In this document: piece after piece, positions 1 through 64,000 of the stretch
How the letters are laid out: each line of letters starts with the position of its first letter
Position numbering within the stretch: the stretch's first letter is position 1
From: a virus
Lineage: Duplodnaviria > Heunggongvirae > Uroviricota > Caudoviricetes
IMG/VR virus record: IMGVR_UViG_3300034091_000309
DNA: 64,000 nucleotides
Reading direction: 5' to 3' (one strand)
Notes under the pieces: model-generated
What the model saw: the letters and a program-made list of their open reading frames with translations, nothing else
What the model was told of the DNA's origin: nothing
The model's database searches: none
Program-made: the position numbers and the translations under genes

Positions 1-1
1 G

Positions 2-217
2 CAGCCGCCGGCACACACGATCATTTTGAGGCAGGGGCAACCGCTAGGGCTGATCTTTGTTGCGACCGACGAAACCGCGCACGGGTCATGGTCTATGACC
101 AGCTTTGAAGGGGCTGGGCTGACAGAGCGCGACTTGCAGTGGGCGGCGGCTTACGCCATGGAGGCTCTCAAAAGAAAGCGCGCAATGTCCTTGACAGCCG
201 ACGCCGGTCTGCGCTAA
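2..217 (+). CDS. partial CDS (3-prime end) of an upstream hypothetical protein
   Basis: The reading frame is open from the window edge to a stop at 215-217 and looks protein-like; no start codon is required in the window. Confidence 0.3.
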   Translation, partial: QPPAHTIILRQGQPLGLIFVATDETAHGSWSMTSFEGAGLTERDLQWAAAYAMEALKRKRAMSLTADAGLR

Positions 218-325
218 AGTGCAACCATGATGACCCGAGCCCATTTCGCGACCAACCCAACAGCGCAACCGACGTTTGCGCAGGGTACCGCCGTGTGAAG
301 GCTAGGGCAGCATCATTTACACCCC

Positions 326-352
326 ACCCCTGGCCGCGGCCGGGGGTTTTTA
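326..352 (+). terminator. rho-independent terminator-like GC hairpin plus T-tract
   Basis: The sequence cccctggccgcggccggggg is followed by ttttt. Confidence 0.45.
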
Positions 353-374
353 CTGGGGCAAAGGAACGGCGCGG

Positions 375-545
375 ATGGAACTCTGGCAGATCAGCCTCGG
401 CACCGCATGTGCCGGTATCGAGGTGGACGGCCAAGGCGTCGTCGTGAATGCGGCGCCCATCTTCAGGTGGATGGTGGGAAAACGGTTCCTAGAGATCCGG
501 TGTTGGGTTGATGGCAAGAACGGAACCCTACGCAGAGTTGTTTGA
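375..545 (+). CDS. small hypothetical protein (56 aa)
   Basis: An ATG lies after the RBS aaaggaacggcgcgg; the open frame ends at TGA 543-545. Confidence 0.3.
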   Translation: MELWQISLGTACAGIEVDGQGVVVNAAPIFRWMVGKRFLEIRCWVDGKNGTLRRVV

Positions 546-561
546 CAATCGAAAGGCTTGT

Positions 562-634
562 TCCGGGGTAGCTCAGCGGTAGTAGCATCTGGCTGTTAAC
601 CAGACCGTCGCAGGTTCGATCCCTGCCCCCGGAG
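562..634 (+). tRNA. tRNA-Asn(GTT)
   Basis: The acceptor strands tccgggg/ccccgga pair over 7 bp, the anticodon loop is ctGTTaa, the T-loop is ggttcgatcc, and an encoded CCA follows. Confidence 0.7.
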
Positions 635-638
635 CCAA

Positions 639-676
639 CCACCCCAGCGACGAAGACCTGTCGCCGGGGACCCCGG
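639..676 (+). repeat. RPE-like GC-rich palindromic element copy (caccccagcgacgaagacctgtcgccggggaccccgg)
   Basis: One copy of the dispersed ~38-bp hairpin repeat; this is the consensus form. Confidence 0.8.
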
Positions 677-682
677 ATGTAC

Positions 683-753
683 TCCCCGTTCGTTCAACGG
701 CAGGACCGAAGCCTCTGGAGCTTCTGATGGGAGTTCGAATCTCTCGCGGGGAG
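683..753 (+). tRNA. tRNA-Gln(CTG) (atypical D-arm)
   Basis: Acceptor strands tccccgt/gcgggga pair, the anticodon loop is ctCTGga, the T-loop is ttcgaat, and CCA is encoded. Confidence 0.5.
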
Positions 754-844
754 CCAAAAAGTTCTCGTTCTTTGAGGTAGTGACTCAGAGGGGCTACAAC
801 GCCGGGATGGAAGGCCCCGGCGCGGGGGATGTATTCGGCCGTCG

Positions 845-915
845 TTCAATGGCAGGACAATGCCCTTTGGAGGCATGGATCTAGGTTCAAGTCCTGGCGG
901 CCGAGCCAAGGAGGG
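845..915 (+). tRNA. tRNA-Gln(TTG)
   Basis: Acceptor strands tcggccg/cggccga pair and the anticodon loop is ctTTGga; it is a paralog of the preceding tRNA with the same D-arm. Confidence 0.55.
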
Positions 916-1068
916 AAATGCGATGGTCCAAGTTGACGATGATAAGTGGATTTGGAAGACGATCCACAATCCATGGACGCGGGAAACATTTTTTATTGAC
1001 CGTTGGCATGGCAAGTGGCGGATCGTCGCCAAATGGGATGTGTACAGGTTGGCTATTGTGTGTGTTCA

Positions 1069-1140
1069 GCGGTGATCGTACAGCGGCCAGTACGCTTGTC
1101 TGCCAGGCAGGACACACGGGTTCGAGTCCCGTTCACCGCT
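1069..1140 (+). tRNA. tRNA-Gly(GCC)
   Basis: Acceptor strands gcggtga/tcaccgc pair perfectly, the D-stem is gtac/gtac, the anticodon stem cttgt/gcagg carries 2 GU pairs, the loop is ctGCCag, and the T-stem is acggg/cccgt. Confidence 0.55.
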
Positions 1141-1151
1141 CCAGAGTTTGG

Positions 1152-1226
1152 GCACCGGTAGCTCAGTGTGGCAGCAGCAGCGGTTTCGTAAACCGCAGGT
1201 CGGGGGTTCGAAGCCCTCCCGGTGCT
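1152..1226 (+). tRNA. tRNA-Thr(CGT) with expanded D-loop
   Basis: Acceptor strands gcaccgg/ccggtgc pair, the anticodon stem gcggt/accgc pairs perfectly, the loop is ttCGTaa, and the T-loop is ttcgaag. Confidence 0.55.
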
Positions 1227-1335
1227 CCAAATCACCCCAGCGACGCGCCTAGAGGGTACCCGGTGTCGCAGCAGGGCCAGAAACCCATTTCGAATGATTT
1301 TTGTGGCGGAGCCATACACGCCTGGACGGCAAGTC

Positions 1336-1348
1336 CTATAATTGCGGG
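1336..1348 (+). promoter_or_regulatory. leaderless-type promoter -10 (TATAAT tgcgggc ATG)
   Basis: The -10 hexamer lies 7 nt upstream of the ATG; the motif TATAAT-N-GCGGNC-ATG recurs 6 times in the window. Confidence 0.45.
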
Positions 1349-1568
1349 CATGAAGATTTTTTTGAGGGTTGAACTGCCCGATAAGTTAGCGCGGGAGTTT
1401 TGGCAGCAGCTTCGCGACTTCGACGTGAAGCACGACCCGCGCCACGAAGACAAGATCATGATTCGCGCATTGAGCGAATCTGACCATTCGGCGGAAGAAA
1501 TGGAGACCATCTTGCGGACGCTGAGCCCTCCGCCTAAGCACATGCGAACGATTCGATTCGATTCATGA
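1349..1568 (+). CDS. small hypothetical protein (73 aa), probably leaderless
   Basis: The protein-like frame starts MKIFLRVELPDKLAREFWQQLRDF and the ATG sits immediately after the TATAAT element. Confidence 0.45.
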
Positions 1569-1578
1569 GAGGTCAGAT

Positions 1579-1651
1579 GGCGGGATTGGCCGAGGGGTCA
1601 GGCACGGGCCTGTGGCACCCGATACAGGAGTTCGAGACTCCTATCCCGCCC
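1579..1651 (+). tRNA. tRNA-His(GTG)-like (mismatch in anticodon stem, no G-1)
   Basis: Acceptor strands ggcggga/tcccgcc pair, the anticodon loop is ctGTGgc, the T-arm is aggag-ttcgaga-ctcct, and the discriminator is C. Confidence 0.45.
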
Positions 1652-1665
1652 CAAGAAAGGCGTAG

Positions 1666-2094
1666 ATGCACGACATTAAGGAGATCCGCAGAAATCCGGA
1701 AGAGTACAAACGCCGCTTAGCCAGACGAATGGGCGCGGAGGAAGCGGCCGAGATGATGGACGAGATTCTTCGGCTGGATGCGAAGGTTCGCAAACGGGAT
1801 GCGGAGACGCAGGAAGTGCGCACCGAGCAGAATCGCGTCAGCAAAGAAATCGGAGATCTGAAACGCAAGGGCGGCGATACTAGGGAACTGGAAAGGTACG
1901 CTGCGGCTTTGAAAAAGCTATACGTTTTGGCGGAGTACGGGAGACTCGAAGAGTTTCTCTCCGAATGCAAAGCGGAAATCGGCGGAACGGCCAGCATTGC
2001 AAAAAGATGGAAGAGATGGATGTGCCGCTTGGTGGCAAGATGCAAGCGGCTAAAGATCGGGCGCGGATGGGCAGCGCGTGGCTCACCAGCGTGA
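1666..2094 (+). CDS. seryl-tRNA synthetase N-terminal coiled-coil (tRNA-binding arm) fragment; truncated serS-like protein or remnant
   Basis: Residues 1-95 (MHDIKEIRRNPEEYKRRLARRMG...NRVSKEIGDLKRKGGDTRELE...) align to the SerRS N-terminal arm; no class-II catalytic core follows. Confidence 0.5.
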   Translation: MHDIKEIRRNPEEYKRRLARRMGAEEAAEMMDEILRLDAKVRKRDAETQEVRTEQNRVSKEIGDLKRKGGDTRELERYAAALKKLYVLAEYGRLEEFLSECKAEIGGTASIAKRWKRWMCRLVARCKRLKIGRGWAARGSPA

Positions 2095-2412
2095 GGTAAA
2101 CTTGCGCAGAGCGGACAAGGCTTTGGCCGCGCCCGATAGTATGGAGACGAAGATGGACCGAGGAGAACGGCGGTACAGGACGGGAAAGGTGACTGGCAGA
2201 CGGTGGCAACGGGCATTGAAATATGCTGCGTTGCTTCAGTCATTCGGGAGAAGGGGCCCGGCAAGTGTGCAGAAGATGATGCGGCCAGGGCTTTATCGCA
2301 AATGGAATATGACTTGGGACTGCCGTCGTGCTCGGCAATGGTGGGCCCGGCATGAGGGCAGGGAGCAGCAAAGAATTATGGATGCCCGGCATAATGGGTT
2401 GCCGGAAGATGT

Positions 2413-2486
2413 GGGGGCGTAGCTCAGTTTGGGAGAGCGTCTGCTTTGCAAGCAGAGGGTCGCGGGTTCGATGCCTGCCGCCTCCA
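2413..2486 (+). tRNA. tRNA-Ala(TGC)
   Basis: Canonical cloverleaf: acceptor gggggcg/cgcctcc with G3:U70, D-arm gctcagtttgggagagc, anticodon loop ttTGCaa, CCA encoded. Confidence 0.8.
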
Positions 2487-2546
2487 CCACGATAGTGAAC
2501 AGTTATCAGCGGACAGCTTACAATTGAAAGGCTCGATCAACAATTT

Positions 2547-2619
2547 GCCGACTGAGCTAGTGCGGTCATAGCATTGGTCTGAAAAGCCAACCAATCCGGT
2601 CCGACTCCGGAAGTCGGCA
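2547..2619 (+). tRNA. tRNA-Phe(GAA)-like with atypical T-loop
   Basis: Acceptor strands gccgact/agtcggc pair, the D-stem is gcta/tagc, the anticodon loop is ctGAAaa, and the T-stem tccgg/ccgga closes loop tccgact. Confidence 0.4.
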
Positions 2620-2638
2620 CCATCCCCGAGGAGACCGC

Positions 2639-2917
2639 ATGACGCGCTGCAGACAGCCCGTAAAGGATGACGATGTGGAGGTCTTCGTTGTCAACTGCAT
2701 GACGCCGGGCGGCGACGCCACGGTGGGGATTCTCTGCGAGAAGTGCGGCAAGCGGTTTTTCACCCATCCGGAAAACCGCGCTCTGGCCATGGAACGGGAG
2801 ATGAAGGTTCTTTGCCTCTCCTGCGCATTGGAGTTGGCGGCGCGAGAAAAAGAGAAGTTCAGGATCGGGGGCATCGTCCGCAAGGGGAAGATCGTTGATC
2901 GACCACAGCAAGAGTGA
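2639..2917 (+). CDS. small zinc-ribbon protein (CxxC x2), hypothetical
   Basis: RBS gaggag precedes the ATG; the protein carries CEKCG and CLSC motifs. Confidence 0.5.
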   Translation: MTRCRQPVKDDDVEVFVVNCMTPGGDATVGILCEKCGKRFFTHPENRALAMEREMKVLCLSCALELAAREKEKFRIGGIVRKGKIVDRPQQE

Positions 2918-3077
2918 ACGATAGTCGGCAAAGCATCGGAGAGTGGCCACCATATCGGAGAAGCAATGAAGGTCGAGAGACTCAGCAGTACCACCACTAA
3001 GATCATCGAGGAAACAGAGGTTCTGGTTGACGGAAGAAAAGGAAAGTACGTCACAGAATACACAGTGGAGTTCAAAT

Positions 3078-3151
3078 CGGAGAGTGGCCAAGTGGGGAAG
3101 GCCCCGGTTTCGGGAACCGGAAATGCGTGAGTTCGAGCCTCACCTCTCCGA
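3078..3151 (+). tRNA. tRNA-Pro(CGG)
   Basis: Acceptor strands cggagag/ctctccg pair, the D-arm is ggccaagtggggaaggcc, the anticodon loop is ttCGGga, the T-arm is gtgag-ttcgagc-ctcac, and CCA is encoded. Confidence 0.7.
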
Positions 3152-3202
3152 CCAGATTTTTAGTAAGGAGGATGCCATGTCACAGCGGGAAGCGCACAAG
3201 AG

Positions 3203-4096
3203 GTGATCGACGAGATCACCTCTATCATCGAAGACTTCGGCTTAAAGCCAGAGTTCAGAACTAATGTGATTCCACCCGAGGATGATGTCTCGACGTTGTT
3301 CGTCATTGCCGGGATGCAACCGCTGAAACATCGGTTTGCGTCGTCGGATGGTTGCCAGTACGCGAGTTTTCAATCCTGCATACGAACCAATGATCTAAAT
3401 CAAGTCGGCGATGGAATGCACCTGACCAGCTTTACGATGGTCGGTACCTTCGGTTTTGGGAGCCGGAATTATGAAGAGCATTGCGCTCTTTGGGATCGGG
3501 TCGTCAGGCGGTTGGGAATAAGAGTTGATGTTCTCAGATTTCATCCCGACTCAAGCCACCAAGAGATCTGGAATCATCTCGGATACAAAACCGAAGCGGA
3601 CACGAATTGTGTCTGGAGGGCCAGCGAATCGGATGAGGACAGCTACTGCTCGGAGATGTTTGTCGGCGACGTGGAGATCGGGAACCTAGTGAATCCAGGG
3701 CACCATTCGGTCGATGTCGGTTTTGGTTTGGAACGGCTGGTGGCGCTGGTCGAGGGTGTTTCGACGGTGGATGCATCCACGTTGTTCGACCAGCGGTTAC
3801 CGCCAGTAGCGCGGGACCACAAGCGGACGCTGGAGTTGTTGTACGCCAATGGAATACGGCCGGGGAACAAGGGCCGGCAGTACGTCTGTCGCCGATTGCT
3901 GCGCAGACTGATTCGGGAGGCTGGGAATTTTCGGGATTTCAACTTTGCGGAGATGCTGGAGGAGGAGATACGATTTTTCAACCAGCGGCTTTCCATTGCC
4001 CGGCGTGCCTGGAGGAGACAGCAGCACCAGGACGCATCCTTCTGGTGGGAGACTCACGGGATACTGCCGGAGGAGATGGATTTGGTAAAAAACTGA
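3203..4096 (+). CDS. alanyl-tRNA synthetase catalytic-domain homolog (minimal AlaRS-like, 297 aa; no tRNA-recognition, editing or C-Ala domains)
   Basis: Class-II AlaRS motifs are present: TLFVIAGMQPLK, SCIRTNDLNQVGDGMHLTSFTMVGTFGFG, GFGLERLVALVEG, RRLLRRLIREAG. The GTG start overlaps the stop of a 9-codon uORF that has a strong RBS. Confidence 0.6.
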   Translation: MIDEITSIIEDFGLKPEFRTNVIPPEDDVSTLFVIAGMQPLKHRFASSDGCQYASFQSCIRTNDLNQVGDGMHLTSFTMVGTFGFGSRNYEEHCALWDRVVRRLGIRVDVLRFHPDSSHQEIWNHLGYKTEADTNCVWRASESDEDSYCSEMFVGDVEIGNLVNPGHHSVDVGFGLERLVALVEGVSTVDASTLFDQRLPPVARDHKRTLELLYANGIRPGNKGRQYVCRRLLRRLIREAGNFRDFNFAEMLEEEIRFFNQRLSIARRAWRRQQHQDASFWWETHGILPEEMDLVKN

Positions 4097-4118
4097 TCCC
4101 TGACCACTGCTTTTATGA

Positions 4119-4130
4119 TATATTGCGGCC
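4119..4130 (+). promoter_or_regulatory. leaderless-type promoter -10 (TATATT gcggcc ATG)
   Basis: A recurrent motif sits directly upstream of ATG 4131. Confidence 0.45.
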
Positions 4131-4667
4131 ATGATTCGTTTGATTTGTTGGCTGGTCGCCTACGACGAGTGGTTTGCCGGAAGGGTGGAGACATTGCTCA
4201 AGTGGCTGGAGGAGTGGCTCTCTATCAGCCAAAAATACGCAGAGCGAGGGATGATCGCGCTCTATTTGGCATTGATGGAGCTGCAGCCGTCAGTAAAAGG
4301 CACGATCTGGTTGAGAGCCGGGGGTGCGATCTTGATGTCTTATGTCTTGTGGTGGATGCACCGGAGGCCGCTCACCAACCGTGGAACAACAAAGCGTTAT
4401 CCTTTTGCCGCAGTCTCTAGGGTGTTGATCCAGGCATTTCTTTTATTGGTTGCCGCCGACTTTTTTGCTTTCTATTTTTTTGCTTTACCCCATCGCCCTT
4501 CCGTCATCGGCACTGGCACCGCGCAGATCGTCTATCTGGTCTTCATTTACATGACCGACATCGCCTCCAATGGAGATCGCGGGAGACGGCGGAAGCTGGC
4601 CTGGGCGGAGCTGAAGAAACTCTTTGGAACCGAGTGGATACCCAAGCCGCTGCCGGTGCCGCAGTGA
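4131..4667 (+). CDS. integral membrane protein, hypothetical
   Basis: 178 aa containing several hydrophobic segments. Confidence 0.5.
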   Translation: MIRLICWLVAYDEWFAGRVETLLKWLEEWLSISQKYAERGMIALYLALMELQPSVKGTIWLRAGGAILMSYVLWWMHRRPLTNRGTTKRYPFAAVSRVLIQAFLLLVAADFFAFYFFALPHRPSVIGTGTAQIVYLVFIYMTDIASNGDRGRRRKLAWAELKKLFGTEWIPKPLPVPQ

Positions 4668-4708
4668 ACGGTGCGAAAGACAGTGGTCAGTGTGAGTGAA
4701 TTGCGGGC

Positions 4709-4972
4709 ATGAGCAGACAAAAATTTGACGACCAATGCCCAGGATGTCGGCCAGCGATGGTCGACCTTCAAACAGGGAAAGTGCTGCCGGAGCACTCGCC
4801 GCAGATGCAATGTGCACTCGGCGTCTGGGCAGGGACCACACGGGAAGAGCGCGAGGCGTTTCATCGCTTTACCTGTCTAAATTCGAGAACGAAAAGCGAC
4901 ATGCAGACGACGGCGGATTTATCTACCCGCATCCAAAAGGCTCTGGAATTGATGTCGCCGGAGATGTTATGA
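4709..4972 (+). CDS. small zinc-binding hypothetical protein (CPGC motif)
   Basis: Open frame preceded by the leaderless-type motif tgaattgcgggcATG. Confidence 0.45.
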   Translation: MSRQKFDDQCPGCRPAMVDLQTGKVLPEHSPQMQCALGVWAGTTREEREAFHRFTCLNSRTKSDMQTTADLSTRIQKALELMSPEML

Positions 4973-5187
4973 ATGAGCAGACCATGTGCGCTTGCGGAAG
5001 GTCGCTGCACTACAGCGACCCCTTGTTGCAGGAATTTGTGCAGCGGATGGTGGATGAACTGGGGGAGAATATCCGCGTTACCACCAGAGACCGGACGTGG
5101 CTGGTGCCGCGGCACTATCTGGCCCTGCACGGGCTCAAGGCGTGGGAGCTGGAGAAGCTGGGGTTCCCGGAGGCGAAAAATGAATGA
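4969..5187 (+). CDS. small hypothetical protein (73 aa)
   Basis: Its start overlaps the upstream stop in an ATGA arrangement; the sequence MNEQTMCACGRSLHYSDPLLQEF... looks protein-like. Confidence 0.45.
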   Translation: MNEQTMCACGRSLHYSDPLLQEFVQRMVDELGENIRVTTRDRTWLVPRHYLALHGLKAWELEKLGFPEAKNE

Positions 5188-5461
5188 CAAAGAGCGCTAC
5201 CTTGATGCCGCGCACGGGATGCAGAGCGGTGTGGCCTATGTCATGGAGACTGAGCCAGAGCCCAAAGAGACCAGCCTCAAGCATCTGCGCGTCGGCGTCA
5301 ACTCCGCGATGTGCAACCAAGCCGCCCTGGTACGTCTGCTGATCGCCAAAGGACTGTTTACGCCGGAAGAGTACGAGAAAGAGATTGCCGACGAGATGGA
5401 GCGGGAAAGAGACCGATACGCACTGCGAATCGACCCCAGTGGCCGGGTGAGTTTGCACTGA
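5180..5461 (+). CDS. small hypothetical protein (93 aa)
   Basis: An ATGAATGA overlap suggests translational coupling; MNDKERYLDAAHGMQSGVAYVME... is protein-like. Confidence 0.45.
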   Translation: MNDKERYLDAAHGMQSGVAYVMETEPEPKETSLKHLRVGVNSAMCNQAALVRLLIAKGLFTPEEYEKEIADEMERERDRYALRIDPSGRVSLH

Positions 5462-5793
5462 TGGATACCGATTGTTACGTTTCTGAAAACGCTTTTGGTC
5501 GTTGGGTCATCGTGAACGCTGCGAACCGGGACTTGGCGTGGAGCGGCTCCCGTTGGGTGGCGCACAGGAATGGACTTCCGGCCGGCGGAGTGCAGGTTTC
5601 GAACTTTGAGAGAGCCGTAGAGGCATACGAAAACGCTGTTCAGGCCGGCCTAAAGCCTCTTACCTACAGCATTGCGGCCAAAGGCGAGAACATTACCTGC
5701 TTCAAGTGCGGCATGACAAGCTGGAACGAGAACGATGTGCGGGAGAGATACTGCGGGAACTGCCACGAGTTTCACCATCTTGGCCGGAACTGA
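5461..5793 (+). CDS. small hypothetical protein with C-terminal zinc ribbon (CFKCG...CGNCHEF)
   Basis: A TGATG overlap joins it to the upstream gene. Confidence 0.45.
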   Translation: MDTDCYVSENAFGRWVIVNAANRDLAWSGSRWVAHRNGLPAGGVQVSNFERAVEAYENAVQAGLKPLTYSIAAKGENITCFKCGMTSWNENDVRERYCGNCHEFHHLGRN

Positions 5794-5814
5794 TCGGCGC
5801 GCCAAAGGTGGTTT

Positions 5815-6012
5815 ATGGTTGAATTCAGGATCACCGAGCACCGCGTCCTCCCTGCGCAGATCGTTGAGATTTGGGTGGACGGGGTTTTTCGCGGCGCTAT
5901 GTACCCGCAAGAACCGGACGGTATACGTTTGATGAGCAGGTATATTGCTGCTGGACCGGAAAAAGAGCAAAGCGCACCAGACTCCTGGCGCTTTACGTTC
6001 AAAAAACCATGA
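5815..6012 (+). CDS. small hypothetical protein (65 aa)
   Basis: RBS aaaggtgg precedes the ATG. Confidence 0.4.
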   Translation: MVEFRITEHRVLPAQIVEIWVDGVFRGAMYPQEPDGIRLMSRYIAAGPEKEQSAPDSWRFTFKKP

Positions 6013-6017
6013 ATCAC

Positions 6018-6091
6018 GGGGGTATAGCTCAGTTGGAAAGAGCGGCTGACTACGAATCAGCGGGCCGGGAGTTCGAGTCTCTCTACCCCCA
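6018..6091 (+). tRNA. tRNA-Arg(ACG)
   Basis: Acceptor strands gggggta/taccccc pair, the D-arm is gctcagttggaaagagc, the anticodon stem gctga/tcagc closes loop ctACGaa, and CCA is encoded. Confidence 0.75.
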
Positions 6092-6115
6092 CCAGATCAG
6101 TGAAAGGCAACCGGT

Positions 6116-6424
6116 GTGGAGACAACTTCCGATGGTGAGCTGAAGTTTGAAAAGATCAAAGTGCTGGGCATGGAGCTGGAGCAGTGCAGGTACCGCTCCT
6201 GTACCGCAGAGTTTGGCGTCGGGGAGGATTGGGCAACCTTGGCTTTGATCGAATCGACGGAGCCGGGCAAAGGGCACGCCACGGCCCTACTGAAAGCGGC
6301 CAAGGAGCACTATGAGGCCCAAGGCAAACGCTTTGGCGGCTCGGTGGCCTTGAATGAGCGGATGCGGGCGATTTACCGGCGCCTCGGCATCCGGGAATAC
6401 TCCACGGACGAGGATGGTCTCTAA
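6116..6424 (+). CDS. small GNAT-like acetyltransferase-fold protein (putative)
   Basis: GTG start after RBS gaaagg; the C-terminal region is ATLALIESTEPGKGHATALLKAAKEHYEAQGKRFG. Confidence 0.4.
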   Translation: METTSDGELKFEKIKVLGMELEQCRYRSCTAEFGVGEDWATLALIESTEPGKGHATALLKAAKEHYEAQGKRFGGSVALNERMRAIYRRLGIREYSTDEDGL

Positions 6425-6429
6425 ATTAT

Positions 6430-6460
6430 TTGTGCGCCCGTTTCAAAAAGGGTGTATATT
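6430..6460 (+). promoter_or_regulatory. sigma70-like promoter (TTGTGC-N19-TATATT) carrying the conserved box CCGTTTCAAAAAGGGTGTATATTGC; drives the Y-RNA-like array
   Basis: The same box recurs at 12782-12808 and 52547-52569. The predicted TSS coincides with the 5-prime stem of unit A. Confidence 0.55.
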
Positions 6461-6466
6461 GCTTTT

Positions 6467-6547
6467 TGTCGCTGGTGAAAGAACGCGGGTACTTCGCCTT
6501 GAACACGAATCCCGAAAGGGAACCCGAGTTCGCCTGTTCCGCGACAA
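6467..6547 (+). ncRNA. Y-RNA-like ncRNA unit A (long terminal stem with bulge, candidate Ro60-binding helix)
   Basis: The 5-prime sequence tgtcgctggtgaaagaacgcgg pairs with the 3-prime sequence cgcctgttccgcgaca, leaving a conserved bulge tggtgaaa; the unit lies directly upstream of the Ro60 gene. Confidence 0.5.
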
Positions 6548-6600
6548 AATGCCAGGGCTTCCGCAAAGGGGTTCACGTTTGTGGGATGGTAAAGGAATCT

Positions 6601-6680
6601 TCCCGGTAGTGAAGAGAACGGTTACTTCTTCCTTCAAAGAAGCCCGCAAGGGCACAACCGTTTTCGCTTGTTCTCCGGGA
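6601..6680 (+). ncRNA. Y-RNA-like ncRNA unit B
   Basis: The 5-prime sequence tcccggtagtgaagagaacgg pairs with the 3-prime sequence cgcttgttctccggga, with conserved bulge TAGTGAA and internal ttacttc. Confidence 0.5.
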
Positions 6681-6687
6681 TAAAGGT

Positions 6688-6774
6688 TCTCCGGTAGTGA
6701 AAGACAGCGGTTACTTCTTACTGCAAATGAGAGCGCCCCGCAAGGGGCTAACCGAGGTCGCCTGTTCTCCGGGG
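6688..6774 (+). ncRNA. Y-RNA-like ncRNA unit C
   Basis: The 5-prime sequence ctccggtagtgaaagacagcgg pairs with the 3-prime sequence cgcctgttctccgggg. Confidence 0.5.
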
Positions 6775-6827
6775 ATAATTCGGGGCTCCGGCGGCGGGTC
6801 TATGCCGCTGGGGTGAAGGATAAAATC

Positions 6828-6894
6828 TGAGCCGTAGTGAAGGCGGCGCTTACTTCTTTGGAAAGTAAAAGCGCGGCCAAATTGTTCTCGGCTC
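6828..6894 (+). ncRNA. Y-RNA-like ncRNA unit D
   Basis: The 5-prime sequence gagccgtagtgaaggcggcgc pairs with the 3-prime sequence gcgcggcc...ttgttctcggctc. Confidence 0.45.
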
Positions 6895-6902
6895 TCTAAG
6901 TT

Positions 6903-7034
6903 CGGGCTGGTGTAGTTCCGGTTACTTCGCCTCGTAAGCGGGAGGCCGCGGGTTCGAGTCCCGCCATCGTAGCAATACGATGTAGCTCAGTTGGTTAGAG
7001 CGCCTACGTTACCGAAACGCCTGTTCCGCCCGAT
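6903..7034 (+). ncRNA. YrlA-like Y RNA with tRNA-like module (T-arm, loop-closed acceptor-like hairpin, D-arm)
   Basis: The T-arm gccgcgggttcgagtcccgcc is followed by hairpin atcgta-gcaa-tacgat and then D-arm gtagctcagttggttagagc; the terminal stem is cgggctgg.../cgcctgttccgcccg. Confidence 0.55.
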
Positions 7035-7041
7035 CAAACGA

Positions 7042-7068
7042 GAGCCCGGCCGAGGCCGGGCTCTTTTA
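7042..7068 (+). terminator. rho-independent terminator after the Y-RNA array
   Basis: The hairpin gcccggccgaggccgggc is followed by tctttt. Confidence 0.6.
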
Positions 7069-7080
7069 TTGGAGGTAAGT

Positions 7081-8526
7081 ATGCGGACCAATGTAGCAGT
7101 GAAGACGCCGGCGCCCCGGACGCATGAGGGCGCTGTGGCAGCGAGAATCAACCCGGTCGAGCAGTTGCGCCGTTCGGTGATGGCCAACATGCTTTGGGAG
7201 GACGAGTTCTACGAGGAGGGCCAGTCGATCGCCAAGCGCATCCAGGAGACGGTGGCCGAGATTCTCAAGCAGAAGAACGGTCCCCAGACCGTCGCCGACA
7301 TCGCCTACGAGGCGCGCACCCAGATGAAGCTGCGTCATGTGCCGCTGCTGCTGGTGGCGGCGCTGATCCATGCCAATACCAAGGAAATCCGCGCCCTGGT
7401 GGCCGGCACCATCGCCCGCGTCATCCAGCGGCCGGACGAGATGGGTGAGCTGATCTCGCTTTATTGGAATGCAAACAAGCAGAACGACGGTTCTTCAGTA
7501 ATCCAGTCGCGCAAGATGCTGCCCAGTCAGGTGAAGAAGGGCTTGGGAGAGGCCTTCCGCAAGTTCGATGCCTATGCGCTGGGCAAGTACAACTCCGACG
7601 CTGCGGCGGTGAAGCTGCGCGATGTGCTGTTTCTGGCTCATGTGAAGCCCTTGACCGAGGAGCAGGTTGTGCTGTGGAAGAAGCTGACGGAGAAGACTCT
7701 GGAGTCCCCGGACACCTGGGAGGTGGCGCTGAGCGGCGGCGCGGACAAGAAGGAGACCTTCACGCGCCTGTTGAACGAGGAGAAGCTGGGGGCGCTGGCC
7801 CTGCTGCGCAACCTGCGCAACATGCAGCAGGCAGGCGTGGACGAGAGCCTGATCCGCGAGGGGCTGGGCAAGATGAAGACGGAGCGGGTGCTGCCCTTCC
7901 GCTTTATCTCGGCGGCCAAGTATGCTCCACAGTTGGAACCCCAACTTGAAGAGACTATGTTTCGGTGCCTTGCGGCTCAGGAGAAGTTGAGCGGTAAGTC
8001 GATTCTCATTGTTGACTGCTCTGGTTCGATGCACGGACCGATCTCTGGGAAGTCGGAATTGGATCGTCTCAGCGCGGCAGCAGCTTTGGCAATGCTCTTG
8101 CGTGAAGTATGCGAAGAGGTAGCCGTGTACGCTACTGCCGGGGACGACTTGCGCCGAACTCATGCCACGATTCTGATTCCCCCACGGCGCGGATTCGGTC
8201 TGCGGGATTTGCTCTCTTATGAACGCACATCCGGCAAGATCGGCGGTGGCGGAATCTTTTTGAAGGAGGTGATCGAGTATGTTCGCAAGGAAGAGAAGGG
8301 CAAGGCCGACAGGATCATTGTCATTACTGATGAGCAGGACTGTGATTTGGTGAACAAGCCTGCCAGCGCAAAGCCGTTCGGAAAGAACAACTATCTCATC
8401 AACGTCGCCAGCTTCAAAAACGGCATCGGCTATGGGGACTGGGTTCACATCGACGGATGGTCTGAGGCAATCGTGGACTACATCGAGCGCTTCGAGCAGC
8501 TTGACACGGCTGGGGAAGCGGCGTAA
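7081..8526 (+). CDS. rsr: Ro60/Rsr-like ribonucleoprotein (TROVE domain plus C-terminal vWA domain with MIDAS DxSxS)
   Basis: RBS ggagg lies 5 nt upstream; the MIDAS motif reads IVDCSGSMHG; the domain order TROVE+vWA matches Ro60; a Y-RNA-like array lies immediately upstream. Confidence 0.55.
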   Translation: MRTNVAVKTPAPRTHEGAVAARINPVEQLRRSVMANMLWEDEFYEEGQSIAKRIQETVAEILKQKNGPQTVADIAYEARTQMKLRHVPLLLVAALIHANTKEIRALVAGTIARVIQRPDEMGELISLYWNANKQNDGSSVIQSRKMLPSQVKKGLGEAFRKFDAYALGKYNSDAAAVKLRDVLFLAHVKPLTEEQVVLWKKLTEKTLESPDTWEVALSGGADKKETFTRLLNEEKLGALALLRNLRNMQQAGVDESLIREGLGKMKTERVLPFRFISAAKYAPQLEPQLEETMFRCLAAQEKLSGKSILIVDCSGSMHGPISGKSELDRLSAAAALAMLLREVCEEVAVYATAGDDLRRTHATILIPPRRGFGLRDLLSYERTSGKIGGGGIFLKEVIEYVRKEEKGKADRIIVITDEQDCDLVNKPASAKPFGKNNYLINVASFKNGIGYGDWVHIDGWSEAIVDYIERFEQLDTAGEAA

Positions 8527-8646
8527 GGTGGTATTGAGTGGAGAATTCCATGCAGTCCAGATCCCTGAAACACGGCATAATCATTCGCGTCAAGCGGATG
8601 TGGGGGGTCGTGTTTTAGGGGTCTGGAGTTGCAGGTGTACGCCCAG

Positions 8647-8676
8647 ACCCCCGGCTCAGGCCGGGGTTTTTCATGC
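8647..8676 (+). terminator. rho-independent terminator after the Ro60 gene
   Basis: The hairpin ccccggctcaggccgggg is followed by ttttt. Confidence 0.6.
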
Positions 8677-8697
8677 TCTTTGACAATGCGGGCGTAA

Positions 8698-8770
8698 GCT
8701 AACTGCGCAAACTGTCGGTCTCCAAAGCCGAACTTGGGGGTTCGAATCCCTCCGCCCGTGCCAAAAATAT
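8698..8770 (+). tRNA. tRNA-Trp(CCA)-like (irregular D-arm)
   Basis: Acceptor strands gcgggcg/cgcccgt pair, the anticodon stem tcggt/gccga closes loop ctCCAaa, the T-arm is ggggg-ttcgaat-ccctc, and CCA is encoded. Confidence 0.4.
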
Positions 8771-8812
8771 CGCCGGGTTATCGTCAGGTATCGTCAGATT
8801 TTGTTCCGCAGT

Positions 8813-8888
8813 GGCGCCGTAGCTCAGCCCGGTTCAGAGCGGTCGGCTCATAATCGACGGGTCGGAGGTTCAAATCCTTCCGGCGCCA
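8813..8888 (+). tRNA. tRNA-Met(CAT) (elongator Met or Ile-lysidine type)
   Basis: Acceptor strands ggcgccg/cggcgcc pair, the anticodon loop is ctCATaa, the T-arm is ggagg-ttcaaat-ccttc, and CCA is encoded. Confidence 0.7.
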
Positions 8889-8892
8889 CCAT

Positions 8893-8931
8893 GCCACCCC
8901 ACGGACTTGGACTTGTTCGCAGGGAACCCGG
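8893..8931 (+). repeat. RPE-like palindromic element copy (degenerate)
   Basis: The sequence reads gccaccccacggacttggacttgttcgcagggaacccgg. Confidence 0.6.
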
Positions 8932-8941
8932 AAGAGATTGT

Positions 8942-9014
8942 GCGCGCGTAGCTCAACTGGCAGAGCATTCGGCTCTTAACCGACAGGTTGGGGGTTCAAT
9001 TCCCTCCGCGCGCA
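8942..9014 (+). tRNA. tRNA-Lys(CTT)
   Basis: Acceptor strands gcgcgcg/cgcgcgc pair, the D-arm is gctcaactggcagagc, the anticodon loop is ctCTTaa, and there is a 27:43 mismatch. Confidence 0.65.
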
Positions 9015-9052
9015 CCAAACGTCAAGCAGCGATCAGAGGCCAGCAAAACATC

Positions 9053-9123
9053 GGACTCGTAGCTCAAGGGCAGAGCATCTGGCTTTTAACCAGTCGGCGA
9101 GGGTTCGATCCCCTCCGGGTCCA
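9053..9123 (+). tRNA. tRNA-Lys(TTT)
   Basis: Acceptor strands ggactcg/cgggtcc pair with one GU, the anticodon loop is ctTTTaa, the T-arm is gaggg-ttcgatc-ccctc, and CCA is encoded. Confidence 0.65.
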
Positions 9124-9128
9124 CCAGT

Positions 9129-9166
9129 CCACCCCAGCGACGAAGACCTGTCGCCGGGAACCCCGG
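9129..9166 (+). repeat. RPE-like palindromic element copy
   Basis: The sequence reads ccaccccagcgacgaagacctgtcgccgggaaccccgg. Confidence 0.8.
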
Positions 9167-9169
9167 TAC

Positions 9170-9243
9170 GCTGCCGTAGCTCAGGCGGAGAGAGCGGGCG
9201 TTTTCTAAACGCAAGGTCGCGGGTTCGAGTCCTGCCGGCAGCG
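9170..9243 (+). tRNA. tRNA-Arg(TCT)
   Basis: Acceptor strands gctgccg/cggcagc pair, the anticodon loop is ttTCTaa, the T-arm is gcggg-ttcgagt-cctgc, and CCA is encoded. Confidence 0.65.
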
Positions 9244-9270
9244 CCAGATTTCTGCTAGTATCGGGTGCGG

Positions 9271-9343
9271 GGCCCCGTGGCCAAGTGGAGAAGGCACCGG
9301 TTTCCTAAACCGAAGACCGTGAGTTCGAATCTCACCGGGGCTA
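9271..9343 (+). tRNA. tRNA-Arg(CCT)
   Basis: Acceptor strands ggccccg/cggggct pair, the anticodon loop is ttCCTaa, the T-arm is gtgag-ttcgaat-ctcac, and CCA is encoded. Confidence 0.6.
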
Positions 9344-9351
9344 CCATCTTC

Positions 9352-9425
9352 GCGCGTGTAGCTCAGGTGGACAGAGCGCAAACCTCCGGAGTTTGAGGCC
9401 GGCAGTTCGAATCTGCCCACGCGCA
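9352..9425 (+). tRNA. tRNA-Arg(CCG)
   Basis: Acceptor strands gcgcgtg/cacgcgc pair, the anticodon stem caaac/gtttg closes loop ctCCGga, the T-arm is ggcag-ttcgaat-ctgcc, and CCA is encoded. Confidence 0.7.
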
Positions 9426-9464
9426 CCATCTCCCAATGGTCAGTGAACAGTGGTCAGTCACGCG

Positions 9465-9538
9465 GGGTTAGCTCAGTTGGCCAGAGCGCTTCCCTTACAA
9501 GAAAGAGGCCGGGGGTTCGATTCCCTCACCCCGCACCA
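9465..9538 (+). tRNA. tRNA-Val(TAC) (one mismatch in anticodon stem)
   Basis: Acceptor strands gcggggt/accccgc pair, the D-arm is gctcagttggccagagc, the anticodon loop is ctTACaa, and CCA is encoded. Confidence 0.5.
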
Positions 9539-9559
9539 GATTTTTGTTACAGTGCAGCC

Positions 9560-10129
9560 ATGAACGCAGAAGATTTGATACAGATCCCGGCGTTGCCCAG
9601 GGTGTGGAGCGATGAGGCGACCCCGCCGCGGCGCGAAGCGCTGTGGATCAAAGAGGGCAAGAAATGCCACTGGTGCGGTCGGCCGACGCGGCTCACGGTG
9701 GAATCGGCGCCCGATCAGGCAACCACCGAGCACATCATTCCCCGCTACAAGGGAGGTAGCAACGAGCCGGAGAATCTGGTCTCGGCCTGCCGGGAGTGCA
9801 ACGGCCGGCGCAACAGCGAAGACATGAAGGGGCTTCCCGAAGGCGCCCTGAAGCCAGGCGGCAAAGGAAAATCCAAGGTCAAGCGCATTGCCCTGAGTGG
9901 GGATGAGAAGCGGACCATTCTGGCCAGGATTGCCGCCGCGCCGGCGCACTACGAGCCGATCGACGTGGTGCGGGAGCAGCGGGAGCAGGCGCTGAAAACG
10001 GTGATGGAGTTGCGCACGGAGTTGAAGCAGTGGAAGGCGACTGTGGCGGAGCAGGAACGGAAGCTGAAGACCATGACGGTGTGGCAGGTAATCCGGCGGG
10101 ATTTGGTGGAGTTGTTGAAAGAGCAATAA
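9560..10129 (+). CDS. HNH endonuclease (embedded in tRNA cluster)
   Basis: The HNH motif reads CHWCGRPT...TTEHIIPRYKGGSNEPENLVSACRECNGRRN. Confidence 0.7.
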   Translation: MNAEDLIQIPALPRVWSDEATPPRREALWIKEGKKCHWCGRPTRLTVESAPDQATTEHIIPRYKGGSNEPENLVSACRECNGRRNSEDMKGLPEGALKPGGKGKSKVKRIALSGDEKRTILARIAAAPAHYEPIDVVREQREQALKTVMELRTELKQWKATVAEQERKLKTMTVWQVIRRDLVELLKEQ

Positions 10130-10130
10130 C

Positions 10131-10204
10131 GGGCGCGTAGCTCAATTGGCAAGAGCGTTCGCTTGATAAGCGAAAGGTTGGAAGTTCAATCCTTCCCACG
10201 CCCA
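10131..10204 (+). tRNA. tRNA-Ile(GAT)
   Basis: Acceptor strands gggcgcg/cacgccc pair with one C-A mismatch, the anticodon stem ttcgc/gcgaa closes loop ttGATaa, the T-arm is ggaag-ttcaatc-cttcc, and CCA is encoded. Confidence 0.65.
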
Positions 10205-10234
10205 CCAGATGTAAAATGGCCTCAAGGTGAAGCC

Positions 10235-10495
10235 GTGAGCATCTTCTACTTTGAGATCGACAATGATCTATGGCGTCACGCATTTCTTGCGGAAGCCGAG
10301 AATTTCGTTGGAGCCACGATGCAGGCGACGGACTTCATGCGGAAGCTGGACGAGGCGGCTTACGAGGAAATTGGCGAATTAGATTCCAAGATTACGGTGT
10401 TGAGCGACACAGATGCGATGTGGGCGAATGATGCGGCATTAAAGGAATGCCTGGAGATGCTCAAGGAACAGCATCGTTGTGAAGAAGAAGATTGA
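10235..10495 (+). CDS. small hypothetical protein
   Basis: GTG start after RBS aaggtgaag; the 5-prime limit is uncertain because the longer ORF overlaps tRNA-Ile. Confidence 0.3.
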   Translation: MSIFYFEIDNDLWRHAFLAEAENFVGATMQATDFMRKLDEAAYEEIGELDSKITVLSDTDAMWANDAALKECLEMLKEQHRCEEED

Positions 10496-10517
10496 GCGGG
10501 CGTGGCAAGGATTTGTG

Positions 10518-10530
10518 TATAATTGCGGTC
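10518..10530 (+). promoter_or_regulatory. leaderless-type promoter -10 (tgtgTATAAT tgcggtc ATG)
   Basis: Recurrent motif immediately upstream of ATG 10531. Confidence 0.45.
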
Positions 10531-10806
10531 ATGAACACGCATCAGGAGATGTTGGATTCAATTCCAGAACCCTACCGGTCGGCGCACCAGGAGTGCAAGC
10601 GGAATCGGGAGAAGGTGCTGGCGGGCAAGCGCGCCGGGTGTTTTTATTGCTTGGCGATCTTCGATCCTCAGACCATCAGGGAATGGCTTGACGGTGAGCA
10701 GACGGCTCGGTGTCCTATTTGCGGAGTTGATTCTGTTTTGCCGGATTCGCCGACTCTCACGGACGAGTTCCTCAAGCAGATGCACGAAGAGTGGTTTGAA
10801 AAATGA
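10531..10806 (+). CDS. small zinc-finger protein (CFYC...CPIC), hypothetical
   Basis: The ATG lies 7 nt after TATAAT; the protein begins MNTHQEMLDSIPEPY. Confidence 0.5.
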   Translation: MNTHQEMLDSIPEPYRSAHQECKRNREKVLAGKRAGCFYCLAIFDPQTIREWLDGEQTARCPICGVDSVLPDSPTLTDEFLKQMHEEWFEK

Positions 10807-10877
10807 GCGGGCGTGGTACAGCGGCAGTGCCCTGGCCCTCCAAGCCATAGACGCGGGTTCAACCCCCGCCGCCCGCT
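10807..10877 (+). tRNA. tRNA-Gly(TCC)
   Basis: Acceptor strands gcgggcg/cgcccgc pair, the D-stem gtac/gtgc matches that of tRNA-Gly(GCC), the anticodon loop is ccTCCaa, the T-arm is gcggg-ttcaacc-cccgc, and CCA is encoded. Confidence 0.55.
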
Positions 10878-11004
10878 CCAACTACTTTTCCCAGAGAAAA
10901 TCCATCTCCCGTTCGAACCACCGGCCGTCTTCAAGTAGAAGGCGGCGAAGGTATGTGCGCAAAACGGCGCTGTGAACATTTTCAATGAAGATTCCGTCGT
11001 AAGG

Positions 11005-11217
11005 CTACAGGTGTTGGCAGAGGTCCAAAAAACGCTTGAATATCCCCTGCCGTTGGAAGTTCGGCTTGACTTCGATGCTGGCAATGTCAAAGTAGGAACG
11101 AAGTTCACCATTCATACCAAGATGATGACCTTTGCGCACATATACAGACATCTCTCGCGATTCCAGCCAAGCATTGCTGCGTTCCGATTTGAGAAAATCC
11201 TTCAGTTTCTTTTCCAT
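11005..11217 (-). CDS. small hypothetical protein (70 aa)
   Basis: ATG with RBS aggacgg on the minus strand; MEKKLKDFLKSERSNAWLESREMSVYVRKGHHLG is protein-like. Confidence 0.35.
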   Translation of the reverse strand: MEKKLKDFLKSERSNAWLESREMSVYVRKGHHLGMNGELRSYFDIASIEVKPNFQRQGIFKRFLDLCQHL

Positions 11218-11488
11218 CCCGGCCGTCCTCTGCTATAGTAATCCCGCAGGGCGCGCCCCGGTCGTGCCGGGGTGACAAATCGGGAGGGGAAGCACTTGGG
11301 GAGAGCCGCTCTTATCCTTTCTGGCGGTATTCCCCGAAGCAGAGCGGTAACCTCGCAAAACCTTAGTCCGTGGACAGATCCATCCTGGTATAACGGTGAG
11401 CGTACATGATACTTGTGCGGACAGGATGGTCAGGGCCTGTCAACCCCAGCCGGTAGCCAATCCGGCCCCCTGCAACCGAGGAAACGGC

Positions 11489-11653
11489 GATGAATAAAGG
11501 ACGAAAGGCAAAGTATTTCAGACTGTGTGCCAAGAGGCTGCAGGAGGACCGTGAGCGCACCGCCGAGAACCGGCGCAAGCTGCTGGCTACGCTGAAGCCG
11601 GAAGTCAGAGCGCTGGCCATCAGCGAGTTCGCCAAGCTGGGGCTGACGCAGTG
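11489..11653 (+). CDS. small basic hypothetical protein (54 aa)
   Basis: RBS gaggaaacggcg precedes the ATG, and the end overlaps the next gene start in a GTGA arrangement. Confidence 0.3.
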
Positions 11654-12139
11654 AAAAAAGCCGGCGCCATTCCGGCGGTTGTCTCGAAGCGGAACGAGTT
11701 CAGTCCGGCGGACGAGCTGGTCGAGAACCATCTGCCGTACCTGCCCGAGCAGTTCAAGCATCCGGATTTCCGCAAATGGTTGACCCGCTACACGGAGGCG
11801 GTCATCAAGCGGGTAGCGCATCATTTCGCTGTGGCGGCGGAACGAGGGATCGAACAGGCTGCCAACCTGCTCTGCGATCCGGAGTTCTACGAGACGCGGC
11901 GGCAGAGGCGGGCCGAATGGCGTAGAAAGATGCGGGAGAACGAAGCGCAAGCGGAATGGGAGCGGCTGGAGCGGCTGAATTGTCCTACGGCGGAACAGAT
12001 CGCGGAGCAGATCAAATGGTCGGAGCGGCAAGTTGAATATCACCGGGTTGAACTGACTAAGCACGAGGAGAATCTAAAACGGCTGCGCGCGATGACGCCC
12101 AAAAACATTCGGCTGGTGCCCCCGAAAAGCGTCCAGTAA
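11651..12139 (+). CDS. hypothetical protein (162 aa)
   Basis: Protein-like open frame on the plus strand; the longer opposing-strand ORF looks like an artefact. Confidence 0.5.
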   Translation: MKKAGAIPAVVSKRNEFSPADELVENHLPYLPEQFKHPDFRKWLTRYTEAVIKRVAHHFAVAAERGIEQAANLLCDPEFYETRRQRRAEWRRKMRENEAQAEWERLERLNCPTAEQIAEQIKWSERQVEYHRVELTKHEENLKRLRAMTPKNIRLVPPKSVQ

Positions 12140-12206
12140 ATGAAGACTGTCCAGAATCTGGATTGTTGCGCCAAAGGCGCGTATGCTTGGGCGGCAAGCC
12201 CTGTGG

Positions 12207-12218
12207 TATATTGCGGGC
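12207..12218 (+). promoter_or_regulatory. leaderless-type promoter -10 (TATATT gcgggc ATG)
   Basis: Recurrent motif immediately upstream of ATG 12219. Confidence 0.45.
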
Positions 12219-12773
12219 ATGGATTGGAACGAGGAATGCCGCAGGGTGCACCGGGAAGGGCTGGAGGCGCGGGCCAAGATGCCCTACGAAAACGCTGGCC
12301 TCCCCTTCCGGCTGCGGCCGTATGATGAAACGGGAGAACATCCGGATAAGGACTTGGTTTTTCAACAGGGCGTCGACGATGCGCGCCGGGCGCTGTTGCG
12401 GATATTGGTTGTGCCGGTTTTTCGCAAGGTGGGGACGCCGGCGGTGCTGGTCCAGGCCGATGCCCGGATAGGGAAGATGCCAGAGATCGCTGGGCACTTC
12501 GGATGGCCGGCCGATTTGGGGTTTGAGGAGTACGAAAAGCGGTATAGCCGGATTCTGAAAGAGCAGTACGATGGCACCATCGCCAACATGCCGCCGCATC
12601 TGTGGGTGGATGCGATCTTTACCACCATCAAGGGTCCGAAGATCATTCCGTTCATCATCAGCACACCCTACCACGCCGGTGAGCATGGCGAGGTGGTTTA
12701 CGAAGAGGCGATGGAGACCTCCGGGGTTGTATCGCCCCTCCTGCCCGACTGGTGGGAGAGTCCGGTGAACTAA
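12219..12773 (+). CDS. hypothetical protein (184 aa)
   Basis: The frame starts MDWNEECRRVHREGLEARAK and the ATG lies 6 nt after TATATT. Confidence 0.5.
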   Translation: MDWNEECRRVHREGLEARAKMPYENAGLPFRLRPYDETGEHPDKDLVFQQGVDDARRALLRILVVPVFRKVGTPAVLVQADARIGKMPEIAGHFGWPADLGFEEYEKRYSRILKEQYDGTIANMPPHLWVDAIFTTIKGPKIIPFIISTPYHAGEHGEVVYEEAMETSGVVSPLLPDWWESPVN

Positions 12774-12781
12774 ATTTGCGT

Positions 12782-12808
12782 CCGTTACGAAAAGGGTGTA
12801 GAGTGGTT
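12782..12808 (+). promoter_or_regulatory. conserved promoter box (ccgttacgaaaagggtgtagagtgg)
   Basis: Variant of the CCGTTTCAAAAAGGGTGTATATTGC box, upstream of the 12826 gene. Confidence 0.4.
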
Positions 12809-12825
12809 CTTCTGGGAGGAAGACG

Positions 12826-13590
12826 ATGACAAAGTTGCACGAGTTGTTGGCCGCCTACGACAGCACGACCGGCCAAACCACGAAGGTGCGCGGAGAGTTG
12901 GCGACAACCTTCGAGAAGAAGCCTCACCTATTTGAAGGCCGCAAGAAGACCTTCCGGCCTCTGGCGGAGGACGGCGAGGTGGTGGTTGAGGATCAGCAGG
13001 AGATACAATCCACGATCGCCGCTGAAATTAAGTGGATCTCAAAGTACCTTGCCCAAGCCGTCGACGCGGCCTACCAGATTGATTTGGCCAACACCACCGC
13101 CAAAGCGGATGTGGTGGATGAGAATGGGAAGAATCTGCTTACTGACATCCCTACGACCACACTGCTGCAACTGGCCAAGCGCGTTGCCGAATGGAAGGAT
13201 CTGATCGCGGTTATCCCTACGCTTGACCCGGCTAAGGGCTTTACCGAAGATCCCACACACGGCGAGGGCCATTGGAAAGCGCGCGAAGTGGTGAAGCCGC
13301 GCAAGGTCAAGACCAAGAAGGTGTACGTGAAATACGAGGCGACCAAGGAGCATCCGGCGCAGACGGAGCTGGTGGATGAGGATGTGCCGACGGGCACGAT
13401 TCTGGAGCAGGAGTGGAGCGGTCGGATTACGCCGGCGTTGAAGGCCGAGCTGCTGGATCGCGTGGAGAAGTTGTACCGGGCGGTGGTCAAGGCTCGTTCC
13501 AAGGCCAACGACTACGCAATCGAGAAGGAAGACAAAAAGATTGGCGCAACGCTGCTGGAGTATGTTTTCCAGCCGCTGCTGGGCGCGTAA
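12826..13590 (+). CDS. hypothetical protein (254 aa)
   Basis: RBS gggaggaag precedes the ATG. Confidence 0.55.
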   Translation: MTKLHELLAAYDSTTGQTTKVRGELATTFEKKPHLFEGRKKTFRPLAEDGEVVVEDQQEIQSTIAAEIKWISKYLAQAVDAAYQIDLANTTAKADVVDENGKNLLTDIPTTTLLQLAKRVAEWKDLIAVIPTLDPAKGFTEDPTHGEGHWKAREVVKPRKVKTKKVYVKYEATKEHPAQTELVDEDVPTGTILEQEWSGRITPALKAELLDRVEKLYRAVVKARSKANDYAIEKEDKKIGATLLEYVFQPLLGA

Positions 13591-13734
13591 CGGTTTCGCC
13601 CCGGTGCGCTGGGTTCATGCGCCGGGGCATCAAGTTGGGTGGGGCCGCAAGGCCCGATCCAGGCTCAGACTCAGACTTAGGCTGATTTTCAGACTCAGGC
13701 TTTCACCCAAAGGCTTATCGCGGTGATACGATAG

Positions 13735-13792
13735 CGAGGCGGGCGGAATCACTCAAACGGAGGCCGCGGGTTCAAATCCCGCAGGGCGCCCC
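13735..13792 (+). other. tRNA 3-prime fragment (T-arm gcggg-ttcaaat-cccgc, acceptor 3-prime strand agggcgc, discriminator C, CCA)
   Basis: The fragment is incomplete on its 5-prime side, and its acceptor strand is complementary to the fragment that follows. Confidence 0.4.
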
Positions 13793-13805
13793 ATAAAAAT
13801 ATGCG

Positions 13806-13835
13806 CCCTTAGCTCAGCGGTAGAGCATCCGGATC
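13806..13835 (+). other. tRNA 5-prime fragment (acceptor gcgccct plus D-arm tagctcagcggtagagc)
   Basis: The fragment is truncated after the D-arm; its acceptor strand pairs with the preceding 3-prime fragment, giving a permuted or rearranged tRNA. Confidence 0.4.
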
Positions 13836-13880
13836 AGGCTCAGGGTTCCGGGCCGGCAAGCAAGGCGTGGCCGCACAACC

Positions 13881-13952
13881 CATTGACTAGCTCAGTGGCA
13901 GAGCGTCTGATTCATAATCAGAATGTCGTCGGTTCAATCCCGGCGTCGATGA
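13881..13952 (+). tRNA. tRNA-Met(CAT) second copy
   Basis: Acceptor strands cattgac/gtcgatg pair, the D-arm is gctcagtggcagagc, the anticodon stem tctga/tcaga closes loop ttCATaa, and the T-arm is gtcgg-ttcaatc-ccggc; no CCA is encoded. Confidence 0.65.
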
Positions 13953-13988
13953 TACTTGGGGCCGTCCGCGCGGTAGCGGGCGGCCCTT

Positions 13989-14025
13989 CTACTTTCCACC
14001 CCACAGACCAAGACCTGTCTGTGGG
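13989..14025 (+). repeat. RPE-like palindromic element copy with compensatory stem variant (acagac/gtctgt)
   Basis: The sequence reads caccccacagaccaagacctgtctgtggggaccccgg. Confidence 0.75.
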
Positions 14026-14040
14026 GACCCCGGTTAATTT

Positions 14041-14075
14041 GCGCGCATGGGCCGGGAATGTCTATAATCCCCAGC
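14041..14075 (+). promoter_or_regulatory. sigma70-like promoter TTGCGC-N18-TATAAT with ATG 7 nt downstream (leaderless)
   Basis: The sequence reads ttgcgcgcatgggccgggaatgtcTATAATccccagcATG. Confidence 0.5.
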
Positions 14076-14390
14076 ATGGCAACCGAGAACCTGCTTTACC
14101 TAATTGATGTGGAGATTGTGCGGCTGATGGAGGCCCGCAAGATCCTAGAGGCCGTGGCAACGGCTCCCACCAAGAAGCCTGGACCTAGACCAAGCTCCCA
14201 TCACAAAAAGCCGGGGTCCCCAACGACAGGTCCACGTCGTTGGGGTGGTAAGCCGGAAGCCGCAGAGATCCGGAAGCACATCATAACACCTGCGGGGCGG
14301 GCCCGCATCGGAAGAGCCACGCGCCAGCGCTGGGCGGCATTGAGGAGTATCCGGCCAGAGGCTTCCAGGCTGGCCAAACTGCCTTTATGA
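14076..14390 (+). CDS. hypothetical protein with in-frame RPE-derived segment (SPTTGPRRWGG)
   Basis: Leaderless ATG; the RPE copy at 14221-14258 is read through in frame. Confidence 0.5.
   Translation: MATENLLYLIDVEIVRLMEARKILEAVATAPTKKPGPRPSSHHKKPGSPTTGPRRWGGKPEAAEIRKHIITPAGRARIGRATRQRWAALRSIRPEASRLAKLPL
14221..14258 (-). repeat. RPE-like palindromic element copy, inverted orientation, inside a CDS
   Basis: The sequence reads ccggggtccccaacgacaggtccacgtcgttggggtgg. Confidence 0.75.
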
Positions 14391-14620
14391 CCAACGGGCA
14401 ACAAATCTCTGTGGGTTTCGAGGACCAGACTGTGCGCGGCAGGGTGGCACTCGTCTCCGGCAACGAGAAGAGCCTTATGGTGGAACTTGAATCCGGCCTT
14501 CGCGTTGGTGCAGGGTTCTATCTCGACTTCCTTCCTCTGCTCAGGAACGACGCCGGCGAGTATGAGGATCTATTGCAGGGCAGGACGGTGCGTGTGTCAA
14601 CCGAGGAACTAGAGGGCTGA
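14387..14620 (+). CDS. small hypothetical protein (77 aa)
   Basis: ATGA overlap with the upstream gene. Confidence 0.45.
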   Translation: MTNGQQISVGFEDQTVRGRVALVSGNEKSLMVELESGLRVGAGFYLDFLPLLRNDAGEYEDLLQGRTVRVSTEELEG

Positions 14621-14621
14621 T

Positions 14622-15008
14622 ATGCATCAGCAAGAAGCAGATGCCGAGGCCAAGCGGCGGTGGGGGGCGAAGGCTGGCGTTCGCGTTACTGGCACAGGCG
14701 CTTATCTGGTCGCGGCCAAGATCGATCCATTTAAGATGTTCGGACCGTATGGCCAGTCCACCAAGTCCTGGGAAGCCGCTTTTCGGGATGCCGAGGAGCA
14801 CGAAGGGAAGAGGCTGAACGCCCTTGATCTGGCCCTGCCGCATCTGCGCGCGGTGTGCGACCGGATCACCGCCAACTATCCGAACGAACCCTACGGTGTG
14901 TACGATCCCGAGTCACCGAGTCCGTCGAATGTCTACCGGATCGTCCTGGATGCTCTCACGCAGCTTGAATACCTGCAATTGAAGGAGCGGGAAAGATGTC
15001 CGGAATAA
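14622..15008 (+). CDS. hypothetical protein (128 aa)
   Basis: Protein-like frame packed tightly against the neighbouring genes. Confidence 0.45.
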   Translation: MHQQEADAEAKRRWGAKAGVRVTGTGAYLVAAKIDPFKMFGPYGQSTKSWEAAFRDAEEHEGKRLNALDLALPHLRAVCDRITANYPNEPYGVYDPESPSPSNVYRIVLDALTQLEYLQLKERERCPE

Positions 15009-15091
15009 AGAACGGCTCGGGGCTGTTTTTTTTGCTGCTACTGCTGGCGATAGCGGTCCTGGGCGGCCCACGCCGGCGGTGAGGAGGAGGA

Positions 15092-15517
15092 GTGGCGGTC
15101 AACTTCGGTGAAGAGAAACTCGTGTGCCTGATGGTCCTTGACGACTCCTTCGCGCATAAACTGAGTTGCACGGCGGGGCCGGCCTTCTGGCGCGGCTTCA
15201 TCTTGGAGAACCGGACGACGCACCGAATCAGGGCCTTGATGCGCTTCAAATACGAGAACGAGGAAAGAAGCTGGTTCGAGACCAATCCTAGCGAAGAGAG
15301 AGAGCGGGAAGCGGAGATCGCGCGCCTGCGTTGTGGCATCGAAGATGTTTTGAAGATCGGCTTGGCCGTTTGGGGTTTTGAGACGGCGGAGATCGAAACG
15401 GCCATCCACTGCTTCTATCCGCCCGACGACCAGGGAGATCCTCTGAAGACGTTCATCTGGCTGGAGCAACAGGGGCTGATCGAGTTCACGGTTGAAAGAG
15501 ACGGGATCGGATCATGA
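15092..15517 (+). CDS. hypothetical protein (141 aa)
   Basis: GTG start after RBS gaggaggaggag. Confidence 0.45.
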   Translation: MAVNFGEEKLVCLMVLDDSFAHKLSCTAGPAFWRGFILENRTTHRIRALMRFKYENEERSWFETNPSEEREREAEIARLRCGIEDVLKIGLAVWGFETAEIETAIHCFYPPDDQGDPLKTFIWLEQQGLIEFTVERDGIGS

Positions 15518-15900
15518 CGAACGCCGGCAAACCGAAGAGGAGGATCGCGCGGAAGGCGGCATGGAAGGAACCTAGATTGCCGCAGGAGCAGATCGCCGAG
15601 CTGGCGCTGGGTATCTTCACCGGGCAAGTCTTCAGCAGCCGTCAAGTTCCTGAGCACGATCTGCACCTGCTGCCGATGATCTTCATGCCGTTGGCATTGT
15701 TCTCTAGCGAACAAGCGAAAGAGTTGCGCAAACACCCGCCGGCGATGATCTGCGGCCGGATGAAGGACGCAGCGCTGCGCAGCATCAACGGCTACCCGAT
15801 CTTTTTCACGATGCAGATGGTTTATGCACAGGATGCCCGGTTGATCCGGGAGCGGTATGAAAAGCTGCAAGCGGCGGCGAAGGAGATCCTGGCGCCATGA
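15514..15900 (+). CDS. hypothetical protein (128 aa)
   Basis: ATGA overlap with the upstream gene. Confidence 0.45.
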   Translation: MTNAGKPKRRIARKAAWKEPRLPQEQIAELALGIFTGQVFSSRQVPEHDLHLLPMIFMPLALFSSEQAKELRKHPPAMICGRMKDAALRSINGYPIFFTMQMVYAQDARLIRERYEKLQAAAKEILAP

Positions 15901-15924
15901 GTGATGCGGCTCCCGACGAAGACC

Positions 15925-16107
15925 TTACGCCGCCTTCTTGGGCCGGCCGCCGTGGTATTCGGCGCGGGGATGGCTCTTCGCGGCCAGTTTGGAAAAGTAG
16001 TCCGTCCCGCGCTTCTTGAGCAGCTTACGGCCGGCGAGGGCGGCGATCTTAGAGTAAAATTCCGGGTCGGCTTTGGTCAGTTTTTCTGGTTTAGCGGTCT
16101 TCTTCAT
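15925..16107 (-). CDS. small KGG/stress-protein-like basic protein (60 aa)
   Basis: MKKTAKPEKLTKADPEFYSKIAALAGRKLLKKRGTDYFSKLAAKS is protein-like. Confidence 0.35.
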   Translation of the reverse strand: MKKTAKPEKLTKADPEFYSKIAALAGRKLLKKRGTDYFSKLAAKSHPRAEYHGGRPKKAA

Positions 16108-16152
16108 GGGCGCAGCATAAGACAAAGCCAACTGTGCGTCTACACCAATTTG

Positions 16153-16236
16153 CCACCCCACGGACTTGAACCTGTCCCTTCACCCCGCAGCACAGAGATC
16201 GCGTTGCGGGGACCCCGAATCCGTGGGGACCTCGGA
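16153..16236 (+). repeat. composite of two nested or adjacent RPE-like elements
   Basis: The sequence reads ccaccccacggacttgaacctgtccc...gcgttgcggggaccccgaatccgtggggacctcgg. Confidence 0.6.
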
Positions 16237-16307
16237 AAAATCACCCTTGACCCCAAAGGGAAATCGGCTTATTGGTAGGTCACCGAGGAGCGCAGAGGAG
16301 GCGCCCG

Positions 16308-17372
16308 GTGACCGATAAAAACTCACCCGTTCCGTCCATCGATAAAATTACGCCCAAGGCCAAGCAGCGGAAGCAGATCCACGTCTCCGGGATCAACATG
16401 GCCAACGATTGCGGGCAGCGGTTTCTCTTCCGGTATATCTTGGGCATCAAATCCCCGCCCAGCGCCTTCCTGCTGGTGGGCAAATCCACGGATGAATCGG
16501 TTACGCGGGATCTCGACCACAAGATCGAGACCGGGGAGCTGCTCAAGCGCGAGGACGTGCTGGAAATCTCCGCGGCCAAATTCGACGCAGAGCAGAAGGC
16601 CGAACCGATCGAGCTGGACCAGGAAGAAAAAAAAGAAGGCAAGAGCCTGGACCAGGTGCTCGGAGAGGCAAAGGATAAGGCGGTATGCCTCTCCGGGCTG
16701 CATCACGACGAGGCGGCGCCGAAGATTCAGGCGGTGCGGACGCGGCGCAAGTTCTCCGTGGACATGGACGCCTTTCTGCGCGCACGGGCGAGGGAACTGC
16801 ACTTGGCCGGAGAGCAGGCGCCGGACAAGTACGCAGCCAAGCTGCTGCACGGCCAAGCGCAATCGCTCAACGCCGCCGCTCGGGACGGCATCGACTTCGT
16901 GGGGGAGCAGGACATTCAGGAGGTCATTGGCGACCAGCTCATCATCCGCGATACCAAGACCTCGGCCAAGTCGCCCACGCCCTCGTTCCTGGACGGTAGC
17001 GACAAGGCCGGCACGGCCGACGATTCGGAGCAGCTCACGGCCTACGCCGTGGCCTCGCATGTAATCGACGGGAAGCTCCCTGATCGCATGGTACTCGACT
17101 ACCTGGTGCGGACCAACGCGGCCAAGCCGACGGTCAAGTATGTGCCCACAGCGACGACGCGCTCGATGGATGATGTGCAGGTCTTTTTGAATCGCTTCAC
17201 CAACCTGATCCACGCCATGAAGACGGGAGTCTTTGTGCCAGCAAACCAGAGCTGGTGGGGCTGCAGCGAAAAGTGGTGCGGGTACAGTTCGATCTGTCCG
17301 TACTTCAAACGGCCCAAACTGGTGCAGATCAATGTGGAAGTTCAGACGGACAGAAAGCAGGATGCAAATTGA
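16308..17372 (+). CDS. PD-(D/E)xK nuclease, Cas4/RecB-like exonuclease with C-terminal Cys cluster
   Basis: GTG after RBS gaggagg; N-terminal motif IHVSGINMANDCGQRFLFRYILGI; catalytic motif GEQDIQEVIGDQLIIRDTKTS; C-terminal CSEKWCGYSSIC. Confidence 0.6.
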   Translation: MTDKNSPVPSIDKITPKAKQRKQIHVSGINMANDCGQRFLFRYILGIKSPPSAFLLVGKSTDESVTRDLDHKIETGELLKREDVLEISAAKFDAEQKAEPIELDQEEKKEGKSLDQVLGEAKDKAVCLSGLHHDEAAPKIQAVRTRRKFSVDMDAFLRARARELHLAGEQAPDKYAAKLLHGQAQSLNAAARDGIDFVGEQDIQEVIGDQLIIRDTKTSAKSPTPSFLDGSDKAGTADDSEQLTAYAVASHVIDGKLPDRMVLDYLVRTNAAKPTVKYVPTATTRSMDDVQVFLNRFTNLIHAMKTGVFVPANQSWWGCSEKWCGYSSICPYFKRPKLVQINVEVQTDRKQDAN

Positions 17373-17386
17373 AGACGACGATTGTT

Positions 17387-17566
17387 ATGACCGTGGAAAC
17401 AGATCACGGTTGGGATTCTACGCCCAACGCCGTAGGGATTTTGATCGACATGAAAGAGGCGGTCAAGGAATACCGCCTAGCTTTGGCGCGGAGTGGTGTA
17501 CTCAACCAGACGATAGTTGACCAGCAAACCGGAACTTTCATCAGGGTGGAGGTGTCGAATGCCTGA
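17387..17566 (+). CDS. small hypothetical protein (59 aa) between exonuclease and RecT
   Basis: Protein-like frame; its stop overlaps the RecT start. Confidence 0.4.
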   Translation: MTVETDHGWDSTPNAVGILIDMKEAVKEYRLALARSGVLNQTIVDQQTGTFIRVEVSNA

Positions 17567-18683
17567 AACCGCACTTGCAGTCAATGTGCCGCAACCGGCT
17601 CAGCTTCAGGTGAGCCGGGAGTGGGAGAATCACCTGGAGCTGATCCAGCGCACGGTGGCGCCGGGACTGACCCCGGAAGAGTTTCAGTTGTTTTGCCATG
17701 TGGCCCGTGTCCGCCACCTGGACCCGTTGCAGCGGCAGATCCACGCCGTCAAGCGCACGACTTGGGACCCGGAGAAGAGCGGCTACGTGGAGAAGATGAC
17801 GATTCAGACCGGCATTGACGGCTACCGGTCGATCGCCAACCGGACCAATATCTACATGCCCTCTGACAAGCTGCCACAGGTCGACGACGGCGGCAAACCG
17901 GATCTGCGGGTTACGGTGTGGGTGAAGAAGTTTTCGCCGAATGATGGAGCATGGCACGAGTTCGGCGCCACGGCCTACTACCGCGAGTTCGTTCAGACAA
18001 GAAAAAACAAGCAGAGCGGAAAGGTGGAGCCGAACTCCATGTGGGAGAAGATGCCCATCAACCAACTGACCAAGTGCGCGGAGGCACTGGCGCTGCGCCG
18101 CGGCTGGCCGGAGGAGTTGGGCGGCATCTATGTGGACGAAGAGATGCCCAGCCAGGAGCCAACCTACCTGCCGCCGGAGAACACGAAGCTGGACAAGACC
18201 AGGCGTGAGCTGGGCACACTCAAAACCTCGGCAGAGCCCAACCGGGGCCACGGGAACGAAGGCACACAGCGGCCACCGGAGCAAGAGATTTGCGCCGAGT
18301 GCCGAACGGTCAACGGTCACACGGAGGAGTGCAAGCTGAATTCCAAAAACGCGAAGCAGGCCAACCGGGGTCCCCAGCGACAGGTCCAAGTTGCTGGGGT
18401 GGAGAAGAAAAGCAAGCGGGAGGCCTGGGACAGCTATCCGGGCCACGATCCCAAGACTCATATCTCTTTCGCTGATGGGATTCAGCTCTTCGAGCTGCAG
18501 CGGAAACTGAGCATTGCCGAGGAGCAGGTCAAGGAATTGCTGGACCGGGAGTTCGAGATTCAGCATCGTCCGCTTATCCGGCAAGACCAGTTCCAACTGG
18601 TGCTGGATACCATCCAGAAGCAATTCGGGGAAAAGCCGGAAAAGGGCAACCTGGAGTCTCTGGAAGGTATGTTCTCGGAGTGA
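17559..18683 (+). CDS. recT: RecT-family single-strand annealing protein
   Basis: RBS ggaggtg precedes the ATG; typical RecT core FQLFCHVARVRHLDPLQRQIHAV...IQTGIDGYRSIANRT. Confidence 0.65.
   Translation: MPETALAVNVPQPAQLQVSREWENHLELIQRTVAPGLTPEEFQLFCHVARVRHLDPLQRQIHAVKRTTWDPEKSGYVEKMTIQTGIDGYRSIANRTNIYMPSDKLPQVDDGGKPDLRVTVWVKKFSPNDGAWHEFGATAYYREFVQTRKNKQSGKVEPNSMWEKMPINQLTKCAEALALRRGWPEELGGIYVDEEMPSQEPTYLPPENTKLDKTRRELGTLKTSAEPNRGHGNEGTQRPPEQEICAECRTVNGHTEECKLNSKNAKQANRGPQRQVQVAGVEKKSKREAWDSYPGHDPKTHISFADGIQLFELQRKLSIAEEQVKELLDREFEIQHRPLIRQDQFQLVLDTIQKQFGEKPEKGNLESLEGMFSE
18366..18402 (-). repeat. RPE-like palindromic element copy inside the recT coding region
   Basis: The sequence reads ggggtccccagcgacaggtccaagttgctggggtgg. 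Confidence 0.65.
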
Positions 18684-18768
18684 TTCACGTGATCTCAAAT
18701 AGGCAACGCAGATGACCCCCAAAAAGAAGAAGCCAGAGAAGAAACCCGAGCCAGTCCGCGATTCTGAG

Positions 18769-18888
18769 ATGGAGCCGGACTGGTCCGGCAAGTGCGAAGT
18801 GTGCGGAGAGTCGCCCATCGTCCCTGCGACGGGGCTGTGCGGACCTTGCAGTTTTGGAGAAGCGGAGACGGCTGGCGGAAACTGGTAA
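18769..18888 (+). CDS. possible small zinc-ribbon peptide (39 aa)
   Basis: Contains CEVCGES...CGPC; start and RBS are uncertain. Confidence 0.2.
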   Translation: MEPDWSGKCEVCGESPIVPATGLCGPCSFGEAETAGGNW

Positions 18889-18960
18889 GGATAAATCTAC
18901 GCTCGTGGGGTGTTGATATATGATGTTTTGTGTGCTGAATAGCACCGAGGAGACAGACCC

Positions 18961-19308
18961 ATGGCAGAACTCAAGTTGCAGATGGAGGATTACACCGAAG
19001 CGTTCCCGAGGCGGGTGAATATCGAGCCGTACATGCACATCATCGATGCGGCAAAAGACGCTCCGATGGGTAAAGACAAAATGCCGCGCGTTGTGGTCCA
19101 GATTTATGACACTGTGAAGGAGCTTAACCGGGCGGCGAACACGATCCGCCACTACAGCAACCTGAACAATCTGAATCTGCGCGTGTCGTCGGATGAGCAA
19201 AAGCTGAAGATGAAAGTGTACCGCGGCAAGCCGATGCAGAGGAGGACGAAGAAGGATGTACCCGCCCCGCCGGTAGCCAAAACAACCAGCAACGAAGGAG
19301 CCAGCTAG
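18961..19308 (+). CDS. hypothetical protein (115 aa)
   Basis: RBS gaggag precedes the ATG. Confidence 0.5.
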   Translation: MAELKLQMEDYTEAFPRRVNIEPYMHIIDAAKDAPMGKDKMPRVVVQIYDTVKELNRAANTIRHYSNLNNLNLRVSSDEQKLKMKVYRGKPMQRRTKKDVPAPPVAKTTSNEGAS

Positions 19309-19384
19309 GGTTGCGATCCCCGGCGGCTCGAAACAGCCGCCGGGCGCATCCGCCCATCGTTCCATCTTAAAAACCGAGGCCATC

Positions 19385-19696
19385 ATGTCCGAGCAAGGAA
19401 AGTTTGAAGCCGAGGCCATCGCGGCCAGCCTGGAATTTCATGAAGCGTTGCGGGCATTTTTTGACAAATACAATGTTCACGCCGCAGTCGTGTGTTGGGC
19501 GACAGGTGCCGGTGGGCACGTCGTGTCAATCACCTTGGGCTGTCCACATTGCGGGGGGGTGGCTCTGGCGCACACCGTCTACAATCTTGATTCCACGTGG
19601 AGAGAGTCCTTCGCGGAAGCGTTCAGAGATCAGCTTCAGGGGCGGAGCAATACGAAGGTGATCCACATGCAGATGGGCTCTGAGACGGTGCATTGA
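19385..19696 (+). CDS. hypothetical protein (103 aa)
   Basis: RBS gagg precedes the ATG. Confidence 0.5.
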   Translation: MSEQGKFEAEAIAASLEFHEALRAFFDKYNVHAAVVCWATGAGGHVVSITLGCPHCGGVALAHTVYNLDSTWRESFAEAFRDQLQGRSNTKVIHMQMGSETVH

Positions 19697-20082
19697 CCGG
19701 GAGGCGCCGGGCGCTCTTTCCAGCGGCCGGTGTCCAGATCCTGGACGGCTCAAAAACCAGCGATTCTAAAACGGTCTTGACATGAAACCGGAAGCCACGT
19801 CCAATGCAAATGGCGCGTGTGTCCGCATGTGCGCCGGCCCGGCCGCAGACTTTGGCCTTCAAGCGCTCATTGCTGCGGTTGGACGCTACGACGGGCCGGT
19901 CTCTCCTCGGTGGCCGGCCTGTTGCGTTTGTTGATGACCTCCTCCTTGGTTCGCCCAAATTTTTTCCACAGCCTGTGCAAAACTCAGAATTTAATGATTG
20001 CATCGTGTCTCAAAAAGGGTTAGGCTAACGCAGTTTGGTAATAGTGACCGATTCTTCACCGAAGGTTACTAGGGAGTCGAAG

Positions 20083-20337
20083 ATGAAAGATCTGTATGCC
20101 GAACTGCTGGTTGAGCCGACGATTGGACCCGAGGAGGTGGCGAAAATCCTGGGTATTTCGCGCCTGACGGCGCATCGTTGGGCCCAGCAAGGCCGGTTAC
20201 CTTCGTTTGCGCTCCCCTTTGGCTCACGAGGGAAGTGCCAGTACCGGTTCCGGGTATCCGAACTGGAGAAGTACCTGCAACAGCACGCGCACTCGGCGAA
20301 CGAGTTCGCTGCGGGTAGCCCAGTTGAAGGCGGTTGA
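20083..20337 (+). CDS. xis: excisionase-like HTH DNA-binding protein (Xis/MerR-type)
   Basis: RBS agggag precedes the ATG; HTH EVAKILGISRLTAHRWAQQGRLP; located immediately upstream of the integrase. Confidence 0.55.
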   Translation: MKDLYAELLVEPTIGPEEVAKILGISRLTAHRWAQQGRLPSFALPFGSRGKCQYRFRVSELEKYLQQHAHSANEFAAGSPVEGG

Positions 20338-20590
20338 TGGTTCCCGTTTGGGCATGGTGGCATTTTTGGTGGCATATTGACCAAAAGACCCGCAAACACC
20401 ATATATTTCAATAACATATAAATCCCTGGGGGGCAGCCAAGGACTACTACTTTTCTCGACCTGTTACCACCCATCTCGACTCAATGACCCCCTTTGAAAC
20501 CCAATAACCATGGGCTTTCCCGCATCTCAATCTTGTTCAGGACGTGCGGGGAGACACGAGGCGATTTTTCCGCAAACAGCTATTTACTGG

Positions 20591-20675
20591 TGCTATTTTT
20601 TGGCGTACTATCGAAAAATAGCACCACGGCTGGTGGTGCTATTTCAAGGGGAAGAGAAAAATAGCACCACCGAGG
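20591..20675 (+). repeat. three copies of AAAATAGCACCAC (one inverted) upstream of the integrase; candidate arm-type or operator sites
   Basis: The repeats read tggtgctatttt / aaaatagcaccacggctggtggtgctattt / aaaatagcaccac. Confidence 0.5.
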
Positions 20676-20683
20676 AGAAGACG

Positions 20684-21934
20684 ATGGCAGCCAACCGAGA
20701 ACTGACCAACCTGCATTGCGCCAAGGCCGCGCCCGGCGCCAAACCCTACCGCCTCGCCGACAAGGGAGGCCTCTACCTGCTGGTCACCCCGGCCGGGGGA
20801 ACACTGTGGCGCTGGAAGTACCGCTTCGAGGGTAAGCAAAAACAGATGGCCCTGGGCAAGTACCCCGATGTGTCGCTGGCGCAGGCGCGGCTGCTGCACG
20901 CCGAGGCGCGGGTTAAACTGGCCAGCGGCATCGACCCCATGAGCCAGCGCAAAGAAGAGAAGCTGGCCATCCGGGTCAGCCGCGCCGGGAAAGAAAAGCG
21001 GAGGGCGCTCACCTTTGAAAAATTGGTGCGCATGTGGTATGCCGAGAAATGGCGCAGGGGCAAGAACCCGCGCTATGCCGCCAATGTGCAAAGACGGCTG
21101 GAAACCGATGTCATCGCCCGGCTGGGCCGCAAAGACGCCGCCGCGATCACATCGGCGGATGTGGTGGAACTCACCAAAGCCGTGGATGGCCGGGGGGCCC
21201 GCGACATCGCCAAGCGCAACCTGCAGTTCATCCGCAAGATCTACAGATGGGGAAAGACCAACAACTATTTGGCCAGGGATGTAGTGAACCCGGCGGCGGA
21301 GATCGATATGCAGGATATTCTCTCCAACCACACCCCGGTCAAGTTCGCCCATCTGACCATCGCCGAGGTGCCGGAGCTGCTGCGCCGGATGCAGGACTAC
21401 AGCGGCAATGTGCTGACGCGGATAGCCATGGAGCTGATCGCCTTGACCTTCGTGCGCACCGGAGAGCTGATCGCCGCGGAGTGGAAGGAGATCGACTGGA
21501 AGAACCGCCAGTGGCATCTTCCCGCCCAACACATGAAGATGAAGCTGCCACACATCGTCCCGCTCTCCCGCCAGGCGATCACGCTGCTTCAACGGCTCCG
21601 CGCCATCAGCGAAAGGACGGGAAGACTCTTCCCCGATTACAACGGCGGGGCGGGCACGATGAGCAACAACACCATCCTCAAGGGGATGGAGCGGATGGGC
21701 TACAAGGGGCGCATGACCGGACACGGCTGGAGACACATCGCCAGCACCTACCTGCGCGGCCGGGGCTACGACAAATACTGGGTGGAGATGCAACTGGCCC
21801 ACAGGGAAGGCGGAGTTGCGGGGATCTACAACGAGGCGGAGTATCTGAAGCAGCGCACAGGAATGATGCAAGCCTGGGCCGACGCCCTGGACGAGATGCG
21901 CGTCGCCGGCGCCGGCAGTCTGCGCGCGGCGTGA
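20684..21934 (+). CDS. int: P4-like tyrosine integrase
   Basis: N-terminal arm-binding domain KPYRLADKGGLYLLVTPAGGTLWRWKYRFEGKQKQMALGKYPDVSLAQAR plus a C-terminal catalytic domain. Confidence 0.8.
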   Translation: MAANRELTNLHCAKAAPGAKPYRLADKGGLYLLVTPAGGTLWRWKYRFEGKQKQMALGKYPDVSLAQARLLHAEARVKLASGIDPMSQRKEEKLAIRVSRAGKEKRRALTFEKLVRMWYAEKWRRGKNPRYAANVQRRLETDVIARLGRKDAAAITSADVVELTKAVDGRGARDIAKRNLQFIRKIYRWGKTNNYLARDVVNPAAEIDMQDILSNHTPVKFAHLTIAEVPELLRRMQDYSGNVLTRIAMELIALTFVRTGELIAAEWKEIDWKNRQWHLPAQHMKMKLPHIVPLSRQAITLLQRLRAISERTGRLFPDYNGGAGTMSNNTILKGMERMGYKGRMTGHGWRHIASTYLRGRGYDKYWVEMQLAHREGGVAGIYNEAEYLKQRTGMMQAWADALDEMRVAGAGSLRAA

Positions 21935-21971
21935 GACATCCAGGAGCCTGAAAGAGAATCGAGGGCAGATG

Positions 21972-22002
21972 AACGGGGAACCGGAATCCGGTTCCCCGTT
22001 TC
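21972..22002 (+). terminator. rho-independent terminator after the integrase
   Basis: The hairpin aacggggaaccggaatccggttccccgtt is followed by t. Confidence 0.55.
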
Positions 22003-22141
22003 AGTAGATGGGATAATTGCTAGTTCATTCATAAACGGTTTCGACGTAACTGAACCCCTTACTTTTATCTTCAACTTAGTGATACACCGCACCGCTTGCA
22101 AAGGGATTTATAGCGTGGATAATCGCCATGGAGTTTCTTGG

Positions 22142-22179
22142 CACCCCACGGGCGATAGACCTACCCGTGGGGACCCCGG
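22142..22179 (+). repeat. RPE-like palindromic element copy
   Basis: The sequence reads caccccacgggcgatagacctacccgtggggaccccgg. Confidence 0.7.
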
Positions 22180-22194
22180 AAGAGCAAAGATTTC

Positions 22195-22419
22195 GTGGCC
22201 AGCAAAAACGCAAAGCCCATCCAGAGTTACCGGCCGCCGCTGGTGCTGCGCAAGAAGCAGGTGCTCGAAGCCATTGGCCTGAGCGCCAGCACCATCTTCG
22301 CGCTGCAGAAGGCGGGCAAGTTTCCCGCGCCCATCAGGCTGAGCCAGAGGGCGACGGGGTGGCTGAGCGCCGATATCGAACGATGGATTGAAGCCAGGGC
22401 CGCGGAGAGAGCGGCATGA
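22195..22419 (+). CDS. alpA: AlpA-family phage transcriptional regulator (HTH)
   Basis: GTG start; VLEAIGLSASTIFALQKAGKFPAPIRLSQRATGWLSADIERWIEAR. Confidence 0.55.
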   Translation: MASKNAKPIQSYRPPLVLRKKQVLEAIGLSASTIFALQKAGKFPAPIRLSQRATGWLSADIERWIEARAAERAA

Positions 22420-22464
22420 GACAGCTTCTAGCTCTTAGCTGACAGCGAACAGTTAGAAGCTAAC

Positions 22465-22482
22465 AGCCAGCGGCTGTTTTTC
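22465..22482 (+). terminator. rho-independent terminator
   Basis: The hairpin cagccagcggctg is followed by ttttt. Confidence 0.5.
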
Positions 22483-22588
22483 ATTCCCTTGACAGCGAAG
22501 CCGGAGGAGCAGGCTCCCCGGAGGGCTGGGTGCCCCCTGGGCAAGGGAGCGTTTGCTTTTTTAGAAGGATGGGCGGGGAGAACCGCAA

Positions 22589-23995
22589 GTGATTTCTGCT
22601 CGCGCTTTTTATAACGAGATCGACCCGCTCAAGGCCGAGATCCTGCGGGAGGTCATCAAGGCGGGCGCCATCGCGCCGGGGGATGTGGATGAACGATCAA
22701 TTGCAGATGTTCAACCCGGAGACCTCGCTGGATACACTCAAGCGCACTGGTTCGCTGGAGGAGGATTTTGGAGTCTTGCCCTCCGCCAAGCCGGCTGGCC
22801 CGACGAGCGCGAGGTCTGGACGGGAAGCTGCCCCTGCCCCAGCTTTAGCGCGGCGGGCAAAAGAGCGGGGTTTGACGATCCTCGCCACCTCTGGCCTGCT
22901 TGGGCGCGACTCATCCGCGAGTGCAGACCTCCAACAATCTTTGGAGAGCAGGTTGCTGCCGCGATTGGACATGGCTGGCTCGACCTTGTTTGCACAGACC
23001 TGGAGGCGGAAGGCTACGCCGTTGCGGCGGCGGTACTGGGAGCACACAGCGTCGGCGCTCCGCACATCCGGCAGCGGCTGTACTTCGTGGCCGGAGTCGG
23101 ATGCTTGCAGACGAGGCGGCGAATATGCGGACCCGGAGAAGGCTGCACTGCGGCGGGAACAGGGCCATCAGGTGAACCTCTCGGAGTCGGCGCAGATGGC
23201 GGTTTGGACGACGCCCCAGGCGCACGATGCGACGGGACGCTCGAAGGGTCAGAAGGCGATTCACGGGACGAAACACGGCTGCGCGGACCTGGTAGCGGAT
23301 GCGGCTCTGGCGGCTTGGGCGACGCCAGCCGAGCGGGACTGGAAGGACACGCCGGGGATGGCCGAGACGGGAACCAATCCAGACGGCTCAGAGAGAACGC
23401 GGCTGGATATGTTGCCGAGACAGGCGCATCTGGCATGCTGGCCGACGCCGCAGACAGCAGACGACAACCTGAGCCGGATGAAAGATCCGCAAGCCTACGC
23501 AGAGTGGAACCAGGGGCGACCGAACGCAGGGTCCAATCTGGCGACCTATGCGCAGAACCTGGCGAGCTGGCCCAGCCCCTGCACGCCGAGCGGCGGCCGT
23601 TCCGTCTCGACGGAGAAGATGGACGCGACGGGGCGGACGGAGGACGGCCGGAAACACGCGGCGACGCTGGAACATGCGATGAAGTTCGCGGGGTGGACGA
23701 CTCCGAGCCATACGGATTCCGAGCGAGGCGGGACGATGACCCCGGCCATGTCAGGATCATCACTCGTTCAGTTAGCGTCGGAAGTCCGCCCGTGCGGCCA
23801 GCGCCGCTTAACGGCTGGTGGGCGGATGCTGACTGGATCGGATGCCGGGATGGAAAGTTCCGGCCAGTTGAACCCGGAACATTCCCTTTGGCTACAGGGT
23901 ATCCCTGCCGTGTGGGTCTCCTTCGCCTTGCGGGCGATGCAATCTGTGTCCCGGCGGCGCAAGCGTTCATCGAAGCGTACTTAGAGACAGTGTGA
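22589..23995 (+). CDS. dcm: DNA (cytosine-5)-methyltransferase with apparent double frameshift (N- and C-terminal motifs in one frame, W-x-T-P repeat target-recognition region in +1 frame)
   Basis: Motif I is FAGGGF, the PC motif is CPCPSFSAAGKR, motif VIII is HIRQRLYFV, and motif X is GDAICVPAAQAFIEAY, all in frame A. The middle region WTTPQAHD/WATPAERD/WPTPQTADD/WTTPSHTD lies in frame +1 (ORF 22683..23984). Confidence 0.55.
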   Translation: MISARAFYNEIDPLKAEILREVIKAGAIAPGDVDERSIADVQPGDLAGYTQAHWFAGGGFWSLALRQAGWPDEREVWTGSCPCPSFSAAGKRAGFDDPRHLWPAWARLIRECRPPTIFGEQVAAAIGHGWLDLVCTDLEAEGYAVAAAVLGAHSVGAPHIRQRLYFVAGVGCLQTRRRICGPGEGCTAAGTGPSGEPLGVGADGGLDDAPGARCDGTLEGSEGDSRDETRLRGPGSGCGSGGLGDASRAGLEGHAGDGRDGNQSRRLRENAAGYVAETGASGMLADAADSRRQPEPDERSASLRRVEPGATERRVQSGDLCAEPGELAQPLHAERRPFRLDGEDGRDGADGGRPETRGDAGTCDEVRGVDDSEPYGFRARRDDDPGHVRIITRSVSVGSPPVRPAPLNGWWADADWIGCRDGKFRPVEPGTFPLATGYPCRVGLLRLAGDAICVPAAQAFIEAYLETV

Positions 23996-24057
23996 GTGCC
24001 AGTGAACAAGTGAAGCAGTGAATCAGCAAAACGGGTGACGGATGAAGGGCACATGGA

Positions 24058-24936
24058 ATGGGGAAGCTGCCGGCGTTTCAGTTCTACCCCGGAGACTGGC
24101 GGAAGGATGTCGGGGTGCAGTCGCTCAACTACTTTGACCGAGGAGTGTGGCACGAGATGCTTTGCCTGATGCACGAGTCCGAGCGCCGCGGGGTGCTGAC
24201 GCTGAACGGTCAGGCCATGAGCGACGACTCTCTCGGCCGGCTGCTTGGTTTGGATAAGCAAACTCTAACCACCACCTTAAACACCCTGCTAACCTCCGGG
24301 GTGGCCAGCCGCGAGGCCCAGACCGGCGCCATTTTCTGCCGGCGGATGGTGCGCGATGAAAAACTGCGCGAAGTGCGCGCTGCGGCGGGAAAACTCGGCG
24401 GAAATCCTCTTTTGCTTAATCAAAACCGAACCACCCCAGATAACCATGCCACCAAACAAACTCGAACCCCTTCATCTTCATCTTCAGTTTCATCTTCAAA
24501 AACAGAAATACCGGAATCGGCAAAGAACGCCGATTGCTCACCTGATGCTCAGGATCATGAACTCTTCACAGAGAAAAGCGGAGCCCCAACGGCAAGCCGG
24601 TTCCAGGATGCGGCATTGCGCGAGGTCTTTGCCTACTACCTGACCGTGATGCGGCGCAACCGGGCCACCTACACCTTCAGCGCCCTGCGGCGCAAGAAGG
24701 GACTGGCGCGCCTGGAAGAGGCGGTGCGCATGGCGCATGGCAGCTTGGTCGGCGCGGTGGAGCTGATGAAGGCCGTCGTCGACGAGGTGGCGCAGTCGGA
24801 GTTCCACATGGGCCGGGACCCCAAGACCGGGGGCAAGAGCTATTGCGAGTGGGAGGATCACCTCTTCCGCTCGACGGAACAATTTGAGAAGTGGGTGCAA
24901 CGGTACCAAGAGGCTGTAGCGAGAGAACAGAGGTGA
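24058..24936 (+). CDS. phage replication initiation or organizer-like protein (DUF1376-like N-terminus YFQFYPGDWRKD)
   Basis: N-terminal MGKLPAFQFYPGDWRKDVGVQSL; positioned upstream of the helicase. Confidence 0.45.
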   Translation: MGKLPAFQFYPGDWRKDVGVQSLNYFDRGVWHEMLCLMHESERRGVLTLNGQAMSDDSLGRLLGLDKQTLTTTLNTLLTSGVASREAQTGAIFCRRMVRDEKLREVRAAAGKLGGNPLLLNQNRTTPDNHATKQTRTPSSSSSVSSSKTEIPESAKNADCSPDAQDHELFTEKSGAPTASRFQDAALREVFAYYLTVMRRNRATYTFSALRRKKGLARLEEAVRMAHGSLVGAVELMKAVVDEVAQSEFHMGRDPKTGGKSYCEWEDHLFRSTEQFEKWVQRYQEAVAREQR

Positions 24937-25004
24937 GTGGTCAGTGCGAGTCACCAGTGCGCCGCACACTCCACTCTCACACCGAGAACCGAGGAGGACA
25001 TGGA

Positions 25005-25211
25005 ATGGCCAACGTGGCAGTAACCGTGACCATGAACCCGCTGGAGTTGAAACTCTTCCGCCGGGCCGTCGCCAAGGCCGCCGATGAGGGGCAACTGGAG
25101 CGCACGGCGGCACTGAAGCGGATCTGCGAATTGGACACGCTGCGCTGGAAGGAAGAAGAACGAATCAGCAAACCAGCGAGACAGCGGAGTGGAAGACGAA
25201 GAGCGGCATGA
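25005..25211 (+). CDS. small ribbon-helix-helix-like protein (68 aa)
   Basis: RBS gaggagga precedes the ATG; paralog of the N-terminus of the 44440..44895 regulator (LELKLFRRAVAKAADEGQLERTAALKRI). Confidence 0.45.
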   Translation: MANVAVTVTMNPLELKLFRRAVAKAADEGQLERTAALKRICELDTLRWKEEERISKPARQRSGRRRAA

Positions 25212-25513
25212 AAGAGAGGATCACGCGAGGCAAGTGGATCGTCATGCCGCGCAGCGGTGCGGCCGGGGCCTCGGTGCACTCGACGGACGGATACTTGGTG
25301 GCTACGGTGGTGAGCCGAGCCTCGATCACGGAGACCAACGCCAACGCGCGGCTGATCGGCAAGGCGCCGGAGATGAAACAGATGCTCAAGCGGTGCGCTC
25401 GGGCGCTTTGCCCCTGCGACCCGAAGATGGTGGCCAAGAGCGGGCATGGAGACGGCTGCGCGGCCGTCGAGATCGAGGAGCTAATCGCGGAGATTGACGG
25501 AGAGATGGAATGA
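25208..25513 (+). CDS. hypothetical protein (101 aa)
   Basis: ATGA overlap with the upstream gene. Confidence 0.45.
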   Translation: MKERITRGKWIVMPRSGAAGASVHSTDGYLVATVVSRASITETNANARLIGKAPEMKQMLKRCARALCPCDPKMVAKSGHGDGCAAVEIEELIAEIDGEME

Positions 25514-26985
25514 GCGAGATCGACAACTACCGGCTTCCCGACAAAGCGCCTGAGCCCCCCGAGGATGATCTCACCTTGGACGAAGGTCTTTCACCCCTTC
25601 GATATGGACCCATCGCCGGGGACCCCGAGTTGCCGGCCAATGTGGACGCCGAGAAGACCATCCTGGGCGCGATCCTGCTGGACAATGCGGCCTTCCGCGA
25701 AGCTGCGGAATGTCTGGAGTCGGACGACTTCAGCCTGGACTCACACCGCCGCATCTTTCTGCGCATGGCCGAGCTGGTCGACACCGATCACGCAGTCGAT
25801 ATCGTCACCCTGGTGGCGAAACTGAGCCAATACAAGGAAGTCGCAGCCGTGGGCGGCGTAGCTTACCTGGCCGACCTGACGATGGGGCTACCGCGGCGGC
25901 CGGTGATCGAGGAGTACATCCGCATCGTCAAGGACAAGAGTCTGCTGCGCAAGGTCATGGGCATCTGTTCGACGGCCATTGCCCGCGCGGCCGACCAATC
26001 GGAAACCGCCCTGGAAGTCTTGGGAGCGGCGGAGTTGGCTCTTGCCGACCTGTTGCCAAAGTACATCCGCTATCGGCCGGAGGAGATTCTGGTCAGCGCC
26101 ACGGATTTCGCGGCCGACGCGCCCAGGGGTGTGGACTGGGCGGTGTGGGGAGTGATGCAGAGGGGGGGCAACGGGGTCATTGCGGCGGACGGCAAGACGG
26201 GCAAGAGTTTGCTGGCCATCCACCTGGCGCTCCATCTCGCCACGGGAACGGACTGGCTGGGTTTGCCGGTGACGCGGCCGGTGCAGGTGGCGCTCATCAG
26301 CCGGGAGGACGATCCGGGAGAGACGGCGCGGCGCATCGGCTCTATGGTGGCGGGCTCGGCTGCGGAGTTGAGGTATCTGGCCACGCTGGATGAGCGGTTC
26401 TGGCTCTCGACGCGGGCGCAGATGCCGACCTTCCTGCTGGAGAACAAAAAAGAGGTGCGGGAGATCACGGAGGCGCTGAAACACCGCAAAGTCGAGATCG
26501 CCTTCTTCGATGTCTTCCGCAGCCTGTGGACGGGGGATGAGAACGACGCCCAGGAGGAGAGCAAGGTGCTGGAGGTGTTGCGGGGGATTCAACGGGAGGC
26601 GGGCTGCTCGGTGGTCCTGCTGCACCACTTGAACAAGGGCGACAGCGTGAACCCTTTTCAGAAGCTGCGCGGTTCGACGGCGCTGAGCGGCTGGTGGGAG
26701 TGGGGTATGGGCATCTCCATCGTGAACCAGGAGGAGGACGAGACGGCCTGGGTGCGGGAGATCCGCTTCCAGACCAAGGCGGCGCGGGCGCACAGCCGCA
26801 TTCACTACCGGATCGCGGGGCCGGAGGAGGCCATGCGCATGGAGCGGACGGAGGCGCCTGAGCGGGCAGAGGCACGGCCGCGGCGCAAGGTGGCGGAGAT
26901 CGTCTCAGGGGGCAGAGATCAAGGGGCAGTGGTCAGAGAGATGCCACCGCCGGTCAAGAACTACTACGAAAAGGAAGAAGCATAA
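25510..26985 (+). CDS. replicative helicase: DnaB N-terminal domain fused to RecA-like/AAA_25 (RepA-type) ATPase
   Basis: DnaB-N sequence AEKTILGAILLDNAAFREA...; Walker A DGKTGKS; an RPE copy is read in frame at 25592-25629. Confidence 0.65.
   Translation: MSEIDNYRLPDKAPEPPEDDLTLDEGLSPLRYGPIAGDPELPANVDAEKTILGAILLDNAAFREAAECLESDDFSLDSHRRIFLRMAELVDTDHAVDIVTLVAKLSQYKEVAAVGGVAYLADLTMGLPRRPVIEEYIRIVKDKSLLRKVMGICSTAIARAADQSETALEVLGAAELALADLLPKYIRYRPEEILVSATDFAADAPRGVDWAVWGVMQRGGNGVIAADGKTGKSLLAIHLALHLATGTDWLGLPVTRPVQVALISREDDPGETARRIGSMVAGSAAELRYLATLDERFWLSTRAQMPTFLLENKKEVREITEALKHRKVEIAFFDVFRSLWTGDENDAQEESKVLEVLRGIQREAGCSVVLLHHLNKGDSVNPFQKLRGSTALSGWWEWGMGISIVNQEEDETAWVREIRFQTKAARAHSRIHYRIAGPEEAMRMERTEAPERAEARPRRKVAEIVSGGRDQGAVVREMPPPVKNYYEKEEA
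25592..25629 (+). repeat. RPE-like palindromic element copy read in-frame within the helicase N-terminus
   Basis: The sequence reads caccccttcgatatggacccatcgccggggaccccgag. Confidence 0.65.
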
Positions 26986-27016
26986 CGAAGGACATAGGAA
27001 CCAAGCTGGAGTTGAA

Positions 27017-28807
27017 GTGAGTTACCGGGTCTTGGAGGGAGACGTGATGGAGGTACTGAAGACACTGCCGGATGAGTCGGTGCAGTGCTGCATCACTTCG
27101 CCCCCCTATTTTGGACTCCGCGATTATCAGATTCCGCCCAGCGTGTGGCCGAAACCCAGTAGTCAGTTGTCAAAGATCAGTTGTCAGCATGAGTGGATCA
27201 CCGAAGAGGTGGAGCGGGAGATGCGGCGCGGGCTGGGACTGAAAGACTCGCCGGCCAGCACACGTGGCGGGGCGATCAAATGCGCCGAGGTGGAGACGCA
27301 GCGCTTCGAGCGGGGCTTCTGCCGGCATTGCGGAGCCTGGAAAGGCTGTCTGGGGTTAGAACCCACGCCGGAGCTGTACGTGGCGCACATGGTGGAGGTC
27401 TTCCGCGAAGCACGGCGGGTGCTGCGGTCGGACGGCACATTGTGGCTGAACTTGGGGGATTGCTACGCGAACGATGGCAAATGGGGCGGCGAGACCGGCG
27501 GGAAGCAAGCCTATCTCGACGACGACAATCGCAAGCGTGTCGGCCGTGAAAAGCGGCTGACCGGGCTCAAGCCCAAGGACTTGGTGGGCATTCCCTGGAT
27601 GCTGGCCTTCGCGCTGCGCGCCGATGGCTGGTGGCTGCGCTCCGAGATCATTTGGTTTAAGCCGAATCCATTCCCCGAGAGCGTGACGGACCGGCCGACA
27701 AAAGCGCATGAGCAACTTTTCCTGCTGACCAAGAGCGCACGGTATTTTTACGACGCCGAGGCGATCAAGGAGCCGGGGGTGATGAAGCCGCAGGCCCGGC
27801 TTACGCCGCGGGATTTTGTGAACGGCAAAGACGCAGGGCGGCGGGCTGACCGGAGGCCGAATTATCGTCTGCGCGAAGCGGCCGAGCAAGAGAACGCGAT
27901 GCGCAACAAGCGCGATGTGTGGACGATTGCCGACGAGTCACCCCAACGATATGGACCTATCGTTGGGGACCCCGACGATACTCCACCAGCTCAAGGGAAG
28001 TGGTCCGGTGAAAACCCGCAAGCAGCAAGCCGGCGGATGACGGACAATGTGCGGGCTGCGAGAGCTGCGGGCGGAGCGCACGACAATCCCTTTTCACCCC
28101 ACGGACGTGGACCTGTCGTTGGGGACCCCGATTTCAGCACTGGCAGCAAGCATGGCCGCGGTATGACGCCACGGCACACACCGTATACGACGAGTTGCGA
28201 CCAATCGGGTCTGGATTCTGTTGAGCGCGGCGCCGGCCGCAACAAGAGAAGCGTGTGGGAGATTGCCACGCAGCCTTGGCCGCAGGCGCACTTCGCCACC
28301 TTCCCCGAAAAACTTGTTGAGCCCTGCATTCTGGCCGGCACCAGCGAGAGAGGCTGCTGTCCGCAGTGCGGCGCACCGTGGAGGCGGCCAACTTTCCGAG
28401 CCTGTAAAGAGTGTGGAGAGCCAATCCCGACGCAGGCCGACGAATGCGGCAACTGTGGTCACGTCAACGACTGGAAGAAAGGCCGCGTTGTCTCGGCGGA
28501 GATGCTGGCCACAGACTTTCATACGCCTGGACGCAGTGTGCCCCGCTACCCCGGCGGATTCGAGAACAAGACGCAGAGCGGTGATTGGCAGCCGACCTGC
28601 TCTTGCGGCGCGGAAGTTCCGGTGCCCTGCACGGTGCTGGACTGCTTCTGCGGTTCGGGGAGTTGCGGCGTGGTGGCGCTGCGCTATGGCCGGGATTTCA
28701 TTGGCATCGAATTGAATCCCCAGTATGCGGAGATGGCGAGAAGGCGCATTGAAGGCGATGCGCCGTTGTTTAATACGCCATCCGGAGGGGAGAGCGATGC
28801 TGCTTAA
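27017..28807 (+). CDS. DNA methyltransferase (N6-adenine or N4-cytosine; SPPY and FCGSGS motifs) with zinc ribbons and two in-frame RPE insertions
   Basis: Motif IV reads SPPYF and motif I reads LDCFCGSGS; in-frame RPE copies lie at 27939-27975 and 28095-28131. Confidence 0.65.
   Translation: MSYRVLEGDVMEVLKTLPDESVQCCITSPPYFGLRDYQIPPSVWPKPSSQLSKISCQHEWITEEVEREMRRGLGLKDSPASTRGGAIKCAEVETQRFERGFCRHCGAWKGCLGLEPTPELYVAHMVEVFREARRVLRSDGTLWLNLGDCYANDGKWGGETGGKQAYLDDDNRKRVGREKRLTGLKPKDLVGIPWMLAFALRADGWWLRSEIIWFKPNPFPESVTDRPTKAHEQLFLLTKSARYFYDAEAIKEPGVMKPQARLTPRDFVNGKDAGRRADRRPNYRLREAAEQENAMRNKRDVWTIADESPQRYGPIVGDPDDTPPAQGKWSGENPQAASRRMTDNVRAARAAGGAHDNPFSPHGRGPVVGDPDFSTGSKHGRGMTPRHTPYTTSCDQSGLDSVERGAGRNKRSVWEIATQPWPQAHFATFPEKLVEPCILAGTSERGCCPQCGAPWRRPTFRACKECGEPIPTQADECGNCGHVNDWKKGRVVSAEMLATDFHTPGRSVPRYPGGFENKTQSGDWQPTCSCGAEVPVPCTVLDCFCGSGSCGVVALRYGRDFIGIELNPQYAEMARRRIEGDAPLFNTPSGGESDAA
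27939..27975 (+). repeat. RPE-like palindromic element copy in-frame in the MTase (encodes SPQRYGPIVGDP)
   Basis: The sequence reads caccccaacgatatggacctatcgttggggaccccga. Confidence 0.75.
28095..28131 (+). repeat. RPE-like palindromic element copy in-frame in the MTase (encodes SPHGRGPVVGDP)
   Basis: The sequence reads caccccacggacgtggacctgtcgttggggaccccga. Confidence 0.75.
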
Positions 28808-29231
28808 CTACACCACCAAAGTGGCCTCGGCCAAGACGGTCGCACAGATCCAGGAGATTCTGGGCGGCAAGGGCGCATCGCACGTCTCCGTGGACTATGC
28901 CAACGGCAAGGCTACCGCAGTGATCTTCGGGTTGAAGATCGGGGCTAACGCCATCCATTTCCGGTTGCCCTGCAATGTGGCCGGAGTGAGCGCGGCGCTG
29001 AAGAAGTCCAGCCAGCGCAGCGCCATCTGGCGGGATCAGCAGCAGTGCGAACGCATTGCTTGGCGCATCGTGAAGGACTGGGTGGAAGCGCAGATGGCTC
29101 TGGTGGAGGCCAACCAAGCGGAGATGGGCGAGGTGTTTCTGCCCTATGCGATTCACTCCGACGGGGAGACCTTCTTCCAGCACTTCAAGAACAAGCAGTT
29201 GGCGCTGGGGGCTGGAGAAACTGACAACTGA
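28797..29231 (+). CDS. hypothetical protein (144 aa)
   Basis: RBS ggaggggagagcg precedes the ATG, and the start overlaps the MTase stop. Confidence 0.5.
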   Translation: MLLNYTTKVASAKTVAQIQEILGGKGASHVSVDYANGKATAVIFGLKIGANAIHFRLPCNVAGVSAALKKSSQRSAIWRDQQQCERIAWRIVKDWVEAQMALVEANQAEMGEVFLPYAIHSDGETFFQHFKNKQLALGAGETDN

Positions 29232-29269
29232 CGGCTGACAACTGTATTCAAACAATCGAGGAGGGCAAG

Positions 29270-30196
29270 ATGGCGAGCGCGGCGATAGATCAGGTTGCAG
29301 AGATCAGAGATCAGAGATCAGTAGGCGGCGCCCTGCGGGATGCAGAGCTGGCGCCGGTGATAACCATGCCCAGCCGTGTGCTGGGAGATGAGTTGCGGGA
29401 ACAGGTGCTCACCACCCCCGCGACGGTGGACTTGTCGCCGGGGACCCCGGAAGGAACGGGCACCCTGCGGGATGCCGAACTGCGAGAAGCAGTTCTGGAG
29501 AGCGACCGCTGCATCCGGCGGACCTGGATCAACGTAAGAAAGCAGTCGATGGAGATCGGCTGGGAGGCGGCCTTCCTGGAGCGGCATAACGCTTGGCAGT
29601 TTCTGGGCTTCAAGCACCAGCACGCCTACCGCATCGCGGTGGGCATCGGGCGCTCCAACTGGTACCGCCTGATGGCCATCGCGCAGAAGTTTCCCGAACT
29701 GTCGAAAGAGCAGTTCCTGGCCATGTCGATCGAGAACGCGGAGCGGCTGGGCCTGGAACCCAAGGAGGTGCGCTACGACCCGGAGCTGTTGTTGAAGGCG
29801 GCCACCCGCCAAGCGCGGGATTTCAAAGACGAGCTGACCACTCTGGGAGCGCACCGCGAGGGCAGACCCTTGCACGAGCACTGGGTAACGATGGAATGGC
29901 GGCTGCGCGAGGAGCAGCGCGCGGCTATCGAGAGGGGCTTGGGAGAGTGGCAGCAGGAGCATGGCATCGACGATGAGGGCTACGCGCTGGAGCTGCTGAT
30001 CGCCGAGTACCGGGAGCGGCCGACGCTGGTGGGCTTCATCAACGAATCCATCTACCGGCTCAAGCGCGAGGTTGAGGAGGCCGAGGACCTGGGCCGGCTG
30101 CGCGGGAGCTGTCTGCTGCTGGCCAGGGACATGGGCGAGATTTTGAAGGTTTGCTGCGGGGAACAAGACAGGGAACTGTGTGAGGGAAGAGTGTGA
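29270..30196 (+). CDS. hypothetical protein (308 aa)
   Basis: RBS gaggag precedes the ATG; an RPE copy is read in frame at 29412-29450. Confidence 0.5.
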   Translation: MASAAIDQVAEIRDQRSVGGALRDAELAPVITMPSRVLGDELREQVLTTPATVDLSPGTPEGTGTLRDAELREAVLESDRCIRRTWINVRKQSMEIGWEAAFLERHNAWQFLGFKHQHAYRIAVGIGRSNWYRLMAIAQKFPELSKEQFLAMSIENAERLGLEPKEVRYDPELLLKAATRQARDFKDELTTLGAHREGRPLHEHWVTMEWRLREEQRAAIERGLGEWQQEHGIDDEGYALELLIAEYRERPTLVGFINESIYRLKREVEEAEDLGRLRGSCLLLARDMGEILKVCCGEQDRELCEGRV

Positions 30197-30420
30197 GTGC
30201 GGAGTGTGGAGAGTGAGGCGCACTCTGACCACTGTTGCCGGAGGCAACCCATGGGTTTTGACTTGGTCCTTCTTGCAGCGATTTTAGTCGTGTTGGCGAC
30301 TTGGCTGGTGCCACCGCGCGAAAAGTGAACCAGGGAAGAGTGTGAGTGCGGAGTGTGAGTGTGCGGCGCACTGAGGGCTCACACTGACCACTGTTCACTG
30401 ACAACGACAACTGTGACGAA
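30181..30420. repeat. intergenic GT/TGA-rich hairpin spacer motifs (GAGTGTGAGTGCGGAGTGTG...CGCACTC...CACTGACCACTGTTCACTGA), two copies
   Basis: Members of a family of more than 15 intergenic spacers that share GTGAGTG and CACTGTTCACTGACCACTG words and are dense in TGA codons in all frames. Confidence 0.5.
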
Positions 30421-30435
30421 CGAAGAGAGGAACTT

Positions 30436-31242
30436 ATGAGCCGAGAGAAAGTGATCGCGCCCGGCCGCAGACTGGGACGCAAGGCAATCAAGACCGATAC
30501 CCGCACATTGCGGCTGGCAAAATACCTCATGCCGGCCCTGCCGGCGCCGCCGGCGCAGCGGGACTGGACCCAGGGAGTGACGGATTGGGGCATGATGCTG
30601 AACGACACGCTGGGCGACTGCACCATCGCCGGCTGCGGCCACGCGGTGCAGGTGTGGACGCTGAACACAGCGAACGAAATGACGGTCGGGGATGACTCGA
30701 TCCTGGCGGCCTATGAGCAGTGGGACGGCTACGACCCCTCGGACCCGAGTACGGACCAGGGCGGGGTGGAACTGGATGTGCTGACCGACTGGACAAACTC
30801 CAACTTTCCACCCCAGTCGCAAGGACCCGCGTCCGGGGACCCCGGTTTCGCCAAGCATGTGCTGACCGGCTTTGCCGCGGCGAATGTCTTGAACCTGACC
30901 GAGATCCAACAAGCCATCGATTTATTTGGAGGCGTCTACATCGGCGTGGAGTTGCCGCTGACGGCGCAGGAGCAGAGCGAGTGGGATGTGGTCCCGGAGG
31001 ACGGTTCGGGCGCGAGCGCGGCGGGAAGCTGGGGCGGCCACTGCGTTTATGTGCCGGCCTACGACCAGACAATCTTTACCTGCATCAGTTGGGGCGCGCC
31101 GCTGACGATGACGATGGCCTTTTGGCGGGCTTACGTGGACGAGGCCTACGCGCTGTTTTCGCCGGACTGGATGGGCACGGGAACGGCGCCCTCGGGCTTC
31201 GACCAGGCGCAGTTGGCGGCGGACTTGGCGGCGATCTGCTGA
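30436..31242 (+). CDS. hypothetical protein (268 aa)
   Basis: RBS agagagg precedes the ATG; an RPE copy is read in frame at 30808-30845; the identity call is uncertain. Confidence 0.45.
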   Translation: MSREKVIAPGRRLGRKAIKTDTRTLRLAKYLMPALPAPPAQRDWTQGVTDWGMMLNDTLGDCTIAGCGHAVQVWTLNTANEMTVGDDSILAAYEQWDGYDPSDPSTDQGGVELDVLTDWTNSNFPPQSQGPASGDPGFAKHVLTGFAAANVLNLTEIQQAIDLFGGVYIGVELPLTAQEQSEWDVVPEDGSGASAAGSWGGHCVYVPAYDQTIFTCISWGAPLTMTMAFWRAYVDEAYALFSPDWMGTGTAPSGFDQAQLAADLAAIC

Positions 31243-31360
31243 CAGTGTGAGTGGTCAGTGTGGGTGTGCGGTGGTCAGACCCGGTTTTTCACACTGTGCA
31301 CTGACCACTGTTTTTAAGTTTTACCGTTCTGCATCTCCCGCTGCCGGCGGGAACGATCTG

Positions 31361-31399
31361 TTACCCCAACGGCGATAGACCTACCGTTGGGGACCCCGG
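31361..31399 (+). repeat. RPE-like palindromic element copy (intergenic)
   Basis: The sequence reads ttaccccaacggcgatagacctaccgttggggaccccgg. Confidence 0.7.
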
Positions 31400-31518
31400 A
31401 AACCGCTGCTGCCCGTGGTTGTTTCTGGATTGGCGGATCGCAGGAACGGATTGAAAGACAGTTTTTAGCCACTAGCTTCTAGCTTTGAGCTGAAGGCTAG
31501 GAGCTGGAGGCTGTCCTT

Positions 31519-31560
31519 AGCGGGGGTTCAGTTCATAAGTGGTCTGAACCTCCGCTTTTT
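31519..31560 (+). terminator. rho-independent terminator
   Basis: The hairpin gcgggggttcag...ctgaacctccgc is followed by ttttt. Confidence 0.6.
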
Positions 31561-31604
31561 AACTGGCAGCGGAGAAGATTGAAGGCTGCACCGGGAGGAG
31601 ACAG

Positions 31605-32441
31605 ATGAGAAAGACAATGATGGCGCTGTGTGCGGCGATTGCGCTGTGCGGATTAGCGGGTTGCTCCATCGCATCGCCAGATGCGGGCCACGAAGCGGTA
31701 TGGGTGGAGAAGCCTCTCTTCTTCGGCCACGGGGGAGTGGATCAAAGGCCCGTCATGCCGGGAAGAGAATTTGGGGCGATCACAAGCGATGCGATTGATG
31801 TCAATATGCTTCCGCAGCGCGTAGATGTGGAGTTTGATGACATGATGACCAAAAGCGGCGTCCCTGTGAGTTTTCATGTCGTAGCCACCTTTACTATTAC
31901 TGACGCCGTAAAACTTGTCAGTAAATTCGGCGCCGATTCCGACGTTAAAGGCGGGTGGGGTTTTTGGAATCGCAACATCGATCAACCACTGCGTACCGCC
32001 GTTCGTGATTCTGTGAAGCAGCGCGACATGCAGGAGATGGCGATTTCACAGACAGCGGCAGACGCCGTCGGCAGCGAAGTTTCCACTGCGGCGCTAAAAA
32101 TCGTTCAGCAGACGGGAGTGCCCATTCTCTTCTCAGCTATCAACGTGGGGCGCGTGAATCCGCCCGACGCCATCAAGAACCAGAGAATCGAAACCGCCGC
32201 GCAGGAACAGCGGGCCATCACCGAGCAGCAGAGAAAGCTGGCCGAGGATCAACGCAAGGCAGCGGAGCAAAGCCGGGCGGCGGCCGACAACGCCTACCGC
32301 GAGGCCATGCAGCTATCTCCCGACCAATTCCTTCAACTGGAGCGGATCAAGATGCAGCGGGATGTTTGCGCTCAGGAAGGGAAATGCACATTCTTTATCG
32401 GCAGCGGGCCAAGTCCGGTCATTGACGTGGGCAAACGATGA
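31605..32441 (+). CDS. lipoprotein (lipobox LAGC) with SPFH/band-7-like and coiled-coil region
   Basis: Signal peptide MRKTMMALCAAIALCGLAGCS followed by a Q/E-rich coiled-coil segment. Confidence 0.5.
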   Translation: MRKTMMALCAAIALCGLAGCSIASPDAGHEAVWVEKPLFFGHGGVDQRPVMPGREFGAITSDAIDVNMLPQRVDVEFDDMMTKSGVPVSFHVVATFTITDAVKLVSKFGADSDVKGGWGFWNRNIDQPLRTAVRDSVKQRDMQEMAISQTAADAVGSEVSTAALKIVQQTGVPILFSAINVGRVNPPDAIKNQRIETAAQEQRAITEQQRKLAEDQRKAAEQSRAAADNAYREAMQLSPDQFLQLERIKMQRDVCAQEGKCTFFIGSGPSPVIDVGKR

Positions 32442-32481
32442 ACACACTGACCACTGATTTCTATTGAAAGGATTTTTCGAT

Positions 32482-32709
32482 ATGCCGTTGCCGGCTAATG
32501 CCGAGGCCTTGCGGAAGGCGGGCTATGTCTTCCTCGATCACGGAGAGTGCGAGGTCTGCGGACGGTCGATCACATGGTGGCTCAACCCCTGGAAGCGCCG
32601 TGTGGCGATTGAGTTTGCGCTGGAAGAGGGCGATAACAGCTTGGCGCTGGCGCACTGGATGATGTGCGGTGCGACAAAGCAGAAAGAAAGTGAAAAGGTG
32701 AAAGGGTGA
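32482..32709 (+). CDS. small hypothetical protein (75 aa)
   Basis: RBS gaaagga precedes the ATG. Confidence 0.4.
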   Translation: MPLPANAEALRKAGYVFLDHGECEVCGRSITWWLNPWKRRVAIEFALEEGDNSLALAHWMMCGATKQKESEKVKG

Positions 32710-32757
32710 ATCCACTTCACTCGCTCACTGGTTCACTCGTTCTGTGAGGAGTCACGC

Positions 32758-34101
32758 TTGAACGAACTGACACAATTCGCTAAGACCCTGCCGCCTTGGG
32801 CAATTCTCTTCGCCGGCGTGGCGGCGGGTTGGCTGCGCAACTTCTGGATGTGGCTCTACAACCACACGCTAGGGATGGCCGCGCGGCGGATCATGGTCAG
32901 CGTTGAGGTGGAGGAGTGCGACCATGCCGATGCTTACCTGTGGCTGCAGGCGTGGGTGGAGCGCCGGCTGAGTGAGCGCAGAATCTCCGCACTGCAACTG
33001 CGCAGAAAAGCCGGAGTCTACTACAACTATGAAAAACCGATGGGCGCGGGCGACGAAGACGGGGAGGACCGCGATGCCTATGAACTCGTTCCTACCTATG
33101 GGGTCTATCCCTTCCGCTGGCGGAGACGCTACCTCATTATCTTCGCATCGCAGAAAGCCGATCAGACAGCGCCCAGTGGCGGCGATTTCCGCTCCTTCGG
33201 GTTGCCGCGGCGCAACGTCACTCTTTCCATCTGGGGCACACGGGAGCGCCGGTTGCTGCTGGAACTCATTGCCGAGGCCCGTGAGCAATGGCTCCTGAGC
33301 CATCCAACTGCCCTCGAATACTTCTTCCATCGCTACAGCTACTGGAAGTCCCGGCCCATGGCGCAGCGCCCACGCCATACCGTTTACCTGCCCTATGGTC
33401 TGCTCGACGAGATTCTCTCCGATGCGCGGGGCTTTCTGGAGCAGAAGGCCATTTTCCAGTCCCTTGGCATTCCCTGGCGCCGCGGCTATCTACTCTACGG
33501 GCCGCCGGGAGGCGGCAAGACGACTTTGGTCCAATGCATCGCCACGGAGCTGCACCTGCCGCTCTATTACCTGAGCCTGGCCTCTCTCCGCAGCCGCGAA
33601 GATCTGGCTGAGTTGCTGGACTCGGTGGCGCCAAACTCCATTTTGCTGATTGAAGACATTGACTGCATTACGGCGGCGGTTAGCCGCATGAACGCGGAAA
33701 ACGCGGGGCAGAAGGGCGCCGAGCATCCGCAGCCGACCTTGACCGCCGATGGAGCATCTCTTTCTGAACAGAAGATCACGCCCTCCGATCTGCTCAACTT
33801 TATCGACGGCATCATTGCCTCGCAGGGGCGTTTGCTGGTGATGACCACCAATCATCCTGAGAACCTTGACCCGGCGCTGGTGCGCGCCGGCCGCGTAGAC
33901 AGGAGATGGGAGATCACCTACGCAGCGCGGGAAGAACTCCGGGCCTTCCACGCCGCCGTTTGCGATGCGGGAGTTCGAGCGTTGCCCTTCGCCGAGTTTT
34001 TAACCGAGCTGCCGCACCCATGCACGATCGCCGATGCGCAGGCGAAGGTCTTCCGAGCGCGGGCAGCAGAAGAGTGTGAGTATGAACCCTGCAGCCGTTG
34101 A
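32758..34101 (+). CDS. BCS1-like AAA+ ATPase
   Basis: TTG start after RBS gaggag; BCS1-type N-terminal domain followed by an AAA module (GYLLYGPPGGGKTTL...SQGRLLVMTTNHPENLDPALVRAGRVD). Confidence 0.6.
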   Translation: MNELTQFAKTLPPWAILFAGVAAGWLRNFWMWLYNHTLGMAARRIMVSVEVEECDHADAYLWLQAWVERRLSERRISALQLRRKAGVYYNYEKPMGAGDEDGEDRDAYELVPTYGVYPFRWRRRYLIIFASQKADQTAPSGGDFRSFGLPRRNVTLSIWGTRERRLLLELIAEAREQWLLSHPTALEYFFHRYSYWKSRPMAQRPRHTVYLPYGLLDEILSDARGFLEQKAIFQSLGIPWRRGYLLYGPPGGGKTTLVQCIATELHLPLYYLSLASLRSREDLAELLDSVAPNSILLIEDIDCITAAVSRMNAENAGQKGAEHPQPTLTADGASLSEQKITPSDLLNFIDGIIASQGRLLVMTTNHPENLDPALVRAGRVDRRWEITYAAREELRAFHAAVCDAGVRALPFAEFLTELPHPCTIADAQAKVFRARAAEECEYEPCSR

Positions 34102-34432
34102 GCCGAAGCGGGAGCCGATAAGGGTGTTGCGGGACGGGCGCGAGATCTTGAACCTGCTTACCAAGGCGGGGCGCGACGAATACATGCGCCGCATTCGCGC
34201 GATGTGGGAACGGCAGGGACGGCGCTGCTGCCTGGAGGGCTGGATCGAGGGCTGCCCCGGAAAACTAAGGCTGGCCGACGCGGTCTTCGAGCACCAGGAG
34301 GGCCGGGGCATGAACGGAGGCCACCGCGACGACCGCATCGAGAGAAACGGGAGACCCTTGAACGGCGCGGCGCACGCTTGGTGCAACAGCATGAAAGGGT
34401 CGAGGAAGATCAATTATCACGAAGTGCCGTAA
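34082..34432 (+). CDS. HNH-like endonuclease (putative)
   Basis: Contains CCLEGWIEGCPGK...GGHRDDRIERNGRPLNGAAHAWCN. Confidence 0.4.
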   Translation: MNPAAVEPKREPIRVLRDGREILNLLTKAGRDEYMRRIRAMWERQGRRCCLEGWIEGCPGKLRLADAVFEHQEGRGMNGGHRDDRIERNGRPLNGAAHAWCNSMKGSRKINYHEVP

Positions 34433-34467
34433 CAGCGAACGGTTAGGAGCTAGGAGTTAGGCGACCA

Positions 34468-34749
34468 ATGACCATCAAACGAGTTCCGGTATGCACGATC
34501 TGCGGGCAGGAGTGTTCGGGCGCCAACCGCTTTTGCGCTTGGCAGTATCCGAATACGCTGGTCATCCGGCGCTGGCAGCACACGGTGGACACCGACAGGT
34601 TGAACGACGAGGACACCATTCACCTGTGCGGGCAGGGATGCGCGCACAAATTGATGGATAGATTCCTGGGCGGGACGGGCAAAACAGAGGCAGGCTCCGC
34701 GATAGGAGAGAAGGAGGACGAGGATGGCGGCGAAGGGAAAGCTATTTGA
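34468..34749 (+). CDS. zinc-binding hypothetical protein
   Basis: Contains CTICGQECSG...CGQGCAHK. Confidence 0.4.
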   Translation: MTIKRVPVCTICGQECSGANRFCAWQYPNTLVIRRWQHTVDTDRLNDEDTIHLCGQGCAHKLMDRFLGGTGKTEAGSAIGEKEDEDGGEGKAI

Positions 34750-34948
34750 GTACGCGGTGATTCATCACCCCAAGGCCAAGAAGGATCTGGCCGGCAACGA
34801 GGAAACGGTCAAGAGCGCGATCTTGACCGACGTGACGCGGATTCTGGCGGTGACGCTGGAGGAAGTGTCGATTTTGGCGGCGCGGACGATTCCCGAGGAG
34901 TACCTGGACAAGCTGGAGCAGGTGGAGATCGTGGTGCGCCCTTTTTAA
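34724..34948 (+). CDS. small hypothetical protein (74 aa)
   Basis: RBS ggaggacgagg precedes the ATG. Confidence 0.4.
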   Translation: MAAKGKLFEYAVIHHPKAKKDLAGNEETVKSAILTDVTRILAVTLEEVSILAARTIPEEYLDKLEQVEIVVRPF

Positions 34949-34949
34949 C

Positions 34950-35028
34950 GCCCCAAGCACGAAGGCCTGTGCTTGGGGACCCCGCATTAGTACCCCAGGG
35001 ATGTGGACCTATCCGTGGGGGCCCCGCG
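34950..35028 (+). repeat. two adjacent RPE-like elements (intergenic)
   Basis: Copies cgccccaagcacgaaggcctgtgcttggggaccccgc and taccccagggatgtggacctatccgtgggggccccgcg. Confidence 0.65.
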
Positions 35029-35258
35029 AAATCGGACAAGGGCGAAGGGGAAAGAGAGGAACGGCACAAACAATCCATGGAACGTGGAATGATGGCCCAA
35101 TCAGCGGGAGACGCAGCACTTCGGACGGATGCTCTGGCACCATGGGCTTATCCGCTAAGCAGCTTGAACACCGGCAGTTTGAGCGGCGCCAACAATGTGA
35201 GCTACACGGTCTCGGCCACATCGCCATCGACTGCCTACAACGCAGCGCAACTGATCCA

Positions 35259-35296
35259 CAACCCCACGAACTGAGACCTGTCCGTGGGGACCCCAA
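35259..35296 (+). repeat. RPE-like palindromic element copy
   Basis: The sequence reads caaccccacgaactgagacctgtccgtggggaccccaa. Confidence 0.65.
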
Positions 35297-35309
35297 TTGG
35301 AGTGAATGT

Positions 35310-35834
35310 ATGAACAGACGCGAAGTATTGAAATGGGGCGGAGCCGGAGTGACTCTTACCTGCCTCTCGCCCACCATCCTTCTGGAGGGCTGCGGGGTAT
35401 CGACGATTCAAGCCTACATCATCGCCGTGGATACGGCGGTCACCGGCGTTCTCGATCTGCTGGGCGACAGCGCCCTGGCTGAAAAGATTCAAAACGCCGT
35501 GAATGCGGTCAACAAGGCCCTCAGCAACTGGACCTCGGGCACCATCCCGCAGATGGTGGTGGAGGCACTGAACGCTCTGCAGGCGGTGCTGGATACCGTG
35601 CCCATGTCGAATCTGCTGACCACAGCGATCAACATTGCGATCACGGCCATTGATGCGATCCTGGCTGTCTCCGGAGGGGACAAGATTATGTCTCTGGCGA
35701 CGGCGCGGCTCCATAAGCATCCGAAGCCGAACGAAGAACTCAAGACCCACCGGCAGTTCGCCAAGGCGTGGAACAGCGCCATCGATAACGCAGGTCTGCC
35801 GGCCAAGGCCAAGGTGCCGGTGCCGTTCTTTTAA
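35310..35834 (+). CDS. secreted hypothetical protein (Tat-like signal MNRREVLKWGGAG)
   Basis: RBS ggagtgaatgt precedes the ATG. Confidence 0.5.
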   Translation: MNRREVLKWGGAGVTLTCLSPTILLEGCGVSTIQAYIIAVDTAVTGVLDLLGDSALAEKIQNAVNAVNKALSNWTSGTIPQMVVEALNALQAVLDTVPMSNLLTTAINIAITAIDAILAVSGGDKIMSLATARLHKHPKPNEELKTHRQFAKAWNSAIDNAGLPAKAKVPVPFF

Positions 35835-35917
35835 GCAAAGCAGTGAAGAGTGTGCGTGTGGAGTGTGAGTGCGCCGCGCACTGTTCACTCACACACGCAA
35901 TCAAAAGGAGGAGAACC

Positions 35918-36670
35918 ATGCCCAATCTTGTGAATTTTGTTCCCAGCCCGTATGAAGCCCAATCGAATTTCTGGACCAGTTACTGGGACAGTGCGCGTTT
36001 GGGAGCCTACAGCTTCGGACTGGATGGCGGCGGTCAAATCCAGTCGGTGACGGTCACGAATCCGCGCACGGGTTGGTTTGAAAACGTCTACGCAACCGTG
36101 ATGCAAGACGCCGGCCGCAGCAGTGGGCCAAGCACCGCTGCGGGGACGGTCGTGGAAGCACCCGAGCGGACGATGCTCAAGCGGGTTCCGGTGGAGGTCC
36201 AGGATCTGGACTTGAGCCATCCCCGCCAAGCTCTGGCCGCAGCCGCCGAGGATCTGCTGGGCTACACACCCTTGCGCCAGGAGCTGCGCGCGCCGGGAAG
36301 CCTGAAGCGGGCGCTGGCCAAACTGGAGATCGAGATTCTGGATCAGGCCAGCGTGGACCAGTACAAGGTACAGATGGCGGAACATTATTGGACGACGGGC
36401 AAGATGAAGGACCCTACTTGGCGGTTGACCAAGCTCGGCAACTACACCCAACCGGTGCCGGAGTTCGTCCTGCAGAAGGCCGTCGAGATCAAGCGCGAAG
36501 TTCCCGCAGCCGCGTTCTACGTGGACCAGTTGGCGGTGGACCCCTTCCTGATCGTCAGTTTGGGGCCGCTCAAGGACTGGGTCGTCAATGCGCCATCGCG
36601 GGCGCTGGACCCGGAGACGGCGGCGTATGTGGAGGTGTGGTCGGAGCCGAAGTTCGAGTCCAGCTTGTAA
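35918..36670 (+). CDS. hypothetical protein (250 aa)
   Basis: RBS aaaaggaggagaacc precedes the ATG. Confidence 0.5.
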   Translation: MPNLVNFVPSPYEAQSNFWTSYWDSARLGAYSFGLDGGGQIQSVTVTNPRTGWFENVYATVMQDAGRSSGPSTAAGTVVEAPERTMLKRVPVEVQDLDLSHPRQALAAAAEDLLGYTPLRQELRAPGSLKRALAKLEIEILDQASVDQYKVQMAEHYWTTGKMKDPTWRLTKLGNYTQPVPEFVLQKAVEIKREVPAAAFYVDQLAVDPFLIVSLGPLKDWVVNAPSRALDPETAAYVEVWSEPKFESSL

Positions 36671-36692
36671 GCTGGACTCGAACGGTGGTCAG

Positions 36693-36730
36693 CCACCCCA
36701 GCGACGTGGACCTGTCGCTGGGGACCCCGG
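36693..36730 (+). repeat. RPE-like palindromic element copy
   Basis: The sequence reads ccaccccagcgacgtggacctgtcgctggggaccccgg. Confidence 0.75.
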
Positions 36731-36960
36731 ACAGTGGTCAGCGGCCAGGGAACGGGCGGGGACCGGAACTTGTCGACCGGGGCTTGCCTCTCGGAGAGGA
36801 GAAGGCAAACCCCGATCTACCCCAACGGCGCGCCGCGCCCGACCAAGGGGCATTCGGCGCTCCCCTACTGCGACCCCCAAGAATCGAAGATCAATTCTTA
36901 GGGGCCGCGGCCGTCAGGGACTTCGATCCCCACAATCGACTCTTTCTTGCCCGGCAGGGA

Positions 36961-37197
36961 TTAGAGGTCGGCGACCAGCGTGCTGCTGATGATGCTGAAC
37001 GCAGAGTTGAGGCCCTTGGCCAGTTGTGTCATGCCGACGACTGCGCCAAAGGCGATGAGAGCGACGACCAAAGCATACTCGACCAGGTCCTGGCCTTCCT
37101 CAGCGCCCCACGGACTTAGACCTGTCCGTGGGGGCCCCGGAACGCGGTTCTTCAGCTCCTGGAACGTCACATACAGCTTGAGAAGCAGGTTGTTCAT
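36961..37197 (-). CDS. flp: Flp/Fap-family type IVb pilin with an RPE-derived insertion in the leader peptide
   Basis: RBS gaggag precedes the ATG; mature-like segment QDLVEYALVVALIAFGAVVGMTQLAKGLNSAFSIISSTL; the leader contains VPGPPRTGLSPWGAEE encoded by the RPE copy at 37104-37140. Confidence 0.55.
   Translation of the reverse strand: MNNLLLKLYVTFQELKNRVPGPPRTGLSPWGAEEGQDLVEYALVVALIAFGAVVGMTQLAKGLNSAFSIISSTLVADL
37104..37140 (+). repeat. RPE-like palindromic element copy (inside the Flp pilin leader on the opposite strand)
   Basis: The sequence reads cgccccacggacttagacctgtccgtgggggccccgg. Confidence 0.7.
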
Positions 37198-37572
37198 GAA
37201 TGTTCTCCTCGGTTCGATCTTCCCAGCCCATCAGGTTCTCCTGCGGGCAAATGCGCGTCCGTGGCGTAATCGACAGATTGGGTTATCTTCTGTATACACC
37301 CTTTGGCCCACGGGCGCAAATTACCGGGGTCACCGGTGCGCGAGTTTTGTGCGCTGGAGCGAAAGTGATGCTGGATGGAGCATCTAAGCATTCAGGCGCG
37401 CAGATTTTTGTGGACAAAAAACGGCTGCTGTGTTTAGAGTAGGCGGGTAGGCACCCATTTTGAACCGGGGTCCTTGGACAGTGGTCAGTGCGAGTGGTGA
37501 GTGCGAGTCAGCAGTGCGCCGCATACTCCACACTCTTCTCTGTTCACTGATCTCTACTAAAAGGAGCTTGCG

Positions 37573-38718
37573 ATGCGCAATACGACGATGCGGGAAAAGT
37601 TGGATGGGATTCTGACGCCCATGGGGTTGGAGTCTGCGGATGCGCTGGTCGCCAGAAGCAATGACGAGATATTAGCTACGGTGGGAGCGATGCGACGAAA
37701 GCAGAGTAAGGTCATCAGAAAACCAGGGTTCCCGGAAGCGGATTTTGGCAGAAAAGGTAAAAAACATGGGCTCGAAGCAGGTTTACCTCCCCGTTATGTG
37801 CCTCCGCCCAGACTCGCGAATCCATTCTCAGTTCATGCTCACTCCATCGCAGTAGTTCCACCCCCGCCGGAAGCTGCCAAGCCGGGGTCCCCGACGACAG
37901 GTCCTAGTCGTTGGGGTGAAAAGCCGGTCCTGGTTCCTGCGCCGGCCGCTTTGGAAGACAAATCTAAAACAGTCCTTCCTATCAAACCAGAGGTCGTTCC
38001 TTCCGATGTGCAGCAGCCCGCCAAGGATGAAGCGTTGCCAACTCTTCTTGGCGATAAACCTGCCGCGGCTGAGACCGCGCCCGCGCAAAGCGCTGATCGA
38101 CTAACCCTCATCCATCCTCTTTTCGAGCCCCAGTTACCCTCCCCATCTTCTGAACCGCTGGCAACTCCGTCTGCGCCGCCCAACCTGAATTGGCCGCAGA
38201 AGCCTTCGCCCTTCGACGCCGACCTGAAACCCATCGAGAGCAAACTCAGGGATGCGCGAACAAGGGTCGCTTTTACTCTGGAACAGTTGCGGGAGCAGGA
38301 GAAAAACCTGGACACGCAACTCTGCGGTGTGCGGTCGCAGCTCGAAAAGTACAGGGAGCGTGTGCGGCAGATCAACGAAGCCATCGCCGCCTGCGTCTTG
38401 CTGGCCGAGCAGTCCGCCGGCCTGGAGCCGGGGCTGCTCGCGGCCGGGGGGACGCATCATAAGACGCCGGGCTTCGCAACGGGGACACCGCACATTACCA
38501 TGCCGGACAAGAACGATCCCACCATCCTGCGCATGGAGGATATGCGCCAGTTCTTCAAGGAACACCCAGGCAAGGAATGGTCGGCAGGAACGATTCTACC
38601 CCGATTGCCGGTTGAGAAACAGGCTCACGCCAAATCGTACCTTCCCTCCGCACTTACCAATCTGAGGAAGATGGATGAAATACGGTGCGTCAGCAGGGGA
38701 AGATATCAGGCGAAATAA
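37573..38718 (+). CDS. proline-rich hypothetical protein (381 aa)
   Basis: RBS aaaaggagc precedes the ATG; an RPE copy (minus orientation) is read in frame at 37882-37918. Confidence 0.5.
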   Translation: MRNTTMREKLDGILTPMGLESADALVARSNDEILATVGAMRRKQSKVIRKPGFPEADFGRKGKKHGLEAGLPPRYVPPPRLANPFSVHAHSIAVVPPPPEAAKPGSPTTGPSRWGEKPVLVPAPAALEDKSKTVLPIKPEVVPSDVQQPAKDEALPTLLGDKPAAAETAPAQSADRLTLIHPLFEPQLPSPSSEPLATPSAPPNLNWPQKPSPFDADLKPIESKLRDARTRVAFTLEQLREQEKNLDTQLCGVRSQLEKYRERVRQINEAIAACVLLAEQSAGLEPGLLAAGGTHHKTPGFATGTPHITMPDKNDPTILRMEDMRQFFKEHPGKEWSAGTILPRLPVEKQAHAKSYLPSALTNLRKMDEIRCVSRGRYQAK

Positions 38719-38736
38719 CGAGATCAGAGATCAGGG

Positions 38737-39393
38737 ATGGTGAAAAAACGCTGGTCGCCAACCGAGGACGAAGTTTTCCGCCGGCTCTATCCGCAGAGCA
38801 AGACCGAGCACCTGGCGCTCTACTTTGGCTGTAGTGTGTGCTGCCTGTATAACCGGGCCGCGCTGTTGGGGATCAGGAAAAGCGCGGAATGGAAGGGTAG
38901 CGACGAGGGTTGCTTTCTGCGCCGGCATCCGGAGGCAGGGGCGCCAATGCGCTTCAAGCCGGGCCATGTGCCGCCCAACAAAGGCTTGCGGCGACCGGGA
39001 TGGGCGCCGGGGCGGATGGCCGAGACGCAGTTCAAGAAGGGGCAGATGCCGTGGACTTGGGTGCCGCTGTGGTCGGAAAGGATGAGCAAGGAGGGCTATC
39101 TGGAGATCAAGTTCCGGGAGCGCAAGGGCCGGCACGGCAATTGGGCTAGTGCGCATGTTCTGCTCTGGGAGGACAGGCATGGCCCGGTCCCCAAAGGCCA
39201 CAAATTAGCCTTCAAGGACGGGGACAGGGCGCACATCGCTCTCAACAACCTGGAGCTGGTCTCGAACGCAGAGATGATGCGGCGCAACTCGGTGCACAAC
39301 CTGCCCAAGGAGTTGCAACTGGTGATTCAATTGAATGGGGCGCTGAAGAGAAAGTTAAGAGAGTTGTCAGAGGACAGTGTGAAAAAGCGGTGA
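38737..39393 (+). CDS. HNH homing endonuclease (HNH_3 family)
   Basis: Contains NWASAHVLLWEDRHGPVPKGHKLAFKDGDRAHIALNNLELVS. Confidence 0.55.
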   Translation: MVKKRWSPTEDEVFRRLYPQSKTEHLALYFGCSVCCLYNRAALLGIRKSAEWKGSDEGCFLRRHPEAGAPMRFKPGHVPPNKGLRRPGWAPGRMAETQFKKGQMPWTWVPLWSERMSKEGYLEIKFRERKGRHGNWASAHVLLWEDRHGPVPKGHKLAFKDGDRAHIALNNLELVSNAEMMRRNSVHNLPKELQLVIQLNGALKRKLRELSEDSVKKR

Positions 39394-39480
39394 ATCGTGT
39401 GAGTGTGAGTGTGGAGTGTGTGGTGCGCTGATGACTCGCACTCACTTGACCCCTGCCTTCTCAGGCACGAAAGGAAGCAA

Positions 39481-39744
39481 ATGCCAAGAGACTTAGCGAC
39501 GCTGTATGACCATCTATTTCGCTCTCTGGATCTGCTTAGGGAGAGCAAAAACGTGGAGTTGGAGGCCAACATCAAGCGGGCGGCGGCGGTGCGGCAGACG
39601 GCGCAGGCGGTGATCGAGGCCGCCAAGCTGGAGGTAGCAGTACACAGGCTGAAGAAGTCGTCTTCTCTGGACGGCTTGTTTCCGGACCTCAAGCAACTAG
39701 GCGTGAGTGGAAAGCAGTTGGGCGCCGGCGATGGAAAAAAATGA
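39481..39744 (+). CDS. small hypothetical protein (87 aa)
   Basis: RBS gaaaggaagcaa precedes the ATG. Confidence 0.45.
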   Translation: MPRDLATLYDHLFRSLDLLRESKNVELEANIKRAAAVRQTAQAVIEAAKLEVAVHRLKKSSSLDGLFPDLKQLGVSGKQLGAGDGKK

Positions 39745-40159
39745 GATGGAGACCTGGACGGAGGAGCTGCCCTGGATCGGGCAGTATGTGCTGGACGAGC
39801 GCGGTGAGCCGATACCGGCGACCAGTCTGCTGCAATGGGGCAGATGGATGGAGATTGCCGCCCGTCATGTGGCGCTGACGGTGTTTCCTGGGGGGCGGGT
39901 GTCGACGATCTTCCTGGGGTTGGACGTTAATTTCTGGCGGCGGCCGGAGGATGTTCCACTGGATTACCAGCCCCTCTTATGGGAGACGATTGTCTTTCGC
40001 GGAGGAGAGATCGAGGAGCAGCGGCGCTATACCTCGCGCGCAGATGCCTTGGAAGGCCATCGCGCCCTGGTCAAAGAGCTGAGCGGATATGAGCGGGCGG
40101 CGGCGACCTGCATAGACTTCTGGCGGGTCACTATGCGCTGCTGGAAAGGGCTGAGATGA
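39731..40159 (+). CDS. hypothetical protein (142 aa)
   Basis: Its start overlaps the upstream stop. Confidence 0.45.
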   Translation: MEKNEMETWTEELPWIGQYVLDERGEPIPATSLLQWGRWMEIAARHVALTVFPGGRVSTIFLGLDVNFWRRPEDVPLDYQPLLWETIVFRGGEIEEQRRYTSRADALEGHRALVKELSGYERAAATCIDFWRVTMRCWKGLR

Positions 40160-40389
40160 GCAAGGATGCGGAGCGGTGTCTGGAGTGCGGCAGCACGAAG
40201 ATTACCGAATCGATCAAAACGCAGGAGTTCCGGTACGGCTCTTCGGACGAGCGGGTGACGTTGACTGCGACCATGCCGGTGTTTACTTGCGCGGAGTGCG
40301 GATATGAGAACTTCGACGAGAGAGGAGAGGCGGCGCGGAGCGCGGCCGTCTTCGCTTATCTCGACCGGCGCAAGCGGGAGAAAGCGTGA
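40156..40389 (+). CDS. YgiT-type zinc-ribbon protein
   Basis: Contains CLECGSTK...CAECGYENFDERGEA; ATGA overlap with the upstream gene. Confidence 0.45.
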   Translation: MSKDAERCLECGSTKITESIKTQEFRYGSSDERVTLTATMPVFTCAECGYENFDERGEAARSAAVFAYLDRRKREKA

Positions 40390-40390
40390 G

Positions 40391-40470
40391 ACCGCTTCCA
40401 ACCTTTAGCTGAAAGCTAAAAGCTGCCCTTCTAATCCCTGACCACTGTTCACTGACCACTGAAAACTGTC
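40391..40470. repeat. stop-codon-dense spacer (ttagctgaaagctaaaagctg) plus a CACTGTTCACTGACCACTG word
   Basis: TAG, TGA and TAA are spread across all three frames immediately after a gene stop. Confidence 0.45.
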
Positions 40471-40483
40471 CCCTGTTTTTGCC

Positions 40484-41692
40484 TTATTGCTCCTGGACGA
40501 ACAAGCAGCCGCCGCCTTCGCAGAGATGCGCGACCACGGTGGAGTAGGCGGAGTCCTGATTGGCTCCCAGGCCGTCGCCGAAGCCGATGGCGCGGGGCAA
40601 CGTGTCGCCCTGGACACGGATGCCGATGAGTACATAGCCGTCGGTATCGTTGCCGCCGAAGGCGCTGATGGCGTAGCCCGCGCCAGCCAGGGTGGATGCC
40701 GCGGATTCCACGCCAGCCCACATCGATGAACTGCTGCCCGCCGGGACGATGAGGGTTTGGGTTTCATAGACGGTGGTGGTGTCGCCCGTCCAGCCGTAGG
40801 AGATCAGGTTGGCGTTGCCCGAGGCGTCGAAGGAGGCGGCGGTAATGATGCGGCTCAAGGCGCCGTCCGCGGCGACCGTGGCCTGAATCTCGGCCGGCGG
40901 AACGATTTCCAGGCGCTGATCGAAGCCTCCGGTCTGCGCCGTCTCCACCCACGACACACCCATGACGCCATTAGCAGACTCCATGTCCATGGAAGTGAGC
41001 ACGAGATTAGGGGCGGCGATCGAGGCCAGATAGGAGGTAAACGGCATCTCTGTCGCCGTAAAGTCTTCTTGGTAATACATGGCGAGACCGGGGGCAGGAC
41101 CGAAGGTCTCCCAGGGCCATGCGCAGTCGTTCACAGCGGGGCAATCGTAAGCCGATCCCAACCCCAGGGGAGCGCCCACAGAGTTGCTGATCCAATAGTT
41201 GGCGGTCCAGAGGAAACCTAGCCCATTTGCGTTAAAGCCCGGAAGATCCACTTGCTGGAAGAGCAGATAACGCAGGTCCCCCGGTTTGGGTGAGCGCGCC
41301 CCCGCCTTCAGCGTAACGGTGTTGCTGGCGACGGAGTTGACGGCGTTGCTGACGGTCACCTGAAAGGAGCCGATGAGGGTCGAGTCATTGTCGCCGAGAG
41401 CGATGGCGGGAGTGGTGTAGGAGGCATCGACGGCGCCGGGAATCTCCTGGCCGTTCTCGCTCCACTGGTAGTTGAGCGGCGCGGTACCGGTGGCGGTCAC
41501 GGCAAAGGTCGCCGTTTCGCTGATGGGGACGGTCTGGCTCAGCGGCTGGACGGTGATGACGACCCCCTGGGGCGGCGGCGGCGGCGGACTGGATTTGCCT
41601 CCGCAGCCGGCGAGCGGAAGCGCGGCGCAAGCGAAGAGAATTACCAGCGCAGGACGAAGCATAGAGATGAGCCTACAGGACGACAAAGGCAT
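40484..41692 (-). CDS. lipoprotein with Ig-like/beta-rich domains (lipobox LAGC)
   Basis: RBS gaggag precedes the ATG; signal peptide MPLSSCRLISMLRPALVILFACAALPLAGCGG. Confidence 0.55.
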   Translation of the reverse strand: MPLSSCRLISMLRPALVILFACAALPLAGCGGKSSPPPPPPQGVVITVQPLSQTVPISETATFAVTATGTAPLNYQWSENGQEIPGAVDASYTTPAIALGDNDSTLIGSFQVTVSNAVNSVASNTVTLKAGARSPKPGDLRYLLFQQVDLPGFNANGLGFLWTANYWISNSVGAPLGLGSAYDCPAVNDCAWPWETFGPAPGLAMYYQEDFTATEMPFTSYLASIAAPNLVLTSMDMESANGVMGVSWVETAQTGGFDQRLEIVPPAEIQATVAADGALSRIITAASFDASGNANLISYGWTGDTTTVYETQTLIVPAGSSSSMWAGVESAASTLAGAGYAISAFGGNDTDGYVLIGIRVQGDTLPRAIGFGDGLGANQDSAYSTVVAHLCEGGGCLFVQEQ

Positions 41693-41709
41693 GGCGATTC
41701 TCCTCAAGG

Positions 41710-42219
41710 TTACTTCTTCGGTGTCGAAATGCTCAGCGGGAAGGTGGCAATCTCATAGACGGCTTGATCGCTGTCAACCGGATCAAAAAACAAGTTCAGC
41801 CCGGACTGTCTTTCAACAATTCGCGCATTGAAGTAATAAACCTTTCCCGCCTCCGCCGTGAAATGCAAGAGCCCCACGAGACCCCCATAACCGGATTGCA
41901 TGTACGCGCAGAGATGATGTTCCCCCGGCTCCACGGAGACGGAGAAATAGGAATTGTTCCAGTTCGCGCCCACCCAGGCTCCATCCAATCCGATATTGGC
42001 TACCGGGAAGATAAACACATTGGGGCCATCTATGCCTTTGTCCTGGACGAAGTAAACCCGCGCCCTCCCCGCTTCGGGCTGGGCCACCGTGTGCTGGGTT
42101 TCATCCAGCTTCACTTTGAAGATGACATTCTTTGGGCCGCAGGCCGCAGGAAGACCCGGAGGTGGGCTCTGGGCCCAGGCGGCGGCGGCAAAGAACAATA
42201 CGATGAAAGCGGCTTTCAT
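41710..42219 (-). CDS. secreted hypothetical protein (169 aa)
   Basis: RBS aaaggag precedes the ATG; signal peptide MKAAFIVLFFAAAAWAQS. Confidence 0.55.
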   Translation of the reverse strand: MKAAFIVLFFAAAAWAQSPPPGLPAACGPKNVIFKVKLDETQHTVAQPEAGRARVYFVQDKGIDGPNVFIFPVANIGLDGAWVGANWNNSYFSVSVEPGEHHLCAYMQSGYGGLVGLLHFTAEAGKVYYFNARIVERQSGLNLFFDPVDSDQAVYEIATFPLSISTPKK

Positions 42220-42304
42220 AGATCTCCTTTCGTGAGATGCTGCGCTGTTGCGCCGCGCGGATCGCTTGCGGGGCGATCCGCCCGGCTGTTATCCGAGAGC
42301 AGGA

Positions 42305-44020
42305 CTATGGACAGTCAGCGACGCCTGTCGGCACCTGAAAGGCAAAGGTATGGTAGAGGGTGTCCTCGTAGATGTTGACGTATTCGTCGCACGCGGGAGT
42401 CGTTGTGCTGAGATTGACGGACATGGTGTTCCCCTGGCCGGTGGAATGCCCCGTACTCTCGCTGTCCGTCCAGGTCCATGTCTGTGAAGACGACGCACCA
42501 AAAAGTTTGAACCAGTTGCTGCTCATCGTGATGCCCGTGCTGTAGGACTGGGATGCGGTGGTGGTCAGCGCCGAGGTTGTCGAGTCCGACTGCGTAAAAG
42601 AGTTGTTTGCCGACCCGTTGAGCGGCACGGGCTGGGGCGTGACGCTTCCCATTTGGACGGGAACGGCCACATAGCGGCAATCGGAGCCGGCGGGGATGGG
42701 ATTCTGCCCACAAATTGTAAGCCCGGATGCGTCCAGATCTATCGGGTCCACAGTGCCAGCGAGGGGATTTGCCTGATAAGTGGCGGGGTTGTATTGCAGA
42801 AAGGGGTCCATGGCCAGAATGGCCGAAAAATCGCTGGGGACGCATCCGCATTGATTTTGCTGGTTGCAGATTTGGGGTGGGTTATTCGGGTTCGCCAGAT
42901 CGGCGGCGAGCTGCTGCGCGTAAAGCGAACTGCTTCCCTGCGTCAGGGTGGCCGCGCAGATGGCGCCCAAGCCGGGCATGTAAGCATTCACGTCGCTCTC
43001 GGTTCCATAGGGCTGCGGCTCCAGCGTCGAAGAAAGGACGGTGGTGACGTAGTGGTAGCCGGTGATGGGGACATACTCAGCCGAGTACCCCGTCCAGTCT
43101 CTCACTACATGACCCTCCATGTCGGCTGCCGGGACCGGGGGGAGGATGTCGGCCATGGGGGTTAAGATGCCGGCCGTGGCTGCGGAATGCACGGTGTAGG
43201 TGATGGGCGTGGTGCCGGCCGACAGAATCGAAACATAGGGATTGAGCCAGAGGACGAATCCGTCGAGGTTGTGATTGATGGCGTTGGTGCCGGTGGGGTT
43301 GTACAGAGTGTTGTAGTTGTCGTTGGTCGAGAGGCCGACGGCGTCAGAAAAGGAGGTGGTGAAGGCGCTGCTGTTTCCCAATGAGGTTGAGTACCCGGTA
43401 CTTGAACCAGAGCCCCAAGTCATGTTCTCGTACTCTGCTCCAACAGAGTAGCCCATATTGGTCGCAAAAGTGAAATTGTTTCCGATGCTGGTCGTGGAGG
43501 CCTCTGTGGTGGTGTCGGCGTAGCCCTGGCTACTATGGTTGCCGGGCGGCGAGTAAAGGATGGACTCGATCTTGTATGCCGGGTAGACCTGGCTGGTGGT
43601 GAGGGTGGGGCAGGAGAGATAGCCGCTTCCGCTGGAGAAGGTGTAGGTGCAGTTGCCGGCGGGGATGGTGGTGCCGTTGGTGTTGGGAAGGGTGAAGGTA
43701 AGAGAAGAGGGTTCGGTGAAGTTCGGGCAGCTCGTATTGTTGGTGCCTTGATCGATCTGTTGCGAGCCGTTGAGCAGATAGACGGTGCCCCCGATCTTGA
43801 ATCCGAATGCGGTGTAGTAGTTCTCCGAGTAGGTCGCGCCGGGGCCGCAGGAGTTACCGGTGGAGATGTAGTCGGTCCACGACAGTGTTCCGCCCGCGAC
43901 GTTGACAGAACCGCCAGTGGGTGTGCCTGATTGCGCCCGCGCCGCGGTGAGGCCGGAAGTGAGCAGGAGGAGTGTGAGCAGAGTTGAAAGTCTGCGTAGA
44001 GTGCTTGCAATGGGAATCAT
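42305..44020 (-). CDS. secreted Ser/Thr/Gly/Asn-rich protein (571 aa), hypothetical
   Basis: RBS aaggag precedes the ATG; signal peptide MIPIASTLRRLSTLLTLLLLTSGLTAARAQ. Confidence 0.55.
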   Translation of the reverse strand: MIPIASTLRRLSTLLTLLLLTSGLTAARAQSGTPTGGSVNVAGGTLSWTDYISTGNSCGPGATYSENYYTAFGFKIGGTVYLLNGSQQIDQGTNNTSCPNFTEPSSLTFTLPNTNGTTIPAGNCTYTFSSGSGYLSCPTLTTSQVYPAYKIESILYSPPGNHSSQGYADTTTEASTTSIGNNFTFATNMGYSVGAEYENMTWGSGSSTGYSTSLGNSSAFTTSFSDAVGLSTNDNYNTLYNPTGTNAINHNLDGFVLWLNPYVSILSAGTTPITYTVHSAATAGILTPMADILPPVPAADMEGHVVRDWTGYSAEYVPITGYHYVTTVLSSTLEPQPYGTESDVNAYMPGLGAICAATLTQGSSSLYAQQLAADLANPNNPPQICNQQNQCGCVPSDFSAILAMDPFLQYNPATYQANPLAGTVDPIDLDASGLTICGQNPIPAGSDCRYVAVPVQMGSVTPQPVPLNGSANNSFTQSDSTTSALTTTASQSYSTGITMSSNWFKLFGASSSQTWTWTDSESTGHSTGQGNTMSVNLSTTTPACDEYVNIYEDTLYHTFAFQVPTGVADCP

Positions 44021-44439
44021 CGAAATCTCCTTATGTGTGTTTGCTGGGGGAGGAAGGTCCATCCCCGACAGAATTGTATGACAAAAATTGCGCCCGTGGG
44101 GGAAAACGGAATCATTTTGTGTTACCAAAGTTCAAGACCGGAAGAGGGACTTTCGTAACCTTGTGTTAGGGTCTGCTAACACTACCTGGACGGCGGCGAC
44201 GGGAGCCAGTTTTTCTCAGTTCGAGGAATGAGGAGCGACGGATGCCGGGTGTATCCTAGCGACGATTGACGAAGAAATGGGGGAAATTGGCCCCGTCCCT
44301 TCGGGTTGCGGCGAAAATCCGGCCATACTTCATTCTCGCCCTCGACGGTGGACCCGCCACAGCCTTCGGGCTCGGCTTCGTCTGGCCGGATTTTCTCACG
44401 CAACGCCATCCGCTCAGGTAGTGTTAACAGGCCCTGGGT

Positions 44440-44895
44440 TCATGGCGCAGTTTGCGGGGGCTTTTTTTTGCCGAAGAAGCGGGCGATGGTGGGCTTGGAG
44501 ACACCGCAAGCCTCCGCGATCTGGGCATAGGAGGCCGGCCTCGGCCTCGCGCGCATCGCCCTGGCCTTCTTCCTGTCAAACTTCACCGGGGGCCGGCCGG
44601 GACCCAAGTGTCCGGCCGGGCCTGGCTTTTTCGTCAGCCGCTGCCGTTCCAGGCCCGCACGGGTGGCCTCCGAGATCTTTGCCCGTTGCCGCCGGGAGAG
44701 TTCTTCGGCCTCTTCCGCTTGCCAGCCGAGTACCTCCAGCTCACCGATGCGGCGCATGGCCACTGCGCGTTTGAGCAGCCCCTCTTGGGCGGCGCGGGCC
44801 AGGGCGCGCTGAAAGAGTTTCTGCTCCTGCAGGCTGAGCGTGATGGTAATTTTAGGATAGGGTGTCATTCCAGGGTTCAGGGGGAGTGTATCCAT
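44440..44895 (-). CDS. transcriptional regulator (N-terminal RHH-like plus C-terminal HTH)
   Basis: Contains LQEQKLFQRALARAAQEGLLKRAVAMRRI and the C-terminal HTH SYAQIAEACGVSKPTIARFF. Confidence 0.5.
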   Translation of the reverse strand: MDTLPLNPGMTPYPKITITLSLQEQKLFQRALARAAQEGLLKRAVAMRRIGELEVLGWQAEEAEELSRRQRAKISEATRAGLERQRLTKKPGPAGHLGPGRPPVKFDRKKARAMRARPRPASYAQIAEACGVSKPTIARFFGKKKPPQTAP

Positions 44896-45007
44896 CCAAC
44901 GCTCAAGACCGTTGAATAATTCCACGGTGGAAATGTGGAGCACTTTACCGGCGTAACCTATGCTGGCGCGGGAGGGTAACCCAGCATCCGGTACTCGCAG
45001 TCCTTTC

Positions 45008-45043
45008 ACCCCAACGGCATGGACCCGTCGTTGGGGACCCCGA
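45008..45043 (+). repeat. RPE-like palindromic element copy
   Basis: The sequence reads caccccaacggcatggacccgtcgttggggaccccg. Confidence 0.75.
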
Positions 45044-45102
45044 TCAAGGCTCACGCTTTCCGCTATGAGAGCGTTCCCTGCCACTTCACTGCCCTCCTTT
45101 AC

Positions 45103-45140
45103 CACCCCCGCGAACAAAGATCGTTCGCCGGGGACCCCGG
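45103..45140 (+). repeat. RPE-like palindromic element copy
   Basis: The sequence reads ccacccccgcgaacaaagatcgttcgccggggaccccgg. Confidence 0.7.
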
Positions 45141-45654
45141 CTCCTTTCTGGAACAGTGTACCATATTATTTGGCGCGATGTGTCAAATAATATGGCGCGA
45201 TGTGTCAAATGATTTGGCAAGCTGGGAGTCAGTGGTTTAGATTGTCTTTGTGATCGTTGACGGGGAAAATGGAAAAATCTGCATCTGCGACGTGTGCGGC
45301 CAGAATGACCCGCACGGCCGGTGGATTTACCAGCCGGGCGACGAAGAGCGGAAACGGTGCAGAAACCGGAAGTGCCGGCGCGTCGGCTGGAACTCGGGCG
45401 GCCAGGACCGGCGCACTTGGCCGCGGGTGGACCCGGCCTCACTCACGAAAAACGGCAAACAGTGAAGAGTGGGAGTGAATCGTGTGAGCGCGAGTGGCCA
45501 GTGCGCCACCCTCACACTCACGCTGCCCTCTGTTCACTGTCCTCCTGGAAAAATTGCACATCTTGCAACCCATGTGCCGGGGCGGGCGCAATTTTTCCCC
45601 CACATCGGTTCTAAATGGGTTAATGTGTTATGAGCGCAATTTTGGAGGCTTGGG

Positions 45655-46059
45655 GTGGAAAAGAAGCAACGCCGGTCGCGGAAGGGCGCCCAGAGGCGGA
45701 GCCGGATGCTGGCGCTGCGCTGTACCCCCGAGCAGTTCGAGATGCTGAGACGTGCGGCAAGATCGCAGGGGCGGTCGATGTCGGCGTGGGTGCGGGAGGC
45801 GATTGCCGCAATGTGTCATCTCATGGACCTTCATCCCAACGGCATGAACCCGCCGTTGCCACCCCGAGAAGCAAAGACCGCTTCTCAGGGGGGGGATAAG
45901 TCTTCGTCCGTGGGGTGGAATGAAGCAGGTGAAATCGTGCGCTGTGAGTTCTGCTACTTGGTTCAGTACAGAACCATCAACTCCCTTTGCAGAAGATGCG
46001 GTAAGCCTCTGTCTGTGGAGAAGGGTGGAAAGAAAACCGGTAAGGAGAGAAGGGGATGA
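45655..46059 (+). CDS. ribbon-helix-helix (CopG-like) protein with C-terminal zinc ribbon and an in-frame RPE segment
   Basis: GTG start after RBS ggaggcttgggg; RMLALRCTPEQFEMLRRAARSQGRSMSAWVREAI; the in-frame RPE copy lies at 45832-45868. Confidence 0.45.
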   Translation: MEKKQRRSRKGAQRRSRMLALRCTPEQFEMLRRAARSQGRSMSAWVREAIAAMCHLMDLHPNGMNPPLPPREAKTASQGGDKSSSVGWNEAGEIVRCEFCYLVQYRTINSLCRRCGKPLSVEKGGKKTGKERRG

Positions 46060-46352
46060 AGGATCAGGTGCAACTGCTGCTGGACCTGCGCGGGATGAGG
46101 AGAGAGGCCGGGATGCCGCTGGCGGAGGTGGTGAAACTGTCGGGCGTCTGCAAGTCGAATTACGAGCGGCTGCAGAACGGCGCCACGCCCAGCCTGGACA
46201 ATGCGCTGAAGTTGGCCCGCTTTCTGCGGATGCCGGTGGAGGAGATCTGGAAGTTGAAGGAGAGAGAACAACCATCCCACGGACGCGGAGCTGCGGGACA
46301 CACACGAAGTGGGTCGGGGGCTCCCGCTCAGAGATCAGGCGGAAAGAGGTAA
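46056..46352 (+). CDS. XRE-family HTH transcriptional regulator
   Basis: Contains LAEVVKLSGVCKSNYERLQNGATPSLDNALKLARFLRMPVEEIW. Confidence 0.55.
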   Translation: MKDQVQLLLDLRGMRREAGMPLAEVVKLSGVCKSNYERLQNGATPSLDNALKLARFLRMPVEEIWKLKEREQPSHGRGAAGHTRSGSGAPAQRSGGKR

Positions 46353-46354
46353 GA

Positions 46355-46711
46355 ATGGAAGCTCAAGTGAAGCTGCTGCTGGATCTGCGCGGACTGAGAA
46401 AAGAGGCCGGGGTCAAGCTGGAAAAAGTCTTGCAACAGTGCGGGCTGGAACGCTCGGTTTACGCGCGGTGTGAAAAGGGCGCCGAGCCCAAGTTGGGGAC
46501 GGCGCTCAAGGTGGCGCGCTTGCTGCAGATGCCGGTGGAAGAGATCTGGAGCCTCGCGGATGAACCACCCCAACGACGTGGACCTATCGTTCCCACCCCA
46601 AGAATCGAAGACCAATTCTTGGGGGCCCCGGTTGTTGGGGACCCCGGCGATGAAGGAACGGAAACGGGAGCGGAGAGCGAAAAGGAAAATGACCAATCCG
46701 CATCATTGTGA
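46355..46711 (+). CDS. XRE-family HTH regulator (tandem paralog) with an RPE-derived C-terminal tail
   Basis: Contains LEKVLQQCGLERSVYARCEKGAEPKLGTALKVARLLQMPVEEIW; the tail PPQRRGPIVPTPRIEDQFLGAPVVGDPG is encoded by the composite RPE at 46565-46647. Confidence 0.5.
   Translation: MEAQVKLLLDLRGLRKEAGVKLEKVLQQCGLERSVYARCEKGAEPKLGTALKVARLLQMPVEEIWSLADEPPQRRGPIVPTPRIEDQFLGAPVVGDPGDEGTETGAESEKENDQSASL
46565..46647 (+). repeat. composite RPE-like element including the variant hairpin CCCCAAGAATCGAAGACCAATTCTTGGGGG
   Basis: The same variant hairpin also occurs at 36876-36915. Confidence 0.65.
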
Positions 46712-46886
46712 GGAATGTGGGAGTGACGGGTCGCTGTACCTGCACTCGCGCTGCCACACCACCGTGCCGACCTGGGCGGTGCTGAGCGGCGACATACTGA
46801 CCATCGAGTGCGCACTGTGCAAGAAGGTGATTGTGCGCTTCCGGGTGGTAGCCGAAGAAAAGGATGAGGAAGCCGCGCATGTCTGA
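46650..46886 (+). CDS. small zinc-finger protein (78 aa)
   Basis: Contains HHCEECGSDGSLYLHSRCH...CALCKK. Confidence 0.4.
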   Translation: MKERKRERRAKRKMTNPHHCEECGSDGSLYLHSRCHTTVPTWAVLSGDILTIECALCKKVIVRFRVVAEEKDEEAAHV

Positions 46887-47673
46887 GAACGTATTTACTC
46901 CCTATGAGGTGCTCTCGCTGAATGAGTACCAGAACTCCAGCGTGATGCACCCGTTTACCTGCGGTGGCGGCCACCGGACCGAGCATCCCGACGGGGAGGG
47001 CCTTCTGGTGGCGACGACGCAGGGATGGATCTGTCCTTATTGCGAATATCGCCAGGACTGGGCGCACGATTGGATGAAGAACGGCGATTGGCGGAAGCTC
47101 AGCATCCAGAGGCGCGTGAACGCTCAACAGGGAACCGTTACACGGTTGAAGACGGAACTCAAAGAGGAGGAAGATCTGCGTGAGCGGATGAGGAAGATCC
47201 TTGATGAGACGGCCAATGCGCTGCACGGCGGTCCCATGAAGAACGGCCTGTGGTCCTGGCACGATCTGCCGGCGCTGGCGGAAGAAGCGATGGCCCACCT
47301 GCGCAAGTACCGCGAGAGCCCCATGAACCACAGTTGCTGCACAACGTATGACCCGACCTTGGGCAGAGAGATCGACAGCCGCTGCGGCACCTGCAAAGCG
47401 GTTGACTTCATCCTCAACCGGCCTCGGGTGCAAGCGCGCAAGGTGAGCCAGGAGGAGTACGATTGGCGACTGATTACTCCGGATGACCTGCCCGGCTTCG
47501 ATGATCTGCTCCTGCAGGATATGTTGCCGCCGGAGGGCGCCTGGTCGGTTACCAACAAGCACTACAATCGTCCGGTCTCTTACGAGGAGTGGATGAAATC
47601 AGGCTTCCTCTGGTTCGCCAAGATGCGGCGGCCCAAAGTCTTTCCCGAGGGATATGGCCAGGAGCAGTCATGA
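46879..47673 (+). CDS. hypothetical protein (264 aa)
   Basis: Its start overlaps the upstream stop. Confidence 0.5.
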   Translation: MSENVFTPYEVLSLNEYQNSSVMHPFTCGGGHRTEHPDGEGLLVATTQGWICPYCEYRQDWAHDWMKNGDWRKLSIQRRVNAQQGTVTRLKTELKEEEDLRERMRKILDETANALHGGPMKNGLWSWHDLPALAEEAMAHLRKYRESPMNHSCCTTYDPTLGREIDSRCGTCKAVDFILNRPRVQARKVSQEEYDWRLITPDDLPGFDDLLLQDMLPPEGAWSVTNKHYNRPVSYEEWMKSGFLWFAKMRRPKVFPEGYGQEQS

Positions 47674-48029
47674 AAGTGATCTTGGGCGGTAGCCGGAGTA
47701 TTAACGACATCGAAGCGCTCTACGCGGCCATCCGCGAGTCGGGCTTCGAGATCACCGAAGTCGTCTGTGGCGAGGCTCGCGGCGTGGATTTGATGGGCCG
47801 CTGGTGGGCGCAGCAGAACAACATTCATATCGCCAGCTTTGCGGCCGACTGGGCGGCCGATTCCCGGATGGCGGGCTACATCCGCAACCAGAAGATGGCC
47901 GACTATGCCGAGGCGCTGATCGCCGTCTGGGACGGCAAGAGCGTGGGCACTGCGCACATGATCGGCGTGGCCTTTGCTGCGGGGTTGAAGATTCATGTTC
48001 ACCGGACAGACAAGAAAGACAGCCTCTAG
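47670..48029 (+). CDS. DUF2493/SLOG-like (DprA-like Rossmann) protein
   Basis: Contains ILGGSRSI...VVCGEARGVDLMGRWWAQQ...ALIAVWDGKSVGTAHMIGVAFAAGLKIHV. Confidence 0.5.
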   Translation: MKVILGGSRSINDIEALYAAIRESGFEITEVVCGEARGVDLMGRWWAQQNNIHIASFAADWAADSRMAGYIRNQKMADYAEALIAVWDGKSVGTAHMIGVAFAAGLKIHVHRTDKKDSL

Positions 48030-48030
48030 T

Positions 48031-48080
48031 TTCTAGCTGATAGCTAAAGGCGAAAAGCTGACCACTGTTTACTGATCACT
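48031..48080. repeat. stop-codon-dense spacer (tagtttctagctgatagctaaaggcgaaaagctgaccactgtttactgatcactgactg)
   Basis: Same word family as the spacers at 22421, 31465, 34431, 40391, 60911 and 61301. Confidence 0.45.
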
Positions 48081-48103
48081 GACTGCTGGCGCCGGAAGAT
48101 GCG

Positions 48104-48931
48104 ATGAGCGAAGAATTGTTTCCAACAGAACCGGAAGCGCGGCAGCGGATTGTGAGTTGCCGGCCAATCAGCTTTACCTCGGAGAGCATCCACGGGATTG
48201 AGAAGGGGCTGAAGAGCCAGACGCGGCGGGTGATCTATCCCCAGCCCGAAGGAGCGATTGAGCCGCATCCCGAAAAAGTTGGCCGATGGCGGAGGGTCCA
48301 GGAAGCCGATCACCCCGCCGACGAAGACCTGTCGCCGGGGACCCCGCCCGACGGCCCTTTGTGGAAATGCCCTTACGGTGTGCCGGGCGACCGGCTGTGG
48401 ACGCGGGAGATCTGGGCGCGCGTGGAGCCCTATTCCACCCCCCGGACGAAGACCTGTCCGCAGGGACCCCGGCAAAATCCGGATGTGCTGGAAAAGTACG
48501 ATCTGCCGATTGCTTGGCGGGTGGAGAAGGACCCGGCGCTGCTGGAGTTCTGGCGAAAGCGGGTGATCTACTTGGCTGACTTTCCCGGCAAAGAACCCCA
48601 GGAATGCGGGCGAGGGGCGAGCGATAACAAGTGGCGCAGCCCGGTGACGATGCCCCGGTGGGCCTCGCGGCATCTGCTGGAGGTGGTCCAAGTGCGCGCC
48701 GAACGGGTGCAGGAGATTACGGAGGAAGATGCGCGGGCGGAAGGTGTGGAGTTTAGGAAGATAAGCGGGCGGAGGATTCACTTCCGGAACTATACTCCCC
48801 GGCTCATTGAGTTCGACTGCTACACCGCCGTTGATAGTTACAGAACTTTATGGGATGCGATCAACGGCCGCAAAAATCCCTGGGCGGCGAATCCCTGGGC
48901 TTGGCCCATCACCTTCAGAAGGCTCCCATGA
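48104..48931 (+). CDS. ASCH-like domain protein with two in-frame RPE insertions
   Basis: Contains ISFTSESIHGIEKGLKSQTRRV...PYGVPGDRLWTREIWA; RPE copies lie at 48311-48346 and 48435-48472. Confidence 0.45.
   Translation: MSEELFPTEPEARQRIVSCRPISFTSESIHGIEKGLKSQTRRVIYPQPEGAIEPHPEKVGRWRRVQEADHPADEDLSPGTPPDGPLWKCPYGVPGDRLWTREIWARVEPYSTPRTKTCPQGPRQNPDVLEKYDLPIAWRVEKDPALLEFWRKRVIYLADFPGKEPQECGRGASDNKWRSPVTMPRWASRHLLEVVQVRAERVQEITEEDARAEGVEFRKISGRRIHFRNYTPRLIEFDCYTAVDSYRTLWDAINGRKNPWAANPWAWPITFRRLP
48311..48346 (+). repeat. RPE-like element copy in-frame (encodes HPADEDLSPGTP)
   Basis: The sequence reads caccccgccgacgaagacctgtcgccggggaccccg. Confidence 0.75.
48435..48472 (+). repeat. RPE-like element copy in-frame
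   Basis: The sequence reads ccaccccccggacgaagacctgtccgcagggaccccgg. Confidence 0.7.
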
Positions 48932-49116
48932 GCGAACGAAAACTACCGGAAGGTAAAACCAATTTCACAATTCTCTTGGATAGGGAGACCCTTGAGTGGC
49001 TTCACAAGAAAGCCGAGGAAGATGATCGCTCGACTGGAAGATACGTTGGGCGTCTGCTGAGAGAGATGCGTCGGAAAGATGAGAGCGAGTGGAAGGGTGA
49101 GCGGCATGACGGATGA
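48928..49116 (+). CDS. small ribbon-helix-helix-like protein (62 aa)
   Basis: Contains TNFTILLDRETLEWLHKKAEEDDRSTGRYVGRLL. Confidence 0.4.
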   Translation: MSERKLPEGKTNFTILLDRETLEWLHKKAEEDDRSTGRYVGRLLREMRRKDESEWKGERHDG

Positions 49117-49336
49117 CGCTCCCATGAGCGAGAATGTTACCATCACTCCCGTGAACGGAAATTGGTTGTGTGATGGCATCCAATTGCGCCCGCGCAAGTT
49201 CGTGCCGCGCTGGTTTGGAGATTTGCTTCTCTGGATATTCTTTCATCGCCTGGATACCAGCACACAGGTTATCTTGAGCGGATTCACGGAGGTTCGCGCA
49301 GCGTTGGCGGAGGCGAAGAAGTTGGGGGTGGAGTGA
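49106..49336 (+). CDS. small hypothetical protein (76 aa)
   Basis: Its start overlaps the upstream stop. Confidence 0.4.
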   Translation: MTDDAPMSENVTITPVNGNWLCDGIQLRPRKFVPRWFGDLLLWIFFHRLDTSTQVILSGFTEVRAALAEAKKLGVE

Positions 49337-49599
49337 TGGCCCTGATAGGTTCTGACTTCGTTTCTGTTGTGCAGAAGCGCAAAACTCGCTGCTCTGAGTG
49401 TCACGCGGATATTCCTGTGGGCGCCATTGCTCTCGAATCCATCAAAGACGGCAAGTGTAAAAAGCGCGTGTGTTCTGAGAAGTGCCGCCTAGACTTTGAT
49501 GATGCGTTCTGGCAGGGCGTGGCGTTCAAGGATAAGAGGCAGTGTTGCGTAAGTGCAAACGAGCAGTTAGGAGCTGTTCCGGAGAGGAAGCCGCGATGA
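49333..49599 (+). CDS. small zinc-finger protein (88 aa)
   Basis: ATGA overlap with the upstream gene; contains CSECHAD...CKKRVCSEKC. Confidence 0.4.
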   Translation: MMALIGSDFVSVVQKRKTRCSECHADIPVGAIALESIKDGKCKKRVCSEKCRLDFDDAFWQGVAFKDKRQCCVSANEQLGAVPERKPR

Positions 49600-49934
49600 G
49601 GACGCTCAGGTCGTACTCCACCGAGGAGGTCATGGGCCTGCCGGCGCAACTATGGGTGGATGCCGCCGAGCACCAGATGCAGGTGCGGGAGCTGGAGCGC
49701 GAGATGACCCTGATGTTTCCCGAGGGCGAGATGCTGAGGGCGGTGGAGGCCCGCAACACGGCGGAGAAGACGGTCTCGCTCTACGAGAAGGCCCTTCAGT
49801 TGATCGCCGGCGCCGCCGGGCGGCAGTTCAACGGCAATGGAGAGCCGGCCCAACTGGAGGCCCTGGCCCGGCAGGTGGCCGCAGAACTTGGTCTATTACG
49901 TGAACTCAAAGAGAAAAGGAAAAAGAAGCGATGA
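49596..49934 (+). CDS. hypothetical protein (112 aa)
   Basis: ATGA overlap with the upstream gene. Confidence 0.4.
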   Translation: MRTLRSYSTEEVMGLPAQLWVDAAEHQMQVRELEREMTLMFPEGEMLRAVEARNTAEKTVSLYEKALQLIAGAAGRQFNGNGEPAQLEALARQVAAELGLLRELKEKRKKKR

Positions 49935-49992
49935 TCGAACAAGATTGAAGAAACAACCGGCCACGGAGTTGTGGCAGACGGAGGAAGGGAGC

Positions 49993-50646
49993 ATGGACGG
50001 ATTTTTGCACAAACTGCGGACGGTGACCCTGGGCGCGGCCCACGATCTGCTGGACAAGGCGATCGACATGAATTCGCCATCAATGTTGCGGCAATACGTC
50101 CGCGATCTCGAAGACGCTATCGGCAAGATGAACACCGAAGCGGCCATCCAGAGCGGCCAAGTGCGCACCTTGAAGCGGGAACAAGGGGATCTGGAAGCGA
50201 AGATCGCCGCAGATACCGAGGCGGTGAAGAAGATACTCGACTCCAACCCGCAATTGGCGCGCAGCAAGGGCGCCCTGATCGTCCAGAACCGGCAGCACTT
50301 GGCGCAGATGGCGACTGACATCGCTAACCAGCAGAAGGTGGCCGATGATCTGACCCTGGCGGTCTCCAATCTACAGGCCAGACACGATCTGATGGTCTCG
50401 CGGGTGCGGGAGCTGGAACGGATCGACCGGGACAGCAAGGCCAAGGAATCGGCGACCGAGGCGCTGAACGCAGCCGGGTCTCTGACCGGCAGCGTGGACG
50501 CGCAGTCCGTTGACGACCTGGAAGAGCGGATGCGGCGGCGCAACGATGTGGCCAGCGCCAAATTTGAGCAGTCGATGGCGGCGGTACCCGAGGATAACAC
50601 AAACAGCGAGGCGGTGGATGCGCTGCTGGCCTCTTTGAAAGGATGA
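49993..50646 (+). CDS. pspA: PspA/IM30 (phage shock protein A / Vipp1) family protein
   Basis: RBS ggaggaaggg precedes the ATG; the coiled-coil architecture and the N-terminal MDGFLHKLRTVTLGAAHDLLDKAIDMNSPSMLRQYVRDLEDAIGKM are typical of PspA. Confidence 0.6.
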   Translation: MDGFLHKLRTVTLGAAHDLLDKAIDMNSPSMLRQYVRDLEDAIGKMNTEAAIQSGQVRTLKREQGDLEAKIAADTEAVKKILDSNPQLARSKGALIVQNRQHLAQMATDIANQQKVADDLTLAVSNLQARHDLMVSRVRELERIDRDSKAKESATEALNAAGSLTGSVDAQSVDDLEERMRRRNDVASAKFEQSMAAVPEDNTNSEAVDALLASLKG

Positions 50647-51866
50647 CGATGAGAAAGATTTTTCTGAGATTACTGCCTGCTGTTCTTGCGCTGGCCTTGC
50701 TGACGGCCATCTGCGCACACGCCCAAGCGTTCAGCCGCTCCTGCGATTCCGCCTTGTTCGCCAACCCGAGTGCAGCCTTGACCAGCGAACAGGGAGCGCG
50801 AGTGTTGGGCGCCGAAAACCAACTCAGCGCCAAAGGCGCCGATCCCCGCGTGATCCTGGACGACACGGCTTGGCTGACGCCGGAGCAATACGTTGCCGTC
50901 CTAGAGAAGGCTTGTCCGTCGTGGCAGTCGGCCGATGGCGGCGTGAAAAACAACCTGATCGTTTTCCTGGTCTTTCCCAAGCGCCGCAAGGTGGGGCTCT
51001 TCGTGGGCAACGAGTTCGGCAAGGCCATTAACGCCTCCGTGGTGCGCAGCCAGTTCATGGCACCGGCCTTCCGCGACGGGGATTACGCGCGCGGATTCAT
51101 CGCAGGGATCAATGAGGTGGGAGTGGAGATCGAAGCCTTTCAGACGGCCGCGCTTCATCCCACGACAACAGTGGTAAACCGGCAGGCAACCGACTTCTCC
51201 GGCTTGTGGAAGTGGTTGGATGGGCTGCTGATTCTTGCCTTTCTGATTGGGGCTTGGGGTTTGGCCGTTTACTACCGCAACCGGCGCAGGGAGGCTAGGG
51301 ACGCGCAACAGCGGGCGGTTCAGGCACGCAACGAGGCAGCAGAGAGGATCAATGTCCATCCCGACGGGCCAGGGGCGGAAGAGTTTGCGCACTTTTCTGC
51401 GAGCGAAACATATAATCCCGATACCAACGGGCTTTCTGTGGCGCAGTACAATGCGATCGCGGAAAAGTACAATGATCTTGCTAGGAGTAGCCCGGCGGGA
51501 AACGAGCCAGCCGCAAAGAAAGGGCATAGATCGCCAGCCATGGCTTCGATGCGGGAAACGGCTGCATCTTCTCCTGCGCCGTCCCGGACCGGCGTAGCCC
51601 CTTCGTCGCCAATCTCGACAACGGTCATTGAGCATCATACCACGGTGATCGACCGGGACTATGTTCCCGTGCCCGTGATTCTTGATGAACCCTATCGCGC
51701 GTCCGCGAGGGAGCCGGAACCAAGTGATAGTGAGCCATCAAGCGGATGGAGCGACAGCTCATCTTCGAGCGACTTTGGCGGTGGAGGAGGTTTCAGCGAC
51801 AGCTCGTCTTCAAGCGACTTTGGCGGTGGTGGCGGAGATTTTGGCGGTGGCAGCAGCGATTTCTAA
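50643..51866 (+). CDS. TPM-domain (YgcG-like) membrane protein with a Gly/Ser-rich C-terminal tail
   Basis: Signal peptide, TPM-like domain, transmembrane helix LLILAFLIGAWGLAVYY, then tail SSSSDFGGGGG; ATGA overlap with pspA. Confidence 0.55.
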   Translation: MTMRKIFLRLLPAVLALALLTAICAHAQAFSRSCDSALFANPSAALTSEQGARVLGAENQLSAKGADPRVILDDTAWLTPEQYVAVLEKACPSWQSADGGVKNNLIVFLVFPKRRKVGLFVGNEFGKAINASVVRSQFMAPAFRDGDYARGFIAGINEVGVEIEAFQTAALHPTTTVVNRQATDFSGLWKWLDGLLILAFLIGAWGLAVYYRNRRREARDAQQRAVQARNEAAERINVHPDGPGAEEFAHFSASETYNPDTNGLSVAQYNAIAEKYNDLARSSPAGNEPAAKKGHRSPAMASMRETAASSPAPSRTGVAPSSPISTTVIEHHTTVIDRDYVPVPVILDEPYRASAREPEPSDSEPSSGWSDSSSSSDFGGGGGFSDSSSSSDFGGGGGDFGGGSSDF

Positions 51867-51873
51867 ACAGGCC

Positions 51874-52533
51874 ATGAAGATCGCAGCCATTGCCGACACG
51901 CACGGGATTCCCTTCGAGATTCCAGAGGCTGAGGTCTTCATCCACGGCGGGGATATGACTGGGTGGGGCAATTGGGCGGAGACGGCGGCTCTGGGCAAGC
52001 ACTTGGGCGAGGAAGTGAGCGGCCATGTGCTGCTCATTCCGGGCAATCACGACAATGCCTTTGAGGAGTTCCCCAGGGCTGAGATGTATCCCTTTCAGCC
52101 CTGCGTCCATCTGCTCATCGATCAGGTCTGGGAGTACAAGGGGCTGGTCTTCTACGGTTCGCCCTGGACGAATCTCTTTGAGAATGTCAACCCGCGCTGC
52201 AGGGCCTTCATGCGCACGGAAGATGATCTGCGGCGTTGCTTCCTGAAGATGCCGGCGGAGATCGATGTGCTGGTGACCCACTCGCCGCCACGGGGAATTC
52301 TGGACGACGGCAAGGGGTCCATAGCCCTGCGGGAGGCCATCAAGAGGCGCAAGATCCGTAGACACCTCTTCGGGCACATCCACGAGTGCGGCGGGCGCTC
52401 TCACATCGAAACTCAAAGTGAGGGCGCAGGGCGAGAGTTTTACAACATTTCTGCGATTGCCATGAAACCGAGAGAGGGCTTCCGGAACCGCATCCGCACT
52501 TATTGCGGGCCGCCGCTCCAGTTAGAGTTTTGA
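51874..52533 (+). CDS. calcineurin-like metallophosphoesterase
   Basis: Carries the GDMTGWG, GNHDN, HSPPRG and GHIHE motifs. Confidence 0.6.
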   Translation: MKIAAIADTHGIPFEIPEAEVFIHGGDMTGWGNWAETAALGKHLGEEVSGHVLLIPGNHDNAFEEFPRAEMYPFQPCVHLLIDQVWEYKGLVFYGSPWTNLFENVNPRCRAFMRTEDDLRRCFLKMPAEIDVLVTHSPPRGILDDGKGSIALREAIKRRKIRRHLFGHIHECGGRSHIETQSEGAGREFYNISAIAMKPREGFRNRIRTYCGPPLQLEF

Positions 52534-52540
52534 TAACGCG

Positions 52541-52569
52541 CGTAATTTTGTTGACTCGCCGTTTCAAAA
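52541..52569 (+). promoter_or_regulatory. sigma70-like promoter TTGACT-N17-TATATG with the conserved CCGTTTCAAAAAGGGTATATGC box
   Basis: The sequence reads ttgactcgccgtttcaaaaagggtatatgc. Confidence 0.55.
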
Positions 52570-52618
52570 AGGGTATATGCTGCACAACAGTGGACAGTGA
52601 ACAGTTAAGGAGACAAGC

Positions 52619-53116
52619 ATGAGCGAAGAGAATGCATTCAGCGCGGCAGCGCACCAGGAGCCCGGCGCACAACCACAACTCTTCACCTGCCCGGAGTGCG
52701 CAAGAGCCGGCATCCACACCGTTTTCGCCGACGCCCGCGGACGGGGGACGCACCGGCGCATCAAGCATGGGGTAATGGGCACATCTTCAGCGGCGGTGGC
52801 TTACAGAGAAAAACGGGCCCAAATAGCCAAGGCAACCAGACGAACGGCCAGGCCGGGAGCCAAGCCGGGAGCCAGACCGGTAGGCCGGCCCAGGGGGAGC
52901 GTCACCAAGAACCCAGCGCCGGGGCGGGGCCATGCGGCGGGATCAATTGTGCCTGTTGCTGCGGGTTCCGCGGCGCAGATGTCGCAGGCGCTGCTGGGCT
53001 ACGCCGTCGGCCGGCTGGTAGGCATGGCGGAGCGCATAGCGCGCGAAAACGATCTGCCGGAGACGGAGTTTACCCGGCGGGCCGCCGCCCTGTTCGCCGA
53101 GCTGAGCGCGCGCTGA
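52619..53116 (+). CDS. hypothetical protein (165 aa)
   Basis: RBS ggagacaagc precedes the ATG. Confidence 0.45.
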   Translation: MSEENAFSAAAHQEPGAQPQLFTCPECARAGIHTVFADARGRGTHRRIKHGVMGTSSAAVAYREKRAQIAKATRRTARPGAKPGARPVGRPRGSVTKNPAPGRGHAAGSIVPVAAGSAAQMSQALLGYAVGRLVGMAERIARENDLPETEFTRRAAALFAELSAR

Positions 53117-53138
53117 GAACAGAGGTCGCGAAGCGACG

Positions 53139-53447
53139 ATGGAGAACGACTCGACCGTCCCGCCCCATATTCTGATGTCGCAATGGGTGGTCTATGCGCA
53201 TCCGCGCGACTACGCGGACAAGTATGTGCTGCGGCGATGGGATCTGCGGAGAATCTCTGGCGAACCACCCCACGGACGTGGACCTGTCCGCGGGGACCCC
53301 GATAGCGAGGAACCAGTGATGGTTCCGACCGACGAGATGGCGTTGGCGACGACGCTGGAGGAGATCCGCAAGCAGGTTCCGCCGGGATTGTTCCGGCTGA
53401 GACGCTTCGCCGACGACGATCCGTGTATTGTGGAAGTGTGGGTATGA
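53139..53447 (+). CDS. hypothetical protein with in-frame RPE segment
   Basis: An RPE copy is read in frame at 53265-53301. Confidence 0.4.
   Translation: MENDSTVPPHILMSQWVVYAHPRDYADKYVLRRWDLRRISGEPPHGRGPVRGDPDSEEPVMVPTDEMALATTLEEIRKQVPPGLFRLRRFADDDPCIVEVWV
53265..53301 (+). repeat. RPE-like element copy
   Basis: The sequence reads ccaccccacggacgtggacctgtccgcggggaccccg. Confidence 0.75.
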
Positions 53448-53448
53448 G

Positions 53449-53525
53449 CACCCCAACGGCATGGACCCGCCGTTGGGGGCCCCGCACACACGCCGCGCCG
53501 ACGTGGACCTGTCGGCGCGGGAAAA
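53449..53525 (+). repeat. two adjacent RPE-like element copies
   Basis: First copy gcaccccaacggcatggacccgccgttgggggccccgc, then a degenerate cgccgacgtggacctgtcggcgcggg. Confidence 0.6.
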
Positions 53526-53569
53526 GCAAAAACGCCATCACAGAGACTTGCCTACCAGAGAGATTGTCA

Positions 53570-54220
53570 ATGAGTGAATTGGAATTGAGACGCTGGAAGC
53601 AGTTTTCGCTGCGCATGGCTCATCGAGGTTTCAATCTTCGGCTGCGCAAGAGCAGACGCCGTCTGGCATGGTTTGTGAAGGACTTTTTCCGCGCTCTGGA
53701 CTGCGAATACTTCGCCGTTAACGAAACGCTTCCCGTGAGGCTCGATCCCAAGTGGGGCTTTGATTTCAACGACCACACCCAGGAATTTCTGCGTGATCGC
53801 ATCGTGGATTGGGATCATACAGAAGATCATCCCACATGGCGCGACCAGTACGGTCATTCAACCTGCGGGCCTTTCATCTGTGATATCGTGACGATGCGAA
53901 TGGAGTATTGGAACCCGTTTTACTGGGGAGATGATCGCCGCTATCGGCAATGGGATGAGCTGTGGGGCACCCGGATTCGTTGCTGCCTTCGCGCCGGTAT
54001 GGACATGGCTGTATCTCCATCGATGGGCGTCATGGGCTTCACTGCCGGTGATCTGCGGCGCATGTACCGTGGCTCCGTCCCCGATTGGGTGATGGGCACC
54101 GAAGCTCTGGAAATCCAGCATTGGGCTGGAGTGGTTCCGGGTGTAGGCTTGGTACCAGGACCACGCGAGATCAACGGAGTCTTTGCCTCGGTGCCGGATG
54201 AGGCTCAGCTCTGGCTTTGA
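53570..54220 (+). CDS. hypothetical protein (216 aa)
   Basis: Protein-like frame. Confidence 0.45.
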   Translation: MSELELRRWKQFSLRMAHRGFNLRLRKSRRRLAWFVKDFFRALDCEYFAVNETLPVRLDPKWGFDFNDHTQEFLRDRIVDWDHTEDHPTWRDQYGHSTCGPFICDIVTMRMEYWNPFYWGDDRRYRQWDELWGTRIRCCLRAGMDMAVSPSMGVMGFTAGDLRRMYRGSVPDWVMGTEALEIQHWAGVVPGVGLVPGPREINGVFASVPDEAQLWL

Positions 54221-54255
54221 CAAAAACCGAAGAAAAATCCGGGGAGGTTCAATCG

Positions 54256-54764
54256 TGAAGGCGGCGATGGTTGGCAAGCGGTTAGGCGATGTGTGCGCGC
54301 GGGGATGGAAATGTCTACGGCCGAGGATCAAATCCATCCTTGATGCTGGGGTTGAAGTGATGGGTGTGGTGTGCCTCTGCCTGTGCGGAGCCATTGTGGC
54401 CCTCGATTGTCTTCAACATCGCTGGGAGGGATGGGTCGTCGGCGTTGTGATGCTTGCCTTGTGCGTGGTGACGGTGCTGCGCAATACCGCTCAGAAAAAT
54501 CTTGTGCAGGTCCAGAAGCAGTACGTCGGGTTTCTGCAGACCGAAAACCGCCAGCTCCGGGAGATCGCCCTGTCGGCCGTGGCCTTGAAGATCGCCATCG
54601 AACATGGCTTCAAGCCGAACCTGGAGGCGCTGAACCGGGATCTGGATGCGGTGTTTACGATCCAGAAGGTGGATATTCACACCGTCCCGCCAGACCCCCA
54701 CCCAGATGAATTAGCACCCCAACGACGAGGAGCTGTCGTTGGAGACGCCGAGGCCCCGGTTTGA
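54256..54764 (+). CDS. membrane protein, hypothetical
   Basis: GTG start after RBS gggaggt; hydrophobic segments are present; an RPE-derived tail lies at 54714-54750. Confidence 0.4.
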
Positions 54765-54870
54765 GAATAGAATAGAGACGGCAAAGGCCAGATCGGAAGT
54801 CTGGCCTCTCCCTTGAAACTTTGCTGCTGGCGCAGCTCTGTGAACATTCTATCGCGGAGCGCGCTAACCT

Positions 54871-55575
54871 GTGCAAATTTCTTCCCTTTCCGACCGCCCC
54901 AAGGATCAAAGACCGATCCTCGGGAATCCCAGCGAAACTCCTTCCCTGATCTTGCGTGAGCGCCGGGCGCGGGCGGCCGGGATCTCTCTGCCCCAGCGCG
55001 AAGAACAGTCTGCTCTCTCTTCTCCACCGCCGGCGCCCTGCCTTCCCCTGCGCAGCCCAGGCCCGCTCATCATCGACCTCTACCGCCGCGATTTGGCGGG
55101 GAAGAAGTGTCGCCGTGTGACCAAGGCGGACGGCGACGAGGCGCGGCGGCTGATCCAGGAGATGATCGCCTTCTGCCGGGCTCATGACGCCGCCGGATTG
55201 GCGGCGCCGCAGGTGGGGGTCTATGTGCAGTTGGCCATCGCCATCATGGCGCCCAAGTCTGTCGAAATCCTTGTGAACCCGGAGATCGTGAACCTGGGGG
55301 GCCGGGAGCTGCTGGAGTACGAGGGCTGCCTGAGTCTGCCGCCCCCCGACCAGAACCAAGCGCGGGTCTGGCGCAGCGAGATCGCGCAGGTGCGCGGCGG
55401 GACGCTGGAAGATCCGGAGGCCGGCCGGGTGAAGGTCTACAAGGGCTGGCCGGCGCGCCTGGTGCAGCACGAGATCGACCACCTGCAGGGGCGCTTCTTT
55501 ATCGACCGGTTGAAGCCGGTGGCGCGGGGGCTGGTGCTCAGGCGGTATGAGAAGTTCTTGAAAGAGCAGTTGTGA
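54871..55575 (+). CDS. def: peptide deformylase (5-prime start uncertain; probably a non-ATG start further downstream)
   Basis: Def motifs GLAAPQVG, EGCLS and QHEIDHLQG are present. Confidence 0.6.
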   Translation: MQISSLSDRPKDQRPILGNPSETPSLILRERRARAAGISLPQREEQSALSSPPPAPCLPLRSPGPLIIDLYRRDLAGKKCRRVTKADGDEARRLIQEMIAFCRAHDAAGLAAPQVGVYVQLAIAIMAPKSVEILVNPEIVNLGGRELLEYEGCLSLPPPDQNQARVWRSEIAQVRGGTLEDPEAGRVKVYKGWPARLVQHEIDHLQGRFFIDRLKPVARGLVLRRYEKFLKEQL

Positions 55576-55588
55576 GCGGAGCGAAGCG

Positions 55589-57172
55589 ATGGTGCGGATT
55601 TTGGAGGGCGACGCGCGGGAGGTGCTACGGAGGCTGGCGGAATCTTCTGTGGATGCGATCGTGACCGATCCCCCCTATGAGTTAGGCTTCATGGGCAAGG
55701 TATGGGACAAAAGCGGAATCGCTTACTCTGTCCCGATATGGGCCGAAGCTCTGCGGGTACTCAAGCCGGGTGGGCATCTGCTGGCCTTTGGCGGGAGCCG
55801 CACCTATCACCGGCTGGTCTGCGCCATCGAGGATGCGGGCTTTGAAATCCGCGACCAGATTATGTGGATTTATGGGAGCGGGTTTCCGAAGAGTCTGGAC
55901 GTGAGCAAGGCAATCGACAAGGCGGCGCGAGGCGTTCCGCAGGGCGGGGCTGATCCGACCAGCGCGAACCACGGAAAGTTCAAAGGCGGTTGTTCCGAAA
56001 AGAATCCATCGGGGCGAGGCTTCGGTGCCGGGCCGGGGCAGTTCATGCGCGAGAAAGTTAAACGGGTTCGCTTTGACGGAAAACCCACGCGTAGTAGTGG
56101 TGGAACTTTTATGAGCGGCTGTGATGTTTCTATACAAAGCGGACCGCCAATCACCGAAGCGGCGAAGCAGTGGTCTGGCTGGGGGACGGCGCTCAAACCC
56201 GCGCATGAGCCGATTGTGGTGGCGCGCAAGCCGCTGGTGGGGACCGTGGCGGCGAATGTGCTGCAGCACGGGACCGGAGCACTGAATATCGACGGGTGCC
56301 GGGTTTCTGGAGAATTGCCGCACCACAATTACGGGCGAACCAGCGGCGAGAGGTCGTTTGTCGGAGAGAGCAGTAGACCGTACAACACCCCGGAACTGGG
56401 CCGCTGGCCGGCCAACGTCATCCACGATGGCTCGGAGGAGGTGGTGAGCTGCTTCCCGAACGCGCCGGGCCAATGCGGGGCGGTACGGCCAGATAGCGGT
56501 AGCGGTCAGAAGACAGATGGTATTTATGGAAGGTTTGCGACGAATAGCGACCATGACCCGCGCGGCGATTCCGGCTCGGCGGCGCGCTTCTTCTATAAGG
56601 TAGAACCTGATAGCGGAGATAGCGGGGTTAGCCAGTTAGCAAATCAGCGGGTGGGTGAACCGAGCGCGGAGCGGACTTACGAGGAGCGGGGCGGCACCAG
56701 TTTCACCCTGAAGCCGGGGGCGCGGCGCTTCGACATGGGATCGCCGGCGCGGTTCTTTTACTGCGCCAAGGCCGACCGGGAGGAGCGCAACCGGGGATGC
56801 GAGGAGCTGGGCAAGAAACCTCTGCTCTGGTCCGCCGGCACACAGTCGCCGGGAACCTTTCAGCGTGAGGGAGTCGACCGCAGCGCACAGAACAACCATC
56901 CCACGGTCAAGCCGGTGGCCCTGATGGCGTATTTATGCCGGCTGGTCACGCCGCCCGGCGGCACAGTGCTGGATTGCTTCATGGGCTCGGGGTCGACGGG
57001 GATCGCGGCGCTGCGGGAGGGCTTTCACTTCATCGGCATCGAGGTGAATCCCGCCTATGCGGAGATCGCGCGGCGGCGCATTGCGGGGGATGCGCCGCTT
57101 CTGAACCAAGCAACAGAGAAGGGAGAGACAAGCGATGAAGATGGCGCGCAAGCATATTCTGGCGGCGATTGA
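55589..57172 (+). CDS. DNA methyltransferase (N6-adenine or N4-cytosine; DPPY and FMGSGS motifs)
   Basis: Motif IV reads TDPPYE and motif I reads LDCFMGSGSTG. Confidence 0.65.
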   Translation: MVRILEGDAREVLRRLAESSVDAIVTDPPYELGFMGKVWDKSGIAYSVPIWAEALRVLKPGGHLLAFGGSRTYHRLVCAIEDAGFEIRDQIMWIYGSGFPKSLDVSKAIDKAARGVPQGGADPTSANHGKFKGGCSEKNPSGRGFGAGPGQFMREKVKRVRFDGKPTRSSGGTFMSGCDVSIQSGPPITEAAKQWSGWGTALKPAHEPIVVARKPLVGTVAANVLQHGTGALNIDGCRVSGELPHHNYGRTSGERSFVGESSRPYNTPELGRWPANVIHDGSEEVVSCFPNAPGQCGAVRPDSGSGQKTDGIYGRFATNSDHDPRGDSGSAARFFYKVEPDSGDSGVSQLANQRVGEPSAERTYEERGGTSFTLKPGARRFDMGSPARFFYCAKADREERNRGCEELGKKPLLWSAGTQSPGTFQREGVDRSAQNNHPTVKPVALMAYLCRLVTPPGGTVLDCFMGSGSTGIAALREGFHFIGIEVNPAYAEIARRRIAGDAPLLNQATEKGETSDEDGAQAYSGGD

Positions 57173-57287
57173 GGCCGGCCGGCTGCTGTTCTATCCGAAG
57201 TATGCGATCAAGGCGGTGTACTACACGGGCAAGGACAAGAGAATCGGCGAGTTCGGGTGGCACATTGCTGTGCTGCCCCGGCGCTAA
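57135..57287 (+). CDS. small hypothetical protein (50 aa) overlapping the MTase 3-prime end
   Basis: Begins MKMARKHILAAIEAGRLLFYPKYAIKAVYYTGKDKRIGEFGWHIAV. Confidence 0.3.
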   Translation: MKMARKHILAAIEAGRLLFYPKYAIKAVYYTGKDKRIGEFGWHIAVLPRR

Positions 57288-57344
57288 AGGCGTTCAAACT
57301 GATCTCTGATCTCTGAAACCTGATCCCTGTTTTGCGGAGGCGGA

Positions 57345-57449
57345 ATGAAATCGATGTTTCGGATTGCGCTGCTCTTTGCTGTTGGCCTCCTGATTGCCTT
57401 ACTTTGGCCGGTGATCGTGGCTGTGGTCAATGCCTTGCTGGCGAAGTGA
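57345..57449 (+). CDS. small hydrophobic peptide (34 aa), possible lysis-associated membrane peptide
   Basis: RBS gcggaggcgga precedes the ATG; MKSMFRIALLFAVGLLIALLWPVIVAVVNALLAK. Confidence 0.35.
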   Translation: MKSMFRIALLFAVGLLIALLWPVIVAVVNALLAK

Positions 57450-57559
57450 CGGCGGGCCGGGTTGGAGGAACGGTGTGAGTGTGGAGTGTGGCGCGCTGAC
57501 GACTCGCACTCGCACTGGCCACTGTTTCACTGTCTCTTTCACTGTTCTGGAGGAACTCA

Positions 57560-58113
57560 TGGCTGACTTCGATGTGGCGGTGGAGGTGGTGCTGGAGCAC
57601 GAGGGAGGCAAGGGTACTCTGCCCGGCGATCCCGGCGGGCCGACGGCCTTTGGGTGGTCGCAGGCCGCTTGCGAGGCCTGGGGGATCGCGCAGCCCGCGA
57701 CGGCGGCTGAGGCCGCAGCGCTCTACCAGAAGTATTTCTGGAATCCGCTCTACAACCAGATCGCCAGCCAGGAGGTAGGCACCAAGATTCTGGACGATTG
57801 CGTGAACCAGGGGACGCCGGAGGGCAGCAAGCACCTGCAGGAGGCGCTGGTCCGCTGCGGGCGGATGGTGGCGGTGGACGGGATCTTCGGGCCGGCGACG
57901 CTCACGGCCGTGAACCAAGCGCCGGAGGAACTTCTGCTGGGTTATTTCCGCTTGATCCAGTATCAGAGCTACGCAGCCTGGATCGCCGAAAACCCGGCGC
58001 GGGAGGCACTGCGCGTGGGGCTGGCCCGGCGGGCGGCTTGGCCGGATGACGCAGAGGGCACGATCGCGGCGGCGCTGCTGGCTGGAACGTATCAGCCGAC
58101 AGTGAACGAGTGA
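57560..58113 (+). CDS. endolysin, GH108 N-acetylmuramidase with PG_binding_3 domain
   Basis: RBS ggagga precedes the ATG; GH108 signature LEHEGGKGTLPGDPGGPTAFGW. Confidence 0.65.
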
Positions 58114-58228
58114 ACGGCTCCGGATTCACTTCTTCACCGCTTTTTTGGTGTTGACTTTGTGCGGGCGAAGCCGCAGGATAGGCGGCAGGACAAGAGCAGG
58201 AAAGAGCGCTGGCCCACGAGAAACGAAG

Positions 58229-58250
58229 AGGCCCGTGGGCCGTTTTTTGC
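58229..58250 (+). terminator. rho-independent terminator
   Basis: The hairpin ggcccgtgggcc is followed by gtttttt. Confidence 0.5.
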
Positions 58251-58287
58251 ACCCCAACGACATGGACCCGTCGTTGGGGACCCCGGT
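58250..58287 (+). repeat. RPE-like element copy
   Basis: The sequence reads gcaccccaacgacatggacccgtcgttggggaccccgg. Confidence 0.75.
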
Positions 58288-58307
58288 TTTTGCCTGACCA
58301 CTGTATT

Positions 58308-58499
58308 TCAGTGCCAGAGGCCCAGCCAGATTCCCCAGCCATGAATGACGGCGACGGGGAAAAAGATCGCTCCCGCGATCAAAAACCCGTAGAGGCGTTC
58401 GTTGAAGCAGGTGTAGAGATGCTGGCACCAGCCAGCGAACGAGAGCAGGAAGATGCCGCCGAAGAACAGGCATCCACAACCCGAACTGCTGTTGCTCAT
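58308..58499 (-). CDS. small membrane protein (63 aa), holin-like candidate
   Basis: RBS aaaggaa precedes the ATG; two hydrophobic segments. Confidence 0.4.
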   Translation of the reverse strand: MSNSSSGCGCLFFGGIFLLSFAGWCQHLYTCFNERLYGFLIAGAIFFPVAVIHGWGIWLGLWH

Positions 58500-58543
58500 C
58501 GCAGATTCCTTTCTCACACTGTCCACTGTTCACTGACCACTAC

Positions 58544-58816
58544 CTACTGTCCCCTGGAAGAGCCGGCCGGCCAGATTTTCGAAAGCAGGGCTTGAATCCG
58601 CTCGGCAAAGGTGAGCGCCACCGGGCACTCGCAGTATACCTGGCGATTGAGCGCCTTGAGCAACTGCATGGCCTGCACCCGGCCGTCGAGTGCCGAGAGC
58701 TGGTCGCCTTCTTGGACAAATTCGTCGGCCAGGTACTCGATGGCGTGGCTTAGGATCACCAGCGCGCGTCCCGCCTGGGGAGTGATGCGCCGGCGGCGAT
58801 TGAAGCTATTCTCCAT
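58544..58816 (-). CDS. hypothetical protein (90 aa)
   Basis: RBS gaggagg precedes the ATG. Confidence 0.5.
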   Translation of the reverse strand: MENSFNRRRRITPQAGRALVILSHAIEYLADEFVQEGDQLSALDGRVQAMQLLKALNRQVYCECPVALTFAERIQALLSKIWPAGSSRGQ

Positions 58817-58932
58817 TGTTCCTCCTCATAAAAAGCGAGATCCCAAACGGGTGGGTCTATCGCCCGTGGAATGGTAAATGCGCATCTCAAGCGAATGTGA
58901 GGCGCAGGTCATGTGTTTTTCCGGCCGGGCGA

Positions 58933-59625
58933 TCATTCGATGCTCCTGACCTTATCCGGCCTGGGCAGTTTGATGGCGCCTTTCGCCATCTGGCAGACGG
59001 TGCATTTGCAGCCCAGGGCGTGTCCAGTGCCGGCGGGTCTGGCGATGGTCACGCGCCCGCCCGTTGTGGCGATGGCGTCCGTCTGCTGCCCCGGCGACTT
59101 GGCGCCGGCCTGACCATTGTCGACTGTTCCCTGTCCACTGTTTTGTTCCGCTATCAATGCGCTGGGATCGGGAGCCGGCAAAGAGGGCTGGCGCCAGTCC
59201 TTGCGGCGGCGATCAACTATCAGTGCGCTGGGATCAGGAGCTGGCAGGGAGGGTTGACGCCATTCCTTGCGGCGGCGATCGACGCCATTCCACGAAGTGC
59301 GGTGGCACCATTTGCAGTGGCTACCATGTTTGGGCTCAACCCGCGTGTCCCAGGGCTTGCCTTTGCCGGGGCAGCCGGGGAGTTCGCAGGTGCAGCGATA
59401 GAAGGTCAGCAGAATCTTTTCCGGTTTCTGGGCGGCGACTGCGTTTTTGTTACGGCGGTCGACGCCGTCCCAGCGGTGGCTGTGGCAGGTGGGGCAGACT
59501 TGGGGGCGCTTTTCCTTGCGCGCCGTCCAGCGCCGGCCCTGGCGCGGGCAGCCGGGGGCCTGGCAGCGCCAGCGGTATACGGTTTTGGTGGTGACTTTTA
59601 CGCTCACGGCTGTTCTGCCCCCCAT
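58933..59625 (-). CDS. zinc-finger repeat protein with internal tandem duplication
   Basis: Repeated CPTCHSHRWDGVDRRNK / CKWCHRTSWNGVDRRRKEWRQPSLPAPDPSALI, with the latter unit duplicated. Confidence 0.5.
   Translation of the reverse strand: MGGRTAVSVKVTTKTVYRWRCQAPGCPRQGRRWTARKEKRPQVCPTCHSHRWDGVDRRNKNAVAAQKPEKILLTFYRCTCELPGCPGKGKPWDTRVEPKHGSHCKWCHRTSWNGVDRRRKEWRQPSLPAPDPSALIVDRRRKDWRQPSLPAPDPSALIAEQNSGQGTVDNGQAGAKSPGQQTDAIATTGGRVTIARPAGTGHALGCKCTVCQMAKGAIKLPRPDKVRSIE
59161..59290 (+). repeat. about 60-bp direct tandem duplication inside the CDS
   Basis: The unit ctatcagtgcgctgggatc.ggagc.ggcaa/gggaggg.tg.cgcca.tccttgcggcggcgatc.ac occurs twice. Confidence 0.5.
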
Positions 59626-59858
59626 AGGGATTCGAGAAGGTTCTTGAGACTCTGCGTCAGCTCGTCCATCCTCAAGTCGCCGATGACCGCTCCGCGGAAT
59701 GATCGCTGCAGGAAGGCCAGAAGCAGGGCGCAGTTGCGCAGATCCCGCGGGGTCGGCCGGGACGGCCACTTCTCCGCCGCGAAGAACTGGAAGAGGAATA
59801 CACCGGCAGCACCCAAAAGCGCGCCTCCAACCGCTACGAGAAAGATGGTCCAATTCAT
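59604..59858 (-). CDS. small membrane protein (84 aa)
   Basis: RBS ggaggg precedes the ATG; MNWTIFLVAVGGALLGAAGVFLFQFF. Confidence 0.45.
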   Translation of the reverse strand: MNWTIFLVAVGGALLGAAGVFLFQFFAAEKWPSRPTPRDLRNCALLLAFLQRSFRGAVIGDLRMDELTQSLKNLLESLWGAEQP

Positions 59859-59968
59859 TGTGCTGGCCCTCCAGAAACCGGGTTTTTACACGGTACGACG
59901 AGTGAACAGTGTGAAAACACGGCGCTGCACACTCGCACTCAACACTGGTCACTTCTTCATTGTCTTCC

Positions 59969-60319
59969 TCACACTTCAATCCTCGACTCCACGGCGCGGT
60001 TGGGCTGCACGAAGGCCACCGTCTTGCGCTCCGGCTGGTAGAGTTTGTGCTCGTCGAGATCCACCACGTCGATCTGCACGGGCTGGGGGTGCATCAGGTC
60101 GATGACTTCGGCGACGATCTTGAGATCGGCGTAGAGGCCGGCGAAGGTGACGGCTAATTTCGAGTCGCGTACCAGCATCAGCCAACGGGGCGGCTCATCA
60201 GGGATTTGCCAACCTTCCCGCGCGGGCGCATTGGCCGGGATGCACTCGTCGATAGTTGCGCGGCGGGCGGCGAAGTCGGGCTGGTTGGGGGCGATGCTAC
60301 GCTTTACTTGATCGCTCAT
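59969..60319 (-). CDS. hypothetical protein (116 aa)
   Basis: Protein-like frame. Confidence 0.45.
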   Translation of the reverse strand: MSDQVKRSIAPNQPDFAARRATIDECIPANAPAREGWQIPDEPPRWLMLVRDSKLAVTFAGLYADLKIVAEVIDLMHPQPVQIDVVDLDEHKLYQPERKTVAFVQPNRAVESRIEV

Positions 60320-60322
60320 GGT

Positions 60323-60505
60323 TCACCGCTTTCCTGCAAAGCATGGCGGACATAGGCCGCCTTGCAACTTATGGGGCCGCGTCGGGGTTCCGCAAAGGTT
60401 GCATTTGACCTTGTTGTCTGGCGCCCGCCGCGCCGCTTTCTTAGCGAACGCCTCCGGTCCACGCTTTTTGCGGGCTGCGTAATTGTCGCGATGTCCCTTT
60501 CCCAT
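60323..60505 (-). CDS. small basic zinc-ribbon protein (60 aa)
   Basis: RBS gaggaagg precedes the ATG; CNLCGTPTRPHKLQGGLCPPC. Confidence 0.4.
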   Translation of the reverse strand: MGKGHRDNYAARKKRGPEAFAKKAARRAPDNKVKCNLCGTPTRPHKLQGGLCPPCFAGKR

Positions 60506-60519
60506 GATCTGTTCCTTCC

Positions 60520-60804
60520 TCAGTTCTGCCCGGATCGCCGGGCGGCGTCGTCGGCCAGTTCGCCCGCCGTCTTCGAGTCGGGCCAGCAGGTGTAGACTTC
60601 TTCCCTGCTCAGCAGACGTTCCCGGAACTCCGGCGGCGGAAGAGGAACATTGAGCTTGGAAAGCGGAGCGGCCAGCACCTCGCCGCCGGGGTTGATCTTG
60701 AGCGCATGGGCTTCCCGCACCGCGTCGGCCGGGGAGGTGGCGCGCACCAAACAGGCGCCGCGAAAGCCGCCGCCGGCAAACGACAGGTACCACCATTCGG
60801 TCAC
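60520..60804 (-). CDS. hypothetical protein (94 aa)
   Basis: Protein-like frame. Confidence 0.45.
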   Translation of the reverse strand: MTEWWYLSFAGGGFRGACLVRATSPADAVREAHALKINPGGEVLAAPLSKLNVPLPPPEFRERLLSREEVYTCWPDSKTAGELADDAARRSGQN

Positions 60805-60828
60805 TTCGTATCCCTCGGATTTCTGAGC

Positions 60829-60864
60829 ATCCCAGCGACGAAGACCTATCGCCGGGAGCCCTGC
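60829..60864 (+). repeat. RPE-like element copy
   Basis: The sequence reads catcccagcgacgaagacctatcgccgggagccctg. Confidence 0.65.
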
Positions 60865-60880
60865 TTTGCCCTGCCGGGCT

Positions 60881-60911
60881 GGGTTGGTTTTGGTTCGCTA
60901 TCAAAAGGCAG
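60881..60911 (-). promoter_or_regulatory. conserved upstream box for leftward genes (plus strand ...GGTTCGCTATCAAA; minus strand TTTGATAGCGAACC...)
   Basis: One member of a family of 6 copies, each 25-60 nt upstream of a minus-strand start codon. Confidence 0.5.
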
Positions 60912-60939
60912 CTCCTAGCTCTCAGCTAAAAGCTCAAGG

Positions 60940-61239
60940 CTAACGACTCTGCTTCACGGGCACGGGCAGCGCATCGCACATCACGATCAGCGGCTCACCG
61001 GAAAATTTGGGAAGGTCCACATGCAGATTCCCGGCCGGCGCCTCACAGGGCGGGGTCTGGACCCAGATCGTCCATTGGCCGCCGGCGAGCTGGGGGCTGG
61101 TGCGCCAGCCGACGCGGGGAGCTGGTCTGGACAACAAAGCGACCGCCAAGATGAGAAGGGCAGTTGCCGCCAAGATGAGAAGGGCAGTTGCGGCAAGAAA
61201 ACCACTGACGACCATGACGATCAAAGGTTTGTTCATCAT
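60940..61239 (-). CDS. small membrane protein with internal tandem repeat (ATALLILA x2)
   Basis: A 24-bp direct DNA repeat gatgagaagggcagttgc.gc.aag occurs twice at 61141-61190. Confidence 0.45.
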   Translation of the reverse strand: MMNKPLIVMVVSGFLAATALLILAATALLILAVALLSRPAPRVGWRTSPQLAGGQWTIWVQTPPCEAPAGNLHVDLPKFSGEPLIVMCDALPVPVKQSR

Positions 61240-61265
61240 CTTTGCTTCTTTCTGGCGCTGCGCAC

Positions 61266-61305
61266 CCGTTATGTTGCGTTGATTTGGCCCGCTATCAAAG
61301 AGCAG
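61266..61305 (-). promoter_or_regulatory. conserved upstream box (minus strand TTTGATAGCGGGCCAAATCAACGCAACATAAC), a TTGATA-N17-ACATAA-like promoter
   Basis: Family member, upstream of the gene 60940..61239. Confidence 0.5.
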
Positions 61306-61333
61306 CTCTTCGCTGTTAGCTTCTAGCCAGAGG

Positions 61334-61633
61334 CTAATGGTTGATGGTGATGGTTTCGGCGCCGATCGACTGCAGGGTGCGCTCGACTTCAAGAAGGAAG
61401 CGGTGGTAGTTGCAGACGTAGAGACTCCCCTGCCGCGAGGCCCAGACGGCATCCTCTCCGCACATGCCCACGCGGTCGCACTCGATCGGGGCCGGTCGCG
61501 CGTCTGGACTCGGGGTCCCCAACGATGGGTCCATATCGTTGGGGTGATGATCGATGGCCCGCCAGACGGCGTCTTCGGCCATCGGCGGAAGGCCGGCTAA
61601 AACCTTGGCTCGGTATTCCTTGCCTAAATCCAT
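61334..61633 (-). CDS. hypothetical protein (99 aa) with an in-frame RPE segment (HPNDMDPSLGTPSPD)
   Basis: RBS gaggcaac precedes the ATG; an RPE copy at 61511-61549 is read in frame. Confidence 0.45.
   Translation of the reverse strand: MDLGKEYRAKVLAGLPPMAEDAVWRAIDHHPNDMDPSLGTPSPDARPAPIECDRVGMCGEDAVWASRQGSLYVCNYHRFLLEVERTLQSIGAETITINH
61511..61549 (-). repeat. RPE-like element copy, inverted orientation, inside a CDS
   Basis: The sequence reads cggggtccccaacgatgggtccatatcgttggggtgatg. Confidence 0.7.
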
Positions 61634-61654
61634 AGTTGCCTCAGTTTTCTTGGC

Positions 61655-61686
61655 GCTGTGCGCCGGTTGGTGGTGCGTTTAGTCGC
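61655..61686 (-). promoter_or_regulatory. conserved upstream box for leftward gene
   Basis: The plus strand reads gttggtggtgcgtttagtcgcctatcaaacc. Confidence 0.45.
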
Positions 61687-61694
61687 CTATCAAA

Positions 61695-61732
61695 CCACCC
61701 CAGCGACGTGGACCTATCGCCGGGGACCCCGC
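61695..61732 (+). repeat. RPE-like element copy
   Basis: The sequence reads ccaccccagcgacgtggacctatcgccggggaccccgc. Confidence 0.75.
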
Positions 61733-61831
61733 TATCAAATACGGTGCGCTTCTCGGAGTAGAATGTCAACTACATTCGTACTTGAGCATGGATTATTGCC
61801 GGTCGTCCAGAATTCGGACGGGCTGATTTGG

Positions 61832-61858
61832 TCCGCTATCAAAAACGCCGCGCGGGAT
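61832..61858 (-). promoter_or_regulatory. conserved upstream box for leftward gene
   Basis: The plus strand reads gctgatttggtccgctatcaaaaacgc. Confidence 0.45.
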
Positions 61859-61867
61859 CTCGGCCGG

Positions 61868-62935
61868 TTACTCGTTGACGATGTGGGGTGACTGGGGCTG
61901 GTAGTCGAGCTGCACCCGTCGTCCGCACTCGCAGCAGGTGCCCTCTTGCCAAGGAAGCGCTGTGCCATCGGCTTGGTACTGGGTCTCGATGGGGTCCCAC
62001 TCCACGGTTTCATGGGCGCAATCATCCAGAGCCTTCCATGTGTCATTCGCCGCATTGTAGAAAAGTTCGGCGCCGCATCTCTCGCACACGGTCTGCATCA
62101 CGCCCTGGTTACGGGGGATGTGCTCACAGGGCCGGGCGGGCGCCGGCGGGGCTGTAGGCGCGCCGTGCCGGTAGGCGGTTTCCAGAGCCGCTTTCACTTG
62201 CCAGACCGCTACTTCGTGAAAGTCGAGACGGTCAGAGTTGCGGGTCTCCAAGGTTTCAATCCCGAGCTGCGTCTTGGCAATTCCGGCGATCAGATCGGCC
62301 GGCGCCGGGTTTGGGGTAGCCGCGAACTGGCGAACGTGTAAGCTGTGTTCTGCTTCTACGTGTTCCCTCGTCACCTTTCCCGTAGAAGTGAAACTCCACC
62401 CGCCGCATGAGCAAGAGGCTTGGCCGTCTTGCAGGGAAAAGACAAGCAATTGATGGTCTGTGGTGTTGGCCGGGGCGGCGTCTGCCACTTCGTCAGCTTC
62501 GCTATACTGCGCTGCCGCGTCCAGCATGGCCGGCGTGATTCCGGCCGCCTCAAAGTTGGCCTGCTGCTCCGCAAGGATGCCGTGGTCGGCGGGCGTGGTT
62601 GCCGAGGCGGCGTCTGCAACGTTGATGGTTTCCAGTACGCCTTGGGTCAGGCAGAAGAAACCCGTGGTCTGGGTGATGGGCGCATACTGTCTGCCGGTGT
62701 CCAGATCCCAGACGGTTACAGCGGTGCGCTGGGTGTCGCTGGCGTCAATCTCAACGGCCATTACCTTCAGGGTTTCAGAGTTCATGGCCCACAGAGGTTC
62801 ATCGGCTGTTTCTATGGCCAAGTAACGGGCGGGGTGCTCGGGTATCTCCCAACCGTTTTCGACCGGGTGGGAATCATAGCCGATCTTGCTCAAAAGCAAG
62901 GTGAGCCGGGCGGCGTAATTGATTGCTGAGTTCAT
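61868..62935 (-). CDS. hypothetical protein (355 aa)
   Basis: RBS gagga precedes the ATG. Confidence 0.5.
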   Translation of the reverse strand: MNSAINYAARLTLLLSKIGYDSHPVENGWEIPEHPARYLAIETADEPLWAMNSETLKVMAVEIDASDTQRTAVTVWDLDTGRQYAPITQTTGFFCLTQGVLETINVADAASATTPADHGILAEQQANFEAAGITPAMLDAAAQYSEADEVADAAPANTTDHQLLVFSLQDGQASCSCGGWSFTSTGKVTREHVEAEHSLHVRQFAATPNPAPADLIAGIAKTQLGIETLETRNSDRLDFHEVAVWQVKAALETAYRHGAPTAPPAPARPCEHIPRNQGVMQTVCERCGAELFYNAANDTWKALDDCAHETVEWDPIETQYQADGTALPWQEGTCCECGRRVQLDYQPQSPHIVNE

Positions 62936-62958
62936 TTCGATCCTCGTTTTTCTCCCGG

Positions 62959-62988
62959 CCGGGCCGGGGGTGTGTTTGGTTGGCTATC
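62959..62988 (-). promoter_or_regulatory. conserved upstream box for leftward gene
   Basis: The plus strand reads ggtgtgtttggttggctatcaaatgacagc. Confidence 0.45.
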
Positions 62989-63015
62989 AAATGACAGCGT
63001 ACAGCGGCCGGCGGC

Positions 63016-63906
63016 TCAGGCCGCAGCCGATTCCAGGCTCTTGAGGGTTTCGTTGGGGTTGATGCGGGTGGGCGGAAAGACCCAGGTTACGCCGGGGTAG
63101 GGCTCTTCCTGGCCGTTGCCGGTGAAGCGGGCCACGGGAAAGTACGCCTTGATCTTTCCGCAGTGGAGCAACTCATACCAGGCGCGGGGATCGGGCTTTC
63201 GGATCTCCGCCCGAAGGGAGCGCATGGAATAGACATAGGCCCCGTTGACGCCGCTCCCGGCCGGCGTGTAGCGCTTGCCGCCGATGAGATAGGCGCAGAC
63301 AGAATGGCGGTCTTCCAATGGCGCCAGCCCTAGATACTCTTGTGTGTTCAGCCGGTTCTGGCGGGGGTCTTTTTCGATCTCGGGAAAGTGTTTCCATGCC
63401 ATGTGACCGCAGCGCTCCAGGTTGGGACCGCATTCCAGGGCGGGAAAATCCGGTGCGCTATCAAAGGTCATGTCGCCGATATGCCGGGTAGGGTGGGGGC
63501 CGCGGCGCAGGTCCAGGACGTGTACTGCGTTGGCGGCGGGGTTGAGGATGTAGACCCATTCCAGATCCGTGTCGGCCAAGTCGGCCTGGGTGAAGTAGTA
63601 GGTTTCATCCAGGGGCGTATGCTGGTGATGCTTGCAATGGGGATCGGGAACCTTGCCCGGTTTGGCCTTGCTCATCAAACCCAGCGCAATATCGTGGGGC
63701 TGGCTGGCGACCTGCCCGCAGTATTCGCAGACGCCGCCCTTGAGATAGTTGCGCCAGTCATCGAATTTCAGGATGGACTCGCCGATCTCGGCGAGAGTCT
63801 GTTGGCCTTGGGTCATCTGCCGGATCAGATGCTCATAGAGTTCCCGGCCCAGCTCCGTGGGGTAACTGTCGAAATGGTTGTAGACGCCGCGCCATTCCGC
63901 GCTCAA
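63016..63906 (-). CDS. hypothetical protein (296 aa)
   Basis: TTG start after RBS ggtaggag. Confidence 0.45.
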   Translation of the reverse strand: MSAEWRGVYNHFDSYPTELGRELYEHLIRQMTQGQQTLAEIGESILKFDDWRNYLKGGVCEYCGQVASQPHDIALGLMSKAKPGKVPDPHCKHHQHTPLDETYYFTQADLADTDLEWVYILNPAANAVHVLDLRRGPHPTRHIGDMTFDSAPDFPALECGPNLERCGHMAWKHFPEIEKDPRQNRLNTQEYLGLAPLEDRHSVCAYLIGGKRYTPAGSGVNGAYVYSMRSLRAEIRKPDPRAWYELLHCGKIKAYFPVARFTGNGQEEPYPGVTWVFPPTRINPNETLKSLESAAA

Positions 63907-63953
63907 CTCCTACCGCTCCCCGTGTACTCATGGGGTGTACTCACTTTCTGGGG

Positions 63954-63990
63954 CTGTGCCCCGGTTATGTTGCGTTTGGTTTGGCCGGCT
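63954..63990 (-). promoter_or_regulatory. conserved upstream box (plus strand gttatgttgcgtttggtttggccggctatcaaaatga)
   Basis: Near-identical to the copy at 61266-61305. Confidence 0.5.
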
Positions 63991-64000
63991 ATCAAAATGA

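What the first reader, a model, noticed from the sequence alone, without database searches (positions are those of the whole stretch)
22421..61335. Stop-codon-dense intergenic spacers built from two word families (TAGCT/AAGCT words, and GTGAGTG...CACTGTTCACTGACCACTG words)
Immediately after many stop codons lies a short spacer. Examples are ttagctgaaagctaaaagctg (40391), tagtttctagctgatagctaaag (48031), cttctagctcttagctgacagcgaacagttagaagctaacagc (22421), ctagcttctagctttgagctgaaggctaggagctgg (31465), gttaggagctaggagttaggcg (34431), cctagctctcagctaaaagctcaaggctaac (60911) and gttagcttctagccagaggctaatgg (61301). These place TAG, TGA and TAA in all three frames. A second family (more than 15 copies, for example 30181-30420, 31241-31320, 35841-35900, 37471-37560, 39391-39440, 45461-45540, 57471-57550, 59881-59950) uses GTGAGTG repeats pairing with CGCACTC and the word CACTGTTCACTGACCACTG. 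This family is again TGA-saturated and can form hairpins. In a ~62% GC genome where stops are rare by chance, these look like selected translational insulators, terminators or processing sites between genes. Their regularity is striking enough that an engineered or synthetic origin should also be considered.
Basis: seen in the sequence. Interest (0 to 1): 0.55.

Follow-up and report, generated by a model that had tools for sequence, protein, structure and literature searches.

The report
Seven-base repeat arrays between phage genes
The odd spacers are natural arrays of 7-base simple repeats, often paired into hairpins, that fill the gaps between genes of an uncultured peat-soil phage; similar arrays occur in many other environmental phages and bacteria, their stop codons are mostly a side effect, and their function is still unknown.

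Summary
The quoted words are real, each within 14 nt of the stated position. The defining property is a 7-nt period, not stop density. Spacers show lag-7 identity of 0.298 against 0.257 (z=6). Four-mer cores repeated at least three times at period 7 give 33 runs against 2.5 in shuffles. The cores are CACTG/CAGTG and AGCT, and 14 of 19 arrays lie in the 13% of sequence that is non-coding.

Stop trinucleotides are not enriched over all spacers (184 against 188 expected). They are not enriched in the GTGAGTG hairpins either. They are enriched only in the AGCT arrays and the direct CACTG arrays, about two-fold. Elsewhere, about 40% of CACTGNN arrays carry no sense-strand stop.

Ten "GTGAGTG…CACTC" elements are inverted heptad arrays that fold into hairpins of 17-32 pairs between a stop codon and the next ribosome-binding site.

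The window belongs to a ~134-kb phage genome assembled independently from several metagenomes, so a synthetic origin is excluded. The same arrays occur in at least 120 IMG/VR stretches and at least 120 bacterial stretches, notably Acidobacteriota. One heptad array differs in copy number between population variants.

This is a new member of a known, functionally unexplained kind: cyanobacterial STRR hairpins and the TAACTGA repeats of Beggiatoaceae.

The parts
22422..22467 (+). AGCT/XAG heptad array (CAGcttc TAGctct TAGctga CAGcgaa CAGttag AAGctaa CAGcc) directly after the AlpA-like gene stop. Positions 22423-22461 fold as a hairpin.
   Evidence: z -3.5 together with the next hairpin
22462..22483 (+). 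Small hairpin AACAGCCAGCGGCTGTT followed by T5; terminator-like.
23988..24030 (+). CAGTG-type (AGTG) array of period 6-8, predicted unstructured, in the leader of gene 24058-24936.
   Evidence: z +1.3
24935..24976 (+). Inverted-array hairpin. The stop codon of gene 24058-24936 lies in its first GTGAGTG word.
   Evidence: (z -0.6)
29219..29244 (+). (AACTGAC) x3.7 spanning the end of gene 28797-29231 and the leader of gene 29270.
29298..29321 (+). (CAGAGAT) x3.4 inside the 5' end of gene 29270-30196. Some population variants have 2.4 copies, which creates an in-frame TAG; gene calls for those variants give a 279-aa product (308 aa in the window).
30184..30239 (+). Inverted-array hairpin that contains the stop codon of gene 29270-30196. 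It is followed by GGAGG and a 25-codon ORF (30252-30329).
   Evidence: (z -3.45)
30325..30420 (+). Inverted-array hairpin (30325-30398) whose 3' arm runs on as direct CACTGAC/CACTGTT/CACTGAC heptads up to the RBS of gene 30436.
   Evidence: (z -1.7)
31241..31316 (+). Inverted-array hairpin that starts in the stop codon of gene 30436-31242 and ends in CACTGACCACTG plus T5.
   Evidence: z -2.9
31457..31515 (+). AGCT heptad array (TAGCTTC TAGCTTT GAGCTGA AGGCTAG GAGCTGG AGGCT) folded into a long hairpin.
   Evidence: z -8.2 together with the terminator
31519..31560 (+). 13-bp GC-rich hairpin followed by T5; an intrinsic-terminator-like site before gene 31605.
32445..32458 (+). CACTGAC CACTGAT directly after the stop of gene 31605-32441, in the leader of gene 32482.
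32716..32742 (+). (TTCACTCG) x3.4, period 8, in the leader of gene 32758.
34440..34462 (+). (TTAGGAGC TAGGAGT TAGG) heptads between genes 34124-34432 and 34468.
35853..35899 (+). Inverted-array hairpin 19 nt before the start of gene 35918.
   Evidence: (z -2.75)
37476..37553 (+). Inverted-array hairpin with a CTGTTCACTGATCTCT tail, 20 nt before gene 37573.
   Evidence: (z -0.6)
39395..39449 (+). Inverted-array hairpin starting 2 nt after the stop of gene 38737-39393.
   Evidence: (z -4.8)
40405..40475 (+). Composite element at a convergent gene junction: (TAGCTGA AAGCTAA AAGCTG), then (CTGACCA CTGTTCA CTGACCA CTGAAAA CTGTCCC CTG). It is predicted to be unstructured. Homology to another genomic context breaks at 40483/40484.
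   Evidence: (z -0.3)
45460..45539 (+). Inverted-array hairpin, the longest of the ten (32 pairs).
   Evidence: (z -4.1)
48027..48095 (+). Composite AGCT-type then CACTG-type direct arrays between the stop of gene 47670-48029 and the start of gene 48104.
52587..52605 (+). (ACAGTGG ACAGTGA ACAGT) directly before the AAGGAG RBS of gene 52619.
57299..57329 (+). (CTGATCT) x4.4 before TTTTGCGGAGG and the start at 57345. A population SNP lies at 57322.
   Evidence: (z +0.7)
57467..57555 (+). Inverted-array hairpin (57467-57528), then CACTG heptads, then a small hairpin that pairs with the GGAGG of the endolysin gene 57559.
   Evidence: (z -2.1)
58517..58556 (-). Heptad array that reads CACTGTC CACTGTT CACTGAC on the + strand. 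It lies between two - strand genes, so their mRNA carries the CAGTG-type form just before AAAGGAA and the start at 58499.
59895..59960 (-). Inverted-array hairpin between - strand genes 59969-60319 and 59604-59858. It has the same arm order as the + strand copies.
   Evidence: (z -0.5)
60910..60944 (.). (AGCTCCT AGCTCTC AGCTAAA AGCTCAA GGCTAAC) in a divergent spacer.
61312..61341 (.). AGCT-word hairpin GCTGTTAGCTTCTAGCCAGAGGCTAATGGT at the convergent junction of genes 61021-61326 (+) and 61334-61633 (-).
   Evidence: (z -2.1)

Best explanation
The spacers are short arrays of heptanucleotide simple-sequence repeats. The unit cores are CACTG, its complement CAGTG/GTGAGTG, and the palindromic AGCT. 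They are the kind known as STRR or 'long SSR' in bacteria, here carried by a temperate ~134-kb phage from peat metagenomes.

Shown:
- The arrays have a 7-nt period.
- They are almost restricted to non-coding gaps.
- They come in two forms. Direct arrays are G-poor, are predicted to be unstructured, and abut the Shine-Dalgarno sequence. Inverted arrays have a G/T-rich arm 5' and a C/A-rich arm 3', and fold into imperfect hairpins of 17-32 pairs spanning from the upstream stop codon to 13-38 nt before the next start.
- One array varies in copy number between natural variants.
- The same words are used by unrelated phages and by bacteria, especially Acidobacteriota, the likely host group.

Inferred:
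- The arrays arise and change by slipped-strand mispairing.
- They persist only outside ORFs, because 7 is not a multiple of 3 and the units often carry TGA or TAG. This is also why they look stop-rich.
- Where they act, they act on the transcript. Hairpins would be intercistronic punctuation affecting mRNA stability, processing or translational coupling, with a few as terminators. Direct arrays would be unstructured leaders or sites for a host RNA-binding factor.

Whether they are selected at all is not settled.
For: Period 7:
- Lag-7 identity in spacers is 0.298 against 0.257±0.007 in shuffles (z=6.0), with echoes at lags 14 and 21. Coding sequence shows only period 3.
- There are 33 runs of a 4-mer repeated ≥3 times at period 7, against 2.5 in shuffles. 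Periods 5, 6, 8, 9 and 10 give 4, 13, 9, 6 and 2. The top cores are CACT, ACTG and AGCT.
- 14 of 19 arrays in 22-62 kb are non-coding or at a gene boundary, where non-coding sequence is 13.1% (P=2.7e-9).

Hairpins:
- All ten elements fold with the same architecture. z-scores run from -0.5 to -4.8, with seven at ≤-1.7.
- Sense RNA is more stable than antisense in 9 of 10 (sum -309.7 against -248.5 kcal/mol), which fits G·U pairs.
- AGCT arrays at 22423, 31457 and 61312 also fold (z -3.5, -8.2, -2.1). Direct arrays are no more structured than shuffles (z -0.3 to +1.3).

Natural origin and mutability:
- Contigs of 134,250 and 134,264 nt come from independent assemblies.
- Among variants, the only indel is one heptad unit at 29298-29321.
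- One of the few SNPs (57322) lies in another array.

Spread:
- CACTGNN x4 occurs in ≥120 IMG/VR stretches, often as (NNCAGTG)n-loop-(CACTGNN)n just before an RBS and ATG.
- It also occurs in ≥120 bacterial stretches. Terracidiphilus and other Acidobacteriaceae use the same CACTGTT/CACTGAC units before an SD and ATG.
- AGCTNNN x4 is likewise widespread.
- Relatives of the phage use other heptads at the same gene junctions: GTCCGTN/ACGGACN and GTTGAGA/TCTCAAC in L491 and L502. Other relatives have none.

Precedent:
- 7-bp STRR hairpins occur between cyanobacterial genes and have been proposed to stabilise transcripts or couple translation (PMC2670836).
- TAACTGA repeats lie directly upstream of start codons. 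Their stops explain their exclusion from ORFs (PMC4679880).
- Heptameric SSRs are over-represented in intergenic regions, with polymerase slippage proposed as the cause (PMC4692102).
Against: - There is no covariation evidence for selection on the hairpins. The alignment is uninformative.
- Each 5' arm pairs about as well with the 3' arms of other copies as with its own (-29.0 against -26.9±6.8 kcal/mol). The complementarity is therefore generic to the word family.
- Three of ten hairpins are no more stable than shuffles.
- Both orientations of the CACTG word occur directly upstream of SD sequences (23988, 52587 and 58517 against about nine in the CACTG sense). Across other genomes the orientation bias toward gene starts is only 54:31. 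This weakens any strand-specific RNA-site model.
- Local slippage alone does not explain why the same core recurs at many loci and in unrelated genomes. It also does not explain why inverted arrays always have the G/T-rich arm 5' (42:0 elsewhere, 10:0 here).
- No expression data are available.
Confidence: 0.6

Rival explanations
1. The arrays are neutral by-products of replication slippage. Heptad arrays and their inverted versions are simply tolerated in non-coding gaps and have no function. Their sharing between phage and host reflects a shared replisome bias or recombination.
For: - A copy-number polymorphism and a SNP fall in arrays among near-identical variants.
- Relatives at 36-68% protein identity lack arrays at the same junctions or use unrelated heptads.
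- There is no copy-specific arm complementarity.
- The literature ascribes the heptamer excess to polymerase slippage (PMC4679880, PMC4692102).
Against: - The same core recurs at about 19 loci here and in hundreds of unrelated contigs.
- Inverted arrays have a strict polarity, 42:0 elsewhere plus 10:0 here.
- Hairpins sit precisely between a stop codon and the next RBS.
- Arrays tend to point toward gene starts, 54:31, peaking 10-30 nt from the start.
Confidence: 0.3
2. The arrays are binding sites for an oligomeric RNA-binding protein that reads one short motif per subunit in a 7-nt register, like HutP, or more loosely like TRAP, S1, Csp or CsrA. Such a protein would control termination or translation of the downstream gene.
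For: - HutP recognises three XAG motifs separated by 4-nt spacers (period 7), in two sets flanking a terminator stem (PMC2425495).
- The arrays at 22422-22467 and 31457-31515 carry XAG at period 7 for 6-7 units and are followed by terminator-like hairpins with a T5 run.
- Direct CACTG arrays are single-stranded and abut the SD.
- MacGregor proposed S1, Csp or CsrA binding for the TAACTGA repeats (PMC4679880).
Against: - No HutP, TRAP, CsrA, Hfq, S1 or CSD domain appears among the 25 Pfam families listed for 99 window proteins; 46 families matched in all.
- The conserved core of family 1 is the palindrome AGCT rather than XAG.
- Both orientations of CACTG occur in leaders.
- Different relatives use quite different heptads, which would need many different factors.
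Confidence: 0.15
3. The spacers are selected translational insulators. They are kept because they place stop codons in all three frames after a gene.
For: - 5 of 7 quoted AGCT strings close all three frames.
- In the first 45 nt after + strand stops, 5 of 24 close all frames against 1.2 expected.
- Direct CACTG leaders have 14 stops against 7.1 expected.
- CTGA units make up 41-43% of CACTGNN units elsewhere; an even split over the four bases would give 25%.
Against: - Stop density over all spacers equals or falls below expectation.
- The hairpin family is not enriched in stops.
- The minus strand of the AGCT strings has as many stops as the plus strand.
- 38-41% of arrays elsewhere have no sense-strand stop, and only about 31% close all frames.
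- A 7-nt unit that contains a stop closes all frames automatically.
Confidence: 0.08
4. The arrays act at the DNA level. They would be binding sites for a phage or host DNA-binding protein (stoperator-like or iteron-like), or recombination hot-spots that mark module boundaries.
For: - The arrays occur in both orientations.
- AGCT is a palindrome.
- In another metagenome contig, homology to gene 40484-41692 breaks exactly at the end of the array at 40483/40484.
- The phage is temperate: it has an integrase and HTH proteins.
Against: - A 7-bp spacing puts successive sites on different faces of B-DNA.
- Sense RNA folds better than antisense in 9 of 10 hairpins.
- The arrays sit next to SD sequences rather than promoters, and the sigma-70 scan found no excess of promoters.
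- The same words occur in many unrelated genomes, so a phage-specific repressor is unlikely.
Confidence: 0.07
5. The sequence is an engineered or synthetic construct.
For: Only the visual regularity of the words.
Against: - The sequence was recovered from several independent environmental assemblies, with natural SNP and indel variation.
- It has no plasmid or vector similarity and no match to cultured phages.
- It has typical phage gene content.
- The same arrays occur in hundreds of environmental contigs.
Confidence: 0.005

Closest known systems
Cyanobacterial STRR (short tandemly repeated repetitive) heptamer sequences, e.g. the hairpin between hupS and hupL (PMC2670836; PMC4692102)
   Same: Both have 7-bp units in tandem, an intergenic location between co-transcribed genes, and the ability to form hairpins. 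In both cases the function is unknown, with transcript stability or translational coupling proposed.
   Different: The unit sequences differ (CACTGNN, GTGAGTG, AGCTNNN). The carrier here is a phage, and the likely host phylum is Acidobacteriota. The arrays here are short (3-6 units) and degenerate.
TAACTGA direct repeats of marine Beggiatoaceae, some Cyanobacteria and Bacteroidetes (MacGregor 2015, PMC4679880)
   Same: Both are heptamers with an ACTGA-like core, in 2-6 copies, lying within a few nucleotides upstream of start codons. In both, stops in the forward orientation keep them out of ORFs. In both, a patchy phylogenetic spread suggests horizontal transfer.
   Different: Only one 'indirect' (inverted) repeat was reported there. 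Here inverted arrays (hairpins) are half of the loci. Here an ordinary SD follows the array, whereas the BOGUAY repeats overlap the expected ribosome-binding site and canonical SD sequences are rare in those intergenic regions. No phage carrier was reported.
GGGAATC / GGGGA(T/C)T heptamer repeats of Xanthomonas and Nostoc (PMC4692102), and the five-unit MTYCTGA sites of Geobacter metallireducens (PMC2700814)
   Same: All are intergenic heptamer arrays. Some occur as plus/minus-strand pairs that can form stem-loops. They vary in length between close relatives. The Geobacter consensus NNNCTGA resembles the CTGATCT and CTGACCA units seen here.
   Different: The Xanthomonas and Nostoc repeats are G-rich and form quadruplexes. 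The units here are not G-tract sequences.
HutP binding sites in the Bacillus hut terminator (PMC2425495)
   Same: Both show XAG motifs at an exact 7-nt period (three per set) next to a terminator hairpin. The arrays at 22422 and 31457 have this layout.
   Different: No HutP homologue was detected. The conserved core here is AGCT. The arrays are dispersed over many genes rather than confined to one operon leader.
RNase III processing hairpins between phage T7 genes, and REP-type intercistronic stabiliser hairpins (own knowledge, not tested here)
   Same: All are imperfect hairpins of about 20 bp or more, placed between cistrons of long phage or operon transcripts.
   Different: The hairpins here are built from tandem heptads. 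Cleavage or stabilisation has not been shown.

Membership tests
Heptanucleotide simple-sequence repeats (STRR / long SSR) | Tandem head-to-tail units of 7 nt, at least 3 copies, in excess over chance | tested here: met
   33 runs against 2.5 in shuffles, and more than at any other period from 5 to 10. Lag-7 z=6.0. TRF finds period-7 arrays at 29219, 29298, 30189, 40438, 57299 and 58517.
Heptanucleotide simple-sequence repeats (STRR / long SSR) | Predominantly intergenic location | tested here: met
   14 of 19 arrays are non-coding or at a gene boundary, against a 13.1% non-coding fraction (P=2.7e-9).
Heptanucleotide simple-sequence repeats (STRR / long SSR) | Unit number or sequence varies between close relatives (slippage) | tested here: met
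   The only indel among ≥99.95% identical variants is one CAGAGAT unit. A SNP lies at 57322 in another array. The number of events is small.
Heptanucleotide simple-sequence repeats (STRR / long SSR) | The same unit family recurs at many loci and is lineage-typical | tested here: met
   About 19 loci in the window. CACTGNN arrays occur in ≥120 viral and ≥120 bacterial stretches. Relatives use other units.
Intrinsic (rho-independent) terminators | GC-rich hairpin immediately followed by a U-run | tested here: not met
   Met only at 22462-22483, 31519-31560 and 31241-31316. The other nine inverted-array hairpins (of ten; 31241-31316 is the exception) lack a T-run.
HutP/TRAP-type repeated-triplet protein sites | NAG triplets at a fixed short spacing, in sets flanking a terminator | tested here: inconclusive
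   The layout is present at 22422-22483 and 31457-31560. The conserved core, however, is AGCT.
HutP/TRAP-type repeated-triplet protein sites | A cognate ring-shaped RNA-binding protein is encoded | tested here: not met
   None is listed among the Pfam matches of 99 window ORFs; only the top 25 of 46 families are shown. The host genome and the other 70 kb of the phage were not examined.
RNase III / intercistronic processing hairpins | Double-stranded stem of about two helical turns located between cistrons | tested here: met
   17-32 predicted pairs, running from the stop codon to 13-38 nt before the next start.
RNase III / intercistronic processing hairpins | Cleavage or transcript ends at the hairpin | not testable with these tools
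   No RNA data are available.
Conserved structured RNA family | Compensatory base changes that maintain pairs; an Rfam match | tested here: not met
   The alignment gives no consensus structure. Own-arm and cross-arm pairing are equal. No Rfam match at E≤1 in 30100-31650, nor at gathering score in the whole window.
Synthetic three-frame stop cassette / engineered construct | Vector similarity and absence from natural samples | tested here: not met
   No plasmid match. The sequence is present in several environmental assemblies with natural variation.

The most novel reading that the evidence does not exclude
Heptad arrays form a shared 'punctuation code' of certain bacterial lineages (here probably Acidobacteriota) and their phages. 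A conserved host factor, or the translation or termination machinery itself, would read 7-nt-register words. The strictly polar inverted arrays (G/T-rich arm always 5', 52:0) would then be functional intercistronic devices that phages copy from their hosts. If so, heptad spectra could predict hosts, and the long-unexplained excess of heptamer repeats in bacteria would have a mechanistic handle.
Probability: 0.15. Interest if true: 0.7.

Novelty: new member of a known kind. Interest (0 to 1): 0.4.

Why it matters
Heptanucleotide repeats are the commonest long simple repeats in many bacteria, and their function has been unexplained for decades. This window shows them as the main filler between genes of a large temperate phage. 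It also shows the same words in unrelated phages and in the probable host phylum. Copy-number change is caught in a natural population, and the inverted arrays have a strict polarity that I did not find described in the literature searched. A phage is a compact system for testing whether such arrays affect transcript processing or translation. Shared heptad words might also serve as a host-prediction signal. As it stands, the finding corrects an over-interpretation (selected stop-codon insulators, synthetic origin). It places the elements in a known but poorly understood class.

Tried and rejected
- MAFFT/RNAalifold on the ten hairpins gave no usable consensus, because the copies differ by whole words.
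- Own-arm against cross-arm duplex energies showed no copy-specific complementarity, so I make no covariation claim.
- The sigma-70 promoter and terminator consensus scans found no more sites than shuffles.
- Rfam gave only tRNAs at gathering score and nothing at E≤1 across 30100-31650.
- Megablast against cultured phages and plasmids gave no match. A distant search with the 40390-40483 spacer returned only a chance hit.
- A Pfam scan of 99 ORFs for RNA-binding domains found none among the 25 families listed, of 46 that matched.
- I tested whether the polarity of the hairpins reflects stop-rich 5' arms and start-codon-free 3' arms.
  - The 5' arms are not stop-enriched beyond composition (15 against 12.7), and they are rich in GTG (51 against 24.3).
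  - The 3' arms are not depleted in start codons (10 against 11.4).
  - Only the direct leaders show fewer starts (3 against 6.7) and more stops (14 against 7.1).
  - This explanation is therefore not supported beyond base composition.
- Homologues of gene 30436-31242 at 36-68% identity were examined for orthologous hairpins. The closest ones have none, so no orthologous comparison of structure was possible.
- The host could not be identified directly. The Acidobacteriota assignment rests on shared heptad words only.

Full report
**Context**

The window is gene-dense, mostly + strand, with GC of 0.55-0.63.
- It carries 22 tRNA genes at 562-13952.
- It carries a TROVE/Ro60 gene, RecT, a PD-(D/E)XK nuclease, a tyrosine integrase (20684-21934), a DnaB-type helicase and DNA methylases.
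- It also carries an HNH endonuclease and an endolysin.

Exact-protein look-ups place it on contigs of 134,250 nt (JGI 3300033405) and 134,264 nt (two ENA assemblies). These contigs have different start points. It also lies on several shorter contigs. All are ≥99.95% identical to the window. It is therefore a natural, probably complete, ~134-kb temperate phage genome from peat-type metagenomes. It has no near match among cultured phages or plasmids. This excludes the synthetic-origin suggestion.

**Checking the observation**

The seven quoted AGCT-type strings are present, 3-14 nt from the stated positions. Five of them close all three + frames. The eight listed GTGAGTG…CACTG regions are present.

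Stop density is not a general property of the spacers.
- Over 44 spacers (5,928 nt) I count 184 stop trinucleotides, against 188±9.5 in dinucleotide shuffles and 223±11 in mononucleotide shuffles.
- 14 of 41 spacers close all three frames, against 14.2 expected.
- The second family is not TGA-saturated. Total stops match expectation in most elements, and 2 of 14 close all frames.

An excess exists only locally.
- In the first 45 nt after + strand stop codons, 5 of 24 close all frames against 1.2 expected, with 47 stops against 37.7.
- In the direct CACTG-type leaders there are 14 stops against 7.1.
- The minus strand of the AGCT strings has about as many stops as the plus strand. This argues against strand-specific selection.

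**What the spacers are**

The strong signal is a 7-nt period.
- Spacers show lag-7 identity of 0.298 against 0.257±0.007 (z=6.0), with echoes at lags 14 and 21. Coding sequence shows only period 3.
- Runs of a 4-mer repeated at least three times at exactly 7-nt spacing number 33, against 2.5 in shuffles. Periods 5, 6, 8, 9 and 10 give 4, 13, 9, 6 and 2.
- The leading cores are CACT/ACTG (that is, CACTG) and AGCT, then CAGT and CTGA.
- These merge into 20 arrays. Of the 19 that lie in 22-62 kb, 14 are non-coding or at a gene boundary, although only 13.1% of that region is non-coding (P=2.7e-9).

Because 7 mod 3 = 1, three successive units that contain TAG or TGA place a stop in each frame.

**The hairpins**

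The 'GTGAGTG … CGCACTC … CACTG' family is the same word in inverted arrangement: a G/T-rich arm of (NN)CAGTG/GTGAGTG words, a GC-rich apex, then a C/A-rich arm of CACTC/CACTG words. All ten copies fold into one long imperfect hairpin of 17-32 pairs. The z-scores against dinucleotide shuffles are -3.45, -1.70, -2.86, -2.75, -0.58, -4.78, -4.11, -2.11, -0.64 and -0.53.
- They start between 12 nt before and 19 nt after the end of the upstream ORF's stop codon in most cases. In four of them (24935, 30184, 30325, 31241) that stop codon lies inside the 5' arm.
- They end 13-38 nt before the next start codon in eight cases.
- The copy between - strand genes (59895-59960) has the same order on the - strand.
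- Sense RNA is more stable than antisense in 9 of 10 (sum -309.7 against -248.5 kcal/mol). This fits G·U pairs and an RNA-level structure.
- The 3' arm often runs on as unpaired CACTGNN units up to the SD (30382-30420, 37529-37557, 57510-57550).

AGCT arrays behave similarly. Three fold well: 22423-22461, 31457-31515 and 61312-41 (that is, 61312-61341). Two of these are followed by a separate terminator-like hairpin plus T5, with z of -3.5 and -8.2 for the composites and -2.1 for the third. Purely direct arrays are no more structured than shuffles (z -0.3 to +1.3).

**Limits of the structural evidence**

The copies cannot be aligned column by column, and RNAalifold gives nothing. Each 5' arm pairs about as well with the 3' arms of the other nine copies as with its own (-29.0 against -26.9±6.8 kcal/mol). 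Hairpin potential is therefore a property of the word family. There is no compensatory-change evidence for selection on individual stems. No Rfam family matches.

**Beyond the window**

- The exact 19-mer CACTGTTCACTGACCACTG occurs in four IMG/VR contigs that share no other nucleotide similarity with the window. Three times it lies directly before TTTTGCGGAGCAAAAC…ATG or TTCTGGAG…ATG.
It is commonly arranged as (NNCAGTG)n-loop-(CACTGNN)n just upstream of an RBS and ATG.
- It also occurs in at least 120 stretches of bacterial genomes: Acidobacteriota, Planctomycetota, Chloroflexota, Cyanobacteria, Bacteroidota, Verrucomicrobiota and others.
- Terracidiphilus, other Acidobacteriaceae and other Acidobacteriota use the very units of this phage (CACTGTT, CACTGAC, CACTGAT, CACTGTC), often directly before an SD and ATG.
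- Of 11 taxonomically named genome loci that hold the mixed 14-mers CACTGTTCACTGAC or CACTGACCACTGTT, six are Acidobacteriota. This makes Acidobacteriota the probable host group, by inference only.
- AGCTNNN x4 arrays are likewise common in IMG/VR, over a wide GC range and in the same positions.
- In these wider sets, 38-41% of CACTGNN arrays have no sense-strand stop, and only about 31% close all frames. An ORF start with an SD lies within 80 nt downstream in the CACTG direction in 54 arrays, against 31 in the opposite direction.

**Evolution**

Homologues of gene 30436-31242 at 36-68% identity sit in tight gene arrays without spacers, or in spacers without heptads. Two more distant relatives (L491, L502) have very dense arrays (12-20 per 10 kb). 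They flank the homologous gene with inverted heptad hairpins built from different words: GTTGAGA/TCTCAAC, and GTCCGTN/ACGGACN-AAGGACN, the latter supplying SD-like AAGGA in the 3' arm. Arrays therefore turn over quickly, and each lineage has its own words.

Among the near-identical population variants, the only indel is the loss of one CAGAGAT unit at 29298-29321. That loss creates a TAG and moves the start of gene 29270-30196, giving a 279-aa product in place of 308 aa. One of the few SNPs (57322) lies in the CTGATCT array. This is direct, if sparse, evidence for elevated mutability by slippage.

**An unexplained regularity**

In the IMG/VR and genome loci, a CAGTG-type array lies within 110 nt upstream of a CACTG array 42 times and downstream never. 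With the ten copies here this is 52:0. This arrangement is its own reverse complement, so it is not a gene-strand effect.

For inverted heptad arrays with other cores, the 5' arm is the G+T-rich one in 118 cases against 41 (these counts are not fully independent). I tested whether this reflects stop-rich 5' arms and start-free 3' arms, and found no support beyond base composition. Avoidance of exposing a C-rich, G-poor arm first (Rho loading), or a bias of the generating mechanism, remain untested ideas.

**Mechanism**

The following points are shown:
- the arrays are natural heptanucleotide arrays;
- they are restricted to spacers;
- they occur in direct and inverted forms;
- the inverted forms have hairpin potential;
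- they sit between a stop codon and an RBS;
- they are shared with unrelated phages and bacteria;
- one array varies in copy number.

The following points are inferred:
- The arrays originate by slipped-strand mispairing.
- They are excluded from ORFs by frame disruption and by the stops they carry. MacGregor argued the same for TAACTGA (PMC4679880).
- If they act, they act on the transcript. Hairpins would serve as intercistronic stabiliser, processing or coupling elements, as proposed for 7-bp STRR hairpins between cyanobacterial genes (PMC2670836). Direct G-poor arrays would serve as unstructured leaders or protein sites.

A HutP-like reading (XAG every 7 nt next to a terminator; PMC2425495) fits the layout at 22422 and 31457. 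It lacks a candidate protein, however, and the conserved core is AGCT. Neutrality cannot be excluded.

**Comparison and novelty**

Heptamer SSRs are known to be over-represented in intergenic regions of many bacteria, with slippage invoked as the cause (PMC4692102; Mrázek 2007 as cited in PMC4679880). Specific families have been described: STRR, TAACTGA, GGGAATC, and MTYCTGA in Geobacter (PMC2700814). My literature searches found no description of CACTGNN or AGCTNNN arrays in Acidobacteriota or in phages.

I classify the finding as a new member of a known, functionally unexplained kind. Three aspects look new: the phage carrier, the sharing of words with the probable host phylum, and the strict polarity of the inverted arrays. 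Interest is moderate.

Noticed in passing
window, 29 copies, e.g. 642-675, 13999-14032, 27941-27974, 30805-30848, 36696-36729, 58252-58285, 61698-61731: A second, unrelated repeat family. It is a ~34-44-nt palindromic element, CA-CCCC-N6-(loop …GACC…)-N6'-GGGG-ACCCCGG, whose stem varies between copies while the arms stay complementary.
- It occurs in both orientations. Fourteen copies lie inside called genes, in all three phases.
- The copy at 30805-30848 is a 14-aa insertion (SNFPPQSQGPASGDP) absent from all 19 homologues of gene 30436-31242. The element therefore inserts into ORFs and is read through, like Rickettsia palindromic elements or in-frame MITEs.
- The consensus has no stop in any of six frames.
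- A strict pattern finds it in 64 IMG/VR stretches and in none of about 120 bacterial 8-kb loci. There is no Rfam match.

   Followed up: partly
window 6918-7032 (+) and 7081-8526 (+): A full-length but sub-threshold match to YrlA, the Y RNA-like family RF02553 (41.2 bits, E=1.2e-7, gathering score 69). It lies directly upstream of a TROVE/Ro60 gene. ARAGORN called the same stretch tRNA-Ser(cga), 6919-7015. This is probably a phage Ro60-Y RNA module. A 94-nt x1.9 tandem repeat lies just upstream at 6603-6778.
   Followed up: partly
window 29298-29321: (CAGAGAT)3.4 inside the 5' end of gene 29270-30196. Two of six other assemblies carry one unit fewer, which introduces an in-frame TAG, and there the gene is called as 279 aa instead of 308 aa. 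This is a phase-variation-like switch in a phage gene of unknown function.
   Followed up: yes
window 562-13952, 54871-55575 and elsewhere: Translation-related cargo. There are 21-22 tRNA genes, a peptide deformylase, and ORFs matching tRNA-synt_2c and Seryl_tRNA_N domains.
   Followed up: no
window 30252-30329 (+): A 25-codon ORF, MGFDLVLLAAILVVLATWLVPPREK (hydrophobic), with its own GGAGG. It sits between two heptad hairpins. The gene calls listed with the contigs do not include it.
   Followed up: no
window 40483/40484; locus L518: A 2,991-nt ENA contig carries gene 40484-41692 at 99.9% identity next to a histidine-kinase C-terminus instead of the phage neighbours. Homology ends exactly at the end of the heptad array. 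The - strand block 40484-45084 may be a recently exchanged cassette.
   Followed up: partly
window 45171-45218 and about 20590-20683: TGGCGCGATGTGTCAAATAATA x2.2 lies in the divergent spacer 45085-45249. Repeated AAAAATAGCACCA words lie upstream of the integrase. Both are operator-like repeats, possibly the lysogeny control regions.
   Followed up: no
window ~60895, ~61683, ~62975, ~63985: The motif GG(T/C)T(N)GCTATCAAA recurs in spacers among the - strand genes of the right-hand end. It is a candidate promoter or operator of the leftward genes.
   Followed up: no
loci L012, L014, L053, L063; window 30234-30248: In several phages the SD is presented in the loop of a small A-U-closed hairpin right after the CACTG array, as in UUUUGC-GGA-GCAAAA and UUUUUU-GGAGG-AAAAA. 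The window has GUUGCC-GGA-GGCAAC before the 25-codon ORF.
   Followed up: no

Follow-up and report, generated by a model that had tools for sequence, protein, structure and literature searches.

The window, the whole 64,000-nucleotide stretch of viral DNA analysed here, contains on its plus strand a pair of open reading frames, one lying inside the other. The longer, alpha, occupies frame A at 22589..23995 and encodes 468 aa, starting with a GTG at 22589 (with GGGGAG upstream, at 22575-22580) and ending with a TGA at 23993-23995. Inside it, in the +1 frame of the same strand, lies beta (22683..23984), which encodes 433 aa before a TAG stop at 23982-23984, an open stretch amounting to 433 of the 468 codons of alpha. 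The locus is part of an integrated phage-like element, or prophage; no tRNA was found adjoining its integrase. The sequence of the gene is present also on three independent metagenome contigs.

Along its entire length, alpha matches phrog_363 (E 1.6e-66). Its catalytic (large) domain, aa 1-170 (22589..23098), contains FAGGGF (22751-22768), PCPSFSAAGK (22832-22861), FGEQV (22940-22954), and HIRQRLYFVA (23063-23092), while GDAICVPAAQAFIEAY lies near the other end of the protein, within 23909-23980. The initial annotation had placed catalytic motifs at both ends of frame A, and they are indeed found where it put them. The catalytic Pro-Cys of motif IV, the ENV-type motif VI, and the Q/R-x-R of motif VIII are all present in frame A, and P82, C83, E120, Q121, R161, and R163 do not vary among 101 sequences. 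The Pfam profile PF00145 matches aa 73-168 (E 1.7e-17; 64.3 bits, against a cut-off of 22), but only over positions 61-160 of its 324, i.e., motifs IV-VIII. Similarly partial coverage is seen in seven relatives. Motifs I and X lie outside this match and were assigned by eye.

The structure predicted by AF2 bears on the assignment. The modelled fold of aa 1-170 (pLDDT >90) resembles those of M.HhaI (2z6a; Foldseek E 4e-9) and M.HaeIII (E 5e-8), in an alignment that takes in only about 195 of the 327 residues of M.HhaI. At the other end is a conserved C-terminal block (23816..23980), consisting of a hairpin, WWADADWIGCRDGKFRP, then the helices of motif X, RVGLLRLAGDAICVPAAQAFIEAY. The model gives strands at aa 415-427 and helices at aa 441-467 (pLDDT 59-95), and the helices pack with the N domain, which supports the assignment by eye of motifs I-VIII and X. 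Between the two ends lies a linker, aa 173-396 (23105..23776), rich in Gly, Asp, Arg, and Glu, as the initial annotation had recognized in calling the middle of frame A low in complexity. The linker is predicted to be disordered (pLDDT 36-45) and is open without selection on its amino acids. Because the middle of alpha is disordered and unconstrained, it holds no ordinary recognition domain: the arrangement in which a recognition domain and motif IX stand between motifs VIII and X of one chain is absent from alpha.

Beta, its modules, and its relatives

Beta has ATG codons at 22683 and 22689, and GGGGG at 22678-22682 is better spaced for the second of these. In most of 74 loci, the first ATG of the +1 frame falls at nucleotides 88-130 of alpha. 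Codon choice in alpha is biased near the start: Asp is encoded by GAT in 66% and 63% of cases at the two sites where this forms an ATG in the +1 frame, vs 31% elsewhere, and Arg is encoded by AGG in 19%, vs 5% elsewhere, giving AGGAG about 8 nt upstream of the start of beta. Judged by a crude criterion of spacing, a Shine-Dalgarno-like sequence precedes the +1 ATG in only 41 of the 74 loci. A consensus scan for a promoter-like site inside the gene found none.

The first structured part of beta is a predicted helix and beta hairpin, beta aa 83-127 (22929..23063), modelled with pLDDT 73-89 over aa 78-125. It overlaps motifs VI-VIII of alpha, and this stretch is therefore constrained in both frames, with amino-acid identity of 0.65 in frame A and 0.56 in the +1 frame, and with diversity at the third codon position of frame A falling to 0.24-0.41.

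There follows, at 23088..23861, an array of six modules of about 37-43 aa, each headed by W-x-[TS/E]-P: WPESD (beginning at 23088), WTTPQAHD (23205), WATPAERD (23316), WPTPQTAD (23439), WPSPCTPSGG (23568), and WTTPSHTD (23694). Across the family, such arrays are mosaics of 1-15 modules, drawn from more than 20 recurrent types, each type usually appearing once per protein, and 276 different orders are found among 328 proteins. The types were defined by strict edges and community detection (single linkage gave one cluster), and by this typing the order in the window is T2 T1 T19 T3 T0. They are putative target-recognition modules. On this point, the proposal of the initial annotation that the +1 frame carries the target-recognition interval holds as to the presence there of W-x-T-P sequence, but the +1 frame is open well beyond the interval, from 22683 to 23984.

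The array ends at a block, GQLNPEHSLWLQGIPAVW (23862..23915), which frame A reads from the same DNA as RPVEPGTFPLATGYP. This is the most conserved stretch of the gene, with identity of 0.86 in the +1 frame vs 0.69 in frame A. It conforms to L-x-P-x4-5-[RW]-L-[MQ]-G-x-P and may be motif IX, an assignment based on resemblance to that pattern and on position; comparison with canonical enzymes gave no significant profile match. A model of the block has hits in four distant phage methyltransferase loci, all in the +1 frame; it does not match the canonical monomeric enzyme of Streptococcus phage IPP52.

Over its whole length, beta is homologous to a family of proteins for which there is no Pfam model. 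Searched by tblastn, its peptide hits annotated phage methylase genes in their +1 frame (E 2e-9 to 2e-6), a word-indexed search pairs it with 291 database proteins, and its profile matches 27,699 clusters in a library of 1.84 billion proteins, as well as phrog_1008 and phrog_31772. No match was found among Pfam, NCBIfam, or PDB sequences. The AF2 model of beta is poor (mean pLDDT 58), and a Foldseek search with it returned only noise, hence its fold offers no evidence for a small domain. None of ten long proteins of the beta family contains a methyltransferase domain, and so no single-frame ancestor was found.

Conservation and selection in the two frames

Besides the window, 74 nonredundant viral loci keep the nested layout, as do most of 13 loci from bacterial genomes, and it occurs in phages of Escherichia, Salmonella, Rhodobacter, and Paenibacillus. 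In all loci examined, spanning GC contents of 0.47-0.68, the +1 ORF extends over about 90% of alpha. A layout found at every locus cannot be put down to chance in the window copy, and thousands of phages share it.

The fraction of substitutions at each codon position of frame A served to judge which frame is under selection. In the N domain the fractions at positions 1, 2, and 3 are 0.19, 0.16, and 0.43, and in the middle region they are 0.37, 0.14, and 0.11, so that substitutions in the middle are most frequent at the wobble position of the +1 frame and least frequent at its second position. The recognition-type sequence that the initial annotation had read in the +1 frame is thus in the selected frame. 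The same holds for the motif-IX-like block, where position 1 of frame A is the most variable, while in motif X it is position 3, with amino-acid identity of 0.68 in frame A vs 0.45 in the +1 frame. Within the C-terminal block, then, the selected frame switches from +1 (motif-IX-like block) to A (motif X). Taken along the gene, the selected frame is A over motifs I-VIII, +1 over the middle region and the motif-IX-like block, and once more A at motif X. After motif VIII comes a junction that cannot be aligned, with diversity of 0.67 at all three codon positions.

Both ORFs stay open even where their amino acids are not under selection. By codon permutation, 233 stops are expected in frame A over the middle region across 73 loci and none are observed; over the N domain, 105 are expected in the +1 frame and 6 are observed (the loci are phylogenetically related, and the shuffle statistics therefore overstate their independence). 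Many stops interrupt the antisense and +2 frames, with 8-34 per gene in the latter.

A probable split enzyme and its alternatives

We think it probable that this nested same-strand gene pair encodes two polypeptides that form a split DNA cytosine-5 methyltransferase. Alpha would supply the catalytic large domain with motifs I-VIII, then a disordered spacer of about 225 residues, of which nothing would be required except freedom from stop codons, and finally the C-terminal hairpin and motif X, completing the large domain. Beta (about 22689-23984), starting at its own ribosome-binding site some 100 nt into alpha, would supply a short structured element, the array of W-x-T-P modules in the place of a target-recognition domain, and a motif-IX-like helix, parts that together would correspond to the small domain. 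On DNA, the two chains would come together as an active enzyme, one that methylates the DNA of phage and host and protects against restriction, and different sets of modules would give different, possibly multiple, specificities. From the sequence, both frames are probably translated; that the chains form a heterodimer is suggested by analogy. Two relatives, mycobacteriophage Rebeuca and Gordonia phage Jumbo, have motif X as well in their homologous +1 product, and for that reason beta-type proteins are, judging by their sequences, integral parts of methyltransferases.

The gene could be read otherwise. Seen in isolation, its pattern of frames resembles two compensating shifts, and the initial annotation had accordingly raised the possibility of a pseudogene or of sequencing errors. 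Frame A, however, is colinear with intact homologues throughout, in epsilon15, RcCWillis, and Ivi, in 78 of 86 loci, and in at least 7,985 PF00145 proteins in databases, an outcome that the initial annotation had itself named as refuting. The identical layout, seen at those 78 loci, extends to phages of four host genera, and the same sequence stands on independent contigs. PCPSFS and GDAI were considered as signs of decay in frame A and rejected, both being the consensus of the subfamily. The locus is intact, not a broken gene, and the chance that indels made the window copy what it is seems practically nil. Perhaps, instead, the ribosome changes frame twice, +1 after motif VIII and -1 between motifs IX and X, to make a single chimeric chain. 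The selected frames, taken in series, would then give the canonical order of motifs with a plausible spacing from IX to X. But a slippery heptamer is found in just 11 of 74 loci, at scattered positions, no long homopolymer marks the switch, the sequence after motif VIII does not align, and neither frame terminates after the supposed shifts. Such recoding, which the initial annotation had suggested in the form of programmed frameshifting, would also leave unexplained why both ORFs remain open far beyond the regions it would use and why the +1 ORF has a conserved ATG of its own. We consider it very doubtful. Phase variation, another of the early suggestions, fares no better, as no homopolymer longer than CCC occurs in 23090-23160 or 23750-23860; tandem or direct repeats were not found in the gene.

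There remain two views in which alpha does without beta. In one, frame A alone is translated, and the +1 frame is a shadow kept open by some constraint on DNA or RNA. High GC favors long shadow ORFs (an antisense ORF at 23014-24261 is an example), and gene callers are split between the two frames. Nonetheless, the +1 ORF persists at 47-49% GC (in L026 and Hobie), stops abound in the antisense and +2 frames, and substitutions in the middle region peak where the +1 frame, and not frame A, would be indifferent to them, at its wobble position. This view is hardly credible. In the other, alpha is complete, recognizing DNA through its C-terminal hairpin, and the +1 gene encodes an unrelated overprinted phage protein, for example one with an anti-restriction or regulatory function. 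The hairpin (WxDADWxxCRDGKxRP) is conserved, with identity of 0.71, and is modelled with moderate confidence; frame A itself shows a weak motif-IX-like pattern in RPVEPGTFPLATGYP; and no similarity of beta to any solved methyltransferase was detected. Against this, motif X, an essential element of the catalytic domain, is found in the homologous +1 product of Rebeuca (gp79) and Jumbo, the selected frames reproduce the canonical order of I-VIII, variable region, IX, and X, the middle of alpha is disordered and unconstrained, with no ordinary recognition domain, and both chains are required in M.EcoHK31I. On balance, we regard a self-sufficient alpha as unlikely.

If the two-chain enzyme is the right reading, one may ask how far it extends. 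It is possible, though we would put the chance at a little under even, that tens of thousands of clusters make up a superfamily in phages and prophages, in which almost fully overlapping genes, with mosaics of exchangeable modules, encode multispecific split enzymes. These overlaps would then be among the longest and most widespread on one strand in prokaryotic viruses. They would also constitute a systematic blind spot in annotation, since as a rule only a single gene of each pair is called, and no Pfam model exists for beta. Gene finders allow one same-strand gene per stretch, either alpha (the 7,985 or more proteins noted above) or beta (the 27,699 clusters); at the locus in the window, where JGI gene call P0001 is part of the beta ORF, the gene calls drop the catalytic domain. 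This would explain many "hypothetical proteins" and some "DNA methyltransferases" with no methyltransferase domain. The locus is a clear natural case of how so long an overlap is tolerated. Selection is divided by region, so that any given stretch works mostly for a single frame, and the codons truly under constraint in both number only about 65 + 35. And if the modules are units of recognition, their exchange could let phages switch methylation specificities or accumulate several. A literature search for phage methyltransferases with overprinting or alternative frames, and for Mte8, turned up nothing functional.

Comparison with known systems

C5-methyltransferases made of two polypeptides have precedents. 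In M.AquI, alpha ends just after motif VIII, and beta has motif X. Mycobacteriophage Rebeuca appears to have an enzyme of this kind in gp80 and gp79: the model of the beta family matches gp79 (32 bits), which contains LPTP modules and a W-MMG-P-GW block. The likeness to the window is that the enzyme is split after motif VIII, with the second chain in the +1 frame. However, in M.AquI, Rebeuca, and Jumbo the overlap is short (about 50 nt), whereas in the window motif X is back in the frame of alpha, and alpha must therefore read through the whole of the beta gene. Motifs IX and X together on beta, with an alpha that ends early, are found in Rebeuca and Jumbo and are absent from the window.

The Bacillus phages SPR, phi3T, rho11s, and H2 offer a different parallel, in that their C5-methyltransferases are multispecific, with tandem target-recognizing domains. 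As with the putative recognition modules of the window, several short modules lie in series between motifs VIII and IX, in combinations that differ from phage to phage; unlike beta and alpha, these enzymes are single polypeptides in one frame, and they are likened to the window by description only. References on them are given in PMC8936443. M.HhaI, M.BspRI, and M.SssI have been split artificially, and their fragments complement one another (PMC3404938), but these are engineered pieces, separately encoded and without nested coding.

In known structures of C5-methyltransferases, motifs I-VIII and X make up the large domain, and the target-recognition domain and motif IX the small one (PMC3404938). 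The natural enzyme that seems closest to dividing its genes in this way, and the one characterised precedent for the layout, is M.EcoHK31I from E. coli HK31 (YGGCCR), a C5-methyltransferase that is a heterodimer and whose beta gene is nested (Lee, Kam & Shaw 1995, as described in PMC2836561 and PMC3404938). The alpha gene contains the whole of its beta, read in a different frame, and the enzyme is active only when both chains associate (PMC2836561). Mutation of the beta ATGs is reported to abolish activity. Beta can do without its N-terminal part, and translation can begin at internal Met codons (PMC2836561), which is compatible with the unconstrained leader of beta in the window. Going by the published description, the likeness extends to the position of beta (inside alpha, same strand, different frame), to motifs I-VIII and X in alpha, and, if the motif-IX-like block of the window is indeed motif IX, to motif IX in beta. 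K1ind2, whose alpha also has 309 aa, was considered as a possible sequence of M.EcoHK31I and rejected, as its +1 ORF does not give a beta of 176 aa with Met 17 and Met 26.

There are also differences. Beta takes up 433 of 468 codons in the window vs 176 of 309 in M.EcoHK31I, and in the window the gene belongs to a prophage, where no endonuclease was identified next to it. The literature on M.EcoHK31I puts the target-recognition domain in alpha, while in the window the recognition array would be in beta; if that is so, the presumed place of the recognition domain in enzymes of this type would have to be revised. The system in the window appears to have the published architecture of M.EcoHK31I, as a variant in which beta is modular.

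The alpha and beta reading frames

The frame A ORF, alpha, is a single open frame of 468 aa on the plus strand, from a GTG at 22589 to a TGA at 23995. The initial annotation had located its catalytic motifs correctly: FAGGGF, PCPSFSAAGK, FGEQV and HIRQRLYFVA, then GDAICVPAAQAFIEAY near the C-terminal end. The Pfam profile PF00145 matches alpha at aa 73-168 (E 1.7e-17), and in the alpha family its coverage extends to motifs IV-VIII only. Within aa 1-80 (22589-22830), the FxGxG motif (FAGGGF, aa 55-60) follows YNEID and VDERSI, which by eye resemble motifs II and III; in the related alpha of Paenibacillus phage Hobie, motif I is at the N-terminus. Judging from motif order, the first strands of the fold may be permuted. 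An odd middle in frame A had also been described, and this too is accurate: from about 23100 to 23800 the frame A translation is rich in Gly/Asp/Arg/Glu, while the +1 frame has six segments headed by W-x-T/S-P. The same bases explain both readings, as C-TGG-CCG-ACG-CC gives WPTP and, in the other frame, CTG-GCC-GAC-GCC gives LADA.

Two compensating shifts, in a pseudogene or through sequencing errors, had been offered as one explanation, but the homologues refute it. Intact, annotated methylases from three phages (epsilon15 of Salmonella, RcCWillis of Rhodobacter and Ivi of Escherichia) are colinear with frame A, even in the odd middle (LGDASRAGLEGH corresponding to LGDGERAGLEGY and MGNADNSRLEGH), and the N- and C-terminal blocks share one frame and one ORF in 78 of 86 loci. 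PCPSFS and GDAI, at first sight signs of decay, are consensus among the 100 closest relatives, and the identical sequence is present on three independent metagenome contigs. Decay and paired errors are thereby excluded; the locus is intact and typical of its very large family, frame A having at least 7,985 database relatives with PF00145. Three loci (L045, L073 and L098) do not keep their C-terminal block in the frame of the N domain, perhaps because they are true pseudogenes, are misassembled or carry insertions; the proposed shifts would fit these exceptions.

Beta is open in the +1 frame from 22683 to 23984 on the plus strand, nearly the whole length of the gene. Sequence comparisons argue that this frame is a real coding sequence throughout the alpha/beta family. 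The +1 peptide matches the same phage methylase genes in their +1 frame, as well as 291 "hypothetical proteins", all without a Pfam domain; its profile matches 27,699 clusters in a library of 1.84 billion proteins (9,115 at E <= 1e-30); and in PHROGs frame A belongs to phrog_363 and +1 to two other families, phrog_1008 and phrog_31772. In the examined loci, the +1 frame opens about 70-100 nt past the start of frame A and closes about 10-30 nt short of the frame A stop. Each gene has 8-34 stops in +2, and the antisense frames are closed (mean 5.7-10.9 stops per gene in 74 loci). The open frame persists at 49% GC (L026, a homologous locus) and 47% GC (phage Hobie) and is also found in bacterial genomes (Acidobacteriota, Pseudomonas and others). 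A 415-aa ORF on the minus strand (23014-24261) overlaps the gene, lacks conservation and is a high-GC artefact.

Existing annotations are uneven. In GenBank, phage K1ind2 has both overlapping ORFs ("C-specific methylase" and "Mte8-like protein"), and PMG1 and Cr-LKS3 have the +1 ORF alone. In the public JGI annotation, the identical sequence has a gene in the +1 frame alone, started at an internal ATG (P0001, 23196-23984, 262 aa, "hypothetical protein"), and the catalytic domain (22589-23195) is left without any gene. A literature search found no paper on the nested arrangement in these phages. An integrated phage-like element carries the pair in its early region (20510-28807). By the gene calls of the identical JGI contig, a tyrosine integrase (20510-21934) and an AlpA-type excisionase (22195-22419) precede the pair, and a 292-aa ORF (24058-24936), a DnaB/AAA_25 helicase (about 25510-26985) and a second methyltransferase of the N6/N4 type (PF01555, about 27047-28807) follow it. 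No tRNA was found in 17000-23000.

Selection, structure and modules

The fraction of differing sites at frame A codon positions 1/2/3, over 74 non-redundant loci, is 0.19/0.16/0.43 in the N domain (motifs I-VIII), where frame A is under selection, and 0.37/0.14/0.11 in the middle, where +1 is, its wobble position coinciding with frame A position 1. In codon-level alignment the C block passes through three states: every codon position is constrained in WWADADWIGCRDGKFRP, +1 dominates in VEPGTFPLATGYPCR (reading QLNPEHSLWLQGIPAV), and frame A dominates in RVGLLRLAGDAICVPAAQAFIEAY. Amino-acid identities (frame A, +1) agree with this pattern: 0.75 and 0.38 at alpha aa 40-75, 0.65 and 0.56 at aa 130-168, 0.69 and 0.86 in the motif-IX-like block, and 0.68 and 0.45 at motif X. 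The selected path thus runs through frame A (I-VIII), +1 (variable region and IX-like block) and frame A again (X). Solved structures assign motifs I-VIII and X to the large domain and the variable region and motif IX to the small one (PMC3404938). Frame A thus holds the large domain, and +1 the small one. At 23862-23905 a motif-IX-like pattern is present in both frames (RPVEPGTFPLATGYP in A, GQLNPEHSLWLQGIP in +1), as Pro and Gly-x-Pro can be read from CCCG and GGGTATCCC in one frame as in the other; this may be coincidence or a vestige of the frame change from which the nested layout arose.

In the predicted structure of alpha, aa 1-170 have pLDDT above 90, aa 173-396 are predicted to be disordered (pLDDT 36-45), and a hairpin plus two helices make up aa 410-468 (pLDDT 59-95). 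Foldseek matches alpha to M.HhaI, M.HaeIII and DNMT1 over about 195 residues, the large domain. The beta model is poor (mean pLDDT 58), and Foldseek with it was uninformative. The model is confident for a helix-hairpin (aa 78-125), which coincides with the stretch constrained in both frames, and for the terminal helices (aa 398-425).

When 328 beta proteins were split at W-x-[TS]-P, each yielded 1-15 modules (mostly 4-5), typically of 30-45 aa. More than 20 recurrent types have clear consensus sequences, among them T3, T7, T1 (WxTPSxRDWKDTPGMxxxxNPDGxxRxRxDQLPRxA) and T2 (WTTPQAHDxxGRSxxQKxxHGTKHGCAxL). As a rule a protein has one module of a given type, and the 328 proteins show 276 different orders; beta of the window has a degenerate first unit, then T2, T1, T19, T3 and T0. 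The mosaic bears a resemblance to the tandem recognition domains carried by multispecific enzymes of Bacillus phages. The modules may themselves be recognition domains.

One chain or two

Programmed frameshifting, also proposed initially, would join the selected parts into one chain. Both frames are open beyond the parts that such a chimera would use, which disfavors a double frameshift: codon-permutation controls predict 105 +1 stops in the N domain, where 6 are observed, and 233 frame A stops in the middle, where there are none (+2 has 401). No conserved slippery heptamer was found at the methyltransferase loci, and the junction past motif VIII cannot be aligned across loci. Phase variation of the specificity domain fares no better, as no long homopolymer was found at the frame switch and no tandem or direct repeat within the gene. 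Directly downstream of the alpha stop codon, at 24001-24022, lies an 8-nt tandem repeat (AGTGAACA x 2.8).

The +1 start is conserved. In most loci the first +1 ATG lies at nt 88-130 of alpha and is made from GAT-GAR or GAT-GTN, GAT being enriched at precisely the two ATG-forming Asp codons (66% and 63%, versus 31% elsewhere). For the Arg of ERSI, 19% of loci use AGG (5% elsewhere), thereby placing AGGAG about 8 nt upstream. The window has GGGGG at 22678-22682 and ATG at 22683 and 22689. Chimera, phase variation and shadow ORF do not account for the open frames, this start and the absence of slippery site and repeats taken together. Two separate polypeptides, alpha and beta, would account for all frame and start-site data, and a split enzyme of this kind is probable, in which both frames would be translated, the chains would assemble and the modules would contribute recognition. 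The two-frame layout as initially observed stands, and the mechanisms proposed for it do not.

Relation to known split methyltransferases

Beta could instead be an unrelated overprinted gene, but distant relatives show beta-type proteins as parts of the enzyme. Searches with the full beta profile and with a model of the C-terminal end of beta gave hits at four distant phage loci, each in the frame that is +1 to the catalytic domain. The loci of phage Hobie and Stenotrophomonas phage SOVA965 have the nested layout of the window. Mycobacterium phage Rebeuca (gp80/gp79, L102:1306-2299) and Gordonia phage Jumbo (L104:1300-2191) have M.AquI-like split enzymes ("DNA methylase"), with alpha ending after motif VIII and a second gene in the +1 frame whose product carries LPTP modules, a W-MMG-P-GW block and motif X. 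In Jumbo, motif IX is inside gp36, annotated as a hypothetical protein, and motif X (LGNSV) is in the same +1 frame just past the annotated end of gp36.

In M.EcoHK31I, alpha has motifs I-VIII as well as X, and beta has motif IX; the enzyme is active only when the subunits associate, and beta can be initiated at internal Met codons (PMC2836561; PMC3404938). Compared with its published description, the family of the window has a longer overlap (433 of 468 codons), a module array located in beta, and prophage-borne genes with no endonuclease identified nearby. The layout of the family is probably that of a nested two-subunit cytosine methyltransferase, known from M.EcoHK31I; its much more extensive form is new.
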